DNA of 54,024 nt from Patescibacteria group bacterium (lineage in GTDB: Bacteria > Patescibacteriota > Patescibacteriia > Patescibacteriales > UBA12465). Positions within the stretch are counted from its first letter, which is position 1; every line of letters begins with the position of its first letter. Made by a program: the position numbers and the translations under genes. This document shows, piece after piece, positions 1 to 54,024 of the stretch. Below the pieces are notes generated by a model. The model ran no database searches, was not told the origin of the DNA, and saw nothing but the letters and a program-made list of their open reading frames with translations. Where the stretch lies: positions 1-54,024 of the forward strand of contig JBMOHE010000005.1 in assembly GCA_049318005.1 (NCBI GenBank). The letters run 5' to 3'.

Positions 1-55
1 CCTTATGAGGTATTCTATGAAATGACAGGTGTTGCACTTCTAACTTGAATGTACC
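1..55 (+). mobile_element. Right end of an IS30-family insertion sequence (transposase C-terminus PYEVFYEMTGVALLT* at 1-48, plus terminal inverted repeat ~30-55)
   Basis: Frame 1 reads PYEVF...GVALLT-stop, matching the IS30 transposase tail (TPxEVF...VAL). It runs into GTTGCACTTCTAACTTGAATGTACC, resembling IS30-family right ends. Truncated by the window edge. Confidence 0.7.
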
Positions 56-65
56 GACCAATTAA

Positions 66-94
66 TTGACATAATCAATATAATGTGATAATAT
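66..94 (+). promoter_or_regulatory. sigma70 promoter TTGACA-N17-TAATAT with extended TG
   Basis: ttgaca at 66-71, 17-nt spacer ending TGA, taatat at 89-94. Confidence 0.6.
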
Positions 95-249
95 TCAGAT
101 AGCATAGAAAGGAGCACCTTAACATTTGTGGCTTATCATCATAATTTAATCACCTATCAGCATCTCAAATTATGGGAATCTGACAAGTGATTAAATTATA
201 TTATAAACCAGCAGTTAAACTACAACTTACTGCACAATACATATAAATA

Positions 250-1677
250 ATGAAAAGTATACTCTATTTATTATTAATTATCCTATCCTCATCTTTAAAA
301 GCTCAATTACCAATAGAAGTCGATCATAGCCCCGAAATGCCATCTCCTCTTAACCAAGGTAACAGTGGTGCTTGTGTTGCATTCTCCGCTTGCTACTTGA
401 AAACATGGCAAGAGTCCAAGGAAATTGGTTGGAATGTTAAGGACTCGGCTCATATTTTTTCACCTGCATTTATATATAATCTTGCGCATACTCATGGGCA
501 AGCTCCGGGCCTAGGCGGCGGATATGCATTAAACGTAATAATCGAGAATGGAGGTGTGAGTTTAAGAGATTTTCCCTTTGACCCTAACAATGATAGCACT
601 CAGGCAAATGACGAACTAAGACATAAGGCTTTATATTATCGAGATCAAAGTTGGTATCTTATTAAAAGCGACAGTTTAAGATTGGCCAAAGAAACACTAG
701 TCAAAATGCCAATAATAACTGAAATTAGTTTTAATGGATACAGTCATTCTGTTTGTTTGGTGGGTTATAATGATACTATTCGTATCGGCGGATATTTAGG
801 TGCCTTCAAATATATTAATTCTTACGGGCCAGGCTGGAAAGGAAATAATATAAATCAATGGGGCTCCAATGGATACGGTTGGCTTCCGTATAATTATGCT
901 CATGATGATTTTTATGTTCTTGAAAATAGAATTAATAGCAATCCGGACGTAGTATTCAAATTTAAAAATAATTGTTCGGGCGTTAATGTTAATAACATGA
1001 ATGCCTCGACAAAGTTATATTTTTTGAAAGGCTCTGATACGATAAAAATATTAGAACGGAAGATATCACGTTCTTATAGCTATGATGCTGAAAAATATTT
1101 TCTTGTAACTCTTGATAATTTTAGAGACACGCTCGATAATTGCGACACTATTCTTTTAAAGTCATTTGTTAGCGATTGGGACAGGGGCGTCATCGAAGCA
1201 CCTCTCGCCATAAATAATTGCTATTATTATGATAAAAACAGTGAGGCTTTTATTAGTTTATCGTTTAAATCAGAAGTTTCTAATTTATCTTTGGAGATAG
1301 ATTCTGTCGAGGTTGGAGGAGCTATCCTGCCACAAAAACAATGGCAGTACTTAACTAGTCATTATTTAAGCGCGAAGATTGCTTCGCCGAAATTAGCTAA
1401 CGGTTTTAAAAAAATTACTAATCTTTATGAAATTAAATGCTCGCCTAACCCCTTTTCGGAAAATACTAATTTCGAAATTAAACTAGACAAAACGGCGATT
1501 GTTGATTTGAAAATATATGATGCATCCGGAAGATTAATAAATTCAGTCATTACCAAGGAGAAAATGATGACCGGAGAGCATAATATAAATTATTCAGGTA
1601 ATTTACCAAGCGGGCTCTATTTTGCTCAAGTAAAAATAAACAATTATATAAAAGTGATAAAAATATTAAGATTCTAA
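250..1677 (+). CDS. Secreted papain-like (C1A) cysteine peptidase with C-terminal T9SS/Por-type sorting domain
   Basis: Signal peptide; catalytic motifs NQGNSGACVAF (Gln/Cys), HSVCLVGY (His), INSYGPGW (Asn); tail SPNPFSENTNFEIKL...KIYDASGRLI...LPSGLYFAQV typical of T9SS type A CTD. Confidence 0.85.
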   Translation: MKSILYLLLIILSSSLKAQLPIEVDHSPEMPSPLNQGNSGACVAFSACYLKTWQESKEIGWNVKDSAHIFSPAFIYNLAHTHGQAPGLGGGYALNVIIENGGVSLRDFPFDPNNDSTQANDELRHKALYYRDQSWYLIKSDSLRLAKETLVKMPIITEISFNGYSHSVCLVGYNDTIRIGGYLGAFKYINSYGPGWKGNNINQWGSNGYGWLPYNYAHDDFYVLENRINSNPDVVFKFKNNCSGVNVNNMNASTKLYFLKGSDTIKILERKISRSYSYDAEKYFLVTLDNFRDTLDNCDTILLKSFVSDWDRGVIEAPLAINNCYYYDKNSEAFISLSFKSEVSNLSLEIDSVEVGGAILPQKQWQYLTSHYLSAKIASPKLANGFKKITNLYEIKCSPNPFSENTNFEIKLDKTAIVDLKIYDASGRLINSVITKEKMMTGEHNINYSGNLPSGLYFAQVKINNYIKVIKILRF

Positions 1678-1700
1678 AAAATAGCATCTTACGCACACTC

Positions 1701-1732
1701 AAAAGGCTGGACCTAAACGTTCAGCCTTTTTT
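1701..1732 (+). terminator. Intrinsic terminator
   Basis: AAAAGGCTG...CAGCCTTTTTT hairpin after the stop codon. Confidence 0.8.
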
Positions 1733-1744
1733 ATTGCATTGCTA

Positions 1745-1773
1745 TTGACAAATTAGCTATTTTAGTGTATAAT
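1745..1773 (+). promoter_or_regulatory. Consensus sigma70 promoter TTGACA-N17-TATAAT
   Basis: ttgaca 1745-1750, tataat 1768-1773. Confidence 0.8.
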
Positions 1774-1821
1774 TATCTTAGTTATTTACAATTAAATATA
1801 ATTTCACAAAATACCATATTA

Positions 1822-2319
1822 ATGAAAACAAACCTCTTGTTACTGCTAACTCTGTGCCTTTGTTCGATGTTCATTTCTTGCGACGATCAAATGCAAAGCG
1901 ATGCTGCTGATATTTACTACAAAATGCTGAAAGAAAAGATCAATTCTGAATACGATTCTCTGCCCGAATTAAAACCGATTAAAGACTGGAATGAAGTAGA
2001 AAGTTGTTCAAACTTCAAGATCAGAAACAATAAAATTTGGTACGACGGAGAAGCTATTCTTGATTCACGCGGCGTCAAACCCTTATACTGTCAGGGCGAT
2101 GTATTAGTACTTCTAGATGGTGAATTGCTTGTTGTTCTGTATAAAACAGAAATAACACCCGACCCAATGAAGTACAATTCCCCTACCATGATAGGCGGGA
2201 AAATAAAGGACAATGTAGCCTATGTGAAATTGCAAGACGCAAAAGATGGTCGGATAATACTAATAAAGTATGTATCCGAAGTTGGGAAAATGTCGAACGT
2301 CTACGTCTGCAACTATTAA
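1822..2319 (+). CDS. Hypothetical lipoprotein (start moved to ATG 1822)
   Basis: MKTNLLLLLTLCLCSMFIS-C signal with lipobox-like Cys; the upstream part of the ORF overlaps the promoter. Confidence 0.7.
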   Translation: MKTNLLLLLTLCLCSMFISCDDQMQSDAADIYYKMLKEKINSEYDSLPELKPIKDWNEVESCSNFKIRNNKIWYDGEAILDSRGVKPLYCQGDVLVLLDGELLVVLYKTEITPDPMKYNSPTMIGGKIKDNVAYVKLQDAKDGRIILIKYVSEVGKMSNVYVCNY

Positions 2320-2322
2320 ATT

Positions 2323-2362
2323 AAAGACCGGTTCTGCTCTAATGCAAATCCGGTCTTCTTTT
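2323..2362 (+). terminator. Intrinsic terminator
   Basis: AAGACCGG...CCGGTCTT followed by CTTTT. Confidence 0.6.
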
Positions 2363-2369
2363 ATATTAA

Positions 2370-2423
2370 TTGACATTTTCAGTTAAAAATGATAATGTCA
2401 GTGTACTAAGAAATATTTCTTAG
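2370..2423 (+). promoter_or_regulatory. Promoter (TTGACA-N17-TAATGT, extended TG) followed by a perfect 18-bp palindrome CTAAGAAATATTTCTTAG
   Basis: ttgaca 2370-2375; taatgt 2393-2398; palindrome 2406-2423. Confidence 0.6.
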
Positions 2424-2442
2424 CGTTCTTAAAAAATGTGTC

Positions 2443-2943
2443 ATGAAACAGAAAACTGTTTTAAGTGAACATCGCAAAGGTGAAATTGCCTTGGCGATGC
2501 TGATTGAAGATGTTAGAGGGAGACAAACAACTCTCAAAAGAACTGATATCTTAAAAAATATCGGGGTTGTTAGCAAAGACTTGGAACCTTTTGGAATAAC
2601 CAAGGATGAGGTTATTACTATGTACCGCGACATCATCGCAATCGTTCTCGGTGATATTTTTGGCCAACAAGTTTCTTGGTCAAGGCTTGAAGCCATGGTT
2701 CACCAAAAATCTTTGAGCCAAGCTAGAAGATGTGAAATCGCTCTCTGCTTTGGAAAGGCAGATATTAAAAACAAAACTCTTTCTCTGAACAAAAATGAGG
2801 TTATGCGAAAAATGGGCAATGTCGTTCAGGCATTAAAACCCTACGACATCCATGAGGAAGAAATTATGGCCTTATACCAAGAAGTCGTAACCGAAGCTCT
2901 GGAAAACATTTTTGAACAAAAAATTACTTGGGAAACTAAGTAA
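2443..2943 (+). CDS. Hypothetical protein with two tandem ~80-aa homologous domains
   Basis: QKTVLSEHRKGEIAL...IFGQQVSW aligns with QKSLSQARRCEIAL...IFEQKITW. Confidence 0.8.
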   Translation: MKQKTVLSEHRKGEIALAMLIEDVRGRQTTLKRTDILKNIGVVSKDLEPFGITKDEVITMYRDIIAIVLGDIFGQQVSWSRLEAMVHQKSLSQARRCEIALCFGKADIKNKTLSLNKNEVMRKMGNVVQALKPYDIHEEEIMALYQEVVTEALENIFEQKITWETK

Positions 2944-2951
2944 AATTTCAT

Positions 2952-3053
2952 GATCAACGACCAAGGTAGAACTCTAGTAGTTCTCTAAAAGGGTAATTGC
3001 TACTCCCGGCTAACGGCTTGTAGCAGGATAAGAACCTCTCCTTGTTGGGGATC
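2952..3053 (+). ncRNA. Candidate structured 3'-UTR RNA of unknown class
   Basis: Nested complementary segments: gatc/gatc, caagg/ccttg, agaact/agttct, tgctac/gtagca with inner ccg-GCTAA-cgg. Confidence 0.3.
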
Positions 3054-3083
3054 AAAAGGGGCCTTCATTGAAGACCCCTTTTT
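3054..3083. terminator. Bidirectional terminator between the 166-aa gene and trpS
   Basis: AAAAGGGG...CCCCTTTTT. Confidence 0.8.
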
Positions 3084-3101
3084 AAATATCTAAAATTTAT
3101 T

Positions 3102-4106
3102 TTATCTTACCCCAATCGCACGTCTAACTACTTCCATTTTCTCCTCAGCAATTTTATTTAATTTTTCTTTTCCAATTTCTAAAATCATTAGGACGTCATC
3201 ATCACTAATACTATTATATTTTTTCTGAAAGTTATCTAAGAATTTAACAACCACATCGGCTAGATCTTTTTTGAAATCTCCATAGCCTTTTCCTGTATAG
3301 TCCTTAACTAATCTTTTAATTTCTCGAGTTCCAAGCATCGCATAAATTGTCAAAAGATTAGATAAAGCTGGTTTTTCTTCGAGATTATACTCAATATCAG
3401 TTCCTGAATCAGTAACGGCACGCATAATTTTTTTGCTTGCCGAATCGATATCTTCTAATAATTGAATGCAATTATTTTGGTTCTCATCACTCTTACTCAT
3501 CTTCTTTAAAGGATTTTGAAGGGACATAATTCTGGCTCCTTCTTTTTTAATAACTGCCTGAGGAATTTTGAACGTATCTCCAAATTCAGTATTAAATCGT
3601 TTAGCAATATCACGAGCAAGTTCAACGTGCTGTTTTTGATCGTCCCCAACCGGGACAGCTTCGGTATCATATAATAAGATATCAGCTGCCATTAAAACCG
3701 GGTAATCATATAGCCCAACGCTAACTGATTCCTGATTTTTTCCCGCCTTATCTTTAAACTGAGTCATCTTATTTAAATCAGCAATATGAGCTCCGTAACA
3801 ATTTAAAATCCAAGCTAGTTCGGTATGGGCGGGTATGGCCGACTGCTGAAATATAATTGATTTTTCAGGGTCAATGCCGGCTGCTAAATATATTTTAGTT
3901 ACCTCAATAATACGACGGCGTAAATCTTCGGGATTTTGTTTAACGGTAATCGCGTGATAATCGACAATAGAAAAAATACAATTATATTTATCCTGCATCT
4001 CTACCCATTGAGAAATCGCTCCAATATAATTTCCAATATTTAGATTTCCACTTGGCTGTATACCAGAAAAGATACTTAATTTTTTTCCTCTTTGTTCTTT
4101 GACCAT
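3102..4106 (-). CDS. trpS: Tryptophanyl-tRNA synthetase
   Basis: SGIQPSG.LNIGNYIG, YPVLMAADILLY, VPVGDDQKQH, KMSKS motifs. Confidence 0.98.
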   Translation of the reverse strand: MVKEQRGKKLSIFSGIQPSGNLNIGNYIGAISQWVEMQDKYNCIFSIVDYHAITVKQNPEDLRRRIIEVTKIYLAAGIDPEKSIIFQQSAIPAHTELAWILNCYGAHIADLNKMTQFKDKAGKNQESVSVGLYDYPVLMAADILLYDTEAVPVGDDQKQHVELARDIAKRFNTEFGDTFKIPQAVIKKEGARIMSLQNPLKKMSKSDENQNNCIQLLEDIDSASKKIMRAVTDSGTDIEYNLEEKPALSNLLTIYAMLGTREIKRLVKDYTGKGYGDFKKDLADVVVKFLDNFQKKYNSISDDDVLMILEIGKEKLNKIAEEKMEVVRRAIGVR

Positions 4107-4206
4107 ATTTTTGAAATTATTTATACTAATATCTTACTCAAAATACTAATTAAAAGCAATTTGCTTGAATAAATAGAAACTTGTGTTAAGATGTCTATAC
4201 AATTAG

Positions 4207-4282
4207 GGGCTTGTAGCTCATCTGGTAGAGCGCTGCATTCGCATTGCAGAGGTAAGGGGTTCGAGTCCCCTCAAGTCCACCA
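4207..4282 (+). tRNA. tRNA-Ala(CGC), CCA encoded
   Basis: Acceptor GGGCTTG/CAAGTCC with G3:U70; anticodon arm CTGCA-TTCGCAT-TGCAG; TTCGAGT loop. Confidence 0.95.
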
Positions 4283-4302
4283 GTAAAAATATTTTTAGTC
4301 AA

Positions 4303-4336
4303 TAAAAAACCCTTTAAAATTAAAGGTTTTTTTATT
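4303..4336 (+). terminator. Terminator after tRNA-Ala
   Basis: AAAAACCCTTTA...TAAAGGTTTTTTT. Confidence 0.7.
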
Positions 4337-4346
4337 TCTGGCCACT

Positions 4347-4375
4347 TTGACAAAAGACCCTTTGGCGACTATAAT
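4347..4375 (+). promoter_or_regulatory. Consensus promoter TTGACA-N17-TATAAT for the LCP-der-pth operon
   Basis: ttgaca 4347-4352; tataat 4370-4375. Confidence 0.8.
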
Positions 4376-4434
4376 TGAACTTAGAAATATACAAAAACAA
4401 CAATTCTTCAGTTTGAGAGAATTTTTTATTTTTT

Positions 4435-5883
4435 ATGATAGATTTTAATAAAAAAATGCAAGAAGCCGACAGACTTGAAAGAAAGAGTCAAGGAGGCATA
4501 TTAAATAGTGATTTGCCCATTAATAAACAAAAAAGAAAAAAAATAACGATCTATGCCGTAACTATTTTAGTGGTTGCGCTAGTTTTTTCCGGTAAAATAA
4601 TTATGTCCAGCCAAAACGCAACTAGTTGGATTCCGGGAATAAGTTTTTTTTCTAAAATAAGAAAATTAGTTCCAATTGCTAATAAACTTTTAATTGGAGA
4701 AGAAAATGACCGAATAAATATTTTACTTCTTGGCATGGGCGGAGAGAATCATGATGGCGGCTATCTAACCGACACCATAATGTTAACTAGTTTAAAGCCT
4801 AGCACAAAACAAGTTGCCCTAGTTTCTGTTCCGCGCGACTTAACCGCGCCCGTAAGTGGGTGGAGAAAAATTAACAGCGTTAATGCCTACGCCGAACAAG
4901 AACTGCCTGGATCTGGAAGCTCGGCGACTACTAAAGCAATTGATGAACTATTTCAAACCCCTATCACATATTATGTTAGAGTAGATTTCAGTGGTTTTGA
5001 AAGAATAATCGACGAAATAGGTGGAGTAGAAGTAAATGTTGAGAATTCTTTTGATGACTATACTTACCCCGTTAAAGGAAGAGAAGATAATCCTGATTAT
5101 TATTCCCGTTTTGAACATCTTCATTTTGATGCCGGTCTTCAAAAAATGGACGGATCTTTAGCGCTTAAATATGCTCGCAGTCGTCACGCTTTTGGACCAG
5201 AGGGATCTGACTTTGCTCGCGCTAGACGCCAACAACTATTACTAGAGGCTGTTAAAGATAAATTATTATCAAGACAAACTCTTTTGAACCCCGTTGTTTT
5301 GGCTAAATTATTAACAGAATTAAATAAAGATATTTCAACCAATCTAAATACCTGGGAAATGATTCGTCTTTGGGATCTATTTAAAGATGTAAAGAGAGAA
5401 CAAATAATTAATAAAGTTTTAAGCGACGCTCCAGATGGGCTTCTTGTTTCTGGAAAAGGACAAGATGGGGCCTATATTTTAACCCCAAGAACAGGAAATT
5501 TTTCTGAAATCAAAAACATGGTTCAAACAATTTTTGATTCAAACCCTGTTACTGAAAAAAGTGTGATTGAACCGATCAGCGAAGAAGCAAAAGTTTTTAT
5601 TGCCAATGGAACTTGGATCTCTGGCCTAGCCGGAAAGACCTCAAGTACTTTAGAGCAATATAATTTTAAAACCGTGGGAACAGGAAACGCTATAGAAAGG
5701 AACTACCAACAAACAGTTGTTTACGATTTAAGTAGCGGAGCTAAAAACGAATCTCTAATTGCTTTAAAAAAATTAACTGGAGCAACTCAAGCTTTTAATT
5801 CTCCTGAATGGCTAAATGAATACAAAACAGGAAATAATGAATCTGACTTTTTACTTATTTTAGGAACTGATGCTAATAAATAA
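4435..5883 (+). CDS. LCP (LytR-CpsA-Psr) family glycopolymer transferase with C-terminal LytR_C domain
   Basis: N-terminal TM; INILLLG, TDTIM, SVPRDL, KINS, ALKYARSRH, SDFARARRQQ; C-terminal V.IANGT..SGLA. Confidence 0.92.
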   Translation: MIDFNKKMQEADRLERKSQGGILNSDLPINKQKRKKITIYAVTILVVALVFSGKIIMSSQNATSWIPGISFFSKIRKLVPIANKLLIGEENDRINILLLGMGGENHDGGYLTDTIMLTSLKPSTKQVALVSVPRDLTAPVSGWRKINSVNAYAEQELPGSGSSATTKAIDELFQTPITYYVRVDFSGFERIIDEIGGVEVNVENSFDDYTYPVKGREDNPDYYSRFEHLHFDAGLQKMDGSLALKYARSRHAFGPEGSDFARARRQQLLLEAVKDKLLSRQTLLNPVVLAKLLTELNKDISTNLNTWEMIRLWDLFKDVKREQIINKVLSDAPDGLLVSGKGQDGAYILTPRTGNFSEIKNMVQTIFDSNPVTEKSVIEPISEEAKVFIANGTWISGLAGKTSSTLEQYNFKTVGTGNAIERNYQQTVVYDLSSGAKNESLIALKKLTGATQAFNSPEWLNEYKTGNNESDFLLILGTDANK

Positions 5884-5887
5884 ATAT

Positions 5888-7288
5888 ATGGAAAGCAATA
5901 AAAAAAACAAACTGCCACTAGTAGTTATGTGCGGGCGAACCAATGTTGGTAAGTCAACGCTTTTTAATTGCTTAATTGAAAAAAAACAAGCCCTTGTCTC
6001 TGATGTTGCTGGGACTACTCGCGATAGTAACCTAGGAATTGTTGAATGGGATAATAGTGCTTTTGAGTTAGTGGACACTGCCGGTATTCTTGATTGGCGA
6101 TATTTACTAACAAAAAAAATGGCTGATAATGATATTGATACTCAGACCCAAAGACAGGCTAGGGCGTATTTAGACAGAGCTGATTTAATTTTGTTTATAG
6201 TTGATAATAAAGTTGGGCTACTACCAGAAGATAAGGAGTTGGCCGCGGCTTTAAAAAAGAGCGCAACTTATAGAAAAAAAGTGATGTTAATCGCTAACAA
6301 AGTTGATAATTTTCGAACCGCTTCTGAAGCAGCGCAATTTAATAAATTAGGCTTAGGTGAGCCGATCACTATCTCGGCTGCCAGCAGCATGGGAACTGGT
6401 GATTTATTAGATATCATTATTAACAAGATTGATAAACCTAAAAAAAATAAAAAGGCGATAATTGATGAAAACGATAAACCGATAAATGTTTGTATAATTG
6501 GGAAACCAAACGTTGGAAAATCATCTTTATTAAATTCTATTTTAGGATACGAAAGAGTTATTGTTAGTCCAATCGCCCATACGACTCGCGAACCTCAAAA
6601 TACTGACCTTATCTATAAAGATAAAAAAATTACCTTAGTCGATACGGCCGGAATTTCTAAACAAGGAACAAAAGGAAAAGGTTTAGAAAAACCAGGTATT
6701 TTAAAATCATTAAAATCTCTTGATAAGGCTGATATCGCTCTTTTAGTAATGGACATGAGCGAGCCAATTACTCATCAAGATGCAAAAATTATTCAAGAAA
6801 TTGTTGACAGACAAAAAAGTTTAATTTTCATCGCCAATAAATGGGATTTAGTTGAAGAAAGAAATACAAAAAAATGGACTGAAAAAATTTATGACAAACT
6901 TCCATTTGCAACCTGGGCTCCGCTTCAGTTTATCTCCGCTAAAACCGGCGAGAAAGTTAATAAAATCTTAGATTTAGTTTTAACAATTGCAACTGAACGT
7001 GAACTTGTTCTAAGTGACTCGCAATGTAATAAGTTCTTAAGTCACGTTGTGAAGCTTCATAGACCAGCCAAAGGAAAGGGGACGAAGGCTCCACGTATTT
7101 ATGAATTTACCCAAACAAAGAGCAACCCCCCGGTTTTTGTGGTTCGTATTGGCCCGAATGACGATCTTCATTTTTCTTATGTAAGATTTATGGAAAATCG
7201 TTTAAGAGAAAAATACGGCTTTACTGGAACTCCAATCCATACATCGGTCACAAAAGAAAAAAGATCCCATACTACTTATAATGAGTAA
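5888..7288 (+). CDS. der: Ribosome biogenesis GTPase Der (EngA)
   Basis: Two G domains (GRTNVGKS, GKPNVGKS, DTAG, NKVD/NKWD) plus KH-like C-terminus; start moved to ATG 5888. Confidence 0.97.
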   Translation: MESNKKNKLPLVVMCGRTNVGKSTLFNCLIEKKQALVSDVAGTTRDSNLGIVEWDNSAFELVDTAGILDWRYLLTKKMADNDIDTQTQRQARAYLDRADLILFIVDNKVGLLPEDKELAAALKKSATYRKKVMLIANKVDNFRTASEAAQFNKLGLGEPITISAASSMGTGDLLDIIINKIDKPKKNKKAIIDENDKPINVCIIGKPNVGKSSLLNSILGYERVIVSPIAHTTREPQNTDLIYKDKKITLVDTAGISKQGTKGKGLEKPGILKSLKSLDKADIALLVMDMSEPITHQDAKIIQEIVDRQKSLIFIANKWDLVEERNTKKWTEKIYDKLPFATWAPLQFISAKTGEKVNKILDLVLTIATERELVLSDSQCNKFLSHVVKLHRPAKGKGTKAPRIYEFTQTKSNPPVFVVRIGPNDDLHFSYVRFMENRLREKYGFTGTPIHTSVTKEKRSHTTYNE

Positions 7289-7291
7289 TAT

Positions 7292-7840
7292 ATGAAAATC
7301 ATTGTCGGCCTAGGAAATCCAGGCGAACAATATAAAAATACTCGCCATAATATTGGATGGTTATTTATTGATAATTTACTCGGCGATGTTAAATGGACTG
7401 AAAATAAAAAGTTCAAGGCTTTTGTTTATGAAAATGGCGATTGTCTATACGTTAAACCGCAAACATTCATGAATGAATCGGGCCAGGCCGTTCAAAAAAC
7501 TCTAAACTATTATGGTCTAATACCAAAAAAATTTGGAGTTTTAAATAAGAAGGATTCAGACTTAAATGATTCTTTAATTGTTATCCAAGATGATCTTGAT
7601 TTAGACTTTGGAAATTTTAAAATCGCAACTGATTCAAGTAGCGCTGGCCATCGAGGCGTTCAATCAATAATTAACTATTTAAAAACTAAAAAATTTACCA
7701 GAATACGACTAGGAATAAAGAATGAATTATTACGGGTTCACATCCCGACGGAAAAATTTGTTCTTCAGCCATTCAATCATGACGAAAAAGAGCGGCTAAA
7801 AGAAATATTTTCCAAAATAAATATCAATAACTTAAAATAA
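7292..7840 (+). CDS. pth: Peptidyl-tRNA hydrolase
   Basis: IVGLGNPG..Y..TRHNIG, KPQTFMNESG, DDLDL, GHRGV. Confidence 0.97.
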   Translation: MKIIVGLGNPGEQYKNTRHNIGWLFIDNLLGDVKWTENKKFKAFVYENGDCLYVKPQTFMNESGQAVQKTLNYYGLIPKKFGVLNKKDSDLNDSLIVIQDDLDLDFGNFKIATDSSSAGHRGVQSIINYLKTKKFTRIRLGIKNELLRVHIPTEKFVLQPFNHDEKERLKEIFSKININNLK

Positions 7841-7844
7841 ACAT

Positions 7845-7880
7845 AAAATCCTCCTAAAAAATTTAGGGGGATTTTATTTT
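7845..7880 (+). terminator. Terminator between pth and dprA
   Basis: AAAATCCTCCTAAA...TTTAGGGGGATTTT. Confidence 0.65.
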
Positions 7881-7885
7881 AATCT

Positions 7886-9016
7886 ATGAAAGAAATTAAT
7901 AATGAATTAGCCTTGCTTGGATTTAGCTATTTTCAAAAAATCGGACCCGTAAAACTTGGTCTGCTAAATAAATATTTTCCAAATTTTGTCGAAGCTTTTT
8001 TGGCTAGCTCTTTTGATTTAGAAAAAGCTGGTTTAGGACAAAAACTAGTAAGCGAGTTTATTGTTTGGAGACAAAAATTCAACTTTGACAAAGCTCTCCA
8101 GGATTTACGAAATGAAAATATTAATTTCATAACTCATAGTGAAAATAATTACCCCAGTTTATTAAAGGAGCTCCCCTCGCCGCCATATCTTCTTTATTAT
8201 CAGGGCGACATTAATAATCTTAATGATGGGAATAAGTATAGACTTGCAATCGTTGGCTCAAGAAAACACAGTGCTTATTCTGAAAAAATAATTAATGAGT
8301 TTGTTCCTGATTTAATAAGCAACAATTTAGAAATTATTAGTGGTCTTGCTCTAGGCGTTGATACGCTGGCTCATCAAAAAACACTAGATAATCATGGGAT
8401 CACAATCGCTGTTTTAGGGACTGGCTTAGATAGCAATAGTTTATATCCTTATGTAAACCGAGAATTGGCCAAAAGGATTATCAATAATAACGGTTTAATT
8501 GTTTCTGAATTCCCACCTGGCACACAACCCTTAAAACAAAACTTCCCTCAGCGCAATCGTATTATCGCCGGATTATGCCAGGCGACCTTAGTAATTGAAG
8601 CTCAAATAAAATCCGGCTCATTAATTACGGCTAATTATGCGCTTGATCAAAATCGTGAAGTTTTAGCCGTTCCAGGGAATATATACTCCGAATTTTCAGA
8701 GGGAACTAATAATTTAATTAGATCTGGAGCCAAAACCATTCTTAAAGCTGAAGATATTTTAGAAGTTTTTAAAATTGAATCTATACAGAAACAAAAAAAC
8801 AAGAAGCAAATTAATAAAGAAGCTATATTTGAAAATGAAATTGAAAAAAAAATTTATAAAATTATTCAAGAGGCTGGAGCGAAAGGCGAAGTATTAACTA
8901 GCGATGAAATTGTTAAAATAAGTAAACTTGACACCGCACTCATAAATAGTAAACTAAGTATATTGGAGCTCCGTGGAATTGCTAAAAGCAACGAAATCGG
9001 TTATTATATCAATTAA
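7886..9016 (+). CDS. dprA: DNA-processing protein DprA
   Basis: AIVGSRK.S.Y, ISGLALGVD, SEFPPG, FPQRNRIIAG, SGSLITA, GTNNLI. Confidence 0.96.
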   Translation: MKEINNELALLGFSYFQKIGPVKLGLLNKYFPNFVEAFLASSFDLEKAGLGQKLVSEFIVWRQKFNFDKALQDLRNENINFITHSENNYPSLLKELPSPPYLLYYQGDINNLNDGNKYRLAIVGSRKHSAYSEKIINEFVPDLISNNLEIISGLALGVDTLAHQKTLDNHGITIAVLGTGLDSNSLYPYVNRELAKRIINNNGLIVSEFPPGTQPLKQNFPQRNRIIAGLCQATLVIEAQIKSGSLITANYALDQNREVLAVPGNIYSEFSEGTNNLIRSGAKTILKAEDILEVFKIESIQKQKNKKQINKEAIFENEIEKKIYKIIQEAGAKGEVLTSDEIVKISKLDTALINSKLSILELRGIAKSNEIGYYIN

Positions 9017-9027
9017 ATTATTTAGAT

Positions 9028-11316
9028 ATGAATTTAATTATCGTTGAGTCGCCAACTAAAGCTAAAACTATTGCCAAGTTTTTAGATAAAAACTATCAGG
9101 TCGAATCATCATTCGGCCATATTCGCGATTTACCGGCAAGTAAGATGGGCATTGATATCAAAAATAATTTTGAACCGACCTATATCATTCCTGATAAAGC
9201 TAAGAAGACCGTCTCAACTTTAAAATCGGCCGCAAAAAAATGTACTGAAGTTATTTTAGCGTCTGATGAAGACCGCGAAGGAGAAGCTATCGCCTGGCAT
9301 TTAGTTGAGTCACTTGGTCTTGATGTTAAAAAAACTAAAAGAATTGTTTTTCATGAAATCACTAAGAATGCAATTTTAGAAGCGTTAAAAAAGCCACGCA
9401 AGCTTGATATTAATATGGTTGATGCTCAACAGGCTCGCCGTATTTTAGATAGGCTTGTTGGCTATGAACTATCACCGTTCCTTTGGAAAAAGGTTGCCAT
9501 GGGGTTATCCGCTGGGCGCGTCCAGAGCGTCGCTACTCGATTAATCGTTGAAAGAGAACGAGAAATACGCGCTTTTATTGTTGAAGAGTACTGGAGTTTA
9601 TCAGCTGATTTAAGTAAGAACAAAGAGAAAGAAAAATTTACGGCTGATCTTTATAAAATAGACAACAAAACTTTTAATAAATTATCTCTTAAAAAAGAAA
9701 GAGTTGAAGAAATAAAAGATATCTTACAAGAAGCTACTTATATAGTTGAGAAGATTGAAAAGAAAGAAGTAAGTAAAAATGCTGGCGCACCATTTACAAC
9801 CTCTACTCTTCAGCAATCCGCTAACCGCCATCTAGGTTTTAGCGCCAAACAAACCATGATGGTAGCACAAAAGTTATATGAATTAGGTTTTATAACCTAC
9901 ATGCGTACCGACTCCCTAAACCTATCTCCAAAATTTATTGATGACTCCTATGAATGGTTAACTAAAAATTTAGGTGATGAATATGCAGTTAAAGGAGGCC
10001 GAGTTTTCAAAGGTAAAAGCAAAAATGCCCAAGAAGCTCATGAGGCAGTTAGACCAACTGAAGCTTCTAATACTCCTGAAATATTAGCTAGTAAGCTTGA
10101 TAAGAACCAAGAACGCCTTTATCGTTTAATTTGGCAACGCTCAGTCGCGAGTCAAATGACCGCTGCTAAATTAGCCGCCACTACTATTGATGTTAAAGCA
10201 GAAAAAGATAAAGAATCATACATTTTTAGAGCTAACGGACAGATGCTAATTTTTGATGGTTATCTAAAAATCTGGCCAGAGAAAACTAAGGAACAGGATT
10301 TACCTTTATTAGTTGAGAAAGACAATTTAAACTTACTAGAACTTCGTTCTGACGAACACTCAACTAACCCACCAGCTCGCTATTCAGACGCTGGTCTTGT
10401 TAAAGAATTAGAAAAACATGGCATTGGTCGTCCTTCAACTTACGCCCCAACCATTAATACAATTATTACCAGAAACTACGTTGACAGAGATGAAAACAAA
10501 AAATTAAAACCAACTAGTATCGCTTTCGTCGTAACCGATCTATTAATTAATCATTTTCCAAAAATTGTTGATTATGCTTTTACCGCTAAAATGGAAGATG
10601 ATTTAGATTCTATCGCCGAAGGAAAAAAGAAATGGCAACCAGTAATAGGCGATTTCTACGAAGACTTTCATACTAATTTAAAAATTAAAGAAGGGGAAAT
10701 TAATAAAAGTGATATTATGCCAGAAGAAACATCAACAGAAGTTTGTGATAAATGTTCTAAGCCAATGATTATTAAAACTGGTCGCTTTGGGAAATTCCTA
10801 GCTTGCACCGGTTATCCTGAGTGTAAAAATATTAAAAAATATACCGGCGAGGGGGCTAATGTTTATGAGAAAAAGCCGGTTGACCCAAAGATTGAAGAAA
10901 TGCAAAAAAAGTACGACGGCGAGGTTTGTGAAAAATGCGGCTCTGCTATGAAAGTTAGAGCTGGAAAATTCGGACCGTTCTTGGGTTGTTCTGGTTATCC
11001 AAAATGTAAAAATATTAAAAATATTGATCAACCAAACTCTAGTGGGGTTGAAGTTAAATGCCCTGTTTGCGGAGAGGGAAACATTGTTAAAAAGTTCAGT
11101 AAGCGTGGCGCTTTCTGGGCTTGTAACAATTATCCTAAATGTAAAAACGCATATTGGGGTGAACCAACCGGGAAAGATTGTCCTGAATGTGGCGCTTTAA
11201 TGATTAATGATACTAAGAGCGGCAAAATAAAATGTAGTAATAAAGATTGCGGATATATTGATAAACCAAAGAAAGAAAAGAAAGTTAAAACCGCCAAAGA
11301 CGAGAGAGAAGAATAA
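9028..11316 (+). CDS. topA: DNA topoisomerase I with C-terminal C4 zinc ribbons
   Basis: LIIVESPTKAKTI, DEDREGEAI, SAGRVQS, ITYMRTDS, GIGRPSTY; four CxxC ribbons. Confidence 0.98.
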   Translation: MNLIIVESPTKAKTIAKFLDKNYQVESSFGHIRDLPASKMGIDIKNNFEPTYIIPDKAKKTVSTLKSAAKKCTEVILASDEDREGEAIAWHLVESLGLDVKKTKRIVFHEITKNAILEALKKPRKLDINMVDAQQARRILDRLVGYELSPFLWKKVAMGLSAGRVQSVATRLIVEREREIRAFIVEEYWSLSADLSKNKEKEKFTADLYKIDNKTFNKLSLKKERVEEIKDILQEATYIVEKIEKKEVSKNAGAPFTTSTLQQSANRHLGFSAKQTMMVAQKLYELGFITYMRTDSLNLSPKFIDDSYEWLTKNLGDEYAVKGGRVFKGKSKNAQEAHEAVRPTEASNTPEILASKLDKNQERLYRLIWQRSVASQMTAAKLAATTIDVKAEKDKESYIFRANGQMLIFDGYLKIWPEKTKEQDLPLLVEKDNLNLLELRSDEHSTNPPARYSDAGLVKELEKHGIGRPSTYAPTINTIITRNYVDRDENKKLKPTSIAFVVTDLLINHFPKIVDYAFTAKMEDDLDSIAEGKKKWQPVIGDFYEDFHTNLKIKEGEINKSDIMPEETSTEVCDKCSKPMIIKTGRFGKFLACTGYPECKNIKKYTGEGANVYEKKPVDPKIEEMQKKYDGEVCEKCGSAMKVRAGKFGPFLGCSGYPKCKNIKNIDQPNSSGVEVKCPVCGEGNIVKKFSKRGAFWACNNYPKCKNAYWGEPTGKDCPECGALMINDTKSGKIKCSNKDCGYIDKPKKEKKVKTAKDEREE

Positions 11317-12214
11317 AAATCTATTTAAATTAAATAAAAATATTAAAAATCCTATTTTTCATATTATTACTCCCGACAAATTAGACTTATACGGTATTCT
11401 TTTGACTACCCAAAAAAGAGATTCAATCATTATAAATATTCACGGCACGGCAGATAATTTTTATGATAATGATTTTATTTGGCAAACTGCCAAAACTTTA
11501 GAACCTCTTAACGTTTCCATGCTTTCTGTAAATAATCGTGGTTCATATAACCTAGAGTTTTATGATTATGGACCAGGAGCCCGCCGTAACTCTGGCGCAT
11601 CAGTCGAAATATTTGAGGACTCGGTTATTGATATTGATGCTTGGGTAAAATTCGCCTTATCACAAGGCTATAAAAAAATAATTCTTCAAGGTCATAGTCT
11701 AGGAACAGAAAAATTAGTTTACTATATGAGTAAGGGTAAATATAGAACCAAGATAAACTCAATTATTCTACTTGGTTTCTCTGACTCTTATGGAACTCAC
11801 TACAAATTCTTTAAAAAGAAGACAATAAAATTATTAGAAGAGGCTAAAACTTTAGTAAGAAATAAAAAAGGCTACCAATTTCTAACTAAAGAGTGGCTAT
11901 CTCATGCCGGCGTTTTACCTCAAAGCGCAGAAGCTCATCTAAACTTCTTTAAAGCAGATTCCGAACTTTCAAAAGCATTCCCGCTCCGTCAGGCAAAAGA
12001 TTTAATCATGTATAAAAATATTAAAGTTCAAATTTTAGGCGTAATTGGAGACCAAGAAGAATACACGGTTATTCCAATAAAAGAGGCGATCGATCTTCTA
12101 AAAAAAGAAAATAAACTAGCCACTATTTATCAAATTAAAAACTCCGATCACAACTTTAGCGGAAAAGAAAAAGAGTTAGCATTAATAATAAAAAAGTTTA
12201 TTGGTCGCAAATAA
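11258..12214 (+). CDS. Alpha/beta hydrolase (DUF1749-like); start codon uncertain
   Basis: IHGTADNFY, GHSLG nucleophile elbow, GDQEE, DHNF; only a TTG inside topA precedes the fold. Confidence 0.8.
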   Translation: MINQRKKRKLKPPKTREKNKNLFKLNKNIKNPIFHIITPDKLDLYGILLTTQKRDSIIINIHGTADNFYDNDFIWQTAKTLEPLNVSMLSVNNRGSYNLEFYDYGPGARRNSGASVEIFEDSVIDIDAWVKFALSQGYKKIILQGHSLGTEKLVYYMSKGKYRTKINSIILLGFSDSYGTHYKFFKKKTIKLLEEAKTLVRNKKGYQFLTKEWLSHAGVLPQSAEAHLNFFKADSELSKAFPLRQAKDLIMYKNIKVQILGVIGDQEEYTVIPIKEAIDLLKKENKLATIYQIKNSDHNFSGKEKELALIIKKFIGRK

Positions 12215-12222
12215 TCCTCACA

Positions 12223-12255
12223 AAAAAGTCCGGCGATAGACCGGACTTTTTTTAT
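12223..12255. terminator. Bidirectional terminator
   Basis: AAAAAGTCCGG-CGATAGA-CCGGACTTTTTT. Confidence 0.85.
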
Positions 12256-12273
12256 TTCCAAATTATATTTATT

Positions 12274-12576
12274 TTATTTCTTTTTAGCCTTCTTAACAGT
12301 TTTCAACTCGCCCCGTTTTTCCTGAACAAAATCCATCGCTTTTTTAGCTAGTTCAACTAAAATCATGAAATAGGCTGAGCTGCTATGAAGTTTATCTTTA
12401 GCAATATTAACAACTTCATCAATCTTAACTATTCCCGTTTCAATTAATTTAGTAATTTTATTAATTCTCTCTAAACTAATAATAACATTATAAAGTGCCC
12501 AGCAAAGAAAAAGGGTTAATAGAAGAACGCTAAGTGACAATACTAAATTTAGAATGTCTAAAGATGTTGAAAACAT
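12274..12576 (-). CDS. Small membrane-anchored hypothetical protein
   Basis: N-terminal TM helix followed by a coiled-coil-like segment; last gene of the valS-pheST run. Confidence 0.75.
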   Translation of the reverse strand: MFSTSLDILNLVLSLSVLLLTLFLCWALYNVIISLERINKITKLIETGIVKIDEVVNIAKDKLHSSSAYFMILVELAKKAMDFVQEKRGELKTVKKAKKK

Positions 12577-12592
12577 ATTATTTATAATATAG

Positions 12593-15022
12593 TTAATCTC
12601 TTAATTTTGCTTCAAACTTTTCGCCTAAGTGTTTAATTAAATTATTAATTACTTCATCAACCTCTTCGGTCGTCAAAGTTTTCTCCTCAGAGATAAGACT
12701 AATATGAAACGCTAAACTCTTTTCATCGGCGGCTAGTTTATTTCCGCTATAGATATCAAACAATTCAACTTCTTTAATTAAAGAATTAAAGTTAATCATT
12801 TCACTCTTAACTTCATTATACAATATTTTTTCATTTAAAACAAAAGCTAAATCACGAACAACCGTTGGATATTTGCTTAGTTCTTTGAAACTTTTTGTTT
12901 CTAGCCCAGAGACTAAATTAAAAATAATATTATAATTTAGCTCAGCGATCGCGATCTTCTTTTTTAAGTTAACATTATTGATCGCTTCTTTGCTTAACAT
13001 CGCCACAACGCCTAAATCTTCATTAAAAAGTTTAATTGAGGCCACGGCATTTTTATCAGCCCAAGTTGGCAATTCTGAAGGAACTAAAAATTCTAACTCT
13101 AAATCATAATTAATTAAATTCTTAAGCATATTATTAATTATGCCCTTTAAATTTAGTAATAAATCTCCATCATCAGCAGCAATAACTAGGCCTAGATGTT
13201 TTTCTTGATATGGAAGAACTCCGTCGCCAGCCGCTTCCTTCTTCAAACTACCAGGTGCATTAAAAAATACACTACCAAATTCAAAGAAACTCAAAGTATT
13301 TGCTTTCGCCTGGTTAGTTTTAACGTTAGCCACCAAGCCGGGAACCAAGGTCTGTCTAAGCATTGTCTGGATGTCTGTTAAGGGGTTAGCAAGTTTTAAG
13401 TAGTTAAAGAAATCAATATTTAATTTTTTTAGCTGCTCCTCGCCAACAAAAGAATAATTATAGACCTCGCTTAAGCCGTGTCTTAGAGATAAAATATTTT
13501 TAATTTTTCTTTCTAACAATTTTTCTTCATTAGCTTCTGGCAAACTTAGAGTTTCGGTCGGTAACTGAGAAACAATATTATCATAACCATAGATACGAAG
13601 AATCTCTTCAACTAAATCCTCTTTCGCTGAAACGTCTTTAGTCGCACGCCAAGACGGAATAGATACCAAGATAATTTCTGCTTTTTCATCATGAACACCA
13701 AAACCTAATTGTTTTAAAGTTTTAATAACTCTGTCGTGAGGAATTTCTTGGCCAATTTTTTTTGTTAACCAATTTAAATCCAAATTAATTTCTTTAACTT
13801 CTTTTTTGGTTTGGTTAAGATCAATTAAGGAACTACCAATTTTATAATCAGGGCAAATTTCTTTTAACAAGGTTAGAAATCTAAACAAAGCAACTTCGGT
13901 TAGTTCTGGATCTAGCGATTTTTCATAACGAGATGAAGCTTCTGTTCTTAGACCTAATTTTTGAGAAGATTTGCGAATCATTGCCGCCTTAAAGTTGGCT
14001 GATTCTAAAATTATACTAGTTGTCTCATTTTTAATGCCACTATCTTTGCCGCCCATAATACCAGCGATCGCCAAAGCATTTTTACCATCACTAATAACTA
14101 GATCGTCTTCATTCAAATGTCTTTCTTTTTCATCTAAAGTTTCTACAGTCTCGTTTTTGTTAGCGTAGCGAACTAAAATCTTCTCTACTTTATCGGCTGA
14201 AAAAGCGTGCAAGGGCTGGCCGCATTCAAGCATGATAAAATTGGTCAAATCTACAATATTATTAATTGGCTTTTGATTAACCGCGATTAATTTGTTCTTC
14301 AGCCAGACTGGAGATTCCTTAATCTCAATACCATCTATTTTAATTGCCATGTATCTAGGGCTAGCTTCATGGTCTGCAACCTTAACTTCTAATTTATTTT
14401 CCTTATCACTTAAAAATTTAATTTTTTTATCAATAATTTTTTCATATGGTTTAAGGGCTAAATCAAAGATAACCCCTAACTCACGCGCAATCCCGTAATG
14501 ACTTAATAGGTCCGGCCTATTTGATAATGATTTATTATCAACTTCTAAAATAATATCATCAGCTTTTAAATATTTAGTAAAAGCTTCGCCGACCTTAGAG
14601 TTTTCCGGCAAAACAATAATGCCCTCATGATTTTTCCCAATTCCTAATTCATCTTCGGCACAAATCATCCCGCATGATTTTTCACCTCTAATTTCTGACT
14701 CTTTAATTTCAAAATTTCCTGGAAGAATAGCCCCAACAAGAGCAACCGGAACTAATTGTCCTTCGGCTAAATTAGGCGCACCGCAAACAATATTCAATTT
14801 TTTTGTTTTAACATCAACCAGCGCTAAGCGTAAACGATCGGCGTTTGGATGTTTCTTAACTTCTAAGACACGCCCAACAACAACCTTATCAAACTGTTCG
14901 GCCTGATTAACAAAACCCTCAACCTCAACGGTATGGTTTGTTAATTCTCTAGAAATTTCAGCCGCATCAATTTTCGCGGGTATTTTTACAAAGTCTTTTA
15001 ACCAATTAAGCGATATATACAT
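12593..15022 (-). CDS. pheT: Phenylalanyl-tRNA synthetase beta subunit
   Basis: HPNADRL, IVCGAPN, NRPDLLSHYGIARE, B3/4, B5 and FDX-ACB domains. Confidence 0.98.
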   Translation of the reverse strand: MYISLNWLKDFVKIPAKIDAAEISRELTNHTVEVEGFVNQAEQFDKVVVGRVLEVKKHPNADRLRLALVDVKTKKLNIVCGAPNLAEGQLVPVALVGAILPGNFEIKESEIRGEKSCGMICAEDELGIGKNHEGIIVLPENSKVGEAFTKYLKADDIILEVDNKSLSNRPDLLSHYGIARELGVIFDLALKPYEKIIDKKIKFLSDKENKLEVKVADHEASPRYMAIKIDGIEIKESPVWLKNKLIAVNQKPINNIVDLTNFIMLECGQPLHAFSADKVEKILVRYANKNETVETLDEKERHLNEDDLVISDGKNALAIAGIMGGKDSGIKNETTSIILESANFKAAMIRKSSQKLGLRTEASSRYEKSLDPELTEVALFRFLTLLKEICPDYKIGSSLIDLNQTKKEVKEINLDLNWLTKKIGQEIPHDRVIKTLKQLGFGVHDEKAEIILVSIPSWRATKDVSAKEDLVEEILRIYGYDNIVSQLPTETLSLPEANEEKLLERKIKNILSLRHGLSEVYNYSFVGEEQLKKLNIDFFNYLKLANPLTDIQTMLRQTLVPGLVANVKTNQAKANTLSFFEFGSVFFNAPGSLKKEAAGDGVLPYQEKHLGLVIAADDGDLLLNLKGIINNMLKNLINYDLELEFLVPSELPTWADKNAVASIKLFNEDLGVVAMLSKEAINNVNLKKKIAIAELNYNIIFNLVSGLETKSFKELSKYPTVVRDLAFVLNEKILYNEVKSEMINFNSLIKEVELFDIYSGNKLAADEKSLAFHISLISEEKTLTTEEVDEVINNLIKHLGEKFEAKLRD

Positions 15023-15026
15023 ATAA

Positions 15027-16055
15027 TTAAAATTGTTCTAAAAATTTAATGTCGCCGCTATTAAACAAACGAACATCATTAATATTATATTTAAGCATGG
15101 CTAAACGATTTAAACCAAAGCCAAACGCAAAACCGGAATAAACTTCTGGATCAATCCCTCCCGCTCTTAAAACATCAGGATGAACAAGCCCGGCACCAAC
15201 AATTTCTAACCAACCAGTATGTTTACAGACGCGACAACCTTTCCCTTGGCACAAGAAGCAAGTGTATTCACCATTATTCCCCGGCTCAACAAAAGGATAA
15301 AATTTAGGGCGCATACGAAGTTCTGTGCTTGGCCCAAATAATTTCTTGCCGACAATCTCTAACATGCTCTTTAAATTAGCAAAATTAATATCTTTGCCTA
15401 TCATTAAGCCTTCAACCTGATAAAAAGTGTGCTCATGTCTAGCGTCAGTTGCTTCATTTCTAAAACAACGTCCAGGAATAATAACCTTAAGTGGGGCGCC
15501 ATGCTTTTGCATCATTCTTATTTGAACTGGTGAAGTTTGTGTTCTCATTAGTAGATCATACTGACCATCTTTATTTTTAGAATCAATATAAAAAGTGTCC
15601 TGCATGTCACGCGCGGGGTGATAAGGGGGTATATTCAAGGCCGTAAAGTTATAATAATCACTTTCTAATTCTGGTCCATCTCCAATAATAAAGCCAAGAG
15701 AAGAAAATAAATCTTCCAGCTCATTTTGAACAAGGGTAATAGGATTTAAGTGGCCATTAGAGAATTTTTCACCCGGCAAAGTAGCATCAATAAACTCACT
15801 CTTTTTTCCGTAAGTCTCTAAAGATTGGCGAACTTCCTCAAACTTAGTTTGCATTTCCGTTTTAGCCGAATTAGCCAATTCTCCAAGGTCTTTTCTTAAT
15901 TCAATGCTTAAATCTTTTAAGCCATGCATTATTTCACTAAATTCGCCCTTACGCGATAGGTATTTTAACTCAAGCTCTCTTAAGCTTTCGCTATTTTTTA
16001 CTTGTTCTAGCTGCTTGATAAATTCTTCACGTAGTTTTTCTATTTGATTTTTCAT
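15027..16055 (-). CDS. pheS: Phenylalanyl-tRNA synthetase alpha subunit
   Basis: HPARDMQDTFY, LMRTQTS, FYPFVEP, GFAFGFGLNRL. Confidence 0.98.
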   Translation of the reverse strand: MKNQIEKLREEFIKQLEQVKNSESLRELELKYLSRKGEFSEIMHGLKDLSIELRKDLGELANSAKTEMQTKFEEVRQSLETYGKKSEFIDATLPGEKFSNGHLNPITLVQNELEDLFSSLGFIIGDGPELESDYYNFTALNIPPYHPARDMQDTFYIDSKNKDGQYDLLMRTQTSPVQIRMMQKHGAPLKVIIPGRCFRNEATDARHEHTFYQVEGLMIGKDINFANLKSMLEIVGKKLFGPSTELRMRPKFYPFVEPGNNGEYTCFLCQGKGCRVCKHTGWLEIVGAGLVHPDVLRAGGIDPEVYSGFAFGFGLNRLAMLKYNINDVRLFNSGDIKFLEQF

Positions 16056-16065
16056 ATGATTATAC

Positions 16066-16446
16066 TTAACGACTCTTTTTGTAACTAATAAAAAACAATT
16101 CTAAAATGGCAAATACAATCACTAATAATAGTAGGTTTAGCCAATTAAAGAGTTGCTGGGATTTTAATATTAGTAAAAAAATTACAAACAAAGAGAATAA
16201 AAATGACTGACGGAAAGAAAGCTTAACAAGATTAAAGGCTAGCTCTTTTTTTAAGGCAACGAATCTAAAAATGAAGCCTATCAAGGCCGTTGTTCCGCTC
16301 AAGGACACAAATAAGGATAAATAAAATAAAGCGAGGCCCAACCAATTAGTTGCTATTGGGTCAATTAACCCAGCCACAAAGATAAAGATACCCCAACAAA
16401 ATATTGTCAGGGCAGACATGACAAATAAATATTTTTTTAAGGTCAT
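16066..16446 (-). CDS. Four-TM hypothetical membrane protein
   Basis: Hydrophobic helices; ATGA overlap with the valS stop. Confidence 0.8.
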   Translation of the reverse strand: MTLKKYLFVMSALTIFCWGIFIFVAGLIDPIATNWLGLALFYLSLFVSLSGTTALIGFIFRFVALKKELAFNLVKLSFRQSFLFSLFVIFLLILKSQQLFNWLNLLLLVIVFAILELFFISYKKSR

Positions 16447-19067
16447 AGACTGTTAATTATATTTTCTATTTTACTTAATTCTTGTCGATAATTATTTAAT
16501 TTTTCCTTTTCACTATTAACAATATTTTCAGGGGCCCGAGAAACAAATTCGGAATTTCCCAATTTCGTTTCTTGCGCTTTAATTAATTTTTCTAAATTAA
16601 TCTTTTCTTTTAGTAGTCGTTCTTTTTCTTTTTCTTCGTCTACTCCCCCTAATAAATATATCTCGATTTCTCCAACCGGAATCATAATTGCCTTATCAAC
16701 ACCCTCTCCACTGTCTTTAATCTCAAGACTTGATATTCCGGTTTTCAAGTTTTTTATTAATTCCTCTTGATCTTTGATTAAAGAGCTTGAACCGTTCCCA
16801 TATATTATTGCTTCTAATTTTTTAGCTGGTTCAATTTTATTTTCGCTACGTGCATTTCTAATTGCAACAACTATATCTTGAATTATATTTATTTCATTAT
16901 TTTTAATTTCCAGTTTTTCTATAACTTCTGGCCATTTAGCCACCATTAAAATATCCTCATTAAAACTCTCCCAAATAGTTTCGGTCACAAATGGAACGAA
17001 TGGGTGCCAAAGAATTAAAACGTTTCTTAAAAGGTAAATTAAAATAGCATCTTTGTCTTTCTCGACCTTAGCAATTTCTAAATACCAATCCGCTAATTTG
17101 TTCCAAGTAAATTCATTAAGATCCTCGGCGGCCAAAGAAAATTCAAAATTATCAAGGCGCTCAGTAACATTTTTAATTAATGTTTGCATTTCGCCAAGAA
17201 TCCACTTATCCGCCAAAGTTTTTGCAGTCGGCTCTCCATTTAAAGAAGAAGTAAAAGTTTTTTCATCAATAGAAGATAAAACAAAACGAGAAATATTCCA
17301 AAGCTTATTTATAAAGTTTCTTTTTGATTCAATTTTCTCCGAGCTATATCGACTATCGTTTCCTGGTGTCGCTCCCATAAGTAATGATAAGCGCAAAGCA
17401 TCAGCACCATATTCACCAATAGCGTCTAGCGGATCAACTCCATTACCCTTACTCTTGCTCATCTTTTTTCCTTTAGCATCTAAAATCGTTCCATGTAGAT
17501 AAACCTTCTCAAAAGGAATTTCGCCTAAAGCAAAAAATGACATCATAACCATACGAGAAACCCATAAGGTTAATATCTCGTAACCAGTTTCTAATATCTG
17601 AGTAGGATGAAAATTAGCTAAATCGTTAATTTTAATACCGTCTTTATAGTTATCTGGCCATCCCAAAGTCGAAAACGTCCACATTCCGGAAGAAAACCAA
17701 GTATCGAGAGTGTCTTCATCCTTAATCCATCCAGGCTCAGTCGGAGCAATCTCTCCACAATAAACATCTTCGCCTTTATACCAAACTGGGATTCCATGAC
17801 CGAACCAAATTTGACGAGAAATACACCAGTCGTGTAAATTTTCCATCCAGTCCTGGTAGCGTTTATTAAAGCGCTCTGGAATAAATTCAATTTCTTTCTT
17901 TTTCGCGGCCTCAAGTGCTTTTTCTTTTAAAGACTTTCCTCCTAGGCGATCTAATTTTTTATCAACACTAACAAACCATTGTTTAGATGGAAGAGGCTCT
18001 ATTGGACTATCGCAGCGATAACAAACTGACAAATTATTATTCAAATCTTCTTCTTTCTCCATTAAGCCTCTTAATCTGAGTTCTTCTAAAATTAACTCCC
18101 GGGCAGCGACGGCGTTTAGGTCTGAATATTTTCCAAAATTGTTTTTTATGTTGCCGTCCTCATCAATAACTTTAATTATTGGAAGCTTATTTAAAACGGC
18201 CATTTGCCAATCAACCATTGAATGCGCCGGAGTAACGCCAAGCGCGCCTGTTCCATATTCTGATTCAACATTTCTATCGGCGATAATTTTAATGTTTAAA
18301 CTCTGTCCACAAAAATCTACTTGATATTCTTTGCCAATATATTTTTTATATCTTTCATCTTTCGGATTAACCGCCACGGCCGTATCGCCCAGTTTTGTTT
18401 CCGGTCTAGTGGTTGAGATAGAAATAGGAAAATCCGAGCTATATTTAAAAGTATATAATTTTGCTTTTTGTTCTTTATATTCAACTTCATCATCAGCTAG
18501 AGTAGAATGACAATGAGGACACCAATTAACGATCCTTTCTCCTCGATAAATAATCCCTTCCTTATACATATCAACAAACATTCTGTTGACAGCTGTTTGT
18601 CTATCATCATCAAATGTAAAAGCCTCCCTAGACCAATCCAAGGAAGACCCCATTTTTTTTGTTTGATGTAAAATTGTTGCCTGAGTGCTTCGTAAAAACT
18701 TCCAAACCTCTTCTAATAATTTTTCACGTCCTAAATCGTGACGAGTTTTTCCTGTTTCCTGAAAAATCCTTTTTTCGACAACCATTTGAGTCGCAATCGC
18801 TGCATGATCTGTCCCCGGTATCCAAAGTGCTCTATATCCAGACATGCGTTTATATCTGATCATAAGATCTTCAATCGCCAGCATGCTGCTATGCCCAATA
18901 TGTAAATTAGCGGTAATATTAGGAGGGGGGAGAACAATCGTATAGCTCTCAGCGTTATCTGCCAAACTTAAATTATCAGGATTAAAAAACCCTGATTCTT
19001 CCCATTTTTTATAGATTTTATCCTCATTTTCACTTGGATTGTACACCTTATCAAGTTCTCTTTTCAT
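16443..19067 (-). CDS. valS: Valyl-tRNA synthetase
   Basis: PPPNITANLHIGH, WCISRQIWFGH, DTWFSS, KMSKS, C-terminal coiled coil. Confidence 0.98.
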   Translation of the reverse strand: MKRELDKVYNPSENEDKIYKKWEESGFFNPDNLSLADNAESYTIVLPPPNITANLHIGHSSMLAIEDLMIRYKRMSGYRALWIPGTDHAAIATQMVVEKRIFQETGKTRHDLGREKLLEEVWKFLRSTQATILHQTKKMGSSLDWSREAFTFDDDRQTAVNRMFVDMYKEGIIYRGERIVNWCPHCHSTLADDEVEYKEQKAKLYTFKYSSDFPISISTTRPETKLGDTAVAVNPKDERYKKYIGKEYQVDFCGQSLNIKIIADRNVESEYGTGALGVTPAHSMVDWQMAVLNKLPIIKVIDEDGNIKNNFGKYSDLNAVAARELILEELRLRGLMEKEEDLNNNLSVCYRCDSPIEPLPSKQWFVSVDKKLDRLGGKSLKEKALEAAKKKEIEFIPERFNKRYQDWMENLHDWCISRQIWFGHGIPVWYKGEDVYCGEIAPTEPGWIKDEDTLDTWFSSGMWTFSTLGWPDNYKDGIKINDLANFHPTQILETGYEILTLWVSRMVMMSFFALGEIPFEKVYLHGTILDAKGKKMSKSKGNGVDPLDAIGEYGADALRLSLLMGATPGNDSRYSSEKIESKRNFINKLWNISRFVLSSIDEKTFTSSLNGEPTAKTLADKWILGEMQTLIKNVTERLDNFEFSLAAEDLNEFTWNKLADWYLEIAKVEKDKDAILIYLLRNVLILWHPFVPFVTETIWESFNEDILMVAKWPEVIEKLEIKNNEINIIQDIVVAIRNARSENKIEPAKKLEAIIYGNGSSSLIKDQEELIKNLKTGISSLEIKDSGEGVDKAIMIPVGEIEIYLLGGVDEEKEKERLLKEKINLEKLIKAQETKLGNSEFVSRAPENIVNSEKEKLNNYRQELSKIENIINSL

Positions 19068-19189
19068 AACTTAAAATTAACAAAAAAACAGCCTTAAGTC
19101 AACTTAGTTTAGCCTTGACTTTGCCCGTAAATACTTATATATTTAATAATTGACTCCACGAACACTTATTAGCCTTTAAAAGAAATTTA

Positions 19190-20332
19190 ATGTTAAATCT
19201 TGAGCAACAACTATTTAAACAAATAGAAAAATCTAAAAATATTTTAATTATTTTTCCAGCCGATCAGGGTGGCGATGCCACTTCGTCTGCCTTGGCTTTA
19301 TTTTTATTTTTAAAAAAACTAGGTAATGAGGTTGAGCTTGTTAGCCCTTCTTCAAGTTCGAGTAAGGACAACTTCAATTTTTTGCCTGAATATAGCCAAA
19401 TTCAAAACCATCTGAACAATCTACGCCGCTTTATAGTTTCAGTTGATATAAGTGGAGCAAAAGTTAACCAAATTAAATACCAGGTTGAAAATGATACTCT
19501 TAATTTTATCATTTCGCCCTCTGAGGGCTGGTTTAAACCAGAGGATGTTAGCGCTCGCGCGGGAGAATTTAAATACGACCTTATTATTACAGTCGGCGTT
19601 AGCGAGTTAGAGGTTTTAGGAAATCTATACGATCAAAACGTTGAATTTTTTTATAAAACATCAATTATAAATATAGATAACAAGCCAAGCAACGAAGACT
19701 TTGGGCAAATTAATTTCATCGATTTAAATACGGTCGCAATTTCAGAGATGATTTTTTATCTTTTCAAAAGTTATAAAGCCGAATTAATCACCGAGGAGAT
19801 ATCTACTTGTTTGCTCGCCGGAATAATCCAGAAAACAAAAAATTTTAAGACTCCAAATCTTACCCCCAGAACATTACTAACCAGCTCTGAATTAATTTCT
19901 CTTGGCGCTAATCGTGAAGAAATTATTACTCATCTTTTCCGTTCGCGCGATATTAATACTTTAAAGCTCTGGGGAAGAATATTAAATAACCTTCGTTCTG
20001 AAAATAATGATGAATTAATTTGGTCTAAATTAAAACTGAAAGATTTTGAAGAAACAAAATCTTCTCAAGAAAGCTTATCTGACGTTGTCGATGAGTTAAT
20101 GATAAATGTTCCGAGCGCTAAACTAGTGGCCATTATTTGTGAAAATAGTTTATCCGAAACACGAGTAATAATATATTCTTTAAAAAATATTAATGCTCTC
20201 GATTTTATGTCAGCTTTTAAACCTCAGGGGAACTCTAAAATGGCCTCAATAATAATTGCTAAAGACATAGAAACCGCTAGTGCTGATATAATTCCAGAAT
20301 TAAAAAATAAACTTGAAAAAATAGCGGCTTAG
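19190..20332 (+). CDS. DHH/DHHA1 (NrnA-like) family protein with degenerate active site
   Basis: GDATSSALAL, NIDNKPSN in place of IDHH.SN, CLLAGIIQKT.NF in place of GI..DT..F, L.LWG..L. Confidence 0.75.
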   Translation: MLNLEQQLFKQIEKSKNILIIFPADQGGDATSSALALFLFLKKLGNEVELVSPSSSSSKDNFNFLPEYSQIQNHLNNLRRFIVSVDISGAKVNQIKYQVENDTLNFIISPSEGWFKPEDVSARAGEFKYDLIITVGVSELEVLGNLYDQNVEFFYKTSIINIDNKPSNEDFGQINFIDLNTVAISEMIFYLFKSYKAELITEEISTCLLAGIIQKTKNFKTPNLTPRTLLTSSELISLGANREEIITHLFRSRDINTLKLWGRILNNLRSENNDELIWSKLKLKDFEETKSSQESLSDVVDELMINVPSAKLVAIICENSLSETRVIIYSLKNINALDFMSAFKPQGNSKMASIIIAKDIETASADIIPELKNKLEKIAA

Positions 20333-20341
20333 TGGTATAAA
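20313..20341 (+). promoter_or_regulatory. Upstream tRNA promoter P1: TTGAAA-N17-TATAAA, extended TG
   Basis: ttgaaa 20313-20318; tg-g-tataaa 20333-20341. Confidence 0.55.
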
Positions 20342-20369
20342 ATAAAGCGAAACTATTAAAAGTATACGC

Positions 20370-20398
20370 TTGCAATCTTTACACGCGAATCTTATAAT
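20370..20398 (+). promoter_or_regulatory. Promoter P2: TTGCAA-N17-TATAAT abutting tRNA-Ile
   Basis: ttgcaa 20370-20375; tataat 20393-20398; the tRNA begins at 20399. Confidence 0.6.
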
Positions 20399-20472
20399 GG
20401 GCATATAGCTCAGTTGGTTAGAGCACCGCTCTTATAAAGCGGGGGTCGATGGTTCAAGTCCATCTATGCCCA
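20399..20472 (+). tRNA. tRNA-Ile(UAU), no encoded CCA
   Basis: Acceptor GGGCATA/TATGCCC-A; anticodon arm CCGCT-CTTATAA-AGCGG; TTCAAGT loop. Confidence 0.92.
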
Positions 20473-20485
20473 CAATAAAATAAAG

Positions 20486-20559
<74 letters not shown>

Positions 20560-20566
20560 CAGAAAG

Positions 20567-20600
20567 AAAAAACTTCAATTTCAAAGAAGTTTTTTTTATT
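20567..20600 (+). terminator. Terminator after the tRNA pair
   Basis: AAAAAACTTC...GAAGTTTTTTTT. Confidence 0.7.
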
Positions 20601-20654
20601 TTTGTCATTTACATTTATCGAAAAAATTGGTAAATTATAAAGAAGAATAAATAT

Positions 20655-21074
20655 ATGCTTTTCAATAAAAAAAACAATCAAGAAAATTCAGTTCAAACTG
20701 ACAATAATCAACCAGTTAATGAATGGCTGGATTATGACGATAATGATAGCGAGGGACAACTCGCGATTGATGTTTTTCAAACTGATAATAAAATTATTAT
20801 TAAATCGACTATTGCTGGCGTTAACCCAGAAGATTTAAAAATATCTCTTCATCACGATCTTCTTACTATTAAAGGACAACGATCCATAAAAGAAGAAGTA
20901 AATGAGGAGGACTACTTATATCGTGAGTGTTATTGGGGCTCTTTCTCTAGATCAATTATTTTGCCAGTCGAAGTAGACAGTAAACAAGTAGAAGCTGAGC
21001 TTGAAAGCGGAATTCTCACTATAACCTTGTACAAAACAAATTCAAGTCAAATTGAAGTAAAAGTAAGAGATTAA
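20655..21074 (+). CDS. Hsp20/alpha-crystallin small heat shock protein
   Basis: IDVFQTD, AGVNPEDL, LTIKGQR, ECYWGSFSRSIILP, GILTITL. Confidence 0.95.
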   Translation: MLFNKKNNQENSVQTDNNQPVNEWLDYDDNDSEGQLAIDVFQTDNKIIIKSTIAGVNPEDLKISLHHDLLTIKGQRSIKEEVNEEDYLYRECYWGSFSRSIILPVEVDSKQVEAELESGILTITLYKTNSSQIEVKVRD

Positions 21075-21087
21075 AAATCTACTAAAT

Positions 21088-22971
21088 ATGAAAAACAAGA
21101 AGCTGACTATAAAATCACTTATTGCGCTAGTGGTTTTTTTATTAATTATTGGTCTTAGTTTTGATTATTATAATTGGAAAAATAATTATCAAAATAGAAT
21201 ATATCCCGGAGTGAAGGTAGGCGCTATTGATTTATCTGGCAAAAACTACGAGGAAGCTCAAATTCTATTAAGCCAGGCTTCCGACAAAACAACCAATCTT
21301 GGCATTGATTTTCAATATGAAAATAAGAAAACAAAATTAGATTTAATATCTAGCCCCTCAAACCCAGACCTAAGTTATCAGGCGGTAGATTTCAATATTG
21401 ATGAAATGCTTAAACAGGCCTTTTCATATGGAAAGGACAAACTATTTATTGACTTTCTATTTTTTCAAATCTCTGGCTCAGACAACAAAAATATTAATGC
21501 TATTTACTCCCTTGATGAACAAAAGATTATAAGCCTTTTAAACGACGCCTATAAAGAACTCAACATTCCACCAGAAAACGCCTCTTTCTATGTTTCAGAA
21601 AACACTCAAAAATTAGAACTTGGCCATGAAAAAATTGGTAAAGAAATAAACTATGAATTAGTCTTTACGGATATAAGAGCAAATTTAAATAATTTCGATA
21701 GCAAAACAATAAACATAAAAACCCATTCTAAATATCCAGAAGTTAAGGCGGAGGATTTGGGAACAATAGAAAATGAGGTTAAAAAAGTAATTAATGAGTC
21801 TGGTCTAACAATAATCTATCTCGATAAGAAGACAGGAACAACTAGTGAAAAATGGCTTATAAAACCGAGCAAATTAATAACCTGGCTAAGCGTTATCAAA
21901 GACCAAGGGAAACTTCTTATTTCCTTAGACAAACAGAAAATTAAAGATTATTTAACTCTTACAGTTTCCCCAAAAGTAAACATAGAAGCGGTTCGCCCTC
22001 GCTTTGAAATAAAAAACGGAAAAGTAAGCAGCTGGCAAAGAGGTTCCGATGGGCAAGAGTTAGATCTTGAAGAAACGGCTAACAAAATTTCTAATGAGTT
22101 TTTAAGCGGCAACAAAGAAATAATTCTAATAATAAAAGAAGTGACAAGCGAGGTCATTAATCCAGACGATACATATAAGATAAAAGAGATTATCGGCACC
22201 GGTCATTCAAATTTTGTTGGCTCGCCAGTTAATCGTCGTAAGAACATTCAAGTTGGCGCTAAGGCTGTTAATGGCATGCTTTTAGCTCCAGGAGAAGAGT
22301 TTTCTTTAGTTAAGGCTCTTGGCGACGTTAGTGAACAATCGGGGTATTTTCCAGAACTAGTTATTAAAGACAATAAAACCATACCTGAGTTTGGAGGTGG
22401 ATTATGCCAAGTAGCGACCACTATTTTCCGCTCTGCACTTGCCTCAGGGCTTCCAATCACGGCCCGAAGGAACCATTCCTACCGGGTTTCATACTACGAA
22501 CCAGCGGGCACCGATGCCGCGGTATATATTCCCAACCCCGATGTTAAATTTGTAAATGACACAGCTAACTATATACTAATCCAATCTCGAATAGTAAATA
22601 ACGATATATACTTTGATTTCTGGGGGACTAAAGATGGCCGAGTTGCCAGCACGACTTACCCAACTATCTATAATATTGTTAAGCCAGCTCCGACTAAATA
22701 TGTTGAGACAACAGAGTTGGCTGTTGGGCAAAAAAAATGTACCGAAAAAGCACACAATGGGGCCGATGCCTATTTCGATTATAAGGTTACTTATCCAGCC
22801 GGAGCTAGTAGCACCTCTCCATTAGAAAAACGTTTTAGTTCTCATTATGTACCCTGGCAAGAAGTTTGTTTAATTGGCGTTGCTAAAAATATTAGCACTA
22901 GCTCATCAAGCACAAAAGAAGTTATTAAACCAAGCGCTAGTTCAAGCTCTACCACTATTCCAAAAATTTAA
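21088..22971 (+). CDS. VanW family protein with peptidoglycan-binding repeats
   Basis: N-terminal TM; IYPGVKVG; RRKNI, GEEFS, GGGLCQVATT, RRNHSYRVSYY, GTDAAVY. Confidence 0.9.
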   Translation: MKNKKLTIKSLIALVVFLLIIGLSFDYYNWKNNYQNRIYPGVKVGAIDLSGKNYEEAQILLSQASDKTTNLGIDFQYENKKTKLDLISSPSNPDLSYQAVDFNIDEMLKQAFSYGKDKLFIDFLFFQISGSDNKNINAIYSLDEQKIISLLNDAYKELNIPPENASFYVSENTQKLELGHEKIGKEINYELVFTDIRANLNNFDSKTINIKTHSKYPEVKAEDLGTIENEVKKVINESGLTIIYLDKKTGTTSEKWLIKPSKLITWLSVIKDQGKLLISLDKQKIKDYLTLTVSPKVNIEAVRPRFEIKNGKVSSWQRGSDGQELDLEETANKISNEFLSGNKEIILIIKEVTSEVINPDDTYKIKEIIGTGHSNFVGSPVNRRKNIQVGAKAVNGMLLAPGEEFSLVKALGDVSEQSGYFPELVIKDNKTIPEFGGGLCQVATTIFRSALASGLPITARRNHSYRVSYYEPAGTDAAVYIPNPDVKFVNDTANYILIQSRIVNNDIYFDFWGTKDGRVASTTYPTIYNIVKPAPTKYVETTELAVGQKKCTEKAHNGADAYFDYKVTYPAGASSTSPLEKRFSSHYVPWQEVCLIGVAKNISTSSSSTKEVIKPSASSSSTTIPKI

Positions 22972-22976
22972 GTCAT

Positions 22977-23015
22977 TAAAAAAAACACTCTAATTTCACT
23001 TAGAGTGTTTTTTTA
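22977..23015. terminator. Bidirectional terminator
   Basis: AAAAAAACACTCTAA...TTAGAGTGTTTTTT. Confidence 0.85.
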
Positions 23016-23031
23016 TATTTTAATATATTTT

Positions 23032-23787
23032 TTATTTTATAATTTCTCCTTCAATCATTTTCTCTGGCTCTTTTTTGCTTTTGTCCTTGCTCTTGAAAAC
23101 AACCATTTGCTGTAAAGCGGTTAAGGCGGTTATAACAAACCAATAAAGAGTTAGGCCACCGGGTAGCGATATACCAATAAAAATGGTGATTGCTGGCATA
23201 AAATAAAGCATCTGTTTATTCATTATTGCGGTCATGCTTTCATCCTTGGCGCCATCAGTTTTAATCGCAGGCTGCTTGGTCATCATCATTTTAGCCTGTA
23301 AAAACTGGGCTAAACCAGCCAAGACAGCTAAATATATATTCGGTTTGCTAAGATCTAAAAAACCAAAAGATATACTATTGATGACGGCCGGTCTATTTAT
23401 AAAAGAGTAGACTAAATCTAATTTATTGTTAAGCCCATCACTAAAGACCTGATAAACCGCGAAGAGAAATGGTAGTTGAATTAAAAGGGGGATACAGGAA
23501 GAAAGCGGATTAATATTACTTTCTTTATAGAGGTCCATGGTTGCGCGACTAAGCTCAACTTTATTGTCGGCATATTTCTTTTTCAATTCATCAACTCTTG
23601 GTTGAAGCTCCTGAAGTGCTTTTTGAGATTTAATAGACTGTTGTCCAAATGGCCAAAGAATTAATTTAATTATAATAGTTAAAAGAATAATTGCGACACC
23701 AAGATCCTGAAAAGATATTGTGTTATATAAAAAGACCAAAAGATTTAAAATTGGCTGATAAAAGATTGCAGTAAAAAGATTTCCCAT
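23032..23787 (-). CDS. yidC: Membrane protein insertase YidC (short form)
   Basis: GVAIILLTIIIK..LWP, QELQP, NPLSSCIPLLIQLP, GLTLYW. Confidence 0.95.
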   Translation of the reverse strand: MGNLFTAIFYQPILNLLVFLYNTISFQDLGVAIILLTIIIKLILWPFGQQSIKSQKALQELQPRVDELKKKYADNKVELSRATMDLYKESNINPLSSCIPLLIQLPFLFAVYQVFSDGLNNKLDLVYSFINRPAVINSISFGFLDLSKPNIYLAVLAGLAQFLQAKMMMTKQPAIKTDGAKDESMTAIMNKQMLYFMPAITIFIGISLPGGLTLYWFVITALTALQQMVVFKSKDKSKKEPEKMIEGEIIK

Positions 23788-23826
23788 ATATTTTATATAT
23801 CCGCTCTAGGCGTATTATTTATTAAA

Positions 23827-24084
23827 TTATTTAAGTGGGTCATTTCCTCCCTTGTTCCAAGGGTTACATCTTAAAACTCTCCACGAAGCCATCGCCCCAC
23901 CCTTTATAATACCATACTTTTCAATTGCCTGGGCCCCATATTCAGAACAACTAGGATTAAAACGGCAAAAACCATTGGGATAGAATACTTTTAAGACTCC
24001 ATGGTCAAAAGAAATCGTTTTTTGATATATTCTTATAAAGCCCAACAATAAACGTCTTGGTAAATTATATAAGAAGTTTAGCAT
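23827..24084 (-). CDS. yidD: Membrane protein insertion efficiency factor YidD
   Basis: [18 protein letters not shown]...[13 protein letters not shown]. Confidence 0.95.
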
Positions 24085-24095
24085 ATTCAGATTGT

Positions 24096-24440
24096 TTAGT
24101 TTTTATATAGGTTTAACTTTTTAAAGCCAAGTCTTAAAGACTTTTCGATGCTCTCATAACTACTATTTATAATTTCCGGGAGAGTAACAATTATTATATC
24201 CTTTCCGTCCTTAATTAATGGTATATTTTCTCTAATAATAGCCCTAATCTGTCTTTTAATTTTATTTCTGGCCACCGCCTTCTTACTAACCTTAAGCCCG
24301 ACCAAAATCCCAAATCTAGTCTTTTCTCGGTCATTTTCGACTAATTTAATACCTAATTCCTTAGCATAAAAAGAATGGCCTGTTTTAAAAACTCGGTCAA
24401 ACTCTTTATTAAGGCATATTCGATTATTTTTCTCTAGCAT
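24096..24440 (-). CDS. rnpA: Ribonuclease P protein component
   Basis: [25 protein letters not shown] motif; position between rpmH and yidD. Confidence 0.95.
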
Positions 24441-24455
24441 GAAAGCCGCTTTACT

Positions 24456-24593
24456 CTATTTTGAAAGCTTTTTACGACCTTTATCACGGCGTCTCTTAAG
24501 CACTACACGACCAGCTGCAGTCAGCATTCTCTTTAGAAATCCATGTTTTTTACTAGCCCGACGTTTATTCGGTTGATAGGTTCTCTTCGGCAT
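24456..24593 (-). CDS. rpmH: 50S ribosomal protein L34
   Basis: [23 protein letters not shown]...GRKKL; start moved to ATG 24593. Confidence 0.96.
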
Positions 24594-24641
24594 AAGTAAG
24601 ATATAACTTAAATAATTGATATCGTTTCTATAAGATAACAC

Positions 24642-24810
24642 CTTTATTTGTTAAAGTCAATCAAGCTATTTAGACCCTTATTTAACTTATCCACCTTTTA
24701 TTAACATATTTTTAACACTGCGCCTGCTTGTTATTAGCGCCAGCATCTAATATAATTATGTTGATACAAACATAAAGATTTGTTGTCCAAATTATTTGTT
24801 ACTAATTTTC
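24642..24810. other. Origin-associated region upstream of dnaA with DnaA-box-like sites
   Basis: TTATCCACC 24687-24695, TTATTAACA 24698-24706. Confidence 0.6.
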
Positions 24811-24816
24811 ATGCTT

Positions 24817-26247
24817 ATGAACAACGAGCAAGTTTGGCAGGCCGTATTAGGAGAAATTGAAGTAAGTTTATCAAGAGCAAACTTCGTTACCTGGTTTAAG
24901 GATACTTTTATATCTTCATTTGAGAATGAAAGGGTTGTTATTTGTGTGCCAAACGCTTTTGTTAAAAAATGGCTTGAGGAAAAATATCATAAAAATACTC
25001 TTAGCGCGATTGAAAATGTAACCAAGCAGAAAATAAAGGAAATTATTTATAAGATTGAATTAAAAAAGGGAAATACTGTAAGTTTCCAAATAAACAGTCC
25101 CGAAGAAAAAACAGAAGAACCTCAAAATTCAAGCAATTCTTTTCCTGCCAATATCCCATCTCACGCAACCCCTCAAAATAATAATCAAAACAACAACTCA
25201 ATCGGAAACGTTGTCGGCAAACACGGCTTAAATCCAAGATACGTCTTTGAAAACTTTGTAGTTGGGAAAGGTAATGAGCTTGCTCACGCTGCCTGCTTAG
25301 CTATTGTTAATAATTTAGGAAAGGCTTATAACCCCTTGTTCATATATGGTGGCGTTGGTTTAGGTAAGACCCACCTTCTTCAAGCAATTGGCAATGAGGT
25401 AGCAAAAAAAAGTGACAAAATTCTTTATACAACCAGTGAAAAGTTTACCAACAATTATATTCAAGCGGTCACAACCGGAAAAGCCAAAGAATTTAAAAAC
25501 TTATATCGAAATGTTGATTTATTGCTTGTTGATGATGTTCAGTTTATGGGCGGCAAAGACGGGACTCAAGAAGAATTTTTTCATACCTTTAATGAGCTAC
25601 TTCAAAATGACAAACAGATTGTTTTAACTTCCGATAGAGCCCCAAAATCAATACCAGCGATTGAAAAACGTTTGGTTTCTAGATTTGAGGCGGGCATGGT
25701 GGCTGATGTGGGAAAACCAGATATTGAGACGAAGATTGCTATTTTAGAGAACAAGGCGTTTGAAAAGGGTTGTCCATTAGACAGAGAAATGCTTACCTAT
25801 ATAGCTGATCATGTTCAAAATAATATTAGAGAACTTGAGGGAGCGTTAATAAAAGTAATTGCCTTTCATCAATTCAAAGGCATTGAACCCTCAATTAAAA
25901 CCATTAAAGATGTTTTGGGTGATTATATTTCAAATATTCAAACAAAATCACTAACCCCAAAAGAAATTATTGAAGCTGTGGCTAAATTTTATAATATTAC
26001 TTATAAAGAAATAATTAGTATTAGTCGTAAGAAGGAATTGGTTTGGCCTCGTCAGATTTCCATCTATTTAATTAGAGAGGAGCTCAATACCTCGTACCCA
26101 ACAATTGGTAACGAACTTGGTGGACGAGACCATACAACCGCCATGCATGCTTATAATAAAATTTATCAAGAAGTAAAAGAGAAGGGTAATGAAAAAATAA
26201 AACAAGAAATTGAGTCCATTCGCCAACTCTTTGGTCACGGTTATTAA
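24817..26247 (+). CDS. dnaA: Chromosomal replication initiator DnaA
   Basis: F..FVVG.GNELA, YNPLFIYGGVGLGKTHL, DDVQF, ELEGAL, GRDHTT; start ATG 24817 (or 24811). Confidence 0.98.
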   Translation: MNNEQVWQAVLGEIEVSLSRANFVTWFKDTFISSFENERVVICVPNAFVKKWLEEKYHKNTLSAIENVTKQKIKEIIYKIELKKGNTVSFQINSPEEKTEEPQNSSNSFPANIPSHATPQNNNQNNNSIGNVVGKHGLNPRYVFENFVVGKGNELAHAACLAIVNNLGKAYNPLFIYGGVGLGKTHLLQAIGNEVAKKSDKILYTTSEKFTNNYIQAVTTGKAKEFKNLYRNVDLLLVDDVQFMGGKDGTQEEFFHTFNELLQNDKQIVLTSDRAPKSIPAIEKRLVSRFEAGMVADVGKPDIETKIAILENKAFEKGCPLDREMLTYIADHVQNNIRELEGALIKVIAFHQFKGIEPSIKTIKDVLGDYISNIQTKSLTPKEIIEAVAKFYNITYKEIISISRKKELVWPRQISIYLIREELNTSYPTIGNELGGRDHTTAMHAYNKIYQEVKEKGNEKIKQEIESIRQLFGHGY

Positions 26248-26526
26248 CAGATCTTAGAAATTTTTGTGGATTACTTTGTGTAAAACTTATTTATAAAAGA
26301 CTGATAAGAAATAATAAGTTGTTAACAAATAGACCCAAAGCTTAGTTCTTCACAAACCACGAAAATTTATGCCCCATTCATTGACCGAGTTTTAAACAAG
26401 AAAATACTAAAATTCCTCAACAAAAAAGCCAAAAAGAGCAAATTTACAAAGTTATCCAGTCCCTTATTATTGTTATTATATATTTATATATAAATTAATA
26501 TATAATAGACAATTAAATTAAAAAAT
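26248..26526. other. oriC (dnaA-dnaN intergenic): DnaA boxes and AT-rich unwinding element
   Basis: TGTGGATTA 26265-26273, TGTGTAAAA 26277-26285, TTCTTCACA 26346-26354, TTATCCAGT 26452-26460, then an AT-rich tract. Confidence 0.8.
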
Positions 26527-27651
26527 ATGAAGTTCATCAGTCTTCAAGAAAATTTAAAAAGAGGTTTAAACATTGTCGGGCACTTAAGTTCGAAGAATGT
26601 TAATTTACCAATTTTAAATAACATATTAATTAAGGCAGAAAATGGTAACATCGAACTGGTTAGCACAAACCTAGAAATAGGCATTACTCATCAAGTAAGA
26701 GGCAAAGTAGATATAGATGGGCAATTCACAGTGGAATCAAAAATAATAAGTGAGTATGCAAATTTATTAAGTGGAGGCGAGAAGGTTAAGATTGAATTGG
26801 TTGGAAATGAACTTTGTGTTGAGTGTGGAAATTATAAAACAAAAATAAAAGGAGAAGATGCTAAGGAGTTTCCTTTAATTCCAACTATACCAAGGGATGA
26901 TTTTTACAGTTGCAAGATAGATGATTTAAAGAAAGCTTTGCTTAGTGTGGTTTTTTCTGTTTCAAATAGTGAAAACAGAGTTGAATTAACTGGAGTATTA
27001 TTTTCATTTATTGAGGGAAAGCTTAGTTTGGCCGCGACTGATAGTTACCGCCTAGCAGAGAGTGAGGTTATTTTAAAAACAAGCGGAATAAAGACCGAAC
27101 AAAAAATAATTGTTCCCTCTAAAACAGTTCAAGAACTTTTAAGGGTTTTAAATAGTAGTGAATTCGGAGAAAAAAATACCGAGAATGAAATAAACATTTA
27201 TTTATCAGAAAACCAGATTCTTTTTACATTTGATTCAGTAGAGCTTATTTCAAGACTGATTAATGGGCACTACCCTGACTATAAGCAAATTATCCCAGCT
27301 AGTAGCCAGACTACTGTATTAATAGAAAGGAATGAAGTTACAAGAGCGGTTAAGGCAGCGGCACTTTTTTCTAAAACAGGAATAAATGACATAACTCTGT
27401 TATTTTCAAAATCAAAAATTATAGTTTCTTCCTTTTCAGGGGCTAGTGGCGAAAGTCAGATTGAATTAGAAGCCGATGTTAAGGGGATTGATAATGAAGT
27501 AACTATAAATTATAGATATTTATTAGATGGTTTAAATAATATTGAGGGAGACATGGTTCAATTTGAAATTTTAAACAATACAACGCCTTGTGTTATTAAA
27601 CCAGAGAAAAATAATAATTATCTTTATATTATTATGCCAATAAGACAATAG
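26527..27651 (+). CDS. dnaN: DNA polymerase III beta clamp
   Basis: LPILNNILI, STNLEIGI, ATDSYRLA, SRLING.YPDYKQIIP, YIIMPIR. Confidence 0.97.
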   Translation: MKFISLQENLKRGLNIVGHLSSKNVNLPILNNILIKAENGNIELVSTNLEIGITHQVRGKVDIDGQFTVESKIISEYANLLSGGEKVKIELVGNELCVECGNYKTKIKGEDAKEFPLIPTIPRDDFYSCKIDDLKKALLSVVFSVSNSENRVELTGVLFSFIEGKLSLAATDSYRLAESEVILKTSGIKTEQKIIVPSKTVQELLRVLNSSEFGEKNTENEINIYLSENQILFTFDSVELISRLINGHYPDYKQIIPASSQTTVLIERNEVTRAVKAAALFSKTGINDITLLFSKSKIIVSSFSGASGESQIELEADVKGIDNEVTINYRYLLDGLNNIEGDMVQFEILNNTTPCVIKPEKNNNYLYIIMPIRQ

Positions 27652-27673
27652 TAAATAACTCAAATACTAAACA

Positions 27674-27702
27674 AAAAACACCCCCTGAGGGGTGTTTTTT
27701 AA
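27674..27702. terminator. Bidirectional terminator
   Basis: AAAAAAACACCCC-CTGA-GGGGTGTTTTTT. Confidence 0.85.
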
Positions 27703-27716
27703 AATGCTTTTTAAGT

Positions 27717-30563
27717 TTAATTTAAAGTTATTACTATTTCATTGCTTTTTAGAGAGTCTCCATTCCAATCATATAGTTCACCAAAAATTGAGTAATTTCC
27801 TGACCCACTTTTAGGCGCTGAGGGAAAGTAAATATCATTAATAGAATTAATGGTTCCACTAAAAGAACCAACCTCAACCACTTGACCGTCTCCAGCTCTG
27901 TAAAATAATTTCATAGATGAGACCCTGTTTGGCTCAATAACTTGAAAGGTTGTTTTAAGGGGGAAGTCGGCGGCATTAAGAGCGAGACTACTCTCTGGAT
28001 AAATCAATTTAATAGAATTTTTTGTTATAGATATTGGGTTATTTTTTATTAAAATATTAAAACTAACCGAACCCTCAGAGCAATTTTCAACATCATCACA
28101 GGATTTAACTTTTAATGTTTGATATCCATTCCCTAGAAAATTAATTGGAGCGGTGAATATGGATTGATTGCCCCATTTTGTTTGCCAGAGATTATTGTTT
28201 ATGTAATATTCAACGCGGCTGGTTCCACGAGGGGCAATAGATTCAACTTGAACGTCAAGGTTTTGGCTGGTTATAGTCTGATTTTTTAAAGGGGAAATTA
28301 TTGATATAACTGGTTTATTTTCTTCTTTATGCAGGGTGTCATAGTCAGTCGGCAAAGTTGAGCTAGAACTTGTTCCATTTTTTTCTGACCACTTTTTAAC
28401 AGCCTCTTCCCAAATAGAGAATTGAGGATCATTTTCTGGATTAGATGGGATTGGCCCACGAGGATTATCCTTATCAACATAAAATAAAATACTGTGGTTA
28501 ACGCTCGCACTTTTTTCTTCAATTAATTCTGGCGGTGTAGAGCTTGTAGCGAGTAATCCGGAACTCTTATCAACTTTTACTATTTGCATTGGAATTTGAC
28601 CGTCTAGAATCGCTTTGCTGGTCTTGTAGTCGTCGGGTGCCTTGAAGTTTTCAGATGGAGTATCGCCCAAGACTTTAATCATGTAGTCGTGCCAGATTGG
28701 AGCAGCCACAACACTACCATCAGCTTTCCCTTTCATTGACTTATTATCACTGTTGCCAATCCAAACACCAGTCACAAGAGATGGTGTATAGCCAATTGTC
28801 CAAGCGTCATGATAATCATTAGTTGTTCCTGTCTTTGCGGCGACTGGTCTATCACCAAGAGTTAAATAATTTTTAGCGCCAAAAATATAAGTGCGGGCCG
28901 CGTTATCGCTCAAGACACTGTTTATCATTCTGGCCACTTGCGAGTCGAGAGCTTTTTTTTCACTTGGTTTATATTCTTCAAGAACTTTTCCATTTTTATC
29001 TTCAACTTTAAGTATACTAACTACTGGACTTATCTGCCCATCGCGAGCAAAAGCGCTATAAGCATTCACGTGCTCAAGCATCTTTACTTCTCCTCCACCA
29101 AGAACTAATGAGAGGCCAAAGCGACTTCTTGGATAGAGGGTTGTGTAGCCAAGATTTTCAGCTAAATCAATTACGTTATTAATGTTTGCTAAATAGATTG
29201 CCTTTACGGCAGGTATATTTAAAGAACCGGCCAGCGCCTGTCTAATTGATACCGGGCCATGCTCTTTTAAATCATAATTATGAGGAGTATATGGTTCAGA
29301 GGGATTGGTAGAAAAATTAGTTACTACGTCGTAAAGGATGGTGGCTGGTGTATATCCTTTTTCAAATAGGGCGGCATAAACAATTGGCTTCATGGAGGAG
29401 CCGGGTTGGCGTGGTCGGGTGGTAACATTAACCTGCCCATCAATTGAATCGTCAAAATAATCACGAGAGCCAACCATGGCTAAAACCTGGCCAGTCTTTG
29501 GGTCTATTGAAAGCAGAGCGGCGTTATTGGCTCCATAGCTTTCTGGGTAATCTTTTGTTCTTTCAGTTATAACCTCTTCGGCTATTTTTTGTTTATATAA
29601 ATCAAGAGTTGTATAAATTTTCAAGCCATCTTGTTCTATCATTTTTTCTCCGTATTTTTCAGCTAACATGTCTTTTATATACATAACAAAATGAGGCGCA
29701 GTCATGTTGTTGTCACGGCCCTTAAAAACTAATTCTTGTTTTTTGGCAAAATCTCTTTCGTCTTTAGATATATAGTTTTGTTCAGCCATTAAATCTAAAA
29801 TATAATCTTTGCGACCAAGTAGTAGGTCTTTATTAGCGCCATAAGGAGAATAGCGACTTGGTGATTGAGGTAATGCGGCAAGGGTTGCTGCCTCAGCTAA
29901 AGTTAAATCGCGACTGTTTTTTCCAAAATATTTTTGACTAGCCGCTTCAACGCCGTATGCATTCGAGCCATAAGGAATTTCATTTAAATACATCTGTAGA
30001 ATTTCATCCTTAGAAAACTTTTTTTCTAATTGATAGGCCATTATCAACTCTTTTATTTTTCTGGTAACTGTCTTTTCATTAGATAAGACGGCATTCTTAA
30101 TAAACTGTTGAGTTAGTGTTGACCCACCAGCACTACGATTATAAATAATATTCGTAATAGCAGTTCTGGCCATTGCCCAAACACTAAAGCCACCATGGTT
30201 ATAGAAACCCTTATCTTCAATTGAAATGGTGGCCTCTTTTACGTAATCAGGAATATCTTTTAATTGAATTAAAGTTCTTCTCTGTTCGCCGCTGATTTCG
30301 TAAAGAACATTTTCACCCGTTCTGTCATAAATTTTTGTGCTTTGAGCGACCTCGCGATTAATTAATTGGTTTGGATTGGGAAGGTCGCGAGATATCCAAA
30401 AAATACCAAGAACTGATAAAACAGCTATCGTGGCTAGCGCGTATAAGGCAAAAACAAACAATCTTTTTTTATCAAATTTTTTATTTTTTTTTCGTGAATA
30501 AGAAAGGCTATCTCCATCTTTCCAGGAGGCGCTTTTTCTGTTTTTTAGCTGAGGAATTGGCAT
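27717..30563 (-). CDS. Class A penicillin-binding protein (PBP1A family) with C-terminal Ig-like domains
   Basis: GT51 motifs ED..FY.H.G, GGSTLTQQ, RKIKE; transpeptidase GSSMKP, SLN, KTGTT. Confidence 0.95.
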   Translation of the reverse strand: MPIPQLKNRKSASWKDGDSLSYSRKKNKKFDKKRLFVFALYALATIAVLSVLGIFWISRDLPNPNQLINREVAQSTKIYDRTGENVLYEISGEQRRTLIQLKDIPDYVKEATISIEDKGFYNHGGFSVWAMARTAITNIIYNRSAGGSTLTQQFIKNAVLSNEKTVTRKIKELIMAYQLEKKFSKDEILQMYLNEIPYGSNAYGVEAASQKYFGKNSRDLTLAEAATLAALPQSPSRYSPYGANKDLLLGRKDYILDLMAEQNYISKDERDFAKKQELVFKGRDNNMTAPHFVMYIKDMLAEKYGEKMIEQDGLKIYTTLDLYKQKIAEEVITERTKDYPESYGANNAALLSIDPKTGQVLAMVGSRDYFDDSIDGQVNVTTRPRQPGSSMKPIVYAALFEKGYTPATILYDVVTNFSTNPSEPYTPHNYDLKEHGPVSIRQALAGSLNIPAVKAIYLANINNVIDLAENLGYTTLYPRSRFGLSLVLGGGEVKMLEHVNAYSAFARDGQISPVVSILKVEDKNGKVLEEYKPSEKKALDSQVARMINSVLSDNAARTYIFGAKNYLTLGDRPVAAKTGTTNDYHDAWTIGYTPSLVTGVWIGNSDNKSMKGKADGSVVAAPIWHDYMIKVLGDTPSENFKAPDDYKTSKAILDGQIPMQIVKVDKSSGLLATSSTPPELIEEKSASVNHSILFYVDKDNPRGPIPSNPENDPQFSIWEEAVKKWSEKNGTSSSSTLPTDYDTLHKEENKPVISIISPLKNQTITSQNLDVQVESIAPRGTSRVEYYINNNLWQTKWGNQSIFTAPINFLGNGYQTLKVKSCDDVENCSEGSVSFNILIKNNPISITKNSIKLIYPESSLALNAADFPLKTTFQVIEPNRVSSMKLFYRAGDGQVVEVGSFSGTINSINDIYFPSAPKSGSGNYSIFGELYDWNGDSLKSNEIVITLN

Positions 30564-30625
30564 AAAATATATTATTAAGATAAACTTATTATATCAGAAA
30601 AATAATCTTTTGTAATTTCCTACAT

Positions 30626-31411
30626 ATGAACATAATCAATAGTTTAAATAACCAAAAAATTAAGGATTTGGTAAAATTAAAAAAGGCTGGAGAGCGTCGA
30701 GCGCAGAATTTAATTATTATTGACGGAGCGCGCGAAATAGAGATTGCTAAAAAATCAGGAATAGAAATTTTAGAATTGTTTTACTGCCCAAATTTTGTTA
30801 AGAAAGAAGTAAAAGACTTTTTTAACATTCAGAGAGACAAAATTACTGAAGTTTCAGCCCCAGTGTTTGAAAAAATCTGTTATAAAGAAACTCCGGACGG
30901 ATATTTTGCTCTTGCTAAAGGAAAAAAACTAAACTTAAATAAAGTAAAATTAAGCAAAAATCCTTTAGTTATTATTTTAGAGTCTGTAGAAAAACCCGGT
31001 AATTTAGGGGCGATTCTTAGAACCGCCTATGCGACTGGAGTAGATTTGATTATTTTAAACGATAGTCAGACAGATATTTATAACCCAAATGTGATTAGGG
31101 CGAGTGAGGGCTTTGTATTTAATCAGCAAATTGTAATTTCAGCAATTGACGAAACAGTTAGCTGGTTAAAAGAAAATATAATTTTAAGTTACGCGGCCGC
31201 AACTAGTGGAAAGAATAACTATAGTAAGGAAAAAATGGACAAGTCGCTGGCGATAGTTATGGGCTCAGAGGCTCATGGCTTAAGCGCGAAGTGGCTGAAA
31301 AATGCGGATAAGTTAGTAAAAATACCAATGACCAAGGGAATGGATTCTCTAAACGTTTCCGTTTCAGCGGCCGTTTTACTATATGAAGCCGTTAGACAGA
31401 GAGAAAAATAA
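30626..31411 (+). CDS. TrmH/SpoU family RNA 2'-O-methyltransferase
   Basis: EKPGNLGAILRTA.A, VMGSEAHGLS, IPM...DSLNVSVSAA. Confidence 0.93.
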   Translation: MNIINSLNNQKIKDLVKLKKAGERRAQNLIIIDGAREIEIAKKSGIEILELFYCPNFVKKEVKDFFNIQRDKITEVSAPVFEKICYKETPDGYFALAKGKKLNLNKVKLSKNPLVIILESVEKPGNLGAILRTAYATGVDLIILNDSQTDIYNPNVIRASEGFVFNQQIVISAIDETVSWLKENIILSYAAATSGKNNYSKEKMDKSLAIVMGSEAHGLSAKWLKNADKLVKIPMTKGMDSLNVSVSAAVLLYEAVRQREK

Positions 31412-31485
31412 GAGAAATCGCTAATGTTTGACAAGAGTTAGTATTTCTATTAATATAAGACAAGAAATAAGCAAAAATATATTTT

Positions 31486-31557
31486 GCGCCCGTAGTTCAG
31501 CGGATAGAACGGGAGCCTTCTAAGCTCTAGACGAGGGTTCGACTCCCCCCGGGCGTA
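31486..31557 (+). tRNA. tRNA-Arg(UCU), no encoded CCA
   Basis: Acceptor GCGCCCG/CGGGCGT-A; anticodon arm GGAGC-CTTCTAA-GCTCT. Confidence 0.92.
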
Positions 31558-31580
31558 CGTTTCACAGAAACACATATCAT

Positions 31581-31652
31581 GGTGCCTATGGTGTAGTGGT
31601 AACACAGCAGGTTGTGGTCCTGTTATTTCGGGTCCGATTCCCGATAGGCACC
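31581..31652 (+). tRNA. tRNA-His(GUG) with encoded G-1
   Basis: GGTGCCTA/TAGGCACC 8-bp acceptor; anticodon arm GCAGG-TTGTGGT-CCTGT; T-loop TCCGATT. Confidence 0.9.
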
Positions 31653-31668
31653 CCTAAAGGGAATATAT

Positions 31669-31698
31669 AAAAATAACTCTAATATTAGAGTTATTTTT
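31669..31698 (+). terminator. Terminator after tRNA-His
   Basis: AAAATAACTCTAAT-ATTAGAGTTATTTTT. Confidence 0.75.
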
Positions 31699-31720
31699 GT
31701 TTTTAAGAACAAAGATCCCT

Positions 31721-31800
31721 AGTGGGAATACAAACTAATTGACAAAATAGTATAAATATGATATGGTTTTTATACAGTTCGTTGAAATATTAATTTGAAA
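31721..31800 (+). promoter_or_regulatory. Promoter/leader module, copy 1 (TTGACA-N17-TATGGT)
   Basis: 58/80 ungapped identity (hand count) to 34521-34600. Confidence 0.7.
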
Positions 31801-31812
31801 AAAACATAAGTT

Positions 31813-32160
31813 ATGAAAAGAAAAACAATGATTTTAGGTATTTATTTTATGATTTGGCTATTATTAGTTGTCTTTCTTGGACAATTTTTAATATCTATAA
31901 TTTTTTTAGGTATTTATACTGGAATTATTTATTCAGGTGGGGCAATGTTTGAACACGCAGAAAATCTTTCTGAGGAGATTGGTTGGGTTTGTTTCTCGGC
32001 AGTATTTGCTGGAAACATAATTCACGTCCTAATAGCCGGTCTGTTTCCAGTAGCATCATTCTTGTATCATGATTTTACTTTTTGGAGTGGAGTTGGTTAT
32101 GTTGCTGGGCTTACTATTCTTAACGCACCGTTTAATTTTTGGGTTTTTTCAGGAGATTAA
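31813..32160 (+). CDS. Hypothetical multi-TM membrane protein
   Basis: 115-aa hydrophobic ORF with its own promoter. Confidence 0.75.
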   Translation: MKRKTMILGIYFMIWLLLVVFLGQFLISIIFLGIYTGIIYSGGAMFEHAENLSEEIGWVCFSAVFAGNIIHVLIAGLFPVASFLYHDFTFWSGVGYVAGLTILNAPFNFWVFSGD

Positions 32161-32232
32161 TTAGTGCAAAATAAAACTATAATGCTAACTATAATTGTTA
32201 GCATTTTTTTATATCAATTTACAAAATATTCA

Positions 32233-32257
32233 ATCAAAAAAGTTTGCCAAGTTTTGC
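32233..32257 (+). repeat. 25-bp direct repeat, copy 1 (ATCAAAAAAGTTTGCCAAGTTTTGC)
   Basis: Identical to 34418-34442. Confidence 0.9.
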
Positions 32258-32270
32258 AATTGGCCACACA

Positions 32271-32301
32271 TAAAAAAACACTCCAAATTGGAGTGTTTTT
32301 A
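32271..32301. terminator. Bidirectional terminator
   Basis: AAAAAAACACTCCAA-TTGGAGTGTTTTT. Confidence 0.8.
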
Positions 32302-33129
32302 TTATATTGATCTTGGCTTCATGATATCCTCTAAAAACTTTTTAGAAGATTCAGAATCTTCTTTAAGCGGTTTGGATATACTCCAAAGTATTTCAAACTG
32401 AGTTTTAAGTAGTTGTCTTAACTCTTTACTCTCAACAATAAAGCCAAAATTCTCTTTTTTAGAAGACATAAAGATTACCTTATTTCCATAAGCCCAGTAA
32501 CCCATAGAAAAATCAACTCCTTCGGGCGCAATTCGCACTTCGCGTTTTACTTCTTTGCCTGGAGCCAAAAAAGTATCTTTAGTAATATCACTAGCTTTAT
32601 CCATCGGCCAGATAACACGAATATGAATATTATTACGCACTCTTTTTTTATTAAACTCGTGTAAAAATTCTTCCCCAACAACTTTAATAATATCTTTAAC
32701 TGGCCAACAAAGTTCGGTGTGCAGATTATCATATAACAAAACATTCTTTAGCATTGTCTTCATTTCTTCAGCCCCTTCGAAATAGTTAAACTTTGGGCTA
32801 GTAAAGTCTGTTCTTTGAGAAGACTTTAACTTTTCTAAAATACCATCAAAACTATCTCGTGTATTTTCTAAAGAATTAATTTTGTCGTTTAGAATATTTT
32901 TAATATTGTCTGGGTTAACCGCTTGCCATAATTTAATATTTTCTTTTTCGCTTTGTAAAATTAATCCACCAAGAGCCAGGTCATTTAATAAGCCATATAA
33001 GGTTGAGCGAGGAATATTTAAACGTTTAGCTAAGTTCCCGGCTGACATAACGCCGCCCTCTAACAATGATATATACACATCGGAGTGTTCTTTCCTTAGA
33101 TCAAGTTTTTCAAAAATTTTATCTAACAT
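32302..33129 (-). CDS. TrmB family transcriptional regulator (wHTH plus PLD-like effector domain)
   Basis: VYISLLEGG.MSAG.LAKRLNIPRSTLY..L..L...GLI; YFEGAEEMK; AYGNKV; start moved to ATG 33129. Confidence 0.88.
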   Translation of the reverse strand: MLDKIFEKLDLRKEHSDVYISLLEGGVMSAGNLAKRLNIPRSTLYGLLNDLALGGLILQSEKENIKLWQAVNPDNIKNILNDKINSLENTRDSFDGILEKLKSSQRTDFTSPKFNYFEGAEEMKTMLKNVLLYDNLHTELCWPVKDIIKVVGEEFLHEFNKKRVRNNIHIRVIWPMDKASDITKDTFLAPGKEVKREVRIAPEGVDFSMGYWAYGNKVIFMSSKKENFGFIVESKELRQLLKTQFEILWSISKPLKEDSESSKKFLEDIMKPRSI

Positions 33130-33151
33130 AAATTTATAATAATTAGTCATT

Positions 33152-33169
33152 TGTCGAAACTTGCCGACA
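33152..33169. promoter_or_regulatory. Candidate operator TGTCG-N8-CGACA in the divergent promoter region
   Basis: Inverted repeat between the trmB start and a TTTACG-N17-TATTAT promoter (33173-33201). Confidence 0.4.
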
Positions 33170-33279
33170 CTATTTACGATAACACACTTTCGTTGTATTA
33201 TCAAGTTATTAATAAACAAGTTCATTTACAAATCAATAACTGTCCTAAAATATGGACAAAAAAAAGGAGGAAACAAATC

Positions 33280-33732
33280 ATGAAATTTAAATTTTATCCA
33301 AATCAACATTACACCACTAACGGTGGCTGGTGGACTTACACTTGGTTCTTAAGTATCGCAACAAAAAATGAAGATTTTTGGCTAGTTAGTTACGAGGTGA
33401 TGAGTCTTGTCATTGGTTTCATTTTTTCGTTCGTTTTAGTTATAGCAAGTAACAACAAAGAATTAGTTAAAATCTTATGTGGCCTAATTTCAGATGAATC
33501 GATACAGACTTTTATTGTTATTCTTTATTTACTTTGGCTCATTTCCAGCGCGTGGGAATTATATTTATACTGTGATGTTGATGAGTCTCGTGAATGGAAA
33601 AAGTTTGGTAAATTACAATTTGTAATTAAATTAGCTGTTAGAATTGTTAGAGGATTACCTATAATAATTCTCGGAATGGGAATAATTTATGGACTATTCT
33701 ATCTAGCTAGTCTATTAATTGGCCTACTTTAA
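33280..33732 (+). CDS. Hypothetical membrane protein
   Basis: Strong AAGGAGG SD at 33264-33270 fixes the start at 33280; three to four TM helices. Confidence 0.75.
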   Translation: MKFKFYPNQHYTTNGGWWTYTWFLSIATKNEDFWLVSYEVMSLVIGFIFSFVLVIASNNKELVKILCGLISDESIQTFIVILYLLWLISSAWELYLYCDVDESREWKKFGKLQFVIKLAVRIVRGLPIIILGMGIIYGLFYLASLLIGLL

Positions 33733-33794
33733 CTTAATATTTATTATTTAATTTAACTGAAATTAAAAAATTAAAAAATCGGAGGAAATAAATC

Positions 33795-34361
33795 ATGAAA
33801 ACAAAAAAGACAAATGTCGCTAAAAATTTAATTGATTCATTAAATAATATTTATTCAAAGTTGTCGGAAGAGACAGGACAAAGTTTTTACAGAATTTCTT
33901 ATGACTTTTATTTAAAAGAAGGTTCTATAAAAGCAACTATCCAATATGATTTTCAAAAAAGCTTAAACTTTGAAAGTTGCTGTGAAAACTGGTTTAAAAG
34001 ACTTTGTTGTCATATTGCACACGGGAATGATTCTTGTGGCTCACAAGAATTTATAAAGATTAAAAGGGCACATCAGCGGGCTGATTTAAAAGTTATTGGT
34101 ATAATATACGATCCACTTTTAAGAAGGTATATTACGGACTCAATTTATCACTCTTTTGAAATTGATCGTTTTCGCTCTAGAACATATGTTGATTTTGAGC
34201 TTGCATTCCCTCTCTCTATTTTTTCAAAAAAATTTCAAGAACTTTACAAAAATCAAAAATCAAAAAAAGAGCATGAGGACATTGAAGAAATGAATAGTAT
34301 TTTTCTAGAAGAACTAGATTATTGGGATGAATTTTATGGACCGAGACCAGCATCAAAGTAG
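33795..34361 (+). CDS. Hypothetical protein (Cys-rich central motif)
   Basis: GGAGG SD; CCENWFKRLCCHIAHGNDSC. Confidence 0.75.
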   Translation: MKTKKTNVAKNLIDSLNNIYSKLSEETGQSFYRISYDFYLKEGSIKATIQYDFQKSLNFESCCENWFKRLCCHIAHGNDSCGSQEFIKIKRAHQRADLKVIGIIYDPLLRRYITDSIYHSFEIDRFRSRTYVDFELAFPLSIFSKKFQELYKNQKSKKEHEDIEEMNSIFLEELDYWDEFYGPRPASK

Positions 34362-34366
34362 TCAAA

Positions 34367-34400
34367 TCAACCCCCTCGCAAACAATTGTGAGGGGTTTTT
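34367..34400 (+). terminator. Intrinsic terminator
   Basis: AACCCCCTCGCA...TGTGAGGGGTTTTT. Confidence 0.75.
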
Positions 34401-34417
34401 AATTTATTAAATACTTC

Positions 34418-34442
34418 ATCAAAAAAGTTTGCCAAGTTTTGC
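34418..34442 (+). repeat. 25-bp direct repeat, copy 2
   Basis: Identical to 32233-32257. Confidence 0.9.
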
Positions 34443-34520
34443 GATTAACCACCCCCTAGAAGTGAATTAATAATATCCCTGTAAAAAGGGGTATTTTTTT
34501 GTTATAAATATAAAACCCCC

Positions 34521-34600
34521 AGCGGGAATGTAATCTAATTGACAAATATGTATTATTGTGATATAATTTATTAACAGTTCATTTGAATAATAATCAAAAA
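34521..34600 (+). promoter_or_regulatory. Promoter/leader module, copy 2 (TTGACA-N17-TATAAT, extended TG)
   Basis: ttgaca 34539-34544; tataat 34562-34567; homologous to 31721-31800. Confidence 0.75.
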
Positions 34601-34612
34601 AACATATATAAA

Positions 34613-34774
34613 ATGAAGAAGATAGTAGATTTCTGGAGGTCCTTTGCAATTTGCTACGCGATAGGATATATGATTTTTTTACGCCCTGTTATTAACAGTG
34701 GCGCGGTAGATATTATTTTCTACTTACCCTTACTTGTGTTTTCTACACTAGTCTGGATATATAGAAAAAAGTAA
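34613..34774 (+). CDS. Small (53-aa) two-TM membrane protein
   Basis: MKKIVDFWRSFAICYAIGYMIFL...; own promoter and downstream hairpin. Confidence 0.6.
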   Translation: MKKIVDFWRSFAICYAIGYMIFLRPVINSGAVDIIFYLPLLVFSTLVWIYRKK

Positions 34775-34864
34775 ATTCAACAAAAGAATGGGCCCGCGAT
34801 ACAACATCAAGGGCTCTTTTTTATTATTAAAAAACCCGGTCTGTGGAAGTCCGGGCTTAAGAGT

Positions 34865-35413
34865 TCATTTAACAATCATTTGATTTTCAAGATTGGCGAC
34901 CAACTCTTCAATGATTTTAGTTGAAAAAATTAGCTTTTCATGTTCTGGTTTGATGAATCCATGAGAGACGGCTTCTCTGACAAAAGAAAAGATGTGATCA
35001 AAATAGTTATTCACATTAAGAAACCCACATGGTTTTTTGTGATACCCCAGCTGTCTGTAAGTGAGAACCTCAAAAGCCTCATCAAGAGTTCCGAGCCCGC
35101 CTGGTAAAACGATAAAGGCGTCGGAAAGATCAATCATTTTTTGTTTTCTCTCTTGCATGCTTTGAACGGTTATAAGTCTTGTCCCGTCTTTATGTCCGCA
35201 TCGTTTTAATAAATCTTTAGGCATAACAGCAATTGCTTCGCCGCCGTTTTTAATAACGTTATCAGCTACAACGCCCATTAAGCCACAATTAGAGCCACCG
35301 TAAACTAAATTGATACCGCGCCCGGCAAGATACTTTCCAAGTTCGGCTGCTTTAGCGGTAAACTCAAAATAGGCTGCGTCATGTGAGCCACAAAATACAC
35401 AAATTGTTTTCAT
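34865..35413 (-). CDS. LOG family (TIGR00730-type) nucleotide phosphoribohydrolase
   Basis: ICVFCGS, LVYGG...GLMG, MQERK..M, PGGLGTLDE. Confidence 0.93.
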   Translation of the reverse strand: MKTICVFCGSHDAAYFEFTAKAAELGKYLAGRGINLVYGGSNCGLMGVVADNVIKNGGEAIAVMPKDLLKRCGHKDGTRLITVQSMQERKQKMIDLSDAFIVLPGGLGTLDEAFEVLTYRQLGYHKKPCGFLNVNNYFDHIFSFVREAVSHGFIKPEHEKLIFSTKIIEELVANLENQMIVK

Positions 35414-35582
35414 GCTTTGTTGATTTTTTATGTTTTGTTAGTATTAATGTACGAATAATAGTGAAATTTATCTCAAATTGGCTGAATTGTCAATATGAGG
35501 GATAGTTTGGATTGACAAATGGGGCTCATCGGTGGCATATTTAATAATCAGAACTTTAAAATACAAATTTAAAACTGCATAA

Positions 35583-36296
35583 ATGAAAAGAAAAATTGGC
35601 TTTAGTCAGGGGGTTCTATTTAAACTCTATGACGTTAACAAAGACGCAAACATTAAGTTGCTAAAAGATTGCGGGAGTAACGCGATTGAAGCAAATTGCC
35701 ATCACGCTAATGAAGCGGTGTTTTTACCCATGTTATTGGGGCATATAGAGTCGCATAATTTTGATTATATTTCTTTGCACGCCCCAGTTGATGTTCGGTA
35801 TGGTAACAATACTGAGACCAGAGAATTACTGGAAAAGCTTTATAATTTTTATTTTCTATCCGACGCCGAACTAATTGTTGTCCACCCTGATTTAGTTGAC
35901 GACTGGTCAGTGTTTGAAGATTTTAAAATGAAATGGGCGATTGAAAATATGGATGACAGAAAAAAGAATTTTAAAAATCTAGCTGATTTAGAAAAATTTT
36001 TTAATGAGCATCCGGACTGGTTCTTGGTTTTAGATGTTGGTCACGTTAACTCAAATGATAAAAGCATGCTTTTAGCCAAAGAGTTGATTAATGCTTTTGG
36101 CAGCAGAATTGCTGAAATTCATTTAAGTGGTTATGAAAAATTTCATGAGCCTCTTCATCGCACTAAACAAATAGAAATAATTGAATGCTGCAAAGATTTG
36201 TTTGTGCCAATTATTATTGAAAGTGTATTTGAGCTTAGTGATGGACTCGAAGGCGTAAAAAAGGAATTTGATTACATTTTGGAAAATTTAAATTGA
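35583..36296 (+). CDS. TIM-barrel xylose isomerase/AP endonuclease 2-like protein
   Basis: SLHAP, VVHPD, AIENMD, LDVGH, EIHLSG..H metal-ligand pattern. Confidence 0.75.
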   Translation: MKRKIGFSQGVLFKLYDVNKDANIKLLKDCGSNAIEANCHHANEAVFLPMLLGHIESHNFDYISLHAPVDVRYGNNTETRELLEKLYNFYFLSDAELIVVHPDLVDDWSVFEDFKMKWAIENMDDRKKNFKNLADLEKFFNEHPDWFLVLDVGHVNSNDKSMLLAKELINAFGSRIAEIHLSGYEKFHEPLHRTKQIEIIECCKDLFVPIIIESVFELSDGLEGVKKEFDYILENLN

Positions 36297-36305
36297 AATT
36301 GTTTA

Positions 36306-36332
36306 AAGCTCGGCATTTGTCGGGCTTTTTTA
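36306..36332 (+). terminator. Intrinsic terminator
   Basis: AAAGCTCGGCA-TT-TGTCGGGCTTTTTT. Confidence 0.75.
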
Positions 36333-36373
36333 TTCCAAGATTTTTTATGAGTAATTTGTTATAATATCTTAAT

Positions 36374-36910
36374 ATGATTAATAAAGAGGGGTGCATAATC
36401 AGGAGGGCTGTGCCGGGCGATGTTTTGGGCCTACATCAAGTCTATTTTGCTACCTGGTTAGATACTTATCCAAATCAGGAATTTAATATAACCAAGGATG
36501 ATATTGTTTTTAAATATGAAAGCCGATTAACCCCAGATAAAATAGCCGAGAGAAAAGAAAAAATATCTCAAATTGGGGAAAATGAAGTTTTATTATTAGT
36601 AGAAAAGAATAAAGAGATTATTGCTGTTTGCAATGCGGTTTATGAAGATAAATGTAATGAGATAAAATCTTTCTATGTATTGCCTAAATACCAGGGACTG
36701 GGGTTTGGCAAGGCTTTATGGTTTGAGGCTAAAAAAATATTTAATCCTGATTGCGAAACAATTGTTAAGGTCGCGACTTATAATGAAAAGGCAATAAGCT
36801 TTTATAAAAAAATAGGCTTTGAAAGTACGGGAGAAATTATTGTTGATGAAAGATTTAAAATGAGGAACGGAGCGATAATACCGGAGTTAAAAATGATTAT
36901 TAAAGTTTAA
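36374..36910 (+). CDS. GNAT family N-acetyltransferase
   Basis: IRRA...D, YVLPKYQGLGFGKAL, N.KAISFYKKIGF. Confidence 0.92.
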   Translation: MINKEGCIIRRAVPGDVLGLHQVYFATWLDTYPNQEFNITKDDIVFKYESRLTPDKIAERKEKISQIGENEVLLLVEKNKEIIAVCNAVYEDKCNEIKSFYVLPKYQGLGFGKALWFEAKKIFNPDCETIVKVATYNEKAISFYKKIGFESTGEIIVDERFKMRNGAIIPELKMIIKV

Positions 36911-36920
36911 AATAAAAAAT

Positions 36921-37562
36921 ATGTTGATTGAGCAATTTACCGATGATTATGTTTTAGAAGAAATAAAAAAAATCAAATACACTTACGGCGTAAATAGTGT
37001 AATTCGATACAACCTCGAGAGAGAAGAACTACATAAAACGCAGTCGGTTGCTGAGCATGTAACTAATATGCTTTTTTTAGCCTATTATTTTAAAGAACTT
37101 GAAGATCCAAAATCAAAACTAGATTTTGATAAGGTTGTCCGAATGATTTTGATGCATGATATGGCCGAGATAGAAACAGGTGATATTATTACAACCATAA
37201 AAACGGCGGCTGATAATGAGGTTGAGAGGTTGGCAGTTAAGACTGTTAAAGAAAAAAGTCCCGAATTCGTGGCCAGGGAAGTTGAGGAATTATATGATGA
37301 GATTGAAGAATCAAAAACCTTTGAAGCGCAGTTTGTTAAAGCGATTGATAAATTAGAGGGACAAATTTTTTGGATAGAAAAAGAGGGGGTTGAAATGGTT
37401 GATTTTATTGATAAAAAAACGGGGATTGATATTAATGTTGTTTATCCGATTATGATGGATAAAATAAATAAAATGTTGAGTTATTTTAACTTTAAATATA
37501 TTCAACGATTTATGGACGTAATTCATCAAGAGAGGATGAAGACGGGAATATTGAAGTATTAG
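36921..37562 (+). CDS. HD-domain phosphohydrolase (YfbR/HDDC2-like)
   Basis: QSVAEH, MILMHDMAEIETGDI, EAQFVKAIDKLE. Confidence 0.88.
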   Translation: MLIEQFTDDYVLEEIKKIKYTYGVNSVIRYNLEREELHKTQSVAEHVTNMLFLAYYFKELEDPKSKLDFDKVVRMILMHDMAEIETGDIITTIKTAADNEVERLAVKTVKEKSPEFVAREVEELYDEIEESKTFEAQFVKAIDKLEGQIFWIEKEGVEMVDFIDKKTGIDINVVYPIMMDKINKMLSYFNFKYIQRFMDVIHQERMKTGILKY

Positions 37563-37626
37563 ATAATCGTTCTGTGATATAATGAAAGTGCTTGTAAAAT
37601 AATAAAAATTTTTAAAAACAATTAAG

Positions 37627-38112
37627 ATGGCTTATAAATATAAAAATTCTAAAGGGTTTACTCTGATTGAATTATTAGTTGTTATTGCTATTATTGGTCT
37701 TCTATCAACTTTGTCTGTAGTTGCTCTAAATACGTCTCGGGCCAGATCTAGAGATGCCAGGCGTTTGTCTGATATAAAGCAGATTCAAACGTCGATAGAA
37801 ATGTACTATGCCGCCAATAATCATTATCCGGAAAGGACGACGGGTGATGGTCTCATAGGTATATATAATGGCTCTGGTTATACATACTATATGCCTGTCA
37901 GCTCGAATGCTTATATGAGCACCACCCCAACACCACCCATGCCGCTTGATGGCGCATGTGTTGGTCTATCGATGGCTGACAAATATTATTATGCGCAAAC
38001 GAATAACGGAACTTCGTATATAATAAGATTTTGTTTAGGTAGTAAAACCGGAGATGTTAAGGCTGGTTTTAATAATGCCACCCCAACGGGGATAAGCTCT
38101 TCGCCAAACTAA
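37627..38112 (+). CDS. Type IV pilin / prepilin-type protein
   Basis: KG-FTLIELLVVIAIIGLL cleavage motif; RDARRLSDIKQIQ..IEMYY; C-terminal Cys pair. Confidence 0.93.
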   Translation: MAYKYKNSKGFTLIELLVVIAIIGLLSTLSVVALNTSRARSRDARRLSDIKQIQTSIEMYYAANNHYPERTTGDGLIGIYNGSGYTYYMPVSSNAYMSTTPTPPMPLDGACVGLSMADKYYYAQTNNGTSYIIRFCLGSKTGDVKAGFNNATPTGISSSPN

Positions 38113-38120
38113 AAAAGCAT

Positions 38121-39905
38121 ATGCTTAATATTTTTTTTGGACTGTTATTATTATTTTTTCCTTTTTTATTAGTATCCTTGTTTAAGGATAGACAAAAGGG
38201 TTTTTTAAGCATCTTCATATTTGTTCTAGTTTTTCAGATTATTATCTCTATATCAACTCAGTTTTTTCATGTTTTCACTTATCAAACAATATTGATTATT
38301 AACTCCATAGCCGCCTTGGCGGTTTTATTGTGTCTGATAATTAATTTTAAAAAAATCAATTACAAGGTAAGTATAAATTGGTTTTTAATTTTAGCTTTTT
38401 GTATAATCTTTTTTGAACTTTATTCAGTACATTATCTCTACTCAGGGTCAATTAGTACAGTTAATGGTTATAAGGATGTAAAAAATCAAACCTTTAAGTA
38501 TCCATATTTTTCAGACGAATGGGTTGGGGTTTCTTTAACAAATTATTCTATAAATAATAATTCTTTGCCAATTGTTAATCCGCTGATAAAAAATAGCGAA
38601 TATACGAGTTTCCCAAATATTTTTTTAATATTTTTTTCTTTGTTAGCTAGTTTATTCATGCTAGTAAATATATCCCCACTAATTGGTTACTCGGCTTTCG
38701 CTTTAATAACTGGATTATTTATTTGTTACTTAGCTTATTTATTTTTAATCGAGAATAAAGTTGGTTCTTTCTCGGCTATATTAGCCTCTCTTGGCATACC
38801 ATATATAGTCAACGGACAAAACCTGCCCGGGATTTGGTATCTTTTACCGTATATCTGGGGGTTTGTTCTCTTTTTGATTTGTTTAATTGCGCTTAGTAAG
38901 AAGTTGAGACTCTTGGCCTGGGTAAGCGGCACGCTATCATTGCTTATTTATCCGCCCTTATTAATCTTTATTATACCGACGATCATTGTCGAATTTCTAT
39001 TTGACAAGGAAACTGAAAACAAGACTAAAATTAAATTGCTTTTAGTTGGGTCTTTATTGGTTCTATTTGTAGCAGTTTCTATTATTGGTTTTCAGGTGCG
39101 AAATTTTAGTAATTTATTCCAACTGATATCTTCTTATATACTCTACCCAGCTCTTGATAACGGGATTCCATCTTTTGCTATTTGGAACGTTATTCCTTTA
39201 ATTTTTTTACCATTCATTATTTTTGGTTTAGCGCTGATAATCAAAAAAAATAAATTATTTTTGTTAGCCCCCATTTCTATCGGCTTGATATTGTGGGCAG
39301 TTTATAGCCAAAGTTTATATTTTTTTATTCTCAATTACGAGCGAACTGTTATTATAAGCTCAATTCTTTTGGTTTGCTTAATGGCCTTTTCCTTTGATTG
39401 GTTGGGTGAAAAATTAAAAAAAGAGTTCTCTATATTTTTAAGAAAGGATGTTGTGATTTTCTCTAAATTGGTAATTATATTAATATTTTTTATTTTTGCT
39501 TTTCGCTATACCGATAATTCTGATTGGGCTAAGATGACTCTTACGATAGAGCAGCAAGGATTCAAACAGTCCATTCAACCCCTAGCACCGGCGACGGTTT
39601 TTTTAACCGAAAAAGAATATAAATTTTTTCAAAAAATTAAAAAAGCAAATTTTATATCAGAACCATGGAAGGGCTTGGCAATTGGCGCGGCCACTGGAAA
39701 TTATCCGCTAGAATCAAAGCCATCAATAATTAGAAGCAATTTTTTAAGTTATAATTTTTTCGTTGGCCTTGGGTGTATAGAAAAAAAGAACATAGCCATT
39801 GAATATAAAGTAAGATATGTCTATTCTCCTTTTTTTGATTGCCAAAACTTTTTAAAACTTAAAACCGGAGAGGCTGGTTATAATTTATATAAGCTGGTTG
39901 AATAA
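38121..39905 (+). CDS. Polytopic membrane protein, probable GT-C fold glycosyltransferase
   Basis: More than 12 TM helices, acidic SDEW motif in the first large external loop, soluble C-terminal domain. Confidence 0.55.
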   Translation: MLNIFFGLLLLFFPFLLVSLFKDRQKGFLSIFIFVLVFQIIISISTQFFHVFTYQTILIINSIAALAVLLCLIINFKKINYKVSINWFLILAFCIIFFELYSVHYLYSGSISTVNGYKDVKNQTFKYPYFSDEWVGVSLTNYSINNNSLPIVNPLIKNSEYTSFPNIFLIFFSLLASLFMLVNISPLIGYSAFALITGLFICYLAYLFLIENKVGSFSAILASLGIPYIVNGQNLPGIWYLLPYIWGFVLFLICLIALSKKLRLLAWVSGTLSLLIYPPLLIFIIPTIIVEFLFDKETENKTKIKLLLVGSLLVLFVAVSIIGFQVRNFSNLFQLISSYILYPALDNGIPSFAIWNVIPLIFLPFIIFGLALIIKKNKLFLLAPISIGLILWAVYSQSLYFFILNYERTVIISSILLVCLMAFSFDWLGEKLKKEFSIFLRKDVVIFSKLVIILIFFIFAFRYTDNSDWAKMTLTIEQQGFKQSIQPLAPATVFLTEKEYKFFQKIKKANFISEPWKGLAIGAATGNYPLESKPSIIRSNFLSYNFFVGLGCIEKKNIAIEYKVRYVYSPFFDCQNFLKLKTGEAGYNLYKLVE

Positions 39906-39928
39906 AATAAATTTAAAATAATTGGAAT

Positions 39929-41560
39929 ATGAATAAAGAATATATTGCGCCGATTGCCTATTTCAGCATGGAGATAGCCATAGATAATAATGTTAAGACC
40001 TACGCGGGCGGACTAGGGGTCTTGGCTGGTGATATTTTGCGCTCAGCAGCAGGTAAAAAATTTAATATGATTGGGATAACCCTAGTTAATCGATATGGAT
40101 ATTTTAAACAAAAGATTAATAACTCGGGAACACAAATAGAAATGATTGATAGAGACTATGATTTTTCTCTCTTAAAAAAATTAGATGCTCGAGTAGAAAT
40201 AAAAATTGGAGAGGATGTTGTAAAAATAGGCGCTTGGCAATATTTAGTTAAAGGACCAGATAATTTTGAGGTGCCAATCTTTTTTTTAGATACAAATATT
40301 AGCGGAAACAAAACTAAATATAAACGATTGACAAATAAACTATACGGCGGAGATTTAGAAATGCGTTTACAGCAGGAAATAATTCTTGGTAGAGGTGGAG
40401 TTAAAATGATTAAGGCTTTAGGATATGATAATATAAAAAAATATCATTTGAATGAGGGGCATGGCGCTTTTGCGGCAATTGAATTGTTTAGTGAAAGCAA
40501 GAACATTAAAGTTCCTGATAAAATTAGTGATGTTAAAAATAAATGCGTTTTTACGACCCACACCCCAATTCAGACCATTTTTGATGAATTTCCTCTTACG
40601 CTTTTAAGTAAAAATCAAATAGATTTTCCCTTTGAACTGCCAGATATAATAAAAAATAAAAAAATAAACACCCTTGATTTAGCGATGTTTTTTAGTGGTT
40701 ATATTAATGGCGTCGCGCTTACGCATCAGAAATTTTTAAATGATGTTTTTCCTCAATATAAAATTAAGTCTATTACTAATGGGGTTAACTCTGTTTTTTG
40801 GACTTCGCCAGAGTTTACAAAAATATTTAGTGAGCATATTCCTGGCTGGAAGAATAAACCAAGTTTACTAAAAAAAGCCGAGAAGATCCCTGACAATAAA
40901 ATCTGGTCGGCCCATCAAACAGCCAAGCGCCGTTTATTAGATTACATTAAAGTTCAAGAAAAAGTAGATTGGAGCGAAGAAATACTAACCATTTGTTTTG
41001 CGCGGCGCTTTACCCAGTATAAACAGCCGTTATTAATTTTTTCGGACATTGATAGGTTATTAAAAATTCTAGAAGACAAGGGGCGACTACAAATTATTTT
41101 AGCTGGTAAAGCGCATTTTAGAGATTTAACTGGGCAGAATTCTATAAAAAAACTTTATTCTATAAAGAAAAAATATCCCCAACTTAATATTATATTTTTA
41201 AAAAATTATAATTTAGATTTGGCGCAGCTGCTTGTGGCCGGGTCTGATCTTTGGCTTAATAATCCCCAATTACCTCAAGAGGCTTGCGGTACTAGTGGTA
41301 TGAAGGCGGCTCACAATGGAGTTCCTCAAGTTAGCACGCTTGATGGTTGGTGGCCGGAGGGATATAAAAAAAATAAAACTGGTTGGGCGATTAATAATGC
41401 CAACGATCTTTATGAAATTTTAAGAAAGGAAATCATCCCTTTGTATTATGAAACTCCAGAAAAATGGGTAAAAGTTATGAAAAACGTTATTAGTCTAAAT
41501 GCATCATATTTCAATAGCGATAGAGCCTTAGATCAGTATATACATGAGACTTATAAATAA
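39929..41560 (+). CDS. glgP: Alpha-glucan (glycogen/maltodextrin) phosphorylase
   Basis: YFSME, YAGGLGVLAGD, HLNEGH, FTTHTP, ARRFTQYK, EACGTSGMKAAHNG. Confidence 0.93.
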   Translation: MNKEYIAPIAYFSMEIAIDNNVKTYAGGLGVLAGDILRSAAGKKFNMIGITLVNRYGYFKQKINNSGTQIEMIDRDYDFSLLKKLDARVEIKIGEDVVKIGAWQYLVKGPDNFEVPIFFLDTNISGNKTKYKRLTNKLYGGDLEMRLQQEIILGRGGVKMIKALGYDNIKKYHLNEGHGAFAAIELFSESKNIKVPDKISDVKNKCVFTTHTPIQTIFDEFPLTLLSKNQIDFPFELPDIIKNKKINTLDLAMFFSGYINGVALTHQKFLNDVFPQYKIKSITNGVNSVFWTSPEFTKIFSEHIPGWKNKPSLLKKAEKIPDNKIWSAHQTAKRRLLDYIKVQEKVDWSEEILTICFARRFTQYKQPLLIFSDIDRLLKILEDKGRLQIILAGKAHFRDLTGQNSIKKLYSIKKKYPQLNIIFLKNYNLDLAQLLVAGSDLWLNNPQLPQEACGTSGMKAAHNGVPQVSTLDGWWPEGYKKNKTGWAINNANDLYEILRKEIIPLYYETPEKWVKVMKNVISLNASYFNSDRALDQYIHETYK

Positions 41561-41566
41561 AATAGT

Positions 41567-41983
41567 ATGAAAAAAGAGAAAATGAAAAAAGAAGTTATCA
41601 AAAATGATTTTAGTTTTTGGAGAACTCTGATTAACTTATGGTCTATTATATTTTTTATATCAATTATTTTAGATTTTTTTTCTCAGAACGCGTACCAAAA
41701 CATTTTGGATGTCATCGCGACTGTATATATTAGCTCTTTGGCCTTATATGTTGGTAACAAAGAGTTTGAACGTTGGTATGATAAATATGACAGCAAGCAT
41801 CCGGGCGAAATATTTGTGGTTATTTGGTCGGTGACCGTCTTTGCTTTATTGGGACTTAGTTTTATTTTTAAAGATACTTACCAAATTCCCGATTCAGTGG
41901 TTTCTTCTTACTTAGCGGTTCTGACAATATTAGTCTTAACAAAAAAATCTAAAAAGATGTATCAAATTAAGAGAAGTAAATAA
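41567..41983 (+). CDS. Hypothetical four-TM membrane protein
   Basis: Hydrophobic helices; 6 nt after the glgP stop. Confidence 0.75.
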   Translation: MKKEKMKKEVIKNDFSFWRTLINLWSIIFFISIILDFFSQNAYQNILDVIATVYISSLALYVGNKEFERWYDKYDSKHPGEIFVVIWSVTVFALLGLSFIFKDTYQIPDSVVSSYLAVLTILVLTKKSKKMYQIKRSK

Positions 41984-41993
41984 AAGATATAAC

Positions 41994-42025
41994 AAAAAGA
42001 CCTTTTCGAGAAAGGTCTTTTTTTA
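41994..42025. terminator. Bidirectional terminator
   Basis: AAAAAGACCTTT-TCGAG-AAAGGTCTTTTTTT. Confidence 0.85.
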
Positions 42026-42036
42026 TAATTATTTTA

Positions 42037-43410
42037 CTATTTTATAAGCTCTAAAATCTCATCTCTTTTCTTTATCATTATTTCCGGCGTAATTGCCTCT
42101 AGATTAAGACGAACTTTTGGCTCGGTGTTTGAACCGCGCACATTAAACCAAAAATCCGGAAAAGTAATAGTTAAACCGTCGAGTTTATTAATTTCTCCAT
42201 TAGAATATTTATTTTCAATTGCCGAAAAGACAGATTCTTTATTATTAACACTGCGATTGATCTCACCTGATAAATAATATTTTTTATATTGTTTAACTTG
42301 ATCGGAAATCGGAAGTGGGCTTTCAGAAAAAATAATTAACAGTTTTAATATCATTAAGCTTGGAAATTCAAAGCAGCCAATTTTACTATTAAAATAGAAA
42401 TGGCCAGATGATTCGCCGGCAAAATAAATATCTTCTTTAATCATTTGTTCTTTAATTAAAGAATGGCCAACGCGAGTTATAATTGGGATTCCTCCATTTT
42501 CCTCAATTAAGTCAGGGGTTATTTTCCCCGGTCTAACGTCATAGCCAATTCGCGCCCCGGGCTTATCTGTTAAAAACGATTTTGCAAGCAGGCCGCGGAT
42601 AATTGCTTGATTAATAACTTCGCCCTTATCGTCAATAAAGAAAGCTCTATCGCCATCACCGTCAGTCGAAATTCCAAAGTCAGCTTTTTGCTTTATTACT
42701 TCTTTTTTTAGTTCTTCAAGATTCTCTTCTTTTAGCGGATCAGCCTCATGGGCCGGGAAATTTCCATCAAGCTCAAAATTCATAGGAATCGCTTCGCCAG
42801 GAATATCATTAAGAACCCTGCTCAAGTAGGTTGACCCCATCCCGTTGGCCGCATCAGCTACTATTTTTATTTTTTTTATTTTTGATTTGTCTATTAAGCT
42901 CCAAGTATAATTTAGTTCGTCATCGAGAGCACTATCGTTAAAAAATATTTTTCCTTTTTCTGGACTTGGTAAAAAACGATTGGCCAAAACAGATTCTTTT
43001 ATAAATTCAATCCCAGTTTCACCACTAACAGGAACGCCACCAGCTCTAACGAGCTTAAAACCGTTCCACTCTTTTGGATTGTGAGAAGCGGAAATCATAA
43101 TCCCGCCGTTATATTTATACCTAGCTACTGCATAATAGAAGGTCGGGGTTGAGACTAAATTTAAATTAATAGCATCCGCGCCAGCGTCAGTTAATCCACG
43201 AATTAAATTATCTTTTAAAGCTGGTGAAGATAAGCGCATATCGCAAGCGACGGCAATTTGTAGTTTCTGGTCAACTTGATAATCGGGATCGTTTTTTCTA
43301 AGTTCAACAAAGGCTAGACCTAAGAGATAAGCCATCTCATTGTCAAAATCCTGCCCGTAAATTCCTCGAATGTCGTAGGCTTTAAAGATTTCGGAGTTTA
43401 TTGGAAGCAT
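42037..43410 (-). CDS. Phosphomannomutase/phosphoglucomutase
   Basis: FKAYDIRG, ISASHNP (phospho-Ser), DGDGDR, GESSGH, RGSNTEP. Confidence 0.95.
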   Translation of the reverse strand: MLPINSEIFKAYDIRGIYGQDFDNEMAYLLGLAFVELRKNDPDYQVDQKLQIAVACDMRLSSPALKDNLIRGLTDAGADAINLNLVSTPTFYYAVARYKYNGGIMISASHNPKEWNGFKLVRAGGVPVSGETGIEFIKESVLANRFLPSPEKGKIFFNDSALDDELNYTWSLIDKSKIKKIKIVADAANGMGSTYLSRVLNDIPGEAIPMNFELDGNFPAHEADPLKEENLEELKKEVIKQKADFGISTDGDGDRAFFIDDKGEVINQAIIRGLLAKSFLTDKPGARIGYDVRPGKITPDLIEENGGIPIITRVGHSLIKEQMIKEDIYFAGESSGHFYFNSKIGCFEFPSLMILKLLIIFSESPLPISDQVKQYKKYYLSGEINRSVNNKESVFSAIENKYSNGEINKLDGLTITFPDFWFNVRGSNTEPKVRLNLEAITPEIMIKKRDEILELIK

Positions 43411-44461
43411 AAAGATAAATACCCCCCAGGCCGATGAAAGTAGCGAGTAAGCTAATTATCCAACCGACGAAAGGAATAGAAAATAATAAATAACAAATTA
43501 TTGTGCCCAAGATTAAGGGCCAGATCAAATTAAATTCTGTTTTTTTAATAATTTTTTTCAAAATTATTTGGCCGAGAGAGAGCGATACAAAAATCTTAGC
43601 AATATAAATAAGTATTAACCACAGAGCGATAACAATTAAGGCTAGAGGAATGCCAATAATTGTAAAAAACAAAAATAAAATTAGCAGAGGGGCGGCGAAT
43701 AGGCCAAGCGCGCCAGGCCAAAGGGTTTTATTAGACTCATCTTCGATTTTTTTTAAGATTTCTTTGGTAGTATTTTTTCCTAAATAAATTAAGACTAAGC
43801 CAACAATTAGTGAGCAGAAAATTGCATAGACTTTAGCCCAGGCCCAAAGAGCTAGCCAATTAATTTCTGTAGATTTGGTGAATTTTTGATTGAATTTACC
43901 ACCCAATTGAGCGGTCTCAGTTATGGTTACTGGCTTATTTATGTCATTAGAAATTGATAAATTAGTATCTTTAACAATTCTTCCCGATATTAAAGCTTGC
44001 TCAACTTGGCCAGATAAACCACCTTCAATATTCCCACGGGCCTCTAGATTTAAACCAGCCGCATAAACATCCCAACCGACCTTACTATCTTTTCCAAATA
44101 CAATTTCAGATCCAAAAGAATTAACATTTCTGGCTACCGAGCCATTAATATTAATAATTGATCCGGCCACCCTGATATTGCCGCCAATTTCGCCATTAAT
44201 AGTTATGTTTTGAGCGATAGCAATTATATCCCCCTCAATACGACCGTTAACGTTAATAGTTTGAGCAACGGTTATTAAATCGCCGCTAATCACGCCCTCA
44301 ACAGTCACAGTGTTGCCGGCAGCATATAGATTGCCACTAACAATTTCATCTTTAGAAACATAAATAGAGTCACCAGTTTTGGCGTCCATAGCCCTGGCAC
44401 TTCCTATCGGAATCAATATTAAGGCTAAAAATAAAAGAATTTTTAGATTTTTTATTTTCAT
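43382..44461 (-). CDS. Secreted beta-helix (bactofilin/polymer-forming-like) repeat protein with C-terminal TM bundle
   Basis: Signal peptide; repeats of V.G.I.GD...A...I.IN; four to five C-terminal TM helices. Confidence 0.75.
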   Translation of the reverse strand: MKIKNLKILLFLALILIPIGSARAMDAKTGDSIYVSKDEIVSGNLYAAGNTVTVEGVISGDLITVAQTINVNGRIEGDIIAIAQNITINGEIGGNIRVAGSIININGSVARNVNSFGSEIVFGKDSKVGWDVYAAGLNLEARGNIEGGLSGQVEQALISGRIVKDTNLSISNDINKPVTITETAQLGGKFNQKFTKSTEINWLALWAWAKVYAIFCSLIVGLVLIYLGKNTTKEILKKIEDESNKTLWPGALGLFAAPLLILFLFFTIIGIPLALIVIALWLILIYIAKIFVSLSLGQIILKKIIKKTEFNLIWPLILGTIICYLLFSIPFVGWIISLLATFIGLGGIYLYASNKLRNL

Positions 44462-44532
44462 AATAATCTTGTTAAATTATAAAAAATGCGATATTCTTAA
44501 GTGAAAGATAATTTAAGTATAACAGTAAATAT

Positions 44533-46110
44533 ATGGTTGAAGCAATAAAAGACTTATTAGACAATTATTCTAAAAATATAAAAAATCGTGATAATTTAGA
44601 AATGATTAAGCGTTTAATTTGTAAAAAATATAAATTAGATGCTATTTTAAATGCCGATATTTTAAAAGAATATCGCAATTTATTAGAATCAAAAAAAATT
44701 AAACCTATTGAGGCGATTGAAAAGATATTAAGAAAAAGAAGCATAAGAACGATGTCTGGGATCGCTCCGGTTGCAGTTTTAACTAAATCATATCCTTGTC
44801 CAGGGACTTGTGCTTATTGTCCTCATGAGTCAGACGTGCCAGTTAGTTATTTATCAAATGAGCCGGCAGTTATGAGAGCAATTCGCTGTAAATACGATCC
44901 TTATGTACAGGTAGCCCATCGCTTAAGAGCTTTAGTTAACAATGGTCATGAACCAACCAAGATTGAGTTAATAGTTATTGGTGGGACCTGGAGTTATTTA
45001 CCCACTAAATATAAATATTGGTATATTTTAAACTGTTTTAAGGCGGCTAATGATTTTCAAAACAAAACTATAAATTTAAAAGATAAGTATAAAAAGAATT
45101 TAAACCTCGATAAATTAAAGGAATTATTAAAACTGGAACAGAAAAAAAATGAAAAAGCAAAATATAATTTAATCGGCATAACCCTTGAAACTCGACCCGA
45201 TTATATAAATACTGAAGAGTTATTAGAAATGCGAGACCTGGGTTGTACGAGAGTTGAGATTGGCGTCCAGGCTATTGATGATAAAATTTTAACCCTAAAT
45301 AAACGAGGTCACGGGGTTAAAGAAATTGCCGAAGCAACAAAACTCTTAAAACAGCTTGGCTTTAAAGTTACTTATCATTTGATGCCCGCTCTACCGGGCG
45401 CAACTCCAAAGAAAGATTTAGCTCTGTTTAAGCAATTATTTACAGATGAAAGATTCCAGCCAGATCAAATTAAGTTTTATCCAACAGTAGTAACTAAAGG
45501 TAGTTTATTATATAAGTGGTATAGGCAGGGAAAGTATAAGCCATATTCAGATAAAGTTTTACAAGAATTAATTGTTGAATGCAAGGCAGCTGTCCCGACT
45601 TATGTGAGAATAATTCGTTTAATTCGTGATATTCCAGGAGAGTCAATTATTGCTGGCAACAAAATTACTAATCTTAGGCAGGTTATGAAAGATAGGGGGG
45701 TTAAGTGTAGCTGTATTCGTTGTCGCGAAGCTAAAGATCAGCCAGTAAAAGATTATGACTTAAATATTGTGGAGTATCCTAGTTCTGGCGGAACAGAGTA
45801 CTTTATTAGCGCAGATAGCAAGGACGGTAAAACCTTGTTTGGTTTTTGCCGTCTAAGATTTGATAAGAGTAGTTTGGTTGCCCCTGCAATAATAAGAGAG
45901 CTCCATGTTTATGGAGAATTAGTCGCTGTGGGTTCTAAAAAAATGGTTCAGCACAGCGGACTGGGCACCAAATTGATAGAGGCGGCTGAAAAGTTAGCCA
46001 AGGCCGCAGAACTCAATAAGATTGCGGTTATTTCTGGGGTTGGGGTTAGGTCATATTATAAGAAATTTGGATATAAGCTCTATAGAACTTACATGGAGAA
46101 GCACTTGTAA
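44533..46110 (+). CDS. elp3: Elp3 tRNA U34 acetyltransferase (radical SAM plus KAT domain)
   Basis: SGIAPVAV, CPGTCAYCP (CX3CX2C), ETRPD, TRVEIGVQ, RELHVYG, QHSGLG. Confidence 0.93.
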   Translation: MVEAIKDLLDNYSKNIKNRDNLEMIKRLICKKYKLDAILNADILKEYRNLLESKKIKPIEAIEKILRKRSIRTMSGIAPVAVLTKSYPCPGTCAYCPHESDVPVSYLSNEPAVMRAIRCKYDPYVQVAHRLRALVNNGHEPTKIELIVIGGTWSYLPTKYKYWYILNCFKAANDFQNKTINLKDKYKKNLNLDKLKELLKLEQKKNEKAKYNLIGITLETRPDYINTEELLEMRDLGCTRVEIGVQAIDDKILTLNKRGHGVKEIAEATKLLKQLGFKVTYHLMPALPGATPKKDLALFKQLFTDERFQPDQIKFYPTVVTKGSLLYKWYRQGKYKPYSDKVLQELIVECKAAVPTYVRIIRLIRDIPGESIIAGNKITNLRQVMKDRGVKCSCIRCREAKDQPVKDYDLNIVEYPSSGGTEYFISADSKDGKTLFGFCRLRFDKSSLVAPAIIRELHVYGELVAVGSKKMVQHSGLGTKLIEAAEKLAKAAELNKIAVISGVGVRSYYKKFGYKLYRTYMEKHL

Positions 46111-46235
46111 TTTTGGCTAATATTAGTAATTGAAGTTATTATTATTGACAAAAATAGATAATTAGTTTATTATTATAGGGCTAAATTTAAAAGTAAAAAA
46201 ATAAATTTGTAGTATCATTAAAAATAAGTAGAGAA

Positions 46236-46964
46236 ATGCTAAAAGAAGTGCCAGAAGTAAAAGTAAGAATAATCCCCAAAGAATTTTTCTTGGGGATTGA
46301 AGTTTTAGAAAGAAACGGTTTAAGCTTGAAAAATTTTCGTCGTTTAACTAAAAGTGGTGGTGATGACAAGGCAAAAAGAATTATTGAGATTCTCAACGAG
46401 CCAGTATCTAAATACCATCAACTTATTAAAGAGTGGGAAGAGTTCTATTTAAAGTATTTCAATATTAAAATTGATTTAAAGAAAATAGAGATACCAGCGC
46501 CGCCAAAACAAGAAAAACGATTATTGATTATTGTCCCGGCTTTATCGGTCGACAGGGTGATTAAATCAAAGCGTAAGCATTATAGTGTTGTGATGGCGCT
46601 TTCTGGACCCCCGGCTAAGTTAAGTAACGAAATTACTCATCACGCGCCTTATGCTGCGTGGGTAGCTGAAAGTATTAACCCGCATAGAAAAATGCGAGGA
46701 ACATCCGCTCTTTGGGCAAAGGAAAATAATGTTTCCGGAGAAACTCTTTTAGAAAGATTGTTGCACGATTTCAAGTATTGGGATGAAACAGGAAAACACT
46801 TGGATCATAATTATCTAACAATTTGTTCATCTTCAAGATTCGCAAATGGATTTGTGCCTCTTGTTGCTTTTGATCAAGATAATATCGAAGGGATAATTAT
46901 TACACAGTGCGAGGAGAATAAAAAACATCCTCACCTTGGACACCGTCAAGTATTTCGTCTATAA
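46236..46964 (+). CDS. Hypothetical protein
   Basis: 242-aa ORF with a TTGACA-N17-TATTAT promoter (46145-46173) and a terminator at 46989-47013. Confidence 0.75.
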   Translation: MLKEVPEVKVRIIPKEFFLGIEVLERNGLSLKNFRRLTKSGGDDKAKRIIEILNEPVSKYHQLIKEWEEFYLKYFNIKIDLKKIEIPAPPKQEKRLLIIVPALSVDRVIKSKRKHYSVVMALSGPPAKLSNEITHHAPYAAWVAESINPHRKMRGTSALWAKENNVSGETLLERLLHDFKYWDETGKHLDHNYLTICSSSRFANGFVPLVAFDQDNIEGIIITQCEENKKHPHLGHRQVFRL

Positions 46965-47028
46965 TCAGAAAAAATTGCTTTAGTCAGCGCCCGTTCAGAA
47001 ATGAGCGGGTTTTAAATATCCAAAAAAT

Positions 47029-47058
47029 TTGATTTTTTAAGTTAATATGTGCTATAAT
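47029..47058 (+). promoter_or_regulatory. Promoter TTGATT-N18-TATAAT with extended TG; predicted +1 near 47065
   Basis: tg-c-tataat at 47050-47058. Confidence 0.7.
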
Positions 47059-47064
47059 TAATGT

Positions 47065-47127
47065 ATGTTAATGACTAAAAATATCACAACTTGGTCTGGC
47101 TTTAAAGTATTAAGCACTCTAGTTTAA
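47065..47127 (+). CDS. Putative leaderless leader peptide MLMTKNITTWSGFKVLSTLV
   Basis: ATG coincides with the predicted +1; stop codon lies in the loop of hairpin 1:2. Confidence 0.45.
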   Translation: MLMTKNITTWSGFKVLSTLV

Positions 47128-47177
47128 TCTCAGAGGGCTATTTTTTGTATGAATGGCGCCCTCTGGGGCGTTTTTTT
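47113..47177 (+). promoter_or_regulatory. Attenuator with alternative hairpins 1:2, 2:3 (antiterminator) and 3:4 (terminator)
   Basis: AGCACTCT/AGAGGGCT; CAGAGGGC/GCCCTCTG; CGCCC-TCTG-GGGCG-T7. Confidence 0.7.
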
Positions 47178-47196
47178 ATTTACTAAATCTAAGCTC

Positions 47197-47883
47197 ATGA
47201 ATAAAGAAAATATAAATTTTAGAATTCTGGTTGCATTAGCGCTCTACTTAATATCGTTATTAGCAGCTAATACTTTAGGGTTAAAGTTGATGCCATTTAT
47301 TTTTGGGACACATTTATCGGTTGCCGTATTTTTCTTTCCGTTTGTATATTTAACAACTGATGTCATCGGGCAAGTCTATGGGAAACAGATGGCGAAAAAT
47401 TTTGTTTGGGTGGGGCTGATAAGCATGGTTTTATTTATGCTTTATACGGTAATTTCACTTGCCCTACCTTGGTCTAAAGAAAGTTTAAGTCTTAAGGCGG
47501 GCTATACTTCGGTCTTTGGGATATCGTTAAGAATGTCGATCGCCTCCTTGTTCGCTTATTTTATCGCTGAATATCAAGACGTTATCGCTTTTTTCTTTTT
47601 TAAGAATAAACTTAAAAATAAAAGTTTTTGGCTCCTTTCAAATCTTTCTAATCTCTGGTCACAATTTTTAGATACACTCGTCTTTATGATTATAGCCTTC
47701 GCGGGAATCTATTCATTCAAAACTATTATCTTTATTAGTTTGCCTTGGTGGATATATAAGGTAATAATGGGATTCTTATACACCCCTTTTTCTTATTGGG
47801 GAATTAATTTATTAAAATATGAAAATAAAAGCAATAAAAACAGCGATCTTTCAACCGAAACAGAATCTTTATGTATTCATTGA
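47197..47883 (+). CDS. yhhQ: YhhQ/QPTR (VUT family) transporter, usually annotated as queuosine precursor transporter
   Basis: FFPFVYLTTDVIGQVYG, ASLFAYFIAEYQD, SNLWSQFLDT; start moved to ATG 47197. Confidence 0.88.
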   Translation: MNKENINFRILVALALYLISLLAANTLGLKLMPFIFGTHLSVAVFFFPFVYLTTDVIGQVYGKQMAKNFVWVGLISMVLFMLYTVISLALPWSKESLSLKAGYTSVFGISLRMSIASLFAYFIAEYQDVIAFFFFKNKLKNKSFWLLSNLSNLWSQFLDTLVFMIIAFAGIYSFKTIIFISLPWWIYKVIMGFLYTPFSYWGINLLKYENKSNKNSDLSTETESLCIH

Positions 47884-48517
47884 AAAATATTTGCCTATCA
47901 TAAAAGAGAATATGATTTTGGTGGTGACTTCAAAGATTGTTGCCTTGGCCGAAGGTAGGGTGGAAAAAAATATAAATGAAAATTCAAAGATGGAAATAAT
48001 AAAAAAAGAAAGTGAATTTGTTTTTCCAACTAAATATGTTTGTTTAACTATTAAAGATGGAATCGTTATGGCGAATGCTGGGGTTGATGAAAGCAATGCT
48101 AACGGAGACATTATTCTTTTGCCTCGGAACAGTTTCTTGGCCGCTTCTAAAATAAGAAATCATTTTAAGAAAAAATTCAATTTAAAAAATTTAGGGGTTA
48201 TTGTTACTGATAGTCGATGTTTGCCGTTGCGGTCAGGAATCACCGGAGTTGCTTTAGGTTATGCCGGCTTTCAAGGACTAAAAGATTATCGAAAAAAACT
48301 AGATATCTTTGGTCGCCCGTTTCATTATTCTCGGGTTGATGTGGCTGATAGTTTAGCAACGGCCGCTGTTTATTGCATGGGCGAAGGGGATGAAAAACAA
48401 CCATTAGCGATAATTGGTAATTCGGGAGTAACTTTTTGCGAAAGAACAAATAAAAATGAATTAAAAATTGACATAAAGGAGGATATTTACGGGCCATTAT
48501 TTAAGGAGATTTTGTAA
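47819..48517 (+). CDS. CofE-like (F420-0:gamma-glutamyl ligase family) protein, possibly FolC2-type
   Basis: VVTSKIVALAEG, ANAGVDESN, GVIVTDS, G.ALG.AG, DIFGRP, D.ADSLATAA...MGEGDE..P. Confidence 0.85.
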   Translation: MKIKAIKTAIFQPKQNLYVFIEKYLPIIKENMILVVTSKIVALAEGRVEKNINENSKMEIIKKESEFVFPTKYVCLTIKDGIVMANAGVDESNANGDIILLPRNSFLAASKIRNHFKKKFNLKNLGVIVTDSRCLPLRSGITGVALGYAGFQGLKDYRKKLDIFGRPFHYSRVDVADSLATAAVYCMGEGDEKQPLAIIGNSGVTFCERTNKNELKIDIKEDIYGPLFKEIL

Positions 48518-48526
48518 AAATTAATT

Positions 48527-48555
48527 TTGACAAAAGACCCTCTCTAAATTAAGAT
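48527..48555 (+). promoter_or_regulatory. glyA promoter TTGACA-N17-TAAGAT; transcript probably leaderless
   Basis: -10 ends at 48555 and the ATG is at 48563. Confidence 0.6.
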
Positions 48556-48562
48556 TAAAGAT

Positions 48563-49807
48563 ATGAAATACAATCATTTGCAACAACAAGACCCTGCCGT
48601 TTGGGACATAATCGAGAAAGAGGAAAAACGACAAAATGAAGAACTGGAGCTAATTGCTTCAGAAAATTATGTTAGCCCGGCTGTTCTAGAGGCGATGGCG
48701 ACAGTTTTGACTAATAAATATAGCGAAGGCTATAGTGGTCGTCGTTATTATGGTGGTAATTATAATATTGATGATATTGAAAATTTAGCGATTGAACGCG
48801 TTAAAAAGCTTTTTGATGCCGAGCATGTAAACGTTCAGCCTTTGTCGGGCTCTCCTGCAAACGCGGCTGTTTACATGGCTTTTTTAAGTCCGGGCGATAA
48901 AGTTCTTGGCTTGAAACTTGATCACGGCGGTCATTTATCTCACGGGCATAGTGTTAATTTTTCTGGTCGCCTATATAACTTTGTTCAATATGGAGTTAAC
49001 ACGGAAACTGGAATTATTGATATGGACGAAGTTAGAGAAATTGCTTTAAGAGAAAAACCAAAAATGATAGTGGCTGGTTTCTCGGCTTATTCAAGAGAAA
49101 TTGATTGGCAAAAATTTAAAGATATCGCTGACGAGATTGGTGCTTATACTTTTGCCGATATCGCTCATATCGCTGGATTAATTGCCGCTAAACAGTTAAA
49201 AAATCCGGTGCCAATTTTTGATGTTGTTTCAACTACTACCCATAAAACTTTACGTGGCCCCCGAGGAGCGATAATCATGTGTAAAGAAAAATATGCGAAG
49301 CAAATAAATAGTGCAGTATTTCCAGGTATGCAAGGCGGCCCGCATGATCACATTACTGCCGCTAAAGCAGTTGCTTTTGGCGAAGCGCTGAAACCAGAAT
49401 TTATTGAATATGGAAAACAAATAATTTTAAACGCTAAAGCAATGGCAGAAGAATTTATTAATCGTGGTTATAAAATTGTTTCGGGTGGAACGGATAATCA
49501 TCTTATGGTTCTTGATTTGGGTAATAAAAATTTAGTTGGCAAAGAAGCTGAAAAGGTTTTGGAGAAAATTGGTATTTCTGTTTCTCGCTCAACCATACCA
49601 AATGATCCTAATCCGCCGATGAATCCATCTGGAATTAGAATCGGAACACCGGCCGTAACCACTCGTGGTTTGAAAGAATTAGAAATGAAACTAGTGGTTG
49701 AATATATTGACGAGGCATTTATGAATAAGGAAGATGAAAATAAACTTAGTGAGTTAAAACAAAAAGTTGAAGAACTTTGTGAAAAGTTTCCAGTTCCAAC
49801 AAAATAA
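48563..49807 (+). CDS. glyA: Serine hydroxymethyltransferase
   Basis: LIASENY, NKYSEGY, GGHLSHG, TTTHKTLRGPRG (PLP lysine). Confidence 0.98.
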   Translation: MKYNHLQQQDPAVWDIIEKEEKRQNEELELIASENYVSPAVLEAMATVLTNKYSEGYSGRRYYGGNYNIDDIENLAIERVKKLFDAEHVNVQPLSGSPANAAVYMAFLSPGDKVLGLKLDHGGHLSHGHSVNFSGRLYNFVQYGVNTETGIIDMDEVREIALREKPKMIVAGFSAYSREIDWQKFKDIADEIGAYTFADIAHIAGLIAAKQLKNPVPIFDVVSTTTHKTLRGPRGAIIMCKEKYAKQINSAVFPGMQGGPHDHITAAKAVAFGEALKPEFIEYGKQIILNAKAMAEEFINRGYKIVSGGTDNHLMVLDLGNKNLVGKEAEKVLEKIGISVSRSTIPNDPNPPMNPSGIRIGTPAVTTRGLKELEMKLVVEYIDEAFMNKEDENKLSELKQKVEELCEKFPVPTK

Positions 49808-49813
49808 AAACAT

Positions 49814-50605
49814 ATGGTTAAAATAATTAATGGACAAGCAATCGCCGAAAGAGTTAAAGATGAGGTGGCGCAAGAAATATTTGAGTGGAAGGGGCCAAGG
49901 CCAAGTCTTGCCATTGTTTTGGTTGGGGAACGTGAAGATTCTAAACTTTATGTTTCTTTAAAGCAAAAAGAAGCTGTAAAAGTTGGTGTTGATACTCATT
50001 TATATGAACTTGAAGAAAAAACTTCTGAGGAAGAGGTGTTAAGTGTTATTGATTTTCTAAATAAAGATGAATCAATTGATGGGATTTTAGTTCAGCTACC
50101 TTTGCCAGCACATATTGATGCCGATAAAATTATTGCGGCCATGTATCCAAATAAAGATGTTGATGGTTTTCATCCGGAACACCCCGATTATATTACTTCT
50201 CCTGTTTTGGCTGCAATTATTGCTTGTTTAGATGAAATAAAATTTGATTATCGCGGAAAGACTGCGTGTGTTTTTTATAATTCAGAAATTTTTGGTTTAA
50301 GCGTTAAAGAAATTTTAGAATCAAGAGATGTAGAAATTTTGCCTTTAGAAAAATCTGATGAGGCTGATATTTTAATTAGTGCCCTAGGCTTACCGCTGTC
50401 GGTTAAAAAAGAAGTTATTAAGAACGGCGCAGTTTTAATTGATATTGGAACAACTAAAGTTGATGGAAAAGTAATAGGCGATATTGATTTTGAAGACGTA
50501 AAAGATAAAGCAGAATATATTACTCCGGTTCCAGGCGGGATTGGCCCAATGACAATTGCCTTTTTATTCAAGAATGTTTTAGAGATATTTAAGAGACGGT
50601 ATTAA
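49814..50605 (+). CDS. folD: Methylene-THF dehydrogenase/cyclohydrolase FolD
   Basis: IINGQAIA, GILVQLPLP, KDVDGFH, DIG, ITPVPGGIGPMT. Confidence 0.95.
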   Translation: MVKIINGQAIAERVKDEVAQEIFEWKGPRPSLAIVLVGEREDSKLYVSLKQKEAVKVGVDTHLYELEEKTSEEEVLSVIDFLNKDESIDGILVQLPLPAHIDADKIIAAMYPNKDVDGFHPEHPDYITSPVLAAIIACLDEIKFDYRGKTACVFYNSEIFGLSVKEILESRDVEILPLEKSDEADILISALGLPLSVKKEVIKNGAVLIDIGTTKVDGKVIGDIDFEDVKDKAEYITPVPGGIGPMTIAFLFKNVLEIFKRRY

Positions 50606-50624
50606 ACAGTTTTATTCTATTTAA

Positions 50625-52409
50625 ATGATACAGAGACAGAAAGAGCAATTAAAAGAACTCCTTAAGATTCATTTTGGTTATGAGTCTTTTAGGCCGGGAC
50701 AAGAAACGGCAATTGATAATATTTTACATCATAAAAATACGGTGGTTGTTTTACCAACCGGAGGCGGTAAGTCACTAATCTACCAACTACCAGCCTTAAT
50801 TTTAGAGGGGATAACAATTGTTGTTTCACCTTTAATTGCCTTAATGAAAGATCAGGTTGATTCTCTAGAAAAAGTCGGCATTCCAGCAACTTTTATTAAC
50901 TCCTCAATTACCCCCGCGGAAACAGAAAAAAGATTGGCGAGAGTAAAAAGTGGTTATTATAAAATTGTTTATATTGCGCCTGAGCGTTTTTATAATCAAG
51001 TTTTTTTGGCCGAGCTTAGAAACATTAAAGTTTCTTTATTTGCGATTGATGAAGCTCACTGTATCAGCCAATGGGGTCACGATTTCCGCCCAAGTTATAT
51101 GCGCCTTAAAGACGCAATTAAATTTGTTGGCTCGCCAGTTGTAGTTGCACTAACTGCAACCGCCACACCAGAAGTTAGAGATGATATTGTTAAACAACTC
51201 GCTTTTCAAGATTCGGAATTAGTTATTACTGGTTTTGCTAGACCGAATTTGCAGTTTGCAGTCATGCCGGCGACCAATGGTCAAAAAATTGAAAGCATTG
51301 TTAATCTTTTAACTACTAATCAAGAATTAGGCTCAGGAATTATTTACGTTGGTACTAGAAATAAGGCTGATGAATTAGTTGAAGTTCTAACGGACCACGA
51401 TATTAAGGCAGTGGTATATCATGCCGGCATGGATAGTGAAAGTCGTGATTGGGTTCAGGAAAGATTTATGAAAGGCGAGGCTCAAGTAGTAGTCGCAACT
51501 AACGCTTTTGGTTTAGGAATTAATAAAAAAGATATTCGCTTTGTTGTTCACCATGACTTGCCAGGAACAATTGAAGCCTACTACCAAGAAGCTGGTCGTG
51601 CGGGCCGTGACGGTAAACCAAGTTTTTGTTTGTTATTTTATCACCAACAAGATAGATATTTAAGAGAATTTTTTATTAAAGGAGACAATCCAGACCCAAA
51701 CATGATTCTTGAAATTTATGATTTTTTGGTTCGACGAGTTGAATTAGAAGTTGATACAAACGCCTCTATATTAATTACTTATGCCGAGATTGGTCAAAAT
51801 TTATCTGATTCTGTTCCGGAGATGGCAATAGGCACGGCTTTAAAAATATTAGAAAAAGAGGGTTATATATCAAGGCCAAACGAGAAAACGTCTAATTCTT
51901 TCTTAAAAGCTAAAAAAGATTGGGCAGAAATTTTGGCGTCAATTAGTAAAAGGGCCAAGAGTCAACTAGAAGTAGTTGAAAAGTTGGGCGAAAAATACTT
52001 AGAAAAATTAACATTAGGCTGGGAGTTTAATCCCGAAGAAGTAGCCTTAGTTTTAAAAGTTAAAAAAGATTCTTTACTTCGAGCGATTAAAAAATTAGCC
52101 GAGAAAGATTTATTAGAATATAAACCACCTTTTCGTGGTACGGAAATTAAAATTCTTAAAGTTGTCGAGTCTCAAGACCTTAACTTAGACTTTAAAGCGC
52201 TTAAAGCTAAGGCTGAGCGAGCCTATGAAAAACTTAATGAGATGGAAAATTATGTTTATCATCTTGGTTGTCGACAGGAATATATTTTAAAATATTTTGG
52301 CGATTCAACTGCAAGGGCCTGCTCTCAGTGCGATAGTTGTTTGAAGGTAAATAAGGTTAAGGCTAAAGGAGGTGAAGACTATACTAAAAAAGAATATTTG
52401 AGTTATTAA
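50625..52409 (+). CDS. recQ: RecQ family ATP-dependent DNA helicase
   Basis: PTGGGKS, IDEAHCISQWGHDFRP, ATNAFGLGINK, QEAGRAGRDG; Zn-binding CR...C..CD.C. Confidence 0.93.
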   Translation: MIQRQKEQLKELLKIHFGYESFRPGQETAIDNILHHKNTVVVLPTGGGKSLIYQLPALILEGITIVVSPLIALMKDQVDSLEKVGIPATFINSSITPAETEKRLARVKSGYYKIVYIAPERFYNQVFLAELRNIKVSLFAIDEAHCISQWGHDFRPSYMRLKDAIKFVGSPVVVALTATATPEVRDDIVKQLAFQDSELVITGFARPNLQFAVMPATNGQKIESIVNLLTTNQELGSGIIYVGTRNKADELVEVLTDHDIKAVVYHAGMDSESRDWVQERFMKGEAQVVVATNAFGLGINKKDIRFVVHHDLPGTIEAYYQEAGRAGRDGKPSFCLLFYHQQDRYLREFFIKGDNPDPNMILEIYDFLVRRVELEVDTNASILITYAEIGQNLSDSVPEMAIGTALKILEKEGYISRPNEKTSNSFLKAKKDWAEILASISKRAKSQLEVVEKLGEKYLEKLTLGWEFNPEEVALVLKVKKDSLLRAIKKLAEKDLLEYKPPFRGTEIKILKVVESQDLNLDFKALKAKAERAYEKLNEMENYVYHLGCRQEYILKYFGDSTARACSQCDSCLKVNKVKAKGGEDYTKKEYLSY

Positions 52410-52427
52410 AATGTAGATTCTTTTTAT

Positions 52428-53135
52428 ATGGAAGAAAAAAAAACTCAAGAATTATTAGAGCTTGTAAAAAATAATTACCAAGAAATTGCGACGGAGTTTG
52501 ATTTGACTAGAAAAAAAGAAATTTGGCCGGAGATTAGAGAGTTTGCGGCTGAAGTAAAAGATGGTGATAATGTTTTAGATGTCGCCTGCGGCAACGGGCG
52601 CTTGATCGAGGCGCTAAAAAATAAAAAGATTAATTATTTAGGAGTTGATAATAGTTTTAATTTAATTGAATTAGCGAAAAAAAATTATCCCGATTATAAA
52701 TTTATGATTGGCGATATGTTAAATTTAGAAAAAATTGAAAATAATGAATTTGATTTTATTTTTTGCTTAGCCGCTTTACAGCATATCCCAAGCAAAGACT
52801 TAAGGGTTAAGGTTTTACGAGACATGGCCGCTAAATTAAACAGTAATGGCAAATTAATTATTAGTAATTGGAATCTCTGGAGTCATAAAAAATATAGACC
52901 GCTATTAATAAAAAGTTACTTGTTAAAATTAATAGGAAAAAATAAATTAGATTTTAATGATTTAGTTTTCCCTTCAAAATTTTATTTAGCGAGTCAAAAT
53001 AAAAGAGAGGCAAGCGATAGATATTACCACGCTCATACCAAAGCAGAATTAAAGAAAATAGCTAATTTAGCTAATTTAAAAATTTTAGAATTGAAAAAAG
53101 ATAGGTATAATCTTTGGTTGGTTTTAAAAAAATAA
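52428..53135 (+). CDS. Class I SAM methyltransferase, Trm9/ALKBH8-like
   Basis: YQEIATEFDLTR...WP, LDVACGNGR, GVDNS, LAALQHIP...R..VL, IS.W. Confidence 0.75.
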   Translation: MEEKKTQELLELVKNNYQEIATEFDLTRKKEIWPEIREFAAEVKDGDNVLDVACGNGRLIEALKNKKINYLGVDNSFNLIELAKKNYPDYKFMIGDMLNLEKIENNEFDFIFCLAALQHIPSKDLRVKVLRDMAAKLNSNGKLIISNWNLWSHKKYRPLLIKSYLLKLIGKNKLDFNDLVFPSKFYLASQNKREASDRYYHAHTKAELKKIANLANLKILELKKDRYNLWLVLKK

Positions 53136-53172
53136 AGATAAAGATTCCCTTATAAAAAATATAAATTTAGAT

Positions 53173-54024
53173 ATGAAATACACAGGAGAAAGAATGATGC
53201 CAGAATATAACGAAGGCGAAGATATGTATTTAGAGCATTTTGCTAGATACTTTTTTGCTGCTCAGTTTGTTAAGAATAAAAATGTTCTTGATATTGCCTG
53301 TGGTAGCGGCTACGGATCACAGCATCTTTTAAATTCTGGCGCTAAAAAAATAATAGGCGTCGATATTTCCGCTGAAACAATTAACTATTGCAAAGAAAAA
53401 TACCAAGCAGACAATTTAAATTTTTTAATTGGCGATGTAAAAAGGATTCCACAAGAAAATAATTCCGTAGACATTGTTGTTTCTTTTGAAACTATTGAAC
53501 ACGTTGATAAAGATTCTCAAATTAAATTTATAGAGGAAATCAAAAGAGTTCTAACTCCTGATGGATTATTTATTGTTTCTACACCAAATTCGCTAGTTCA
53601 TCCAAAGGGTAACCATTTTCATATTCACGAGTTAGACTTTGAAGAATTTAAAAATATTCTTAATAAAAATTTTGAAAATGTTAACTTCTTTTATCAGGAT
53701 ACGGTTGAGAGTAGTTATATATATTCTGAAGAAAGATTAAGAAAAAAAATAAAGGATGATAATAAGAAGTTTAGGTTAAACGAGAAAACAAGCGAAATGT
53801 CCGCCAGAAAAAGTATGTATATAGTAGCTGTTTGTAGTGATAAAAAATTTGAAGATATAAATGAGCTTGTTTGTTTATCTGATATTAAGCCTTATCTTAA
53901 TTTGGCAAAAAAAAATGAGGAGATAAAATATTTCAATTTAGATTTGAACAAGAAGAACGAAGAAATAAGATCTCTTAACCTCAACTTGAACAAGAAGAGT
54001 GAGGAAGTAGAATCTCTTAACCTC
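53173..54024 (+). CDS. Class I SAM methyltransferase with C-terminal coiled-coil repeats (3' end truncated by window)
   Basis: Open frame from ATG 53173 to the window end: MKYTGERMMPE, EH.ARY.FA, LDIACGSGYG, FETIEH, STPN. Confidence 0.85.
   Translation, partial: MKYTGERMMPEYNEGEDMYLEHFARYFFAAQFVKNKNVLDIACGSGYGSQHLLNSGAKKIIGVDISAETINYCKEKYQADNLNFLIGDVKRIPQENNSVDIVVSFETIEHVDKDSQIKFIEEIKRVLTPDGLFIVSTPNSLVHPKGNHFHIHELDFEEFKNILNKNFENVNFFYQDTVESSYIYSEERLRKKIKDDNKKFRLNEKTSEMSARKSMYIVAVCSDKKFEDINELVCLSDIKPYLNLAKKNEEIKYFNLDLNKKNEEIRSLNLNLNKKSEEVESLNL
53902..54024 (+). repeat. 42-bp (14-aa) tandem repeats encoding a coiled coil
   Basis: Units at 53902, 53944, 53986: LAKKNEEIKYFNLD / LNKKNEEIRSLNLN / LNKKSEEVESLNL. 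Confidence 0.85.

What the first reader, a model, noticed from the sequence alone, without database searches (positions are those of the whole stretch)
113..35561. Recurrent boxA-like motif just downstream of predicted start sites of accessory genes
Seen: a 12-13 nt motif follows the -10 element of several stand-alone genes: AGCACCTTAACA (113-124), AGTTATTTACAA (1780-1791), CGTTCTTAAAAA (2424-2435), AGTTCGTTGAAA (31776-31787), AGTTCATTTACAA (33219-33231), AGTTCATTTGAA (34576-34587), AGAACTTTAAAA (35550-35561) and CGTACATTAATA on the minus strand before the LOG gene (35442-35453). Known: it resembles the NusB/NusE boxA (TGCTCTTTAACA in E. coli rrn). I did not see it at the near-leaderless glyA or GNAT promoters. 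Inference: a shared leader element that antiterminates, stabilises or translationally controls acquired AT-rich genes.
Basis: partly seen in the sequence, partly recalled or inferred. Interest (0 to 1): 0.65.

Follow-up and report, generated by a model that had tools for sequence, protein, structure and literature searches.

The report
boxA-like leaders on accessory genes
A short RNA signal that matches the one found in front of ribosomal RNA genes in close relatives also sits in front of about 70 mostly strain-specific single genes in this tiny, Rho-less Patescibacteria genome. That is far more such sites than has been reported for any bacterium in the papers I could search.

Summary
All eight strings are at the stated coordinates, but only part of the list holds up. 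Four fit a statistically real motif (113, 35550 and 35442(-) at about 11 bits; 2424 at 9.3). One is borderline (33219, 8.3). Three are background-level (1780, 31776, 34576).

De novo discovery on 182 promoter-proximal leaders gives t-a-G-t-A-C-t-T-T-A-A-a-A-a, with a log-likelihood ratio of 168 against 50±5 in shuffles. At 10 bits or more, 74 of 532 leaders carry it on the sense strand, against 5.0±2.4 after shuffling and 4 antisense. A same-genus complete genome yields the same motif independently. Orthologous leaders in about 20 relatives keep it while the flanks diverge.

The rRNA-operon leaders of all eight same-genus relatives carry the same box just after a leader hairpin, where boxA normally sits. 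NusB, S10, NusA and NusG are present. Rho (0 of 41 relatives) and SuhB are absent.

Motif-led genes are mostly single-gene units (61/74) and strongly accessory. Only 18% have an ortholog in the relative, against 64% of controls (p=4e-11). They are not AT-richer than other genes.

Most likely this is a clade-specific NusB/S10 loading site reused on flexible-genome cassettes. Its effect (RNAP modification or translational gating) is untested.

The parts
112..125 (+). boxA-like leader element GAGCACCTTAACAT, 17 nt after the -10 of promoter 66-94 and 124 nt before the ATG of the Por_Secre_tail protein gene (250-1677)
   Evidence: PWM 11.1 bits; promoter TTGACA-17-TAATAT; Pfam hit for the gene
2423..2436 (+). 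Weaker boxA-like element GCGTTCTTAAAAAA, 6 nt before the ATG of an orphan gene (2443-2943). TTGACA lies at 2370-2375.
   Evidence: PWM 9.3 bits; no Pfam family for the gene
35549..35562 (+). boxA-like element CAGAACTTTAAAAT, 7 nt after the -10 of promoter 35512-35541 and 20 nt before the ATG of a TIM-barrel-like gene (35583-36296)
   Evidence: PWM 10.9 bits; promoter; weak AP_endonuc_2 hit
35441..35454 (-). boxA-like element TCGTACATTAATAC, 10 nt after the -10 of the divergent promoter 35493-35465 and 27 nt before the ATG of the LOG-family gene (34865-35413)
   Evidence: PWM 10.9 bits; promoter; Lysine_decarbox/LOG Pfam hit
33218..33231 (+). Borderline site AAGTTCATTTACAA, with one extra T relative to the motif, 48 nt before the SD-led gene 33280-33732
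   Evidence: PWM 8.3 bits; it overlaps the 5' end of the divergent trmB-like ORF
1780..1791 (+). Claimed site AGTTATTTACAA after the perfect promoter 1745-1773; not supported as a motif member
   Evidence: PWM 3.0 bits, background-level
31776..31787 (+). Claimed site AGTTCGTTGAAA, part of the duplicated promoter-leader module 31721-31800; not supported by the matrix (G at the variable column 7). It could be a degenerate copy.
   Evidence: PWM 3.7 bits; surrounding sequence read
34576..34587 (+). Claimed site AGTTCATTTGAA, the second copy of the duplicated module 34521-34600; not supported
   Evidence: PWM -0.3 bits

Best explanation
The listed 12-mers are a partial glimpse of a real sense-strand RNA element in mRNA leaders. 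It is found genome-wide and is conserved across the genus. Its consensus is (u)aG(u/a)AC(u/a)UUAA(a/c)Aa.

The element has the same sequence pattern as the box that follows the leader hairpin in the rRNA operons of same-genus relatives, which is this clade's boxA. It starts 4-40 nt after the -10 element, either next to the predicted 5' end or behind a small 5' hairpin. It ends about 20-38 nt before the start codon.

About 70 transcription units carry it, roughly 14% of all leaders and 40% of those with a perfect TTGACA. These units are mostly short, single-gene and strain-specific, and nearly all lack a Shine-Dalgarno sequence.

Most likely mechanism (inferred, not shown): as the nascent RNA emerges, NusB-S10 binds the box and, together with NusG and NusA, stays tethered to RNA polymerase, as at rRNA operons. 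Because the lineage has neither Rho nor SuhB, the effect cannot be protection from Rho. The two candidate effects are (a) a faster polymerase that resists pauses and intrinsic terminators, giving context-independent expression of newly acquired or fast-evolving genes, or (b) suhB-like gating of translation at the nearby SD-less start. Either effect would tie the flexible genome to the free NusB/S10 pool.

Shown: the motif, its strand and position bias, its conservation, its identity with the rrn-leader box, its accessory-gene bias, and the Nus gene inventory. Inferred: NusB/S10 binding and the direction of the effect.
For: Motif discovery and statistics:
- De novo expectation-maximisation motif: log-likelihood ratio 168 against 50±4.6 in dinucleotide shuffles.
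- 74 of 532 leaders at 10 bits or more, against 5.0±2.4 shuffled and 4 antisense.
- Intergenic hits point at a co-directional gene start 84 times and at a gene end 13 times.

Replication and conservation:
- Independent rediscovery in the same-genus complete genome G005: same consensus, log-likelihood ratio 132 against 43±5.
- Cross-genome matrices still give 59 against 3.2 and 43 against 2.8.
- Orthologs keep the motif in 7 of 13 cases, against a baseline of 1 in 213.
- In fetched orthologous leaders, 10 of 10 GuaB and 12 of 12 C18_7132-family leaders keep C-N-TTAA-M-AA, while flanks and promoter spacing differ.

Link to rRNA operons:
- All eight same-genus rrn leaders carry the box at -146 to -164, just after a conserved hairpin.
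- Several other families in the order carry it too, for example CCGCACTTTAACAA.
- It resembles published boxA sequences: E. coli UGCUCUUUAACA and B. subtilis AUGAUCUUUGAAA (PMC13753749).

Factors:
- NusB is present (E=1e-19 to solved NusB structures, with the Phe and Asp of the U8 pocket aligned).
- S10 carries the FDHK motif.
- NusG and NusA are present.

Architecture:
- About 10 of 26 long-spacing leaders have a 5' hairpin before the box, as in rrn leaders (mean z -1.2, p about 0.003).
Against: - No binding or expression data exist.
- The motif differs from the E. coli box at two of the NusB-contacted positions (U/A-A instead of C-U). No leader matches the gamma-proteobacterial consensus GYTCTTTAANA.
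- It is a low-information motif (about 8 bits). A few hits are really -35 boxes (CTTGACAA).
- SuhB is absent and Rho is absent, so the canonical complex and its canonical purpose are incomplete.
- Most units are single genes of about 700 nt, where processive antitermination seems unnecessary.
- A second box in the 16S-23S spacer is seen in only 2-3 of 8 genus operons.
- No box lies in front of nusB or rpsJ.
- This genome's own rrn operon is not in the assembly.
Confidence: 0.6

Rival explanations
1. The box is read by a different factor shared by pre-rRNA and these mRNAs, such as an endoribonuclease or another RNA-binding protein. On this reading it acts as a processing or stability determinant at the 5' end rather than as a Nus loading site.
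For: - The box often lies at or within a few nucleotides of the predicted 5' end, or just behind a 5' hairpin.
- rRNA leaders also contain processing sites (established knowledge of rRNA maturation).
- The units are short, so control of RNA half-life would matter more than processivity.
- A second associated motif, TATTCACCAAAA, follows the box by 4-15 nt (16/74 against 12/458). This suggests a composite RNA element.
Against: - The pattern of conserved columns (G..C.UUAA.A) mirrors known boxA sequences.
- Its position after the rrn leader hairpin is the classical boxA position (PMC13753749).
- No candidate alternative factor was identified.
Confidence: 0.2
2. The box is a passenger in a mobile or recombining promoter-leader cassette that is repeatedly attached to new genes, and it has no function of its own.
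For: - The 74 motif-led genes fall into 68 protein families, yet their upstream DNA forms similarity clusters of up to 14 members.
- A duplicated promoter-leader module lies in the window, with the claimed sites at 31776 and 34576.
- The same 55-nt sequence precedes different promoter cassettes at five contig ends.
- One motif-led gene is a rolling-circle Rep gene.
Against: - In orthologous leaders across about 20 genomes the box is kept while the surrounding leader, the promoter spacing and the distance to the ATG all change. That pattern indicates purifying selection on the box itself.
- The same box is in rrn leaders.
Confidence: 0.08
3. It is a DNA-level site: an asymmetric operator or a promoter-proximal element read by a transcription factor or by sigma.
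For: - It co-occurs with near-consensus promoters. 53 of 74 motif leaders have a perfect TTGACA, against 79 of 458 others.
- Spacing shows a mode at 10-14 nt after the -10, and one class sits at exactly 4 nt.
Against: - Spacing from the -10 ranges from 4 to more than 40 nt.
- In rrn operons the box lies about 75 nt downstream of the promoter, behind a hairpin.
- The strand bias is strict and there is no dyad symmetry.
- The box lacks the A2 and T6 of a -10-like pause element (read directly from the motif).
Confidence: 0.07
4. It is a translational enhancer that pairs with 16S rRNA, like the phage T7 epsilon sequence UUAACUUUA, compensating for the lack of Shine-Dalgarno sequences.
For: - Only about 5% of genes have an SD-like sequence.
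- The box contains ACUUUAA, and the epsilon sequence is recalled from memory.
- The box ends 20-38 nt before the ATG.
Against: - Complementarity to the 16S rRNA of a same-genus relative is no better than for shuffled motifs. The longest runs are 8-9 with G-U pairs allowed, against 7-9 in shuffles.
- The box also occurs in untranslated rrn leaders.
- The distance to the ATG varies from 8 to 55 nt among orthologs.
- Core SD-less genes lack the box.
Confidence: 0.03

Closest known systems
boxA of rRNA operon leaders (rrn antitermination complex: NusB-NusE/S10, NusA, NusG, S4, SuhB)
   Same: It is a short single-stranded RNA box with the conserved pattern G..C.UUAA.A. In rrn operons of this genus it lies after a leader hairpin, downstream of the promoter. 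It is sense-strand only. NusB, S10, NusA and NusG are all encoded.
   Different: About 70 copies sit on protein-coding leaders. Positions 2-3 read U/A-A rather than C-U. SuhB and Rho are absent from the lineage. A spacer copy is seen in only a minority of genus operons.
Regulatory boxA in mRNA 5' UTRs (E. coli and Salmonella suhB; Citrobacter example; Baniulyte et al. 2017, PMC5725501)
   Same: The box lies within about 50 nt upstream of a start codon. That paper established that Nus factors can act on mRNAs and can repress translation from a distance.
   Different: That study found 0-7 sites per gamma-proteobacterial genome, mainly at Nus or translation genes, and states that only a few targets are likely per species. 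Here about 70 sites lie on orphan, strain-specific genes and none at nusB or rpsJ.
Phage lambda nut sites (boxA + boxB with N protein)
   Same: A boxA in the leader of accessory or mobile genes loads host Nus factors, with a hairpin close by.
   Different: Where a hairpin is present here it lies 5' of the box, in the rrn order. No N-like protein is known. The elements are chromosomal and conserved across a genus.
ops element / RfaH (NusG paralog) on horizontally acquired operons
   Same: Functional analogy only. A leader signal marks accessory, SD-poor genes and recruits an elongation factor that contacts S10.
   Different: ops is a DNA element (GGCGGTAG) read on the non-template strand. Only one NusG-type N-terminal domain is encoded here, and the target units are short single genes rather than long operons.

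Membership tests
boxA (NusB-NusE binding RNA element) | Sequence fits the boxA consensus | tested here: inconclusive
   The column pattern G-x-x-C-x-U-U-A-A-M-A matches E. coli UGCUCUUUAACA and B. subtilis AUGAUCUUUGAAA at most positions. No leader matches the gamma-proteobacterial GYTCTTTAANA exactly. The clade form GWWCWTTAAMA gives 17 leaders against 0.4 in shuffles.
boxA (NusB-NusE binding RNA element) | The same box lies in the rrn leader downstream of the promoter (after boxB-like hairpin) and in the 16S-23S spacer | tested here: met
   Leader: 8 of 8 same-genus operons at -146 to -164, right after a conserved hairpin, plus several other families of the order. Spacer: only 2-3 of 8. This genome's own operon is missing from the assembly.
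boxA (NusB-NusE binding RNA element) | Acts in the transcript (sense strand, downstream of the start site) | tested here: met
   74 sense against 4 antisense leaders. The box starts 4-40 nt after the predicted -10. Start sites are predicted, not mapped.
boxA (NusB-NusE binding RNA element) | NusB and S10 are encoded, with NusA and NusG | tested here: met
   NusB; S10; NusA; NusG.
boxA (NusB-NusE binding RNA element) | Direct, sequence-specific binding by NusB-S10 | not testable with these tools
   Needs EMSA, ITC or NMR with recombinant proteins and RNA oligos.
rrn-type antitermination complex | SuhB is part of the complex and Rho is the factor opposed | tested here: not met
   The Inositol_P family is absent. 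Rho_RNA_bind is absent from this genome and from 0 of 41 relatives.
suhB-type regulatory boxA (Baniulyte 2017) | Box within about 50 nt of a start codon; translational repression followed by Rho termination; few targets per genome | tested here: inconclusive
   The distance criterion is met (interquartile range 20-38 nt). The Rho step is impossible. The number of targets is about ten-fold higher than the 0-7 reported. Repression itself is untested.
RfaH/ops | NusG paralog plus an ops DNA element | tested here: not met
   A single NusG N-terminal domain is present in the genome, and the motif is unrelated to GGCGGTAG.

The most novel reading that the evidence does not exclude
In this Rho-less, SuhB-less Patescibacteria genus (its NusB is closest to records labelled Candidatus Falkowbacteria), the rRNA-operon Nus/boxA machinery has been co-opted as a dedicated expression system for the flexible genome. 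A consensus promoter plus boxA leader marks strain-specific single-gene cassettes and couples their output to the free NusB/S10 pool, that is, to ribosome-assembly status. In this role it replaces what Rho, H-NS or RfaH do for foreign genes in other bacteria.
Probability: 0.3. Interest if true: 0.8.

Novelty: new variant of a known kind. Interest (0 to 1): 0.6.

Why it matters
Outside rRNA operons, Nus-factor/boxA control is known for only a handful of genes per species. What NusB and boxA do in bacteria without Rho is an open question.

Here a 1-Mb genome places the box on roughly one leader in seven. It does so selectively on strain-specific, mostly orphan genes, the part of an episymbiont's genome most likely to deal with hosts and phages.

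If the box loads NusB/S10, it defines a large and easily predicted regulon for the accessory genome. It also offers a simple system (one box, short single genes, no Rho) for asking what the Nus complex does beyond opposing Rho. For annotation, the box together with the TTGACA promoter flags real transcription units among orphan ORFs in these genomes.

Tried and rejected
- **Epsilon-like pairing with 16S rRNA:** complementarity is no better than for shuffled motifs.
- **Link to Shine-Dalgarno-led genes**, as earlier notes reported for other CPR genomes: none here (6/74 against 27/458).
- **AT-rich cargo:** rejected. Motif-led genes are 35.8% GC against 35.1%.
- **Autoregulation of Nus genes:** no box before nusB (best 3.6 bits) or rpsJ (7.4 bits, and that one is inside a hairpin).
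- **-10-like sigma pause element:** the box lacks the A2 and T6 positions (read directly from the motif).
- **Breadth beyond the genus using this genome's matrix:** the signal is modest in a sister-family genome (5/119 against 0.6). It is weak or absent in two distant Patescibacteria (7/257 against 0.8; 1/248). The de novo run in those genomes picked up -10 boxes and terminators instead, and their own boxA may differ, so this is not a clean negative.
- **rRNA search in this assembly:** no 16S found, so relatives had to be used.
- **First EM script:** it timed out and was rewritten.
- **Rfam scan of the window:** only tRNAs found.
Full report
**Setting.** The window is the whole of contig C5 of a 1.05-Mb, 34% GC, 26-contig assembly that is 98.7% complete. 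The NusB protein is most similar to records labelled Candidatus Falkowbacteria, within Patescibacteria/CPR. Promoters are of the TTGACA-N17-TATAAT type. Only about 5% of genes have an SD-like sequence, although the 16S 3' end of relatives carries the normal CCUCC.

**The observation.** All eight strings are at the stated coordinates. As a set they share only three invariant positions and lie 6-27 nt from the nearest -10, so the hand-built alignment proves nothing on its own. I therefore asked the question without using the eight sites.

I called ORFs crudely (979 genes) and took the 532 upstream regions of 40 nt or more. I then picked the best sigma-70-like promoter in each. A ZOOPS expectation-maximisation search ran on the 182 leaders that follow a promoter matching at least 10 of 12 positions.

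**The motif is real.** The search returned t-a-G-t-A-C-t-T-T-A-A-a-A-a, at about 8 bits, in about half of those leaders.
- The log-likelihood ratio is 168, against 50±4.6 in 15 dinucleotide-preserving shuffles.
- At 10 bits or more, 74 of 532 leaders (last 100 nt, sense strand) carry a hit. Shuffled leaders give 5.0±2.4 and the antisense strand gives 4.
- Intergenic DNA holds 100 hits in 100 kb, against 128 in 951 kb of coding DNA. Of the intergenic hits, 84 point at a co-directional start codon and 13 at a gene end.
- The box begins 4-40 nt after the -10, with a mode at 10-14 nt and one class at exactly 4 nt. It ends 20-38 nt (interquartile range) before the ATG.
- Two or three hits are really -35 boxes (CTTGACAA), so the false-positive share is slightly above the shuffle estimate.

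**The eight sites under this matrix.**
- 112-125: 11.1 bits.
- 35549-35562: 10.9 bits.
- 35441-35454(-): 10.9 bits.
- 2423-2436: 9.3 bits.
- 33218-33231: 8.3 bits.
- 1780: 3.0 bits; 31776: 3.7 bits; 34576: -0.3 bits.

Half the list is therefore sound, one site is borderline and three are background-level. The two sites in the duplicated promoter module (31776, 34576) may be decayed copies. This cannot be shown.

**Replication and conservation.** I fetched the complete same-genus genome G005 (977 kb, 39.8% GC) and repeated the whole procedure.
- The same consensus, TAGTACTTTAAAAA, came out, with a log-likelihood ratio of 132 against 43±5.
- The G005 matrix finds 59 leaders in this genome, against 3.2 in shuffles. 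This genome's matrix finds 43 in G005, against 2.8.
- Where a motif-led gene has an ortholog in G005, the ortholog's leader keeps the box in 7 of 13 cases at 10 bits or more, and in 10 of 13 at 8 bits or more. The baseline is 1 in 213.
- For two genes I fetched orthologous leaders from other relatives. All ten same-genus GuaB leaders and all twelve leaders of the C18_7132 family keep C-N-TTAA-M-AA, 8-55 nt before the ATG.
- In those same leaders the flanking sequence, the promoter distance and the presence of a 5' hairpin all vary. That is the signature of selection on the box itself.

**Is it boxA?** This assembly has no 16S, so I took 18 rRNA operons from relatives.
- All eight same-genus leaders align: promoter, then a conserved hairpin, then ...CTGTCTATTTC-GGAACCTTAAAAA at -146 to -164 from the 16S start. 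Scores reach 13.8 bits. Two copies score lower only because of a one-base register shift.
- Other families of the order have CCGCACTTTAACAA, AAGCACATTAACAA and TTGAACATTGAAAA.
- A hairpin followed directly by the box is the arrangement described for B. subtilis and E. coli rrn leaders. Their published boxes are UGCUCUUUAACA and AUGAUCUUUGAAA (PMC13753749).
- The conserved columns here (G, C, UU, AA, A) are the ones shared by those boxes. Positions 2-3 differ. The strict gamma-proteobacterial pattern GYTCTTTAANA of Baniulyte et al. (PMC5725501) matches no leader. The clade form GWWCWTTAAMA matches 17, against 0.4 in shuffles.
- A spacer copy is seen in only 2-3 of 8 genus operons within the 500 nt fetched.

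**Factors.**
- NusB is a normal 170-aa protein (E=1e-19 to solved NusB structures). The Phe and Asp that form the U8 pocket in the Aquifex complex are aligned (PMC3177189).
- S10 has FDHK where E. coli has FDHR.
- NusG and NusA are present.
- No Inositol_P/SuhB is found.
- No Rho RNA-binding domain is found in this genome or in any of 41 relatives, including complete genomes.

**Which genes carry the box.**
- The 74 motif-led genes fall into 68 protein families.
- Seven of ten top-scoring ones have no Pfam family. The other three are a rolling-circle Rep, an epimerase and an APH-type kinase.
- In the window the motif-led genes are a Por_Secre_tail protein, an orphan, a LOG-family enzyme and a TIM-barrel protein.
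- 61 of 74 are single-gene units, with a median of 714 nt against 1287 nt for box-less units with equally strong promoters (p=3e-5).
- Only 15 of 82 have a reciprocal best hit in G005, against 84 of 131 controls (Fisher p=3.6e-11).
- The bias holds in each length class and among TTGACA promoters only. Even GuaB is present in only 10 of 27 genus genomes.
- 53 of 74 have a perfect TTGACA, against 79 of 458 others.
- The genes are not AT-richer (35.8% against 35.1% GC) and not enriched for SD sequences.
- Core genes such as nusB, the S10 cluster and secE-nusG lack the box.

**Further anatomy.** About 10 of 26 leaders with long promoter-to-box spacing have a small 5' hairpin before the box (mean z -1.2, p about 0.003), as in the rrn leader. 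A second motif, TATTCACCAAAA or TACTAACCAAAA, follows the box by 4-15 nt and ends 9-17 nt before the ATG. It occurs in 16 of 74 box leaders against 12 of 458 others (p=3e-8). The rrn leader has a similar ...ACCAAACAA after its box.

**Mechanism.** The strict strand bias, the variable distance from the promoter and the rrn position all point to an RNA element rather than a DNA operator. The sequence pattern and the rrn context point to NusB/S10.

Because Rho is absent, the textbook role cannot apply. Because the units are short single genes, long-range processivity is not obviously needed. Two effects remain plausible.
- An rrn-type modified polymerase that ignores pauses and weak intrinsic terminators inside poorly adapted new genes.
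- A suhB-like block of translation while the box is held on the polymerase. Baniulyte et al. showed this works at distances up to 100 nt.

I cannot separate these two computationally. Pairing with 16S rRNA (the epsilon-enhancer idea) is not supported.

**Novelty.** Searches of the paper library found no report linking boxA with Patescibacteria. [quoted passage not shown]

Earlier AI notes of this scan describe boxA-like leaders in other CPR genomes. I treat them as leads only. One of their generalisations, an association with SD-led, GC-rich genes, does not hold here.

With this genome's matrix the signal is strong in the genus. It is modest in a sister family and weak or absent in two distant Patescibacteria. 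Those lineages may use a different box, so this is not a clean negative.

**Verdict.** The finding is a new variant of a known kind, namely boxA used at regulon scale on the flexible genome of a Rho-less lineage.

Noticed in passing
window 1-55 (also ends of contigs C11, C18, C19, C22): An identical 53-55-nt sequence (ccttatgaggtattctatgaaatgacaggtgttgcacttctaacttgaatgtacc) ends five contigs. Each copy is followed about 10 nt later by a different TTGACA promoter and gene. It appears to be a multi-copy element at which the assembly breaks, and it is absent from the same-genus genome G005.
   Followed up: partly
G000 contigs, e.g. C4:47972(-), C4:69476(-), C21:8698(-), C9:26090(-), C7:17458(-), C24:3771(+): A conserved leader hairpin, aUCCGCCCAAGGCGGAGUAAACA, lies 11-27 nt before the ATG of at least 14 genes. 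Its 3' arm contains one of the rare GGAG sequences of this SD-poor genome, so it may be a structured or sequestered ribosome-binding site. Some copies follow a boxA-like box.
   Followed up: partly
genome-wide; leaders listed: A second leader motif, TATTCACCAAAA / TACTAACCAAAA, lies 4-15 nt after the boxA-like box and 9-17 nt before the ATG. It is strongly associated with box-bearing leaders. A similar ACCAAACAA follows the box in rrn leaders of relatives.
   Followed up: partly
window 32216-32267 and 34401-34452; 31721-31800 and 34521-34600: A 52-nt direct repeat (85% identical) and a duplicated promoter-leader module bracket the trmB-like regulator and two SD-led orphan genes next to tRNA-Arg and tRNA-His. 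This looks like an inserted cassette.
   Followed up: no
window 34862-34878 (+): AGTTCATTTAACAATCA is nearly identical to the claimed site at 33219, but it lies over the stop codon of the minus-strand LOG gene with no promoter in front. Look-alike strings therefore occur outside leaders.
   Followed up: no
whole genome: Only about 5% of genes have GGAG, GAGG or AGGA in positions -20 to -4, and G is depleted to about 8% before start codons. Relatives' 16S rRNAs nevertheless end in the normal ...GGATCACCTCCTTTCT.
   Followed up: partly
L002-L010 (rrn leaders of same-genus relatives): The rrn leader is highly conserved in blocks beyond the box. These include AAACAATCATGGTGATGGTTA, a GATGCTAAT.GGCATC hairpin and a GTCCGTTT...AAACGGA hairpin, probably processing-stem partners.
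   Followed up: no
G000 C4:~40566 (-): A rolling-circle replication protein gene (Pfam REP_ORF2-G2P, E=2e-18) has a 13.5-bit boxA-like leader, which hints at a small integrated or resident ssDNA element.
   Followed up: no
G000 C20:4596-5585 and relatives: IMP dehydrogenase (GuaB) is found in only 10 of 27 same-genus genomes searched, so this metabolic gene is itself part of the flexible genome.
   Followed up: no

What the first reader, a model, noticed from the sequence alone, without database searches (positions are those of the whole stretch)
44533..53135. Elp3 plus a Trm9/ALKBH8-like methyltransferase: possible eukaryote/archaea-type mcm5U34 pathway in a bacterium
Seen: full-length Elp3 (44533-46110) and, 6.3 kb downstream, a methyltransferase with Y..IA..F..TR...WP, D.ACGNG and A.LQHIP...R..VL...IS.W, the pattern I recall for Trm9/ALKBH8. 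Known: Elp3 makes cm5U34 and Trm9(-Trm112) methylates it to mcm5U; yeast tRNA-Arg(UCU) is a canonical substrate, and bacteria normally use MnmE/MnmG. The window also has tRNA-Arg(UCU), Ala(CGC), Val(GAC) and Ile(UAU); keeping C34 and G34 isoacceptors in an AT-rich genome fits restricted U34 wobble. Inference: this lineage decodes with an Elongator-type chemistry; I know of no description of this pairing in CPR, but could not search.
Basis: partly seen in the sequence, partly recalled or inferred. Interest (0 to 1): 0.8.

Follow-up and report, generated by a model that had tools for sequence, protein, structure and literature searches.

The report
Bacterial Elp3 plus Trm9-like tRNA methyltransferase
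This tiny uncultured bacterium (Patescibacteria/CPR) carries both enzymes that archaea and eukaryotes use to build the mcm5 group on the wobble uridine of tRNA and lacks the usual bacterial enzymes, so it probably decodes with a 'eukaryote-type' tRNA modification that I found reported for no bacterium.

Summary
44533-46110 is a full-length Elp3 (TIGR01211, 535.6 bits against a cut-off of 350). 52428-53135 is a 235-aa class I methyltransferase of the Trm9 family.

Evidence for Trm9 membership:
- Yarrowia Trm9 (5CM2) is its best solved relative by sequence, by profile (86.9 bits against 49.2 for the next) and by fold.
- hhalign against fungal Trm9 gives 99.9% probability.
- A fungal Trm9 profile picks it out of the whole genome (99.9 bits against 20.5).
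- Seven of the eight residues essential in yeast Trm9 are kept.

Evidence for a functional link to Elp3:
- In 301 genomes of the phylum, Elp3 occurs in 118, MnmG in 11, and never both.
- The Trm9-like gene occurs almost only with Elp3 (78 of 79 genomes).
- It usually sits head to head with Elp3, also in Dehalococcoides.

In this genus glyA-folD-recQ lies between the two genes, which stay on one strand.

The genome (98.7% complete) has MnmA but no MnmE, MnmG, TilS or Trm112. The predicted products are mcm5U34 and mcm5s2U34, made by a Trm112-independent Trm9. Nothing here is biochemical. This copy has lost one Trp that yeast Trm9 needs. The same scan has already flagged this pair in many other genomes.

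The parts
44533..46110 (+). elp3: stand-alone radical-SAM/GNAT tRNA U34 carboxymethyl (cm5U) synthase, 525 aa, with a basic N-terminal extension (aa 1-67)
   Evidence: TIGR01211 gives 535.6 bits against a cut-off of 350 over model positions 7-522. Pfam finds Radical_SAM, Radical_SAM_C and GNAT. The best solved relatives are DmcElp3 5L7J (6e-115) and MinElp3 6IA8 (aligned from residue 22). The motifs CPGxCxYCP, KCxCIRCRE and QHxGLG align with DmcElp3.
52428..53135 (+). trm9-like gene: class I SAM-dependent methyltransferase, 235 aa, predicted cm5U34 carboxyl O-methyltransferase (cm5U to mcm5U)
   Evidence: Best PDB hit is Yarrowia Trm9 5CM2_Z: 5e-14 with the single sequence, 1.1e-23 and full length with the profile. 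Foldseek top hit is 5CM2_Z, E 4e-17, TM 0.86. hhalign against fungal Trm9 gives 99.9% probability, E 1.4e-32. It is the only strong hit of a fungal Trm9 HMM in the genome (99.9 against 20.5 bits). R28, D74, H119, W148, R198, Y200 and N228 correspond to the essential ScTrm9 residues R29, D72, H116, W145, R241, Y243 and N271. S183 replaces the W168 equivalent.
48563..52409 (+). glyA, folD and recQ: not part of the pathway, but the conserved spacer between elp3 and the trm9-like gene in this genus and order (elp3 ... glyA-folD-recQ-trm9-like, all on one strand)
   Evidence: Pfam finds SHMT, THF_DHG_CYH and DEAD/Helicase_C/RecQ_Zn_bind. The same order glyA-folD-recQ-MTase is seen in L007, L009, L012, L015, L047, L050 and L051. 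In the same genus, elp3 and the MTase lie 3.9-7 kb apart on one strand.
46236..48517 (+). Three extra genes inserted in this genome only or in few relatives: a hypothetical 242-aa protein, a queuosine-precursor transporter (YhhQ/Vut_1) and a CofE/folate gamma-glutamate-ligase-like protein. They are not part of the pathway.
   Evidence: Pfam and NCBIfam assignments. The hypothetical protein is found in only 2 of 24 genomes of the same genus.
31486..31558 (+). tRNA-Arg(UCU): candidate substrate (mcm5U34 carrier in yeast). The genome has 14 U34 tRNAs in all.
Evidence: ARAGORN.
20399..20473 (+). tRNA-Ile(UAU): another U34 tRNA. It reads AUA in a genome without TilS.
   Evidence: ARAGORN. There are only two CAU tRNAs in the genome. 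TIGR02432 is absent.

Best explanation
The window encodes the two enzymes of an Elongator-type wobble-uridine pathway.

Step 1 (inferred from family membership): stand-alone Elp3 uses SAM and acetyl-CoA to add a carboxymethyl group to C5 of U34 in a subset of tRNAs, giving cm5U.

Step 2 (inferred from family membership, conserved active-site residues and the genomic link): the Trm9-family methyltransferase uses SAM to esterify that carboxyl group, giving mcm5U.

Step 3 (inferred): bacterial MnmA, encoded elsewhere in the genome, adds the 2-thio group on tRNA Lys/Glu/Gln, giving mcm5s2U.

This replaces the usual bacterial MnmE/MnmG route, which the genome lacks. Unlike eukaryotic and archaeal Trm9, the enzyme would work without Trm112.

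Shown here: the gene identities, the residue conservation, the absence of mnmE, mnmG, tilS and trm112, and the co-occurrence and adjacency of the two genes across the phylum. Not shown: any modified nucleoside or any enzyme activity.
For: Gene identity:
- Elp3 membership.
- Trm9 membership by sequence, profile, fold and reverse search.
- Seven of the eight residues whose mutation kills yeast Trm9 (PMC4678810) are invariant in the family and present here.

Genomic link, in 301 genomes of the phylum:
- Elp3 is in 118 and MnmG in 11, none of which has Elp3.
- The Trm9-like gene at 90 bits or more and full length is in 79 genomes. 78 of them have Elp3, counting G276, whose Elp3 is cut by a contig end. 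Fisher p is about 1e-38, uncorrected for phylogeny.
- In about 70 genomes the two genes are neighbours in divergent orientation, with gaps mostly of 10-250 bp. The same holds in 56 of 79 named loci and in Dehalococcoides CP019867.
- Among the 41 genomes of the relatives search (own, same genus, same order), three lack both genes together: G304, G316 (genus) and G340 (order).

Rest of the pathway in the own genome (98.7% complete):
- No MnmG or MnmE.
- MnmA present at 420 bits. MnmA is in 257 of 301 genomes of the phylum.
Against: - There is no biochemical or mass-spectrometric evidence for cm5U or mcm5U in any bacterium. I found none in the papers I could search, and a 2020 review says direct evidence is lacking (PMC7663514).
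- This copy, and its closest relative G317, has Ser plus a 4-residue insertion where the family has the Trp equivalent to yeast W168. The W168A mutant of yeast Trm9 is inactive.
- Trm112, the obligate activator of every characterised Trm9, is missing.
- In this genome the two genes are 6.3 kb apart, not adjacent.
- 31-41 Elp3-bearing genomes lack the methyltransferase, so Elp3 can evidently work without it.
Confidence: 0.78

Rival explanations
1. The methyltransferase is functionally tied to Elp3 but makes a different product. It might methylate another atom of the cm5/ncm5 side chain, or a neighbouring nucleotide, so the end product would not be mcm5U.
For: The bacterial family is only about 26% identical to fungal Trm9. 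It lacks Trm112. It has a one-residue insertion in the TR...WP motif and Gln in place of the first His of the HH pair.
Against: The residues modelled to hold the cm5U carboxylate and the uracil ring are all conserved. These are R29/R28, H116/H119, R241/R198, Y243/Y200 and N271/N228 (yeast/window). H115A, the position that is Gln here, is only mildly defective in yeast.
Confidence: 0.1
2. In this particular genome the Trm9-like gene is a weakened or inactive copy, so tRNAs stay at cm5U (or cm5s2U), even though the family as a whole is active.
For: W183 is replaced by Ser and a 4-residue insertion follows, only in the window and in G317. 16 other members of the genus and order keep FPWK. Yeast W168A is inactive. 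Model confidence dips in this loop (pLDDT 67-76).
Against: The frame is intact and all other critical residues are kept. The protein is 77% identical to G317 across its whole length, with the variant loop shared, which suggests it is maintained. F185 and Y186 in the inserted stretch could supply the stacking aromatic (inference).
Confidence: 0.1
3. The methyltransferase is an unrelated small-molecule or protein methyltransferase (the UbiE/UbiG-like annotation), and its link with Elp3 is coincidental.
For: Pfam and NCBIfam give only generic class I hits, all below their cut-offs (UbiG 56 bits against 103). Several sources name homologues UbiE or UbiG.
Against: No quinone pathway is expected in a 1-Mb CPR genome (my own knowledge). 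The Trm9-specific N- and C-terminal motifs lie outside the Rossmann core and are conserved. The near-perfect co-occurrence, the divergent adjacency and the joint loss with Elp3 all argue against coincidence.
Confidence: 0.02

Closest known systems
Trm9-Trm112 of yeasts (S. cerevisiae; Yarrowia lipolytica structure 5CM2) and the ALKBH8 methyltransferase domain with TRMT112 in animals
   Same: Same fold and the same family-specific motifs outside the Rossmann core (VY..IA..F..TR..WP, HH/QH, W after beta-5, PW, RYYH, NxW). Seven of the eight essential residues are kept. It acts downstream of Elp3.
   Different: There is no Trm112 in the genome. Identity is about 23-26%. Gln replaces the first His. 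This copy lacks the W168 equivalent. There are no AlkB or RRM domains. The 2-thiolation partner is bacterial MnmA, not Ncs6/Urm1.
Archaeal Elp3 with Trm9-Trm112 (Haloferax volcanii HVO_1032; Elp3-Trm9 gene cluster in Sulfolobus solfataricus; PMC6144793)
   Same: Stand-alone Elp3 without Elp1, Elp2 or Elp4-6. The Elp3 and Trm9 genes are clustered. Elp3 has the basic N-terminal extension.
   Different: Archaeal Trm9 binds Trm112. The organism here is a bacterium with MnmA.
Dehalococcoides mccartyi Elp3 (DmcElp3, 5L7J), the reference bacterial Elp3
   Same: It is the closest solved relative of the window's Elp3 (388 bits). Its gene also has a divergent Trm9-like methyltransferase 43 bp upstream.
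   Different: DmcElp3 lacks the N-terminal tRNA-binding extension that the window's Elp3 has. The papers I read on DmcElp3 do not mention the neighbouring methyltransferase, but the primary structure paper was not available to me.
Bacterial MnmE/MnmG (cmnm5U/mnm5U) pathway
   Same: Same position (C5 of U34), the same tRNA classes and the same partner MnmA for s2U.
   Different: Different chemistry and unrelated enzymes. It is absent from this genome and from 290 of 301 genomes sampled in the phylum.

Membership tests
Elp3 (TIGR01211) | Full-length match above the curated cut-off, with radical-SAM plus GNAT/KAT architecture | tested here: met
   535.6 bits against 350, model positions 7-522. 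Pfam finds Radical_SAM, Radical_SAM_C and Acetyltransf_1.
Elp3 (TIGR01211) | Fe-S cluster cysteine triad, Zn/Cys motif and acetyl-CoA motif QxxGxG | tested here: met
   C89-x3-C93-x2-C96, KCSCIRCRE and QHSGLG align with the same motifs of DmcElp3.
Elp3 (TIGR01211) | Basic N-terminal extension needed for tight tRNA binding (present in archaea and eukaryotes, absent in DmcElp3; PMC6367351) | tested here: met
   Residues 1-67 are Lys/Arg-rich. The alignment to MinElp3 starts at residue 22 and to DmcElp3 only at residue 68.
Elp3 (TIGR01211) | cm5U34 synthase activity | not testable with these tools
   Needs enzyme assay or nucleoside mass spectrometry.
Trm9 / ALKBH8 methyltransferase | Closest to Trm9 among solved structures, by sequence, profile and fold | tested here: met
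   5CM2_Z is first in all three searches: 55.2 bits; 86.9 against 49.2 bits; Foldseek 4e-17 against 2.6e-13.
Trm9 / ALKBH8 methyltransferase | Profile-profile homology over the whole length, and a reciprocal unique hit in the genome | tested here: met
   hhalign 99.9%, E 1.4e-32, 205 columns. Fungal Trm9 HMM: 99.9 bits against 20.5 for the next ORF.
Trm9 / ALKBH8 methyltransferase | Essential residues ScTrm9 R29, D72, H116, W145, R241, Y243 and N271 | tested here: met
   They correspond to window residues R28, D74, H119, W148, R198, Y200 and N228, all invariant in 35 homologues.
Trm9 / ALKBH8 methyltransferase | Essential residue ScTrm9 W168 (solvent-exposed Trp after the PW motif) | tested here: not met
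   The window has S183 plus a 4-residue insertion. More than 90% of the family and 16 of 17 relatives in the genus and order have Trp.
Trm9 / ALKBH8 methyltransferase | Obligate Trm112 partner | tested here: not met
   The best PF03966 hit in the genome is 13.6 bits, inside a serine recombinase. Hits over the cut-off occur in only 12 of 301 genomes of the phylum, all inside frames of about 200 aa or more.
Trm9 / ALKBH8 methyltransferase | Works in the Elp3 pathway (co-occurrence or clustering with Elp3) | tested here: met
   78 of 79 genomes carrying it have Elp3. About 70 are divergent neighbours. The two genes are lost together in three of the 41 genus/order relatives.
Trm9 / ALKBH8 methyltransferase | Methyl esterification of cm5U34 | not testable with these tools
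   Needs an enzyme assay.
MnmE/MnmG pathway | Presence of mnmG and mnmE | tested here: not met
   TIGR00136 best hit is 18 bits. The best TIGR00450 hits are the two GTPase domains of a Der-like protein, below the cut-off.

The most novel reading that the evidence does not exclude
A large part of the Patescibacteria, and Dehalococcoides, may make mcm5U34 and mcm5s2U34, modifications regarded as eukaryotic and archaeal. They would use a self-sufficient three-enzyme set: stand-alone Elp3, a Trm9 that needs no Trm112, and bacterial MnmA. This set would have replaced MnmE/MnmG. More than half of the phylum would carry s2U34 with no known C5 pathway at all.
Probability: 0.6. Interest if true: 0.7.

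Novelty: new variant of a known kind. Interest (0 to 1): 0.6.

Why it matters
Wobble-uridine chemistry is treated as a domain marker: MnmE/MnmG in bacteria, Elongator/Trm9 in archaea and eukaryotes. A conserved Elp3/Trm9-like pair across a major bacterial radiation, combined with bacterial MnmA and without Trm112, would blur that line.

It would also offer a minimal model for the Elongator pathway that can be expressed in E. coli, including a Trm9 that is active on its own. It bears on where the pathway originated and whether it was transferred between domains.

It can be tested directly. Dehalococcoides mccartyi is cultivable and carries the same pair, and a 2020 review states that evidence for xcm5U in bacteria is still lacking (PMC7663514).

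Tried and rejected
1. The 242-aa hypothetical gene just downstream of elp3 (46236-46964) as a third pathway member, for example the unknown ncm5U amidase. Rejected: no family hit, and it is found in only 2 of 24 genomes of the same genus.

2. A Trm112 partner. PF03966 in the own genome gives only a 13.6-bit hit, inside a serine recombinase. All small CxxC...CxxC ORFs are ribosomal proteins or DnaJ-like. ORFs lying between the pair in genomes with larger gaps are an HD-domain protein, a GNAT, a transposase-like ORF and unknowns, none of them shared. A 64-aa zinc-ribbon ORF downstream of the methyltransferase in G009 was seen once and not pursued.

3. The genome has 40 tRNAs, with G34, U34 and C34 in several boxes. 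From my own knowledge this is also usual in MnmEG-bearing bacteria, so it does not discriminate.

4. Other U34 methyltransferases. The three other class I methyltransferases found with the profiles are far below the CmoA, CmoB and MnmM cut-offs.

5. The search of protein representatives gave 704 clusters at E <= 1e-30. No tree was built for lack of archaeal sequences and suitable outgroups.

6. Literature. No paper combines Elp3 with CPR or Patescibacteria terms on this subject, and none describes a bacterial Trm9. The DmcElp3 structure paper (PMC5018218) is not held.
Full report
**1. What is in the window**

All ORFs from 44533 to the end of the window lie on the + strand.

| Coordinates | Length | Identity |
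|---|---|---|
| 44533-46110 | 525 aa | Elp3 |
| 46236-46964 | 242 aa | no family match |
| 47149-47883 | | queuosine-precursor transporter (Vut_1/YhhQ) |
| 47819-48517 | | CofE/folate gamma-glutamate-ligase-like |
| 48563-49807 | | glyA |
| 49814-50605 | | folD |
| 50625-52409 | | recQ |
| 52428-53135 | 235 aa | class I methyltransferase |
| 53173 to window end | | second, generic methyltransferase, cut by the contig end |

ARAGORN finds tRNA-Ala(CGC), Ile(UAU), Val(GAC), Arg(UCU) and His(GUG). The window is a whole contig (C5) of a 1.05-Mb, 26-contig genome rated 98.7% complete. Related records are named Falkowbacteria, Parcubacteria and Patescibacteria group.

**2. Elp3**

- The protein matches NCBIfam TIGR01211 at 535.6 bits (cut-off 350) over model positions 7-522.
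- Its best solved relatives are Dehalococcoides mccartyi Elp3 (5L7J, 388 bits), Methanocaldococcus infernus Elp3 (340 bits, aligned from residue 22) and eukaryotic Elp3 (288-315 bits).
- The Fe-S cysteines (CPGTCAYCP), the KCSCIRCRE motif and the acetyl-CoA motif QHSGLG align with those of DmcElp3.
- Unlike DmcElp3, it has a 67-residue basic N-terminal extension. In MinElp3 this part is needed for tight tRNA binding and for tRNA-induced acetyl-CoA hydrolysis (PMC6367351).

**3. The methyltransferase is a Trm9 relative**

Pfam and NCBIfam give only generic class I hits, all below their cut-offs. More specific tests all point to Trm9:

- Against all PDB sequences the best hit is Yarrowia lipolytica Trm9 (5CM2 chain Z), E 5e-14, including a second matched stretch over the C-terminal RYYH...NxW region.
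- A profile of 35 homologues (A1) raises this to 86.9 bits, E 1.1e-23, over the full length. The next methyltransferase scores 49.2 bits.
- The AlphaFold model (pLDDT 90.2) has 5CM2_Z as its top Foldseek hit: E 4e-17 and TM 0.86 on the target, against 2.6e-13 for the next.
- hhalign of A1 against 20 named fungal Trm9 proteins gives 99.9% probability, E 1.4e-32, over 205 columns.
- In reverse, the fungal Trm9 HMM searched against every ORF of this genome finds this protein at 99.9 bits and nothing else above 20.5 bits.
- One homologue carries the JGI name 'alkB family protein 8'.

**4. Active-site residues**

Létoquart et al. (PMC4678810) found eight ScTrm9 alanine mutants that abolish function: R29, D72, H116, W145, W168, R241, Y243 and N271. 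Using the HMMER alignments to 5CM2, seven of them map to window residues R28, D74, H119, W148, R198, Y200 and N228. All seven are invariant in the 35-sequence family alignment.

The eighth, W168, corresponds to a Trp kept in more than 90% of the family. In the window protein and its closest relative (G317) it is Ser, followed by a four-residue insertion (FPSKFYLA instead of FPWK). Sixteen other members of the genus and order keep the Trp. This is a real caveat for this particular copy.

**5. Link to Elp3 across genomes**

In an even sample of 301 genomes of the phylum:

- Elp3 is over the cut-off in 118.
- MnmG is in 11, none of which has a true Elp3.
- MnmA is in 257.
- Full-length hits of the A1 profile at 90 bits or more occur in 79 genomes. 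Of these, 77 have Elp3 and one more (G276) has an Elp3 cut by a contig end. Only G069 has none. Fisher p is about 1e-38, not corrected for phylogeny.
- In about 70 genomes the two genes are direct neighbours in divergent orientation, with gaps mostly of 10-250 bp.

Among 79 named loci from the species-representative genome collection, 56 show Elp3 immediately upstream and divergent. They span Kuenen-, Portnoy-, Peregrini-, Gracili-, Kerfeld-, Uhr-, Buchanan-, Komeili-, Berkel- and Magasanikbacteria among others.

Taking the DmcElp3 sequence, I found its gene in Dehalococcoides CP019867. A 223-aa methyltransferase lies 43 bp upstream, divergent, and matches fungal Trm9 at 99.2% probability.

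**6. The arrangement in this genus**

The closest relatives do not have the divergent pair. They have glyA-folD-recQ-methyltransferase, as in the window.

I ran both searches over 41 genomes: the window's own, 24 more of its genus and 16 of its order.
- Elp3 is present in 37-38 and the methyltransferase in 36.
- Where both lie on the same contig they are on the same strand, 3.9-7 kb apart within the genus.
- One genome of the order (G336) still has the divergent adjacency.
- Three genomes (G304, G316, G340; 93-96% complete) lack both genes.

The 6.3-kb spacing in the window is the genus pattern plus three extra genes, one of which is present in only 2 of 24 congeners. Simple promoter and terminator scans do not resolve the operon structure.

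**7. The rest of the pathway in this genome**

- MnmG and MnmE are absent.
- MnmA is present at C11:10868-11992 (420 bits, cut-off 284). It is the only small PP-loop protein.
- TilS is absent.
- Trm112 is absent. The only PF03966 signal (13.6 bits) is a zinc ribbon inside a serine recombinase, and the small CxxC ORFs are ribosomal proteins or DnaJ-like.
- In the phylum sample, Trm112p hits over the cut-off occur in 12 of 301 genomes, always inside frames of about 200 aa or more.
- Three other class I methyltransferases in the genome do not reach the CmoA, CmoB or MnmM cut-offs.
- The genome has 40 tRNAs, 14 of them with U34, including Lys UUU, Glu UUC, Gln UUG, Arg UCU and Gly UCC.

**8. Interpretation**

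The best reading is a hybrid wobble pathway. Elp3 makes cm5U34, the Trm9-like enzyme makes mcm5U34, and MnmA adds s2 on Lys/Glu/Gln tRNAs. This stands in place of MnmE/MnmG, and the Trm9 works without Trm112.

The gene identities, the residue conservation and the genomic coupling are shown here. The chemistry is inferred.

Elp3 also occurs without the methyltransferase in 31-41 sampled genomes, for example a whole family of 0.7-0.8 Mb genomes (f28). Those lineages would stop at cm5U or use another enzyme.

**9. Novelty**

- Reviews describe bacterial Elp3 as confined to Dehalococcoides or 'some clades' (PMC7663514, PMC6367351). A 2026 paper says 'numerous bacteria' (PMC13315578).
- Archaeal Trm9-Trm112 and an Elp3-Trm9 cluster in Sulfolobus are known (PMC6144793).
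- I found no paper on a bacterial Trm9, or on Elp3 in CPR bacteria.
- Within this scan, however, the same pair has been reported for well over a hundred other genomes. I read those notes only after reaching the reading above. They agree with it, but they are not independent evidence.
- Specific to this window: the separated, same-strand arrangement; the loss of the W168-equivalent Trp; and the combination with tRNA-Ile(UAU) and no TilS.

Noticed in passing
window 20399-20473; whole genome G000: tRNA-Ile(UAU) is present, only two CAU tRNAs exist in the genome, and TilS is absent (TIGR02432 best hit 16 bits, on MnmA). AUA is therefore read by a U34 tRNA that must avoid AUG. Whether Elp3 touches this tRNA is unknown.
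   Followed up: partly
phylum sample: About 57% of the 301 sampled genomes have neither Elp3 nor MnmG, while MnmA is in 257 of 301. Most of the phylum would carry s2U34 with no known C5 pathway.
   Followed up: no
G017, G045, G070, G094, G157, G174, G191, G222, G237, G252, G266, G280, G294 (family f28) and others: A whole family of 0.7-0.8 Mb genomes has Elp3 but no Trm9-like gene. Several of them have weak Trm112p-domain hits inside frames of about 314 aa.
   Followed up: no
G147:C4, G217:C9, G185:C2, G199:C1, G035:C34, G060:C9, G275:C27: In these genomes Elp3 matches in two pieces within a single open frame of 560-740 aa. This suggests in-frame insertions (intein or nuclease-like) in elp3.
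   Followed up: no
window 53173-54024: A second class I methyltransferase directly follows the Trm9-like gene. Its C-terminal part has repeats (LNLNKKNEEI...), and it is cut by the contig end. It is generic and not Trm9-like (20.5 bits).
   Followed up: partly
G000 C7:14819-14891 and whole genome: tRNA-Arg has anticodon GCG, not ACG, and a UCG species is also present. ARAGORN finds no tRNA-Asn in the 26 contigs.
   Followed up: no
G096:C207 and G118:C50: In the few MnmG-bearing genomes, a weak Elp3-like radical-SAM hit (63-66 bits) lies next to mnmG. It is probably MnmL/YtqA, not Elp3.
   Followed up: no
L051, L070, L038: Records labelled Planctomycetota, Pirellulales and Pacearchaeota carry the CPR-type methyltransferase. 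L051 also has the glyA-folD-recQ synteny at 50-79% identity to the window's proteins, and L070 and L038 have Elp3 upstream. These are probably mislabelled or misbinned contigs. Many 'Gammaproteobacteria' and 'Saccharibacteria' TPA labels look equally unreliable.
   Followed up: partly
window 47149-50605: The YhhQ-type transporter, CofE-like ligase, glyA and folD sit between the two tRNA genes. glyA-folD-recQ is conserved upstream of the methyltransferase in the genus; the transporter and the ligase are not in the shorter (about 4 kb) versions.
   Followed up: partly
L091 (G009:C8) 2872-3066: A 64-aa zinc-ribbon ORF (CPCC...CHRC) lies just downstream of the Trm9-like gene in one genome. It was not tested for any relation to Trm112.
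   Followed up: no

What the first reader, a model, noticed from the sequence alone, without database searches (positions are those of the whole stretch)
47050..47197. Leaderless leader peptide and four-segment attenuator upstream of yhhQ
Seen: an extended -10 (47050-47058) puts +1 on the ATG at 47065, opening a 20-codon ORF (MLMTKNITTWSGFKVLSTLV) that stops at 47127. Segment 1 (47113-47120, last codons) pairs with segment 2 (47132-47139). Segment 2 (CAGAGGGC) pairs perfectly with segment 3 (GCCCTCTG, 47158-47165). Segments 3 and 4 form CGCCC-TCTG-GGGCG plus T7, 20 nt before the yhhQ ATG. Known: this is the trp-type ribosome-coupled attenuation layout, whereas yhhQ genes are more usually under preQ1 riboswitches. 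There is no run of one amino acid. Inference: it senses decoding speed or tRNA modification state, or a ligand-dependent stall near L-S-T, rather than an amino acid.
Basis: partly seen in the sequence, partly recalled or inferred. Interest (0 to 1): 0.8.

Follow-up and report, generated by a model that had tools for sequence, protein, structure and literature searches.

The report
Folate-operon leader peptide switch
A tiny 20-codon gene at the very start of the messenger RNA, whose first 13 amino acids are almost unchanged across ultra-small Patescibacteria (CPR), sits in front of competing RNA hairpins and appears to switch on the cell's folate (vitamin B9) uptake and one-carbon genes when a ribosome stalls on it; I found no published description of it.

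Summary
Promoter, 20-codon uORF, antiterminator and terminator lie at the stated coordinates.

**The uORF is a conserved, translated leader peptide.**
- I collected 118 distinct leaders across Patescibacteria.
- All fit M-L-x6-T-W-S-(G/S)-F, and Trp is always codon 10.
- Variation is concentrated at third codon positions.
- The -10 box ends 6 or 9 nt before the ATG in 27 of 42 leaders, and an SD-like motif is rare. The mRNA is therefore probably leaderless.

**It is a three-segment switch, not four.**
- The antiterminator and terminator covary.

**The regulon is folate, not queuosine.**
- Downstream genes include Vut_1/YhhQ-like and another putative transporter, FolC2-like and FolC ligases, GlyA and FolD.
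- They also include DHFR, FolB-domain and ThyA-like proteins, and putative gamma-glutamyl hydrolases.

**A short variant uses a different output.**
- uORFs of 14-16 codons lack a terminator.
- The sequence just after their stop codon pairs with the start region of the next gene.
- Both layouts give ON only if a ribosome is held at TWS(G/S)F. I therefore favour an arrest-type sensor of folate or one-carbon status.
- The signal itself is unknown, and no RNA or experimental data exist.

I found no Rfam family or paper describing it.

The parts
46990..47013 (+). Terminator-like hairpin (CCCGTTC-AGAAAT-GAGCGGG, then TTTT) that ends the upstream gene and insulates the leader promoter
   Evidence: Read directly from the sequence. 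Also present in the closest ortholog, L002. Not tested further.
47029..47058 (+). Sigma-70-type promoter: -35 TTGATT, 18-nt spacer, extended -10 TGCTATAAT
   Evidence: 10 of 12 matches, with TG. In 27 of 42 leaders from this order a -10 box ends exactly 6 or 9 nt before the uORF ATG.
47065..47127 (+). Leaderless leader ORF, 20 codons plus TAA: MLMTKNITTWSGFKVLSTLV
   Evidence: Conserved as a peptide in 118 unique leaders. An SD-like motif lies upstream in only 6 of 118.
47089..47103 (+). Invariant core codons 9-13, T-W-S-G-F: the proposed ribosome-arrest or sensing motif
   Evidence: T9 in 117 of 118, W10 in 118, S11 in 118, G/S12 in 74/44, F13 in 115. Third positions vary freely: entropy summed over codons 2-13 is 9.6, 7.9 and 16.6 for positions 1, 2 and 3 in the set found with the covariance model.
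47129..47167 (+). Antiterminator hairpin. The 5' arm (segment 2, 47129-47138) starts 2 nt after the stop codon. The 3' arm (segment 3, 47158-47167) overlaps the terminator's 5' arm and loop.
   Evidence: Fold. The same arrangement appears in about 39 leaders. Swap test: cognate -11.7 against non-cognate -8.0 kcal/mol, p<=5e-5. The base of the helix sits at nt 67 +/- 2 from the ATG whatever the uORF length.
47155..47177 (+). Intrinsic terminator GGCGCCC-TCTG-GGGCGTT overlapping a T7 run (47171-47177)
   Evidence: The consensus fold of 36 leaders recovers it, and 5 of 7 pairs show compensatory changes.
47197..47883 (+). Vut_1 (YhhQ-like) putative vitamin transporter, the first regulated gene
   Evidence: Pfam PF02592, E=1.6e-35. 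Orthologs start at this ATG, not at 47149.
47819..48517 (+). CofE/FolC2-like gamma-glutamyl ligase. It overlaps the transporter gene by 65 nt.
   Evidence: Pfam PF01996, E=2e-35. A chlamydial member of this family, CT611, complements an E. coli folC mutant (PMC1971073).
48563..50605 (+). glyA (SHMT, 48563-49807) and folD (49814-50605), the distal genes of the conserved order leader-[Vut_1]-FolC2like-GlyA-FolD
   Evidence: Pfam; gene order in 42 loci. A separate promoter-like site at 48527-48555 may also drive glyA in this genome.

Best explanation
This is a translation-operated attenuator for the folate/one-carbon regulon of Patescibacteria.

**Layout.** Transcription starts at, or within 3 nt of, the ATG at 47065. 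A ribosome loads on the 5' end without a Shine-Dalgarno sequence and translates a 20-codon leader. The first 13 residues (M-L-x6-T-W-S-G/S-F) are the conserved functional unit. The variable tail is a spacer.

**Decision.** The antiterminator (47129-47167) is transcribed before the terminator's 3' arm and is more stable than the terminator.
- It forms, and RNA polymerase reads into Vut_1/FolC2-like/glyA/folD, unless a ribosome has reached the end of the uORF.
- A ribosome near the stop codon covers or unwinds the 5' arm of the antiterminator. The terminator (47155-47177) then forms and transcription stops.
- A ribosome held at the T-W-S-G-F codons leaves the antiterminator free, so expression is ON.

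**Short variant.** In relatives with a 14-16-codon uORF the same peptide is joined to a different output. The RNA just after the stop codon pairs with the start region of the next gene, and a ribosome held at the motif would open that hairpin. This also gives ON.

**What is shown and what is inferred.**
- Shown: peptide-level conservation, the competing helices and their covariation, the geometry, and the regulon.
- Inferred: the transcription start, the stall itself, its position, and the signal.

My best guess is a nascent-chain arrest tuned by folate or one-carbon status. It could be a folate species bound with the nascent chain in the exit tunnel, or the formylation state of the chain's own N-terminus.
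For: 1. **Translated peptide.**
- 118 unique leaders share M1, (L2), T9, W10, S11, G/S12 and F13, and no indel was ever seen between M1 and W10.
- In the 31 leaders found with a nucleotide covariance model, third codon positions carry about twice the entropy of positions 1 and 2. S11 uses TCT/TCC/TCA/TCG 10/9/6/6.
- One leader with 68% GC (L093) keeps the peptide but not the nucleotides.
- No covarying RNA helix lies in the coding part, and there is no Rfam match.

2. **Leaderless.**
- The -10 box ends 6 or 9 nt before the ATG in 27 of 42 leaders.
- An SD-like motif precedes 6 of 118 uORFs, against 33 of 111 downstream genes.

3. **Switch.**
- A terminator starts 21-37 nt after the stop in nearly all of the 42 leaders from this order and shows compensatory changes.
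- In most leaders the antiterminator is more stable than the terminator, roughly -9 to -21 against -7 to -15 kcal/mol.
- It covaries with the terminator arm (p<=5e-5).

4. **Geometry.**
- The antiterminator base lies at nt 61-71 from the ATG, independent of uORF length (r=-0.05).
- The shortest long-class uORFs (18 aa) put a terminating ribosome's front edge just at that base.

5. **Two outputs, one logic.**
- The short class has no terminator. Its post-stop segment pairs with the downstream start region: -7.6 against -5.4 kcal/mol, p~0.001.
- Absence of translation would give ON in the long class and OFF in the short class. A ribosome held at the motif gives ON in both.

6. **Regulon.** The downstream genes are Vut_1, a second putative transporter, FolC2-like, FolC, GlyA, FolD, DHFR, FolB-domain, ThyA-like/pterin-binding, NlpC/P60 and FGase-family.
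Against: - There is no transcript-end, ribosome-profiling or reporter evidence. Two sets of metatranscriptomes gave no usable coverage.
- The stall is inferred. No known arrest motif resembles TWSGF.
- The short-class hairpins are AU-rich and their support is moderate (p~0.001 with 16 leaders, relatedness not controlled).
- For 18-aa uORFs a terminating ribosome only just reaches the antiterminator base, so masking may depend on kinetics.
- L2, W10, S11 and part of codons 12-13 were fixed in two of the three search patterns, which inflates their apparent invariance. The protein-anchored set (13 leaders) and the covariance-model set (31 leaders) are free of that bias and agree.
- Permutation tests do not correct for phylogenetic relatedness.
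- tgt is present in 12 of 12 genomes tested, so a queuosine-precursor role for the Vut_1 transporter is not excluded.
Confidence: 0.6

Rival explanations
1. Serine/glycine hunger-codon attenuator. Uncharged tRNA-Ser (and tRNA-Gly) slows the ribosome at Ser11 and Gly/Ser12, as Trp codons do in trpL. This would turn on SHMT and its folate supply to interconvert Ser and Gly.
For: - S11 is invariant, and position 12 is only ever Gly or Ser, the two SHMT substrates.
- glyA is in the regulon.
- E. coli trpL works with only two regulatory codons (textbook knowledge).
- Another agent's unchecked note reports the same leader before a serine-synthesis operon (e1-4528939).
Against: - It does not explain the invariant T9, W10 and F13, the fixed M1-W10 spacing, or the conserved L2.
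- Most regulated genes are folate uptake, reduction and glutamylation genes (DHFR, FolC, FolC2-like, FolB-domain, transporters). Ser or Gly starvation is not a natural signal for these.
- A ribosome with codon 11 or 12 in the A site would barely reach the post-stop segment of the short class.
Confidence: 0.12
2. Initiation sensor. Loading of 70S ribosomes on the leaderless AUG depends on formyl-Met-tRNA. When 10-formyl-THF is low the uORF is simply not translated, the antiterminator forms by default, and the operon that makes 10-formyl-THF is switched on.
For: - The start is leaderless.
- In the long class the untranslated leader is predicted to fold into the antiterminator.
- glyA-folD produce 10-formyl-THF, and fmt is present in 12 of 12 leader-bearing genomes.
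- The regulon resembles that of the folate-stress ZTP riboswitch (PMC7484762; the regulon itself is from my own knowledge of Kim, Nelson and Breaker 2015).
Against: - It gives no reason for an invariant TWS(G/S)F peptide.
- In the short class, absence of translation leaves the downstream start region sequestered, which is OFF. That is the opposite outcome for the same genes.
- This reading can merge with the best explanation if the N-terminal formyl group is read inside the tunnel rather than at initiation.
Confidence: 0.12
3. RNA-level element: a riboswitch aptamer or a protein-binding site that happens to overlap an open frame. For example, an undescribed folate or preQ1 aptamer.
For: - Some codon-level bias exists. 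Codon 8 is nearly always NNA (ACA/AAA) and Thr9 is nearly always ACY. This gives a conserved AACYUGGUC string.
Against: - No Rfam family matches, even at E<=10.
- The 5' 90 nt fold no better than shuffles (z=-0.4).
- The only candidate helix in the coding part shows no covariation.
- Variation has strict 3-nt periodicity, and the frame and the ATG are invariant in 118 leaders.
Confidence: 0.04

Closest known systems
trp operon leader (trpL) and other enterobacterial leader-peptide attenuators (hisL, pheL, thrL, leuL)
   Same: A short uORF precedes mutually exclusive antiterminator and terminator hairpins. The position of the translating ribosome decides which forms. A ribosome reaching the stop codon masks the antiterminator's 5' arm.
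   Different: - There is no run of cognate hunger codons.
- The peptide sequence itself is conserved (13 residues).
- No conserved 1:2 anti-antiterminator exists, so the untranslated default is readthrough.
- The start is leaderless.
- The regulon is a cofactor (folate) pathway, not an amino-acid pathway.
Leaderless attenuator uORFs: Sinorhizobium meliloti trpL (PMC7298713) and mycobacterial polycysteine leaderless short ORFs (bioRxiv 10.1101/834739)
   Same: The regulatory uORF begins at the 5' end of the transcript and controls the downstream operon through its own translation.
   Different: Those elements sense Trp or Cys through hunger codons. Here no amino-acid run exists and the conserved unit is a specific peptide.
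Metabolite-sensing arrest peptides TnaC (tryptophan) and SpeFL (ornithine)
   Same: Conservation is at the amino-acid level, an essential Trp lies in the nascent chain, and the uORF is short. A stalled ribosome prevents termination, so the operon is induced. In tna, a transporter gene is among the induced genes.
   Different: - There is no sequence similarity.
- The proposed stall is only about 13 residues from the N-terminus.
- Termination here is intrinsic rather than Rho-dependent.
- Neither the ligand nor the stall has been demonstrated.
ermC/ermB-type translational attenuation
   Same: This applies to the short (14-16 codon) class. A ribosome arrested on a short leader peptide would open a hairpin that hides the ribosome-binding site of the next gene.
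   Different: The inducer there is an antibiotic bound in the tunnel. Here the context is a metabolic regulon, and the same peptide is also wired to a terminator/antiterminator.
THF and ZTP riboswitches
   Same: They are functional counterparts. They control folate transporters and folate genes (THF), or glyA/folD and one-carbon genes under 10-formyl-THF shortage (ZTP), often through terminator/antiterminator platforms.
   Different: They are RNA aptamers. Neither they nor any other Rfam family matches here, and the conserved element here is a translated peptide.

Membership tests
Ribosome-mediated (leader-peptide) transcription attenuator | Short translated ORF in the 5' leader of the operon | tested here: met
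   20-codon ORF at 47065-47127. Coding-type conservation in 118 leaders. Translation itself has not been observed.
Ribosome-mediated (leader-peptide) transcription attenuator | Intrinsic terminator upstream of the first structural gene | tested here: met
   47155-47177. Present in nearly all of the 42 leaders from this order. 5 of 7 pairs show compensatory changes.
Ribosome-mediated (leader-peptide) transcription attenuator | Antiterminator mutually exclusive with the terminator and within reach of a ribosome at the end of the uORF | tested here: met
   47129-47167. Family-wide fold, swap test p<=5e-5, geometry.
Ribosome-mediated (leader-peptide) transcription attenuator | Segment 1:2 (anti-antiterminator or pause) helix, giving four segments as in trpL | tested here: not met
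   Cognate -6.5 against non-cognate -6.1 kcal/mol, p=0.12. In the window, 7 of 8 pairs; 6% of shuffles do as well.
Ribosome-mediated (leader-peptide) transcription attenuator | Cluster of regulatory codons for the amino acid made by the operon | tested here: not met
   No amino-acid run. The regulon is folate, not an amino-acid pathway.
Regulatory arrest peptide (TnaC/SpeFL/Erm-leader kind) | Function depends on the amino-acid sequence of the nascent chain, not on codons | tested here: inconclusive
   Conservation is at the peptide level and synonymous sites vary freely.
Regulatory arrest peptide (TnaC/SpeFL/Erm-leader kind) | Demonstrated ribosome stall at a defined codon, dependent on an effector | not testable with these tools
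   Needs toeprinting, Ribo-seq or cryo-EM. The metatranscriptomes gave no coverage.
Regulatory arrest peptide (TnaC/SpeFL/Erm-leader kind) | Expression platform placed so that a ribosome stalled at the motif changes the RNA fold | tested here: met
   - Long class: the antiterminator base is about 28 nt past the last nt of codon 13, so it stays free when a ribosome is stalled there.
- Short class: the anti-start segment begins at the stop codon, 1-3 codons after F13.
Leaderless mRNA | Transcription start at or within a few nt of the start codon, and no Shine-Dalgarno | tested here: inconclusive
   Predicted from -10 spacing of 6 or 9 nt in 27 of 42 leaders and an SD-like motif in 6 of 118. No 5'-end data exist.
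preQ1, THF, THF-II or ZTP riboswitch | Match to the family covariance model | tested here: not met
   No such hit at E<=10 in 46900-47300 or at gathering score in the whole window.

The most novel reading that the evidence does not exclude
The ML-x6-TWS(G/S)F nascent chain, inside the ribosome, is itself the cell's sensor of folate or one-carbon status.
- It could work by trapping a folate species between Trp10 and Phe13 in the exit tunnel.
- Or it could read whether its own N-terminal Met, held exactly nine residues before Trp10, carries the formyl group made from 10-formyl-THF.

That would make it a peptide-based counterpart of the THF and ZTP riboswitches in a phylum that lacks them in this leader. 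It would also be modular in the way riboswitches are: one sensor joined to either a transcriptional or a translational output.
Probability: 0.4. Interest if true: 0.9.

Novelty: new variant of a known kind. Interest (0 to 1): 0.8.

Why it matters
Patescibacteria (CPR) make up a large share of bacterial diversity. They are mostly uncultured, and almost nothing is known about how they regulate genes.

**What this element offers**
- It would be a phylum-wide cis-regulator that defines their folate regulon.
- Membership in that regulon assigns candidate functions to poorly understood genes:
  - a Vut_1/YhhQ-like transporter and a second, unannotated membrane protein, as folate importers;
  - a CofE-family ligase as a FolC substitute;
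  - NlpC/P60 and FGase-family proteins as possible folylpolyglutamate hydrolases;
  - a FolB-domain fusion protein.

**Mechanistic interest**
- It would add a cofactor pathway to the short list of processes controlled by sequence-specific leader peptides.
- One peptide sensor would be coupled to two different expression platforms.
- If the signal is formylation of the nascent chain or a bound folate, it would be a new way for ribosomes to sense metabolites.

The element is short, about 113 nt, and can be tested directly with reporters and toeprinting.

Tried and rejected
- **Rfam.** I searched the leader at E<=10 and the whole window at gathering score. Only tRNAs and noise came back.
- **Single-sequence folding.** The leader is not significantly more stable than shuffles (z=-1.6 for the whole leader, z=-0.4 for the 5' 90 nt). 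The evidence had to come from comparison with relatives.
- **Segment 1:2 helix.** Not conserved.
- **A 5' hairpin in the coding region** (nt 9-14 with nt 27-32). No covariation; the observed value equals the shuffles.
- **MAFFT plus RNAalifold on trimmed antiterminators.** No consensus emerged, because the helices are not in register. I replaced it with a swap test of cognate against non-cognate arms.
- **RNA evidence.** Metatranscriptomes from the window's own study and from a lake sample holding a relative gave zero or spurious coverage.
- **Queuosine reading.** I considered it because Vut_1/YhhQ transports preQ0/preQ1 in E. coli and tgt is present. I set it aside as the regulatory theme because the leader precedes glyA-folD, DHFR, FolC and FolB-domain genes where the transporter is absent.
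- **Q-codon (Asn/His/Tyr) or MnmEG-codon sensing in codons 3-8.** Such codons are enriched in some subfamilies (for example MLHNHQ) but absent in others (for example MLITKTTKTW and MLITKLIKTW).
- **Literature.** Searches for the motif, for arrest peptide plus tetrahydrofolate, for Patescibacteria plus leader peptide, and for leader peptide plus folate/glyA found no description.
- **Technical point.** Loci that the genome search returns for minus-strand matches are not re-oriented. My first reading of 8 loci was wrong until I reverse-complemented them.
Full report
**1. What is in the window**

- After the stop of an unannotated 242-aa gene (46964) comes a terminator-like hairpin at 46990-47013.
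- A promoter follows: TTGATT, 18 nt, then TGCTATAAT (47029-47058).
- Six nt later an ATG (47065) opens a 20-codon ORF, MLMTKNITTWSGFKVLSTLV, with its stop at 47125-47127.
- Two nt after the stop a long hairpin begins (47129-47167). Its 3' arm overlaps the 5' arm and loop of a canonical terminator (47155-47172, with T7 to 47177).
- The predicted fold of the whole leader is dominated by the long hairpin, not the terminator.
- The downstream gene (47197-47883) is a Vut_1/YhhQ-family transporter. It overlaps a CofE/F420-ligase-family gene by 65 nt, and glyA and folD follow.
- No Rfam family matches the leader, even at E<=10.
- As a single sequence the leader folds no better than shuffles. The question had to be settled by comparison with relatives.

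**2. The uORF is a conserved peptide**

I first found orthologs of the transporter in related genomes through the protein alone. After re-orienting the minus-strand loci, 13 of 17 carried an upstream uORF with the same beginning. Trp was always codon 10, and the codons differed at synonymous sites (TCT/TCA/TCC/TCG, GGC/GGT/GGA/GGG, ACT/ACC, TTT/TTC).

Four further searches enlarged the set.
- A degenerate pattern found 49 sites in 316 genomes of the order, against 7 for the reversed control. Of these, 42 are clear family members.
- A covariance model built from 36 leaders knows nothing about codons. It recovered roughly 35 more in 401 genomes sampled across the class, of which 31 were distinct enough to tabulate.
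- The same model recovered 7 more in 401 genomes sampled across the phylum.
About 75 of the 80 loci it returned were true members. By record title nearly all are Patescibacteria: Falkow-, Uhr-, Magasanik-, Wildermuth-, Colwell-, Nomura- and Kerfeld-bacteria, Moraniibacteriota and Saccharimonadales. About five hits are probably chance, four of them from titles outside the phylum (Bacteroidetes, Streptosporangiaceae, Salipiger, Poribacteria) plus one doubtful Tolypothrix hit.
- Contig titles of same-genus genomes place the window in 'Candidatus Falkowbacteria'.

The set comes to 118 unique leaders.

| Position | Count out of 118 |
|---|---|
| M1 | 118 |
| L2 | 113 |
| T9 | 117 |
| W10 | 118 |
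| S11 | 118 |
| G or S at 12 | 74 and 44 |
| F13 | 115 |

- No insertion or deletion was ever seen between M1 and W10.
- Residues 3-8 are polar or basic but variable.
- Everything after residue 13 varies in both sequence and length.

In the 31 leaders found with the covariance model, entropy summed over codons 2-13 is 9.6, 7.9 and 16.6 for codon positions 1, 2 and 3. Ser11 uses all four TCN codons almost equally. A leader with 68% GC keeps the peptide but not the nucleotides (L093). The one candidate RNA helix inside the coding part shows no covariation. The conservation is therefore at the protein level.

**3. The mRNA is probably leaderless**

- In 27 of the 42 leaders from this order a -10 box, mostly a perfect TATAAT, ends exactly 6 or 9 nt before the ATG.
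- An SD-like tetramer precedes only 6 of 118 uORFs, against 33 of 111 downstream genes.
- No 5'-end data could be obtained, so this remains a prediction.
- Leaderless regulatory uORFs have precedents in the S. meliloti trpL attenuator (PMC7298713) and in mycobacterial polycysteine uORFs (10.1101/834739).

**4. The switch has three segments**

- In nearly all of the 42 leaders from this order a terminator starts 21-37 nt after the stop. RNAalifold recovers it, and 5 of 7 pairs show compensatory changes.
- When the terminator's 3' arm is left out, the terminator's 5' arm pairs with the segment just after the stop codon in nearly every leader. In most leaders this antiterminator is more stable than the terminator, roughly -9 to -21 against -7 to -15 kcal/mol.
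- The arm sequences differ between lineages but stay complementary. Examples are CAGAGGGC/GCCCTCTG, CGATAAGGCG/CGCCTTATC and GGGATGAGGA/TTCTCATCTC.
- In a swap test, cognate arms give -11.7 kcal/mol and non-cognate arms -8.0 (p<=5e-5). The 21 nt before the stop give -3.1.
- So no anti-antiterminator exists. An untranslated leader should read through, and the ribosome itself prevents the antiterminator from forming.
- The base of the antiterminator lies at nt 61-71 from the ATG (mean 67), whatever the uORF length (r=-0.05). Its offset from the stop codon compensates for uORF length (r=-0.79).
- The geometry is therefore set from the start codon and motif. The shortest uORFs of this class (18 aa) are just long enough for a terminating ribosome to reach the antiterminator base.

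**5. A second output for the same peptide**

- uORF lengths are bimodal: 14-16 codons in 17 leaders and 18-28 codons in 101.
- The short class, which includes the Saccharimonadales-labelled genomes, has no recognisable terminator.
- Instead, the ~20 nt beginning at the stop codon pair with the Shine-Dalgarno and start region of the next gene. Examples are TAGCTCCTTC with GAAGGATATAGCTA, and AAACTCTTAG with CTAGGAGATTT.
- Cognate pairs give -7.6 kcal/mol and non-cognate pairs -5.4 (p~0.001, 16 leaders).
- This is the erm-type layout. The support is moderate, because the helices are AU-rich and relatedness was not controlled.

Both classes precede the same gene families, and that helps separate the models.

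| Ribosome state | Long class | Short class |
|---|---|---|
| Translates straight through | OFF | OFF |
| Absent (no translation) | ON | OFF |
| Held at or near codon 13 | ON | ON |

This is my main reason for preferring a stall at TWS(G/S)F over failure to initiate as the regulated step.

**6. What is regulated**

- Within the order the gene order is leader-[Vut_1]-FolC2like-GlyA-FolD.
- Where the transporter is missing the leader sits before FolC2like. Where both are missing it sits before glyA-folD.
- Across the phylum the first gene after the leader can be any of the following:
  - another Vut_1 subfamily;
  - an unannotated multi-pass membrane protein followed by FolC2like;
  - classical FolC;
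  - DHFR;
  - a FolB-domain fusion;
  - a ThyA-like protein with a pterin-binding domain;
  - NlpC/P60 or FGase-family proteins, plausibly gamma-glutamyl hydrolases.
- A CofE-family protein from Chlamydia complements an E. coli folC mutant (PMC1971073).
- This is a folate and one-carbon regulon. Both tgt and fmt are present in all 12 leader-bearing genomes tested, so neither a queuosine role for the transporter nor a formylation signal is excluded by gene content.

**7. Mechanism and what remains open**

Shown:
- a translated-type conserved peptide;
- a probable leaderless start;
- covarying alternative helices;
- a fixed ruler from the ATG to the antiterminator;
- two expression platforms;
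- a coherent regulon.

Inferred:
- the ribosome stalls on TWS(G/S)F;
- the stall gives ON;
- the stall reports folate or one-carbon status.

The identity and direction of the signal are unknown. The candidates, in my order of preference:
- (a) A folate-related small molecule acts with the nascent chain, as Trp does with TnaC.
- (b) The formylation state of the chain's own N-terminus. This would explain the leaderless start, the conserved M-L and the invariant nine-residue spacing.
- (c) Ser/Gly-tRNA supply.
- (d) Initiation efficiency alone.

Codon-specific decoding or tRNA modification is unlikely, because synonymous codons are used freely at the invariant residues. One exception is an unexplained bias at codons 8 and 9, NNA then ACY.

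**8. Novelty**

- No Rfam family matches, and no paper in the searchable library describes the motif or a leader peptide for folate genes.
- Other agents of this scan noted the same family in other genomes and read it similarly. I saw those notes only after reaching my reading. They are not independent evidence.
- The kind of mechanism, leader-peptide attenuation, is known.
- The new features are the conserved arrest-type peptide, the cofactor regulon, the phylum, and the dual platforms. I therefore class it as a new variant of a known kind, of high interest.

Noticed in passing
L037, L072, L112, L136, L164, L185, L191 (downstream of the leader): An unannotated ~230-aa multi-pass membrane protein with no Pfam hit takes the place of the Vut_1 transporter, directly upstream of the FolC2-like gene and under the same leader. 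It is a candidate new folate importer family.
   Followed up: partly
L040, L076, L084, L086, L096, L118 and others; L028, L073, L117, L171: A specific NlpC/P60 family (starting M-x-YRAVGNRCAV) and an FGase-family (PF05013) protein are recurrent first genes after the folate leader. They are plausible folylpolyglutamate (gamma-glutamyl) hydrolases for folate salvage.
   Followed up: partly
L087, L132, L172, L188, L199: A ~320-aa protein has an N-terminal FolB (dihydroneopterin aldolase) domain fused to a ~200-aa C-terminal domain with no Pfam match. It is under the same leader in genomes not expected to make folate de novo.
   Followed up: partly
L069 and L166: A 481-487-aa protein combines a thymidylate-synthase-like region with a PterinBD-DUF4346 domain. 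It follows the leader.
   Followed up: partly
window 47089-47094 and all family members (codons 8-9): There is codon-level bias inside the conserved peptide. Codon 8 is almost always NNA (ACA or AAA), while Thr9 is almost always ACT or ACC and hardly ever ACA. Peptide conservation alone does not explain this.
   Followed up: no
window 47819-47883: The Vut_1 gene and the FolC2-like gene overlap by 65 nt. That is unusually long for translational coupling.
   Followed up: no
window 48527-48555: A good promoter-like site (TTGACA, 17 nt, TAAGAT) lies just upstream of glyA. In this genome glyA-folD may therefore escape the leader in part. In other genomes the leader sits directly before glyA.
   Followed up: no
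window 44533-46110: A full-length Elp3-type radical-SAM/GNAT protein is encoded two genes upstream of the leader. Another note of this scan also flags it.
   Followed up: no
window 47139-47146 and most long-class leaders: The GC-rich antiterminator 5' arm is followed by a U-rich run (here TATTTTTTG). This run pairs with the A-rich tract just before the terminator, so the antiterminator arm mimics the terminator's 3' arm plus its U-tract. It might also act as a polymerase pause site.
   Followed up: no
L004, L005, L007, L009, L012, L014-L016 and other minus-strand loci: Loci that the genome search returns for minus-strand matches are stored un-reoriented. Reading them as plus-strand gives the wrong upstream region.
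   Followed up: yes

What the first reader, a model, noticed from the sequence alone, without database searches (positions are those of the whole stretch)
47197..50605. VUT transporter, CofE/FolC2-like ligase, glyA and folD: possible folate-salvage module
Seen: yhhQ overlaps the CofE-like gene by 65 nt, implying coupling, and glyA-folD follow directly, although glyA has its own promoter. Known: F420 synthesis is not expected in CPR, and a CofE-family protein in Chlamydia (CT611, FolC2) acts as an alternative folylpolyglutamate synthase. Inference: the ligase polyglutamylates imported folate for GlyA and FolD and the transporter may carry folate or pterin. Alternatively it imports a queuosine precursor and the ligase glutamylates a 7-deazapurine, which would be new chemistry.
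Basis: partly seen in the sequence, partly recalled or inferred. Interest (0 to 1): 0.7.

Follow-up and report, generated by a model that had tools for sequence, protein, structure and literature searches.

The report
Folate import-and-trap operon with leader switch
A tiny (1.05 Mb) Patescibacteria genome that cannot make folate carries an operon that most likely imports folate, adds glutamates so it stays in the cell, and feeds two folate enzymes; the transporter belongs to a family known only for queuosine precursors, so public databases probably name it wrongly.

Summary
The VUT/YhhQ gene (47197-47883) overlaps a CofE-family ligase gene (47819-48517) by 65 nt, and glyA and folD follow directly.

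The ligase scores best against the Chlamydia FolC2-type model, TIGR04132. The genome has no FolC and no CofD. In 301 Patescibacteria genomes the ligase (53) and FolC (54) occur together only once.

In 79 related loci the conserved partner is the transporter, not glyA-folD. The transporter lies within two genes upstream in about 50 loci; glyA-folD follows in 11. Elsewhere the ligase sits beside folA, thyA, folB or a DHFR-like gene.

The ligase-linked transporters form a separate, long-branched clade. They coexist with ordinary YhhQ copies, and one occurs in a genome that lacks tgt. Other VUT genes abut canonical FolC.

In another genome the same leader precedes FolB-FolK.

Best reading (about 0.6): a folate salvage module that imports folate and traps it by glutamylation, under leader-peptide attenuation. 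Nothing has been tested biochemically. This genome also needs preQ1 and has no other known transporter for it.

The parts
47029..47058 (+). Promoter-like site TTGATT-18-TATAAT with TG extension, upstream of the leader
   Evidence: 10 of 12 matches. A consensus match only.
47065..47127 (+). Leader ORF of 20 codons, MLMTKNITTWSGFKVLSTLV*
   Evidence: The same peptide (M-L-x6-T-W-S-G/S-F) lies upstream of the ligase operon in 22 of 80 related loci. Variability by codon position is 1.96/2.46/5.23, a coding signature. It occurs once in this genome.
47128..47165 (+). Antiterminator helix: segment 1 (47128-47139) pairs with segment 2 (47156-47165). It starts right after the leader stop codon.
   Evidence: MFE -19.8 kcal/mol, z -4.2. 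Relatives show the same architecture with different paired sequences (CAGAGGGC/GCCCTCTG, CAAAAGGC/GCCUUUUG, CCAGGGUG/CACCCUUGG and others).
47155..47177 (+). Intrinsic terminator: GC stem (segment 2 with segment 3), tetraloop and a run of 7 T, 20 nt before the VUT ATG. Mutually exclusive with the antiterminator.
   Evidence: stem 47155-47172, 7 pairs, 5 GC; folded alone, -11.4 kcal/mol.
47197..47883 (+). VUT/QPTR-family permease (228 aa) of the ligase-linked subclade; proposed folate importer
   Evidence: PF02592 122 bits; TIGR00697 117 bits; adjacency; clade 100/100, stem 2.03; clade-specific residues.
47819..48517 (+). CofE-fold gamma-glutamyl ligase (232 aa), FolC2-like; proposed folylpolyglutamate synthase
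   Evidence: TIGR04132 214 bits against CofE 126; aligns with Af-CofE catalytic motifs; no FolC, no CofD; exclusive with FolC.
48527..48555 (+). Promoter-like site TTGACA-17-TAAGAT in the ligase-glyA gap
   Evidence: A consensus match only; no terminator precedes it.
48563..49807 (+). glyA, serine hydroxymethyltransferase (414 aa)
   Evidence: PF00464 538 bits; NF000586 610 bits, above its cut-off.
49814..50605 (+). folD, methylene-THF dehydrogenase/methenyl-THF cyclohydrolase (263 aa)
   Evidence: both FolD domains; best FolD model 228 bits, below that model's strict cut-off.

Best explanation
This is a folate salvage operon.

Shown: the genome lacks de novo folate genes and FolC, but keeps four folate users: GlyA, FolD, Fmt and ThyX.

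Inferred, step 1: a diverged paralogue of the VUT/QPTR permease family imports a folate monoglutamate. It is probably a reduced folate, because no DHFR was found.

Inferred, step 2: the translationally overlapping CofE-fold ligase, a relative of Chlamydia FolC2, uses GTP and L-glutamate to add gamma-glutamates. That traps the cofactor in the cell and makes it a better substrate for the co-transcribed GlyA and FolD. Those two enzymes turn serine and THF into methylene-THF for ThyX and 10-formyl-THF for Fmt.

Inferred, step 3: expression is set by a leader-peptide attenuator. A ribosome that reads the 20-codon leader through to its stop codon covers segment 1, so the terminator forms. A ribosome that stalls on the conserved TWSGF stretch, or never starts, leaves segment 1 free, so the antiterminator forms and transcription runs into the transporter gene. 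The signal that is sensed is unknown. A folate-status signal is the natural guess.
For: Ligase:
- Its best family is TIGR04132, 'putative folate metabolism gamma-glutamate ligase', for the window protein and for all 26 aligned relatives.
- It aligns with Af-CofE across the catalytic core, including NAGxDxSN, ITD(S/T), VAD and MGEG.
- The genome has no FolC and no CofD.
- In 301 Patescibacteria genomes the ligase is in 53 and FolC in 54, with one genome in common against 9.5 expected (P=1.4e-4).
- Neighbours in 79 loci: glyA-folD in 11, folA in 21, thyA in 20, dCMP deaminase in 22, FolB in 6, and a RibD_C/DHFR-like gene between transporter and ligase in 9.

Transporter:
- It lies directly upstream of the ligase in 43 loci and within two genes in about 50 of 79, usually overlapping it.
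- The linked VUTs form one clade (100/100 support, stem of 2.03 substitutions per site) with about 40 clade-specific invariant residues.
- G242 and G163 each carry a linked copy and an ordinary copy.
- G169 has a VUT about 0.7 kb from the ligase and no tgt; G090 and G133 have VUT and FolC but no tgt.
- VUT genes abut canonical FolC in G281, G041 and G007.
- Having a VUT is associated with having FolC or the ligase (odds ratio 4.6, P=2e-5).
- Other CPR VUTs overlap tgt, so the family is split by context.

Need for salvage:
- tblastn finds no folE, folB, folK, folP, folA or thyA, but does find fmt. thyX is present.
- A 2025 survey found no folate transporter homologues in the CPR genomes it examined (PMC11974145).

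Leader:
- The same leader precedes the ligase alone, FolB-ligase, and in G095 FolB-HPPK.

Precedent: CT611/FolC2 complements an E. coli folC mutant (PMC1971073, PMC4161248).
Against: - No activity has been measured for any protein of this clade.
- Every characterised VUT/QPTR member carries 7-deazaguanines (PMC5372724, PMC11130926); none carries folate.
- This genome has tgt and queA but no queC, queD or queF. It has no second VUT and no QueT, and only an 18-bit ECF-like hit. It therefore needs imported preQ1, and this VUT is the only candidate from a known family.
- The ligase scores 214 bits against the TIGR04132 cut-off of 350, so it is not a strict FolC2 equivalog.
- About 65% of the sampled Patescibacteria have neither FolC nor the ligase, so polyglutamylation is not obligatory there.
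- In the even sample only about 8 of 44 genomes with a strong ligase match have the linked VUT. The 63% figure comes from the 80 loci most similar to this one.
- The statistics treat genomes as independent.
- No DHFR was found, so the imported form would have to be already reduced.
Confidence: 0.6

Rival explanations
1. The transporter is what databases call it, a queuosine-precursor (preQ1) importer serving Tgt and QueA. It merely shares an operon with a FolC2-type folate ligase. Folate enters by another, unknown route.
For: TIGR00697 scores 117 bits, above its cut-off. All characterised family members carry 7-deazaguanines (PMC5372724, PMC11130926). The genome has tgt and queA but no queC, queD or queF, and no other VUT or QueT. 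Other CPR VUTs overlap tgt.
Against: The linked VUTs are a separate long-branched clade that coexists with ordinary copies. tgt is in 263 of 301 genomes but VUT in only 39, so most CPR obtain Q precursors without a VUT. G169 has a VUT close to the ligase and no tgt. VUT also abuts FolC in three genomes. The leader controlling it also controls FolB-HPPK, which plays no part in Q synthesis. A tight overlap kept across many classes argues for a shared substrate.
Confidence: 0.2
2. Transporter and ligase act together on another carboxylated pterin-like or cofactor-like molecule, for example a pteroate or pterin derivative or some other salvaged cofactor. The folate genes nearby reflect related metabolism only.
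For: The ligase is below the FolC2 cut-off. FolB, a pterin-branch enzyme, neighbours it in six loci, and a RimK-like ATP-grasp ligase follows it in nine. Most CPR manage without any folate glutamyl ligase.
Against: The exclusion with FolC points to the same job as FolC. This genome lacks folK and folP, so pteroate or pterin salvage leads nowhere. In nine loci a DHFR-like gene lies directly before the ligase, with the VUT upstream of it in six, and that order fits intact folate.
Confidence: 0.1
3. The ligase is a true CofE that extends salvaged F420-0 or F420, which the transporter imports.
For: PF01996 match, and TIGR01916 at 126 bits.
Against: It is below the CofE cut-off (181 bits) and scores far better on the folate-type model. 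CofD is absent. There is no F420 context in 79 loci, only folate genes. F420-dependent enzymes were not searched for.
Confidence: 0.03
4. The ligase glutamylates an imported 7-deazapurine, which would be new chemistry.
For: Only the family name of the transporter.
Against: CofE-type ligases activate a carboxylate as an acyl phosphate (PMC10861534). preQ0, preQ1 and queuine have none (established chemistry). The context and the leader regulon are folate-related. The pair occurs in a genome without tgt.
Confidence: 0.02

Closest known systems
FolC2 (Chlamydia trachomatis CT611; COG1478; NCBIfam TIGR04132)
   Same: CofE fold. Found in a genome without FolC and without F420 synthesis. Clustered with folate genes. 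TIGR04132 is the best-scoring model, aligned end to end.
   Different: Scores 214 bits against a cut-off of 350, so it is a separate Patescibacteria subfamily (more than 580 species genomes). Here the organism has no folK or folP, so only the polyglutamate-synthase half of the job is needed, on imported folate. It is coupled to a transporter, which the sources read here do not report beside CT611.
YhhQ/QPTR (COG1738, PF02592): E. coli preQ0/preQ1 importer and C. trachomatis queuine importer
   Same: Same family, and the core residues are kept (N25, K30, D55, R112, S117, D159, K188, P197).
   Different: Separate clade on a long stem, with about 40 clade-specific invariant residues. These include extra aromatic residues (W92, W154, W184, Y126) and N152 where every other sequence compared has T. 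The genomic partner is a folate ligase rather than tgt or que genes. The substrate is untested.
Uptake followed by polyglutamylation as a folate retention mechanism (FPGS/FolC with the known folate carriers FolT-ECF and FBT)
   Same: Proposed logic: a monoglutamate is imported, then trapped and activated by gamma-glutamylation (established knowledge for folates).
   Different: Both parts are non-orthologous replacements: a VUT permease in place of ECF-FolT or FBT, and a CofE-fold GTP-dependent ligase in place of the Mur-ligase-fold FolC.
Leader-peptide transcription attenuators and metabolite-sensing arrest peptides (trpL; TnaC; SpeFL)
   Same: A short translated upstream ORF whose ribosome position chooses between an antiterminator and an intrinsic terminator. 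The peptide sequence itself is conserved, as in TnaC and SpeFL.
   Different: There is no run of regulatory codons, so it is not classical amino-acid attenuation. The MLx6TWSGF motif matches no arrest peptide I know of. The ligand and the stall site are unknown. It controls folate genes.

Membership tests
FolC2-type folate gamma-glutamate ligase (TIGR04132) | CofE/F420_ligase fold (PF01996) | tested here: met
   122.7 bits, profile positions 2-218 of 218.
FolC2-type folate gamma-glutamate ligase (TIGR04132) | Score at or above the curated cut-off (350 bits) | tested here: not met
   214 bits. Still the best model for all 26 relatives.
FolC2-type folate gamma-glutamate ligase (TIGR04132) | Genome lacks canonical FolC | tested here: met
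   only weak Mur-ligase hits (26 bits or less); one co-occurrence in 301 genomes against 9.5 expected.
FolC2-type folate gamma-glutamate ligase (TIGR04132) | No F420 pathway to supply F420-0 | tested here: met
   no CofD. cofC and the FO synthase genes were not searched.
FolC2-type folate gamma-glutamate ligase (TIGR04132) | Physical clustering with folate genes | tested here: met
   glyA-folD, folA, thyA, FolB and a DHFR-like gene.
FolC2-type folate gamma-glutamate ligase (TIGR04132) | DHFS/FPGS activity (complementation of E. coli folC, as shown for CT611) | not testable with these tools
   The precedent exists only for CT611 (PMC1971073).
CofE, F420-0:L-glutamate ligase (TIGR01916) | Score at or above the cut-off (180.65 bits) | tested here: not met
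   125.9 bits.
VUT/QPTR queuosine-precursor transporters (PF02592, TIGR00697) | Family domain above the cut-off | tested here: met
   PF02592 122 bits (cut-off 27); TIGR00697 117 bits (cut-off 51).
VUT/QPTR queuosine-precursor transporters (PF02592, TIGR00697) | E. coli-type preQ0/preQ1 transporter equivalog (NF008406, cut-off 252) | tested here: not met
   52.8 bits.
VUT/QPTR queuosine-precursor transporters (PF02592, TIGR00697) | Genomic association with tgt or que genes | tested here: not met
   this clade sits beside the ligase. Other CPR VUTs (L101, L102, G199, G147) sit beside tgt.
VUT/QPTR queuosine-precursor transporters (PF02592, TIGR00697) | Transport of preQ0, preQ1 or queuine | not testable with these tools
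   Needs the E. coli queD yhhQ assay.
Leader-peptide transcription attenuator | Short upstream ORF conserved at the amino-acid level with synonymous variation | tested here: met
   The invariance of T9-W10-S11 is partly built into the search motif; the excess of third-position change is not.
Leader-peptide transcription attenuator | Mutually exclusive antiterminator and terminator next to the ORF stop | tested here: met
Leader-peptide transcription attenuator | Run of codons for the regulating amino acid (classical type) | tested here: not met
   single W, S, G and F codons only.
Known riboswitches (THF-I/II, preQ1-I/II/III and the rest of Rfam) | Match to a covariance model in the leader | tested here: not met
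   only tRNAs reach the thresholds; nothing meaningful in 46950-47250 at E up to 10.

The most novel reading that the evidence does not exclude
The ligase-linked VUT clade would be the missing folate importer of Patescibacteria. That would be a new substrate class for a family thought to carry only 7-deazaguanines. It would work with a FolC2-type ligase as an import-and-trap pair, and the MLx6TWSGF nascent peptide would be a ribosome-borne sensor of folate status. The sensor could bind a folate or one-carbon metabolite in the exit tunnel. Alternatively, leader translation could depend on formyl-Met initiation, which itself needs 10-formyl-THF.
Probability: 0.3. Interest if true: 0.8.

Novelty: new variant of a known kind. 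Interest (0 to 1): 0.64.

Why it matters
Patescibacteria keep folate-dependent enzymes but mostly cannot make folate. The 2025 survey read here found no folate transporter in the CPR genomes it checked (PMC11974145).

A transporter-plus-ligase pair in hundreds of species would explain how part of the phylum acquires and retains the vitamin. It would also show that the QPTR/VUT family has members outside queuosine metabolism. Hundreds of public records named 'queuosine precursor transporter' and 'coenzyme F420-0:L-glutamate ligase' would then be wrong.

The leader peptide offers a possible first example of ribosome-based control of folate genes.

All three claims can be tested with standard E. 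coli laboratory mutants.

Tried and rejected
- Riboswitch in the 5' leader: Rfam gave nothing at gathering thresholds or at E up to 10. The leader turned out to be peptide-based.
- One search used a mistyped pattern with 21 N instead of 19. It found nothing, not even in this genome, and is void. It was checked on the window and repeated correctly.
- MAFFT did not put the attenuator helices in register, so I made no formal covariation count. I relied on per-sequence folds and shuffles instead.
- The gene inventory by tblastn with E. coli proteins can miss very divergent homologues. The queE hit is weak and probably a generic radical-SAM match.
- No solved structure exists for the VUT family.
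- I did not run structure prediction, because it would not settle substrate specificity.
- The leader hits in G043, G251 and G029 are followed by genes of no recognisable folate function. G079 and G231 look like chance matches.
Full report
**Observation.** The window is contig C5 of a 1.05 Mb, 98.7%-complete genome. Its relatives are Falkowbacteria-like Patescibacteria. Four genes lie on the + strand: a Vut_1/YhhQ permease (47197-47883), a CofE-family ligase (47819-48517), glyA (48563-49807) and folD (49814-50605). The permease and ligase genes overlap by 65 nt in different frames. The ligase start is secure because the family profile aligns from residue 1. The 'own promoter' of glyA is a 10-of-12 consensus match, in a region where such matches are no more frequent than in shuffles. 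No terminator precedes glyA.

**The ligase.** Its best family model is TIGR04132, 'putative folate metabolism gamma-glutamate ligase', the Chlamydia FolC2 type. It scores 214 bits end to end, against 126 bits for CofE. The same ranking holds for all 26 aligned relatives. The score is below the 350-bit cut-off, so this is a sister subfamily rather than an equivalog.
- It aligns with Archaeoglobus CofE across the catalytic core. That enzyme uses GTP/Mn2+ and an acyl-phosphate mechanism (PMC10861534).
- The family is large and well conserved: 3097 hits, with the best 120 at 64-100% identity, and more than 580 species genomes, all Patescibacteria-like.
- This genome has no FolC and no CofD.
- In an even sample of 301 Patescibacteria genomes the ligase is in 53 and FolC in 54. 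They share one genome, against 9.5 expected (P=1.4e-4). This is the pattern expected when one enzyme replaces another in the same role.
- CT611 from Chlamydia, of the same superfamily, complements an E. coli folC mutant (PMC1971073, PMC4161248).

**Neighbourhood.** I analysed the 80 loci most similar to this one.
- glyA-folD-recQ follows the ligase only in the 11 closest relatives.
- The VUT gene is directly upstream in 43 loci and within two genes in about 50, usually overlapping the ligase.
- Other recurrent neighbours are DHFR (21 loci), ThyA (20), dCMP deaminase (22), a MazG-like protein (15), FolB (6) and a RimK-like ATP-grasp ligase directly downstream (9).
- A RibD_C/DHFR-like gene lies directly before the ligase in 9 loci. 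In six of them the order is transporter, reductase, ligase, which is the order expected for folate salvage.
- These loci are the nearest relatives. In the even sample only about 8 of 44 genomes with a strong ligase match carry the linked VUT.

**The transporter.** The genome has one VUT gene.
- In a tree of 67 VUT proteins the ligase-linked ones form one clade with 100/100 support on a stem of 2.03 substitutions per site. There is a single member not linked to the ligase, from G073.
- The clade keeps the family's core residues but has about 40 invariant positions of its own. Several are added aromatic residues, and it has Asn where every other sequence compared has Thr.
- G242 and G163 each carry a linked copy and an ordinary, higher-scoring copy elsewhere.
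- Other Patescibacteria VUT genes overlap tgt (L101, L102; also G199 and G147).
- In G281, G041 and G007 a VUT gene abuts canonical FolC. The G281 FolC scores 291 bits on TIGR01499.
- Having a VUT is associated with having FolC or the ligase (26 of 39 against 80 of 262; odds ratio 4.6, P=2e-5). It is not associated with tgt, which is present in 263 of 301 genomes.
- G169 has a VUT about 0.7 kb from the ligase and no tgt. G090 and G133 have VUT and FolC but no tgt.
- The statistics ignore shared ancestry.
- Public records call these proteins 'queuosine precursor transporter'. The two QPTR papers I read make no mention of folate.

**Metabolic setting.** By tblastn the genome lacks folE, folB, folK, folP, folA, thyA, purN, purH, queC, queD, queF and queG. 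It has fmt, def, tgt, queA and dCMP deaminase. thyX lies next to the dCMP deaminase gene.
- The folate users are therefore GlyA, FolD, Fmt and ThyX.
- ThyX regenerates THF rather than dihydrofolate (established knowledge). That fits the missing DHFR and implies that the folate imported is already reduced.
- The same inventory is the main argument against my reading. With tgt and queA but no preQ1 synthesis, the cell needs imported preQ1. It has no second VUT and no QueT, and only an 18-bit ECF-like hit in a hydrogenase cluster.
- Most Patescibacteria with tgt have no VUT either, so another route for preQ1 must exist in the phylum.

**Leader.** No known riboswitch fits the 5' region. Aligning the upstream regions revealed a 20-codon ORF (47065-47127, MLMTKNITTWSGFKVLSTLV) after a promoter-like site.
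- The motif M-L-x6-T-W-S-(G/S)-F lies upstream of the ligase operon in 22 of 80 loci. It occurs once in this genome.
- Third codon positions vary more than twice as much as first or second positions.
- The stop codon lies 0-4 nt before segment 1. Segment 1 pairs with segment 2 (-19.8 kcal/mol, z -4.2). Segment 2 can instead pair with segment 3 to form a GC hairpin followed by seven T (47155-47177), 20 nt before the VUT ATG.
- Relatives keep this architecture with different paired sequences.
- A ribosome at the stop codon would cover segment 1 and favour termination. A ribosome stalled on TWSGF, or absent, would favour read-through. This step is inference.
- The leader also precedes the ligase without a VUT (L013, L019, L020, L033) and FolB-ligase (L059). 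In G095 it precedes FolB-HPPK-2OG oxygenase. It is therefore tied to folate genes, not queuosine genes.
- In G043, G251 and G029 the genes that follow it are uninformative.

**Verdict.**
- The ligase is very probably a FolC2-type folylpolyglutamate synthase (about 0.8). This makes it a new member of a known kind, and some pipelines already label it that way.
- That its permease partner imports folate is well supported by context but untested (about 0.55-0.6). If true, it is a new substrate class for the family.
- The attenuator is real as a sequence feature (about 0.9), but its signal is unknown.
- Two earlier AI notes from other genomes reached similar readings. I saw them only after my own analysis, and they are not independent evidence.

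Noticed in passing
L032, L041, L044, L048, L057, L063, L075, L076, L077 (gene directly after the ligase): A RimK-like ATP-grasp ligase (PF08443) follows the FolC2-like ligase in 9 loci. It recalls CofF and MptN, which add alpha-linked glutamates to F420 and methanopterin tails, and may cap or extend the folate tail.
   Followed up: partly
L018:3751-4434; also L022, L027, L029: An unknown 227-aa multi-pass membrane protein with no Pfam match takes the position of the VUT gene upstream of the ligase, or of DHFR-like plus ligase. It may be an alternative importer.
   Followed up: partly
L024, L027, L029, L032, L041, L048, L051, L055, L078: A RibD_C/DHFR-like gene (PF01872 and PF00186) lies directly before the ligase. 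In L032, L041, L048, L051, L055 and L078 the VUT gene comes first, giving a three-gene transporter-reductase-ligase unit. In L027 and L029 the unknown membrane protein comes first instead. L024 has only a partial VUT match upstream.
   Followed up: partly
L101:3836-5679 and L102:3827-5675: In other Patescibacteria a VUT gene overlaps tgt by 4-8 nt. This is a clean contrast to the ligase-linked clade.
   Followed up: yes
L124:489-2343 (G095): The same leader peptide (MLRNKRISTWSSF) precedes FolB, HPPK and a 2OG-Fe(II) oxygenase of unknown role in folate metabolism.
   Followed up: partly
G117:C12:14048-15474; G155:C7 (two sites): Some genomes carry two ligase paralogues. In G117 they are in tandem.
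   Followed up: no
window 44533-46110 and 52428-53135: An Elp3-type radical-SAM/GNAT tRNA-modification gene and a class I methyltransferase flank the operon. They stay syntenic with it in the closest relatives. Other readers have flagged this pair.
   Followed up: no
window 46236-46964: A 242-aa ORF with no Pfam or NCBIfam match, followed by its own terminator-like hairpin (about 46976-47010). It is conserved only in the nearest relatives.
   Followed up: no
G000:C9:29581-30709: The dCMP deaminase and ThyX genes are adjacent in this genome. In relatives the dCMP deaminase, ThyA and DHFR genes sit next to the ligase instead.
   Followed up: partly
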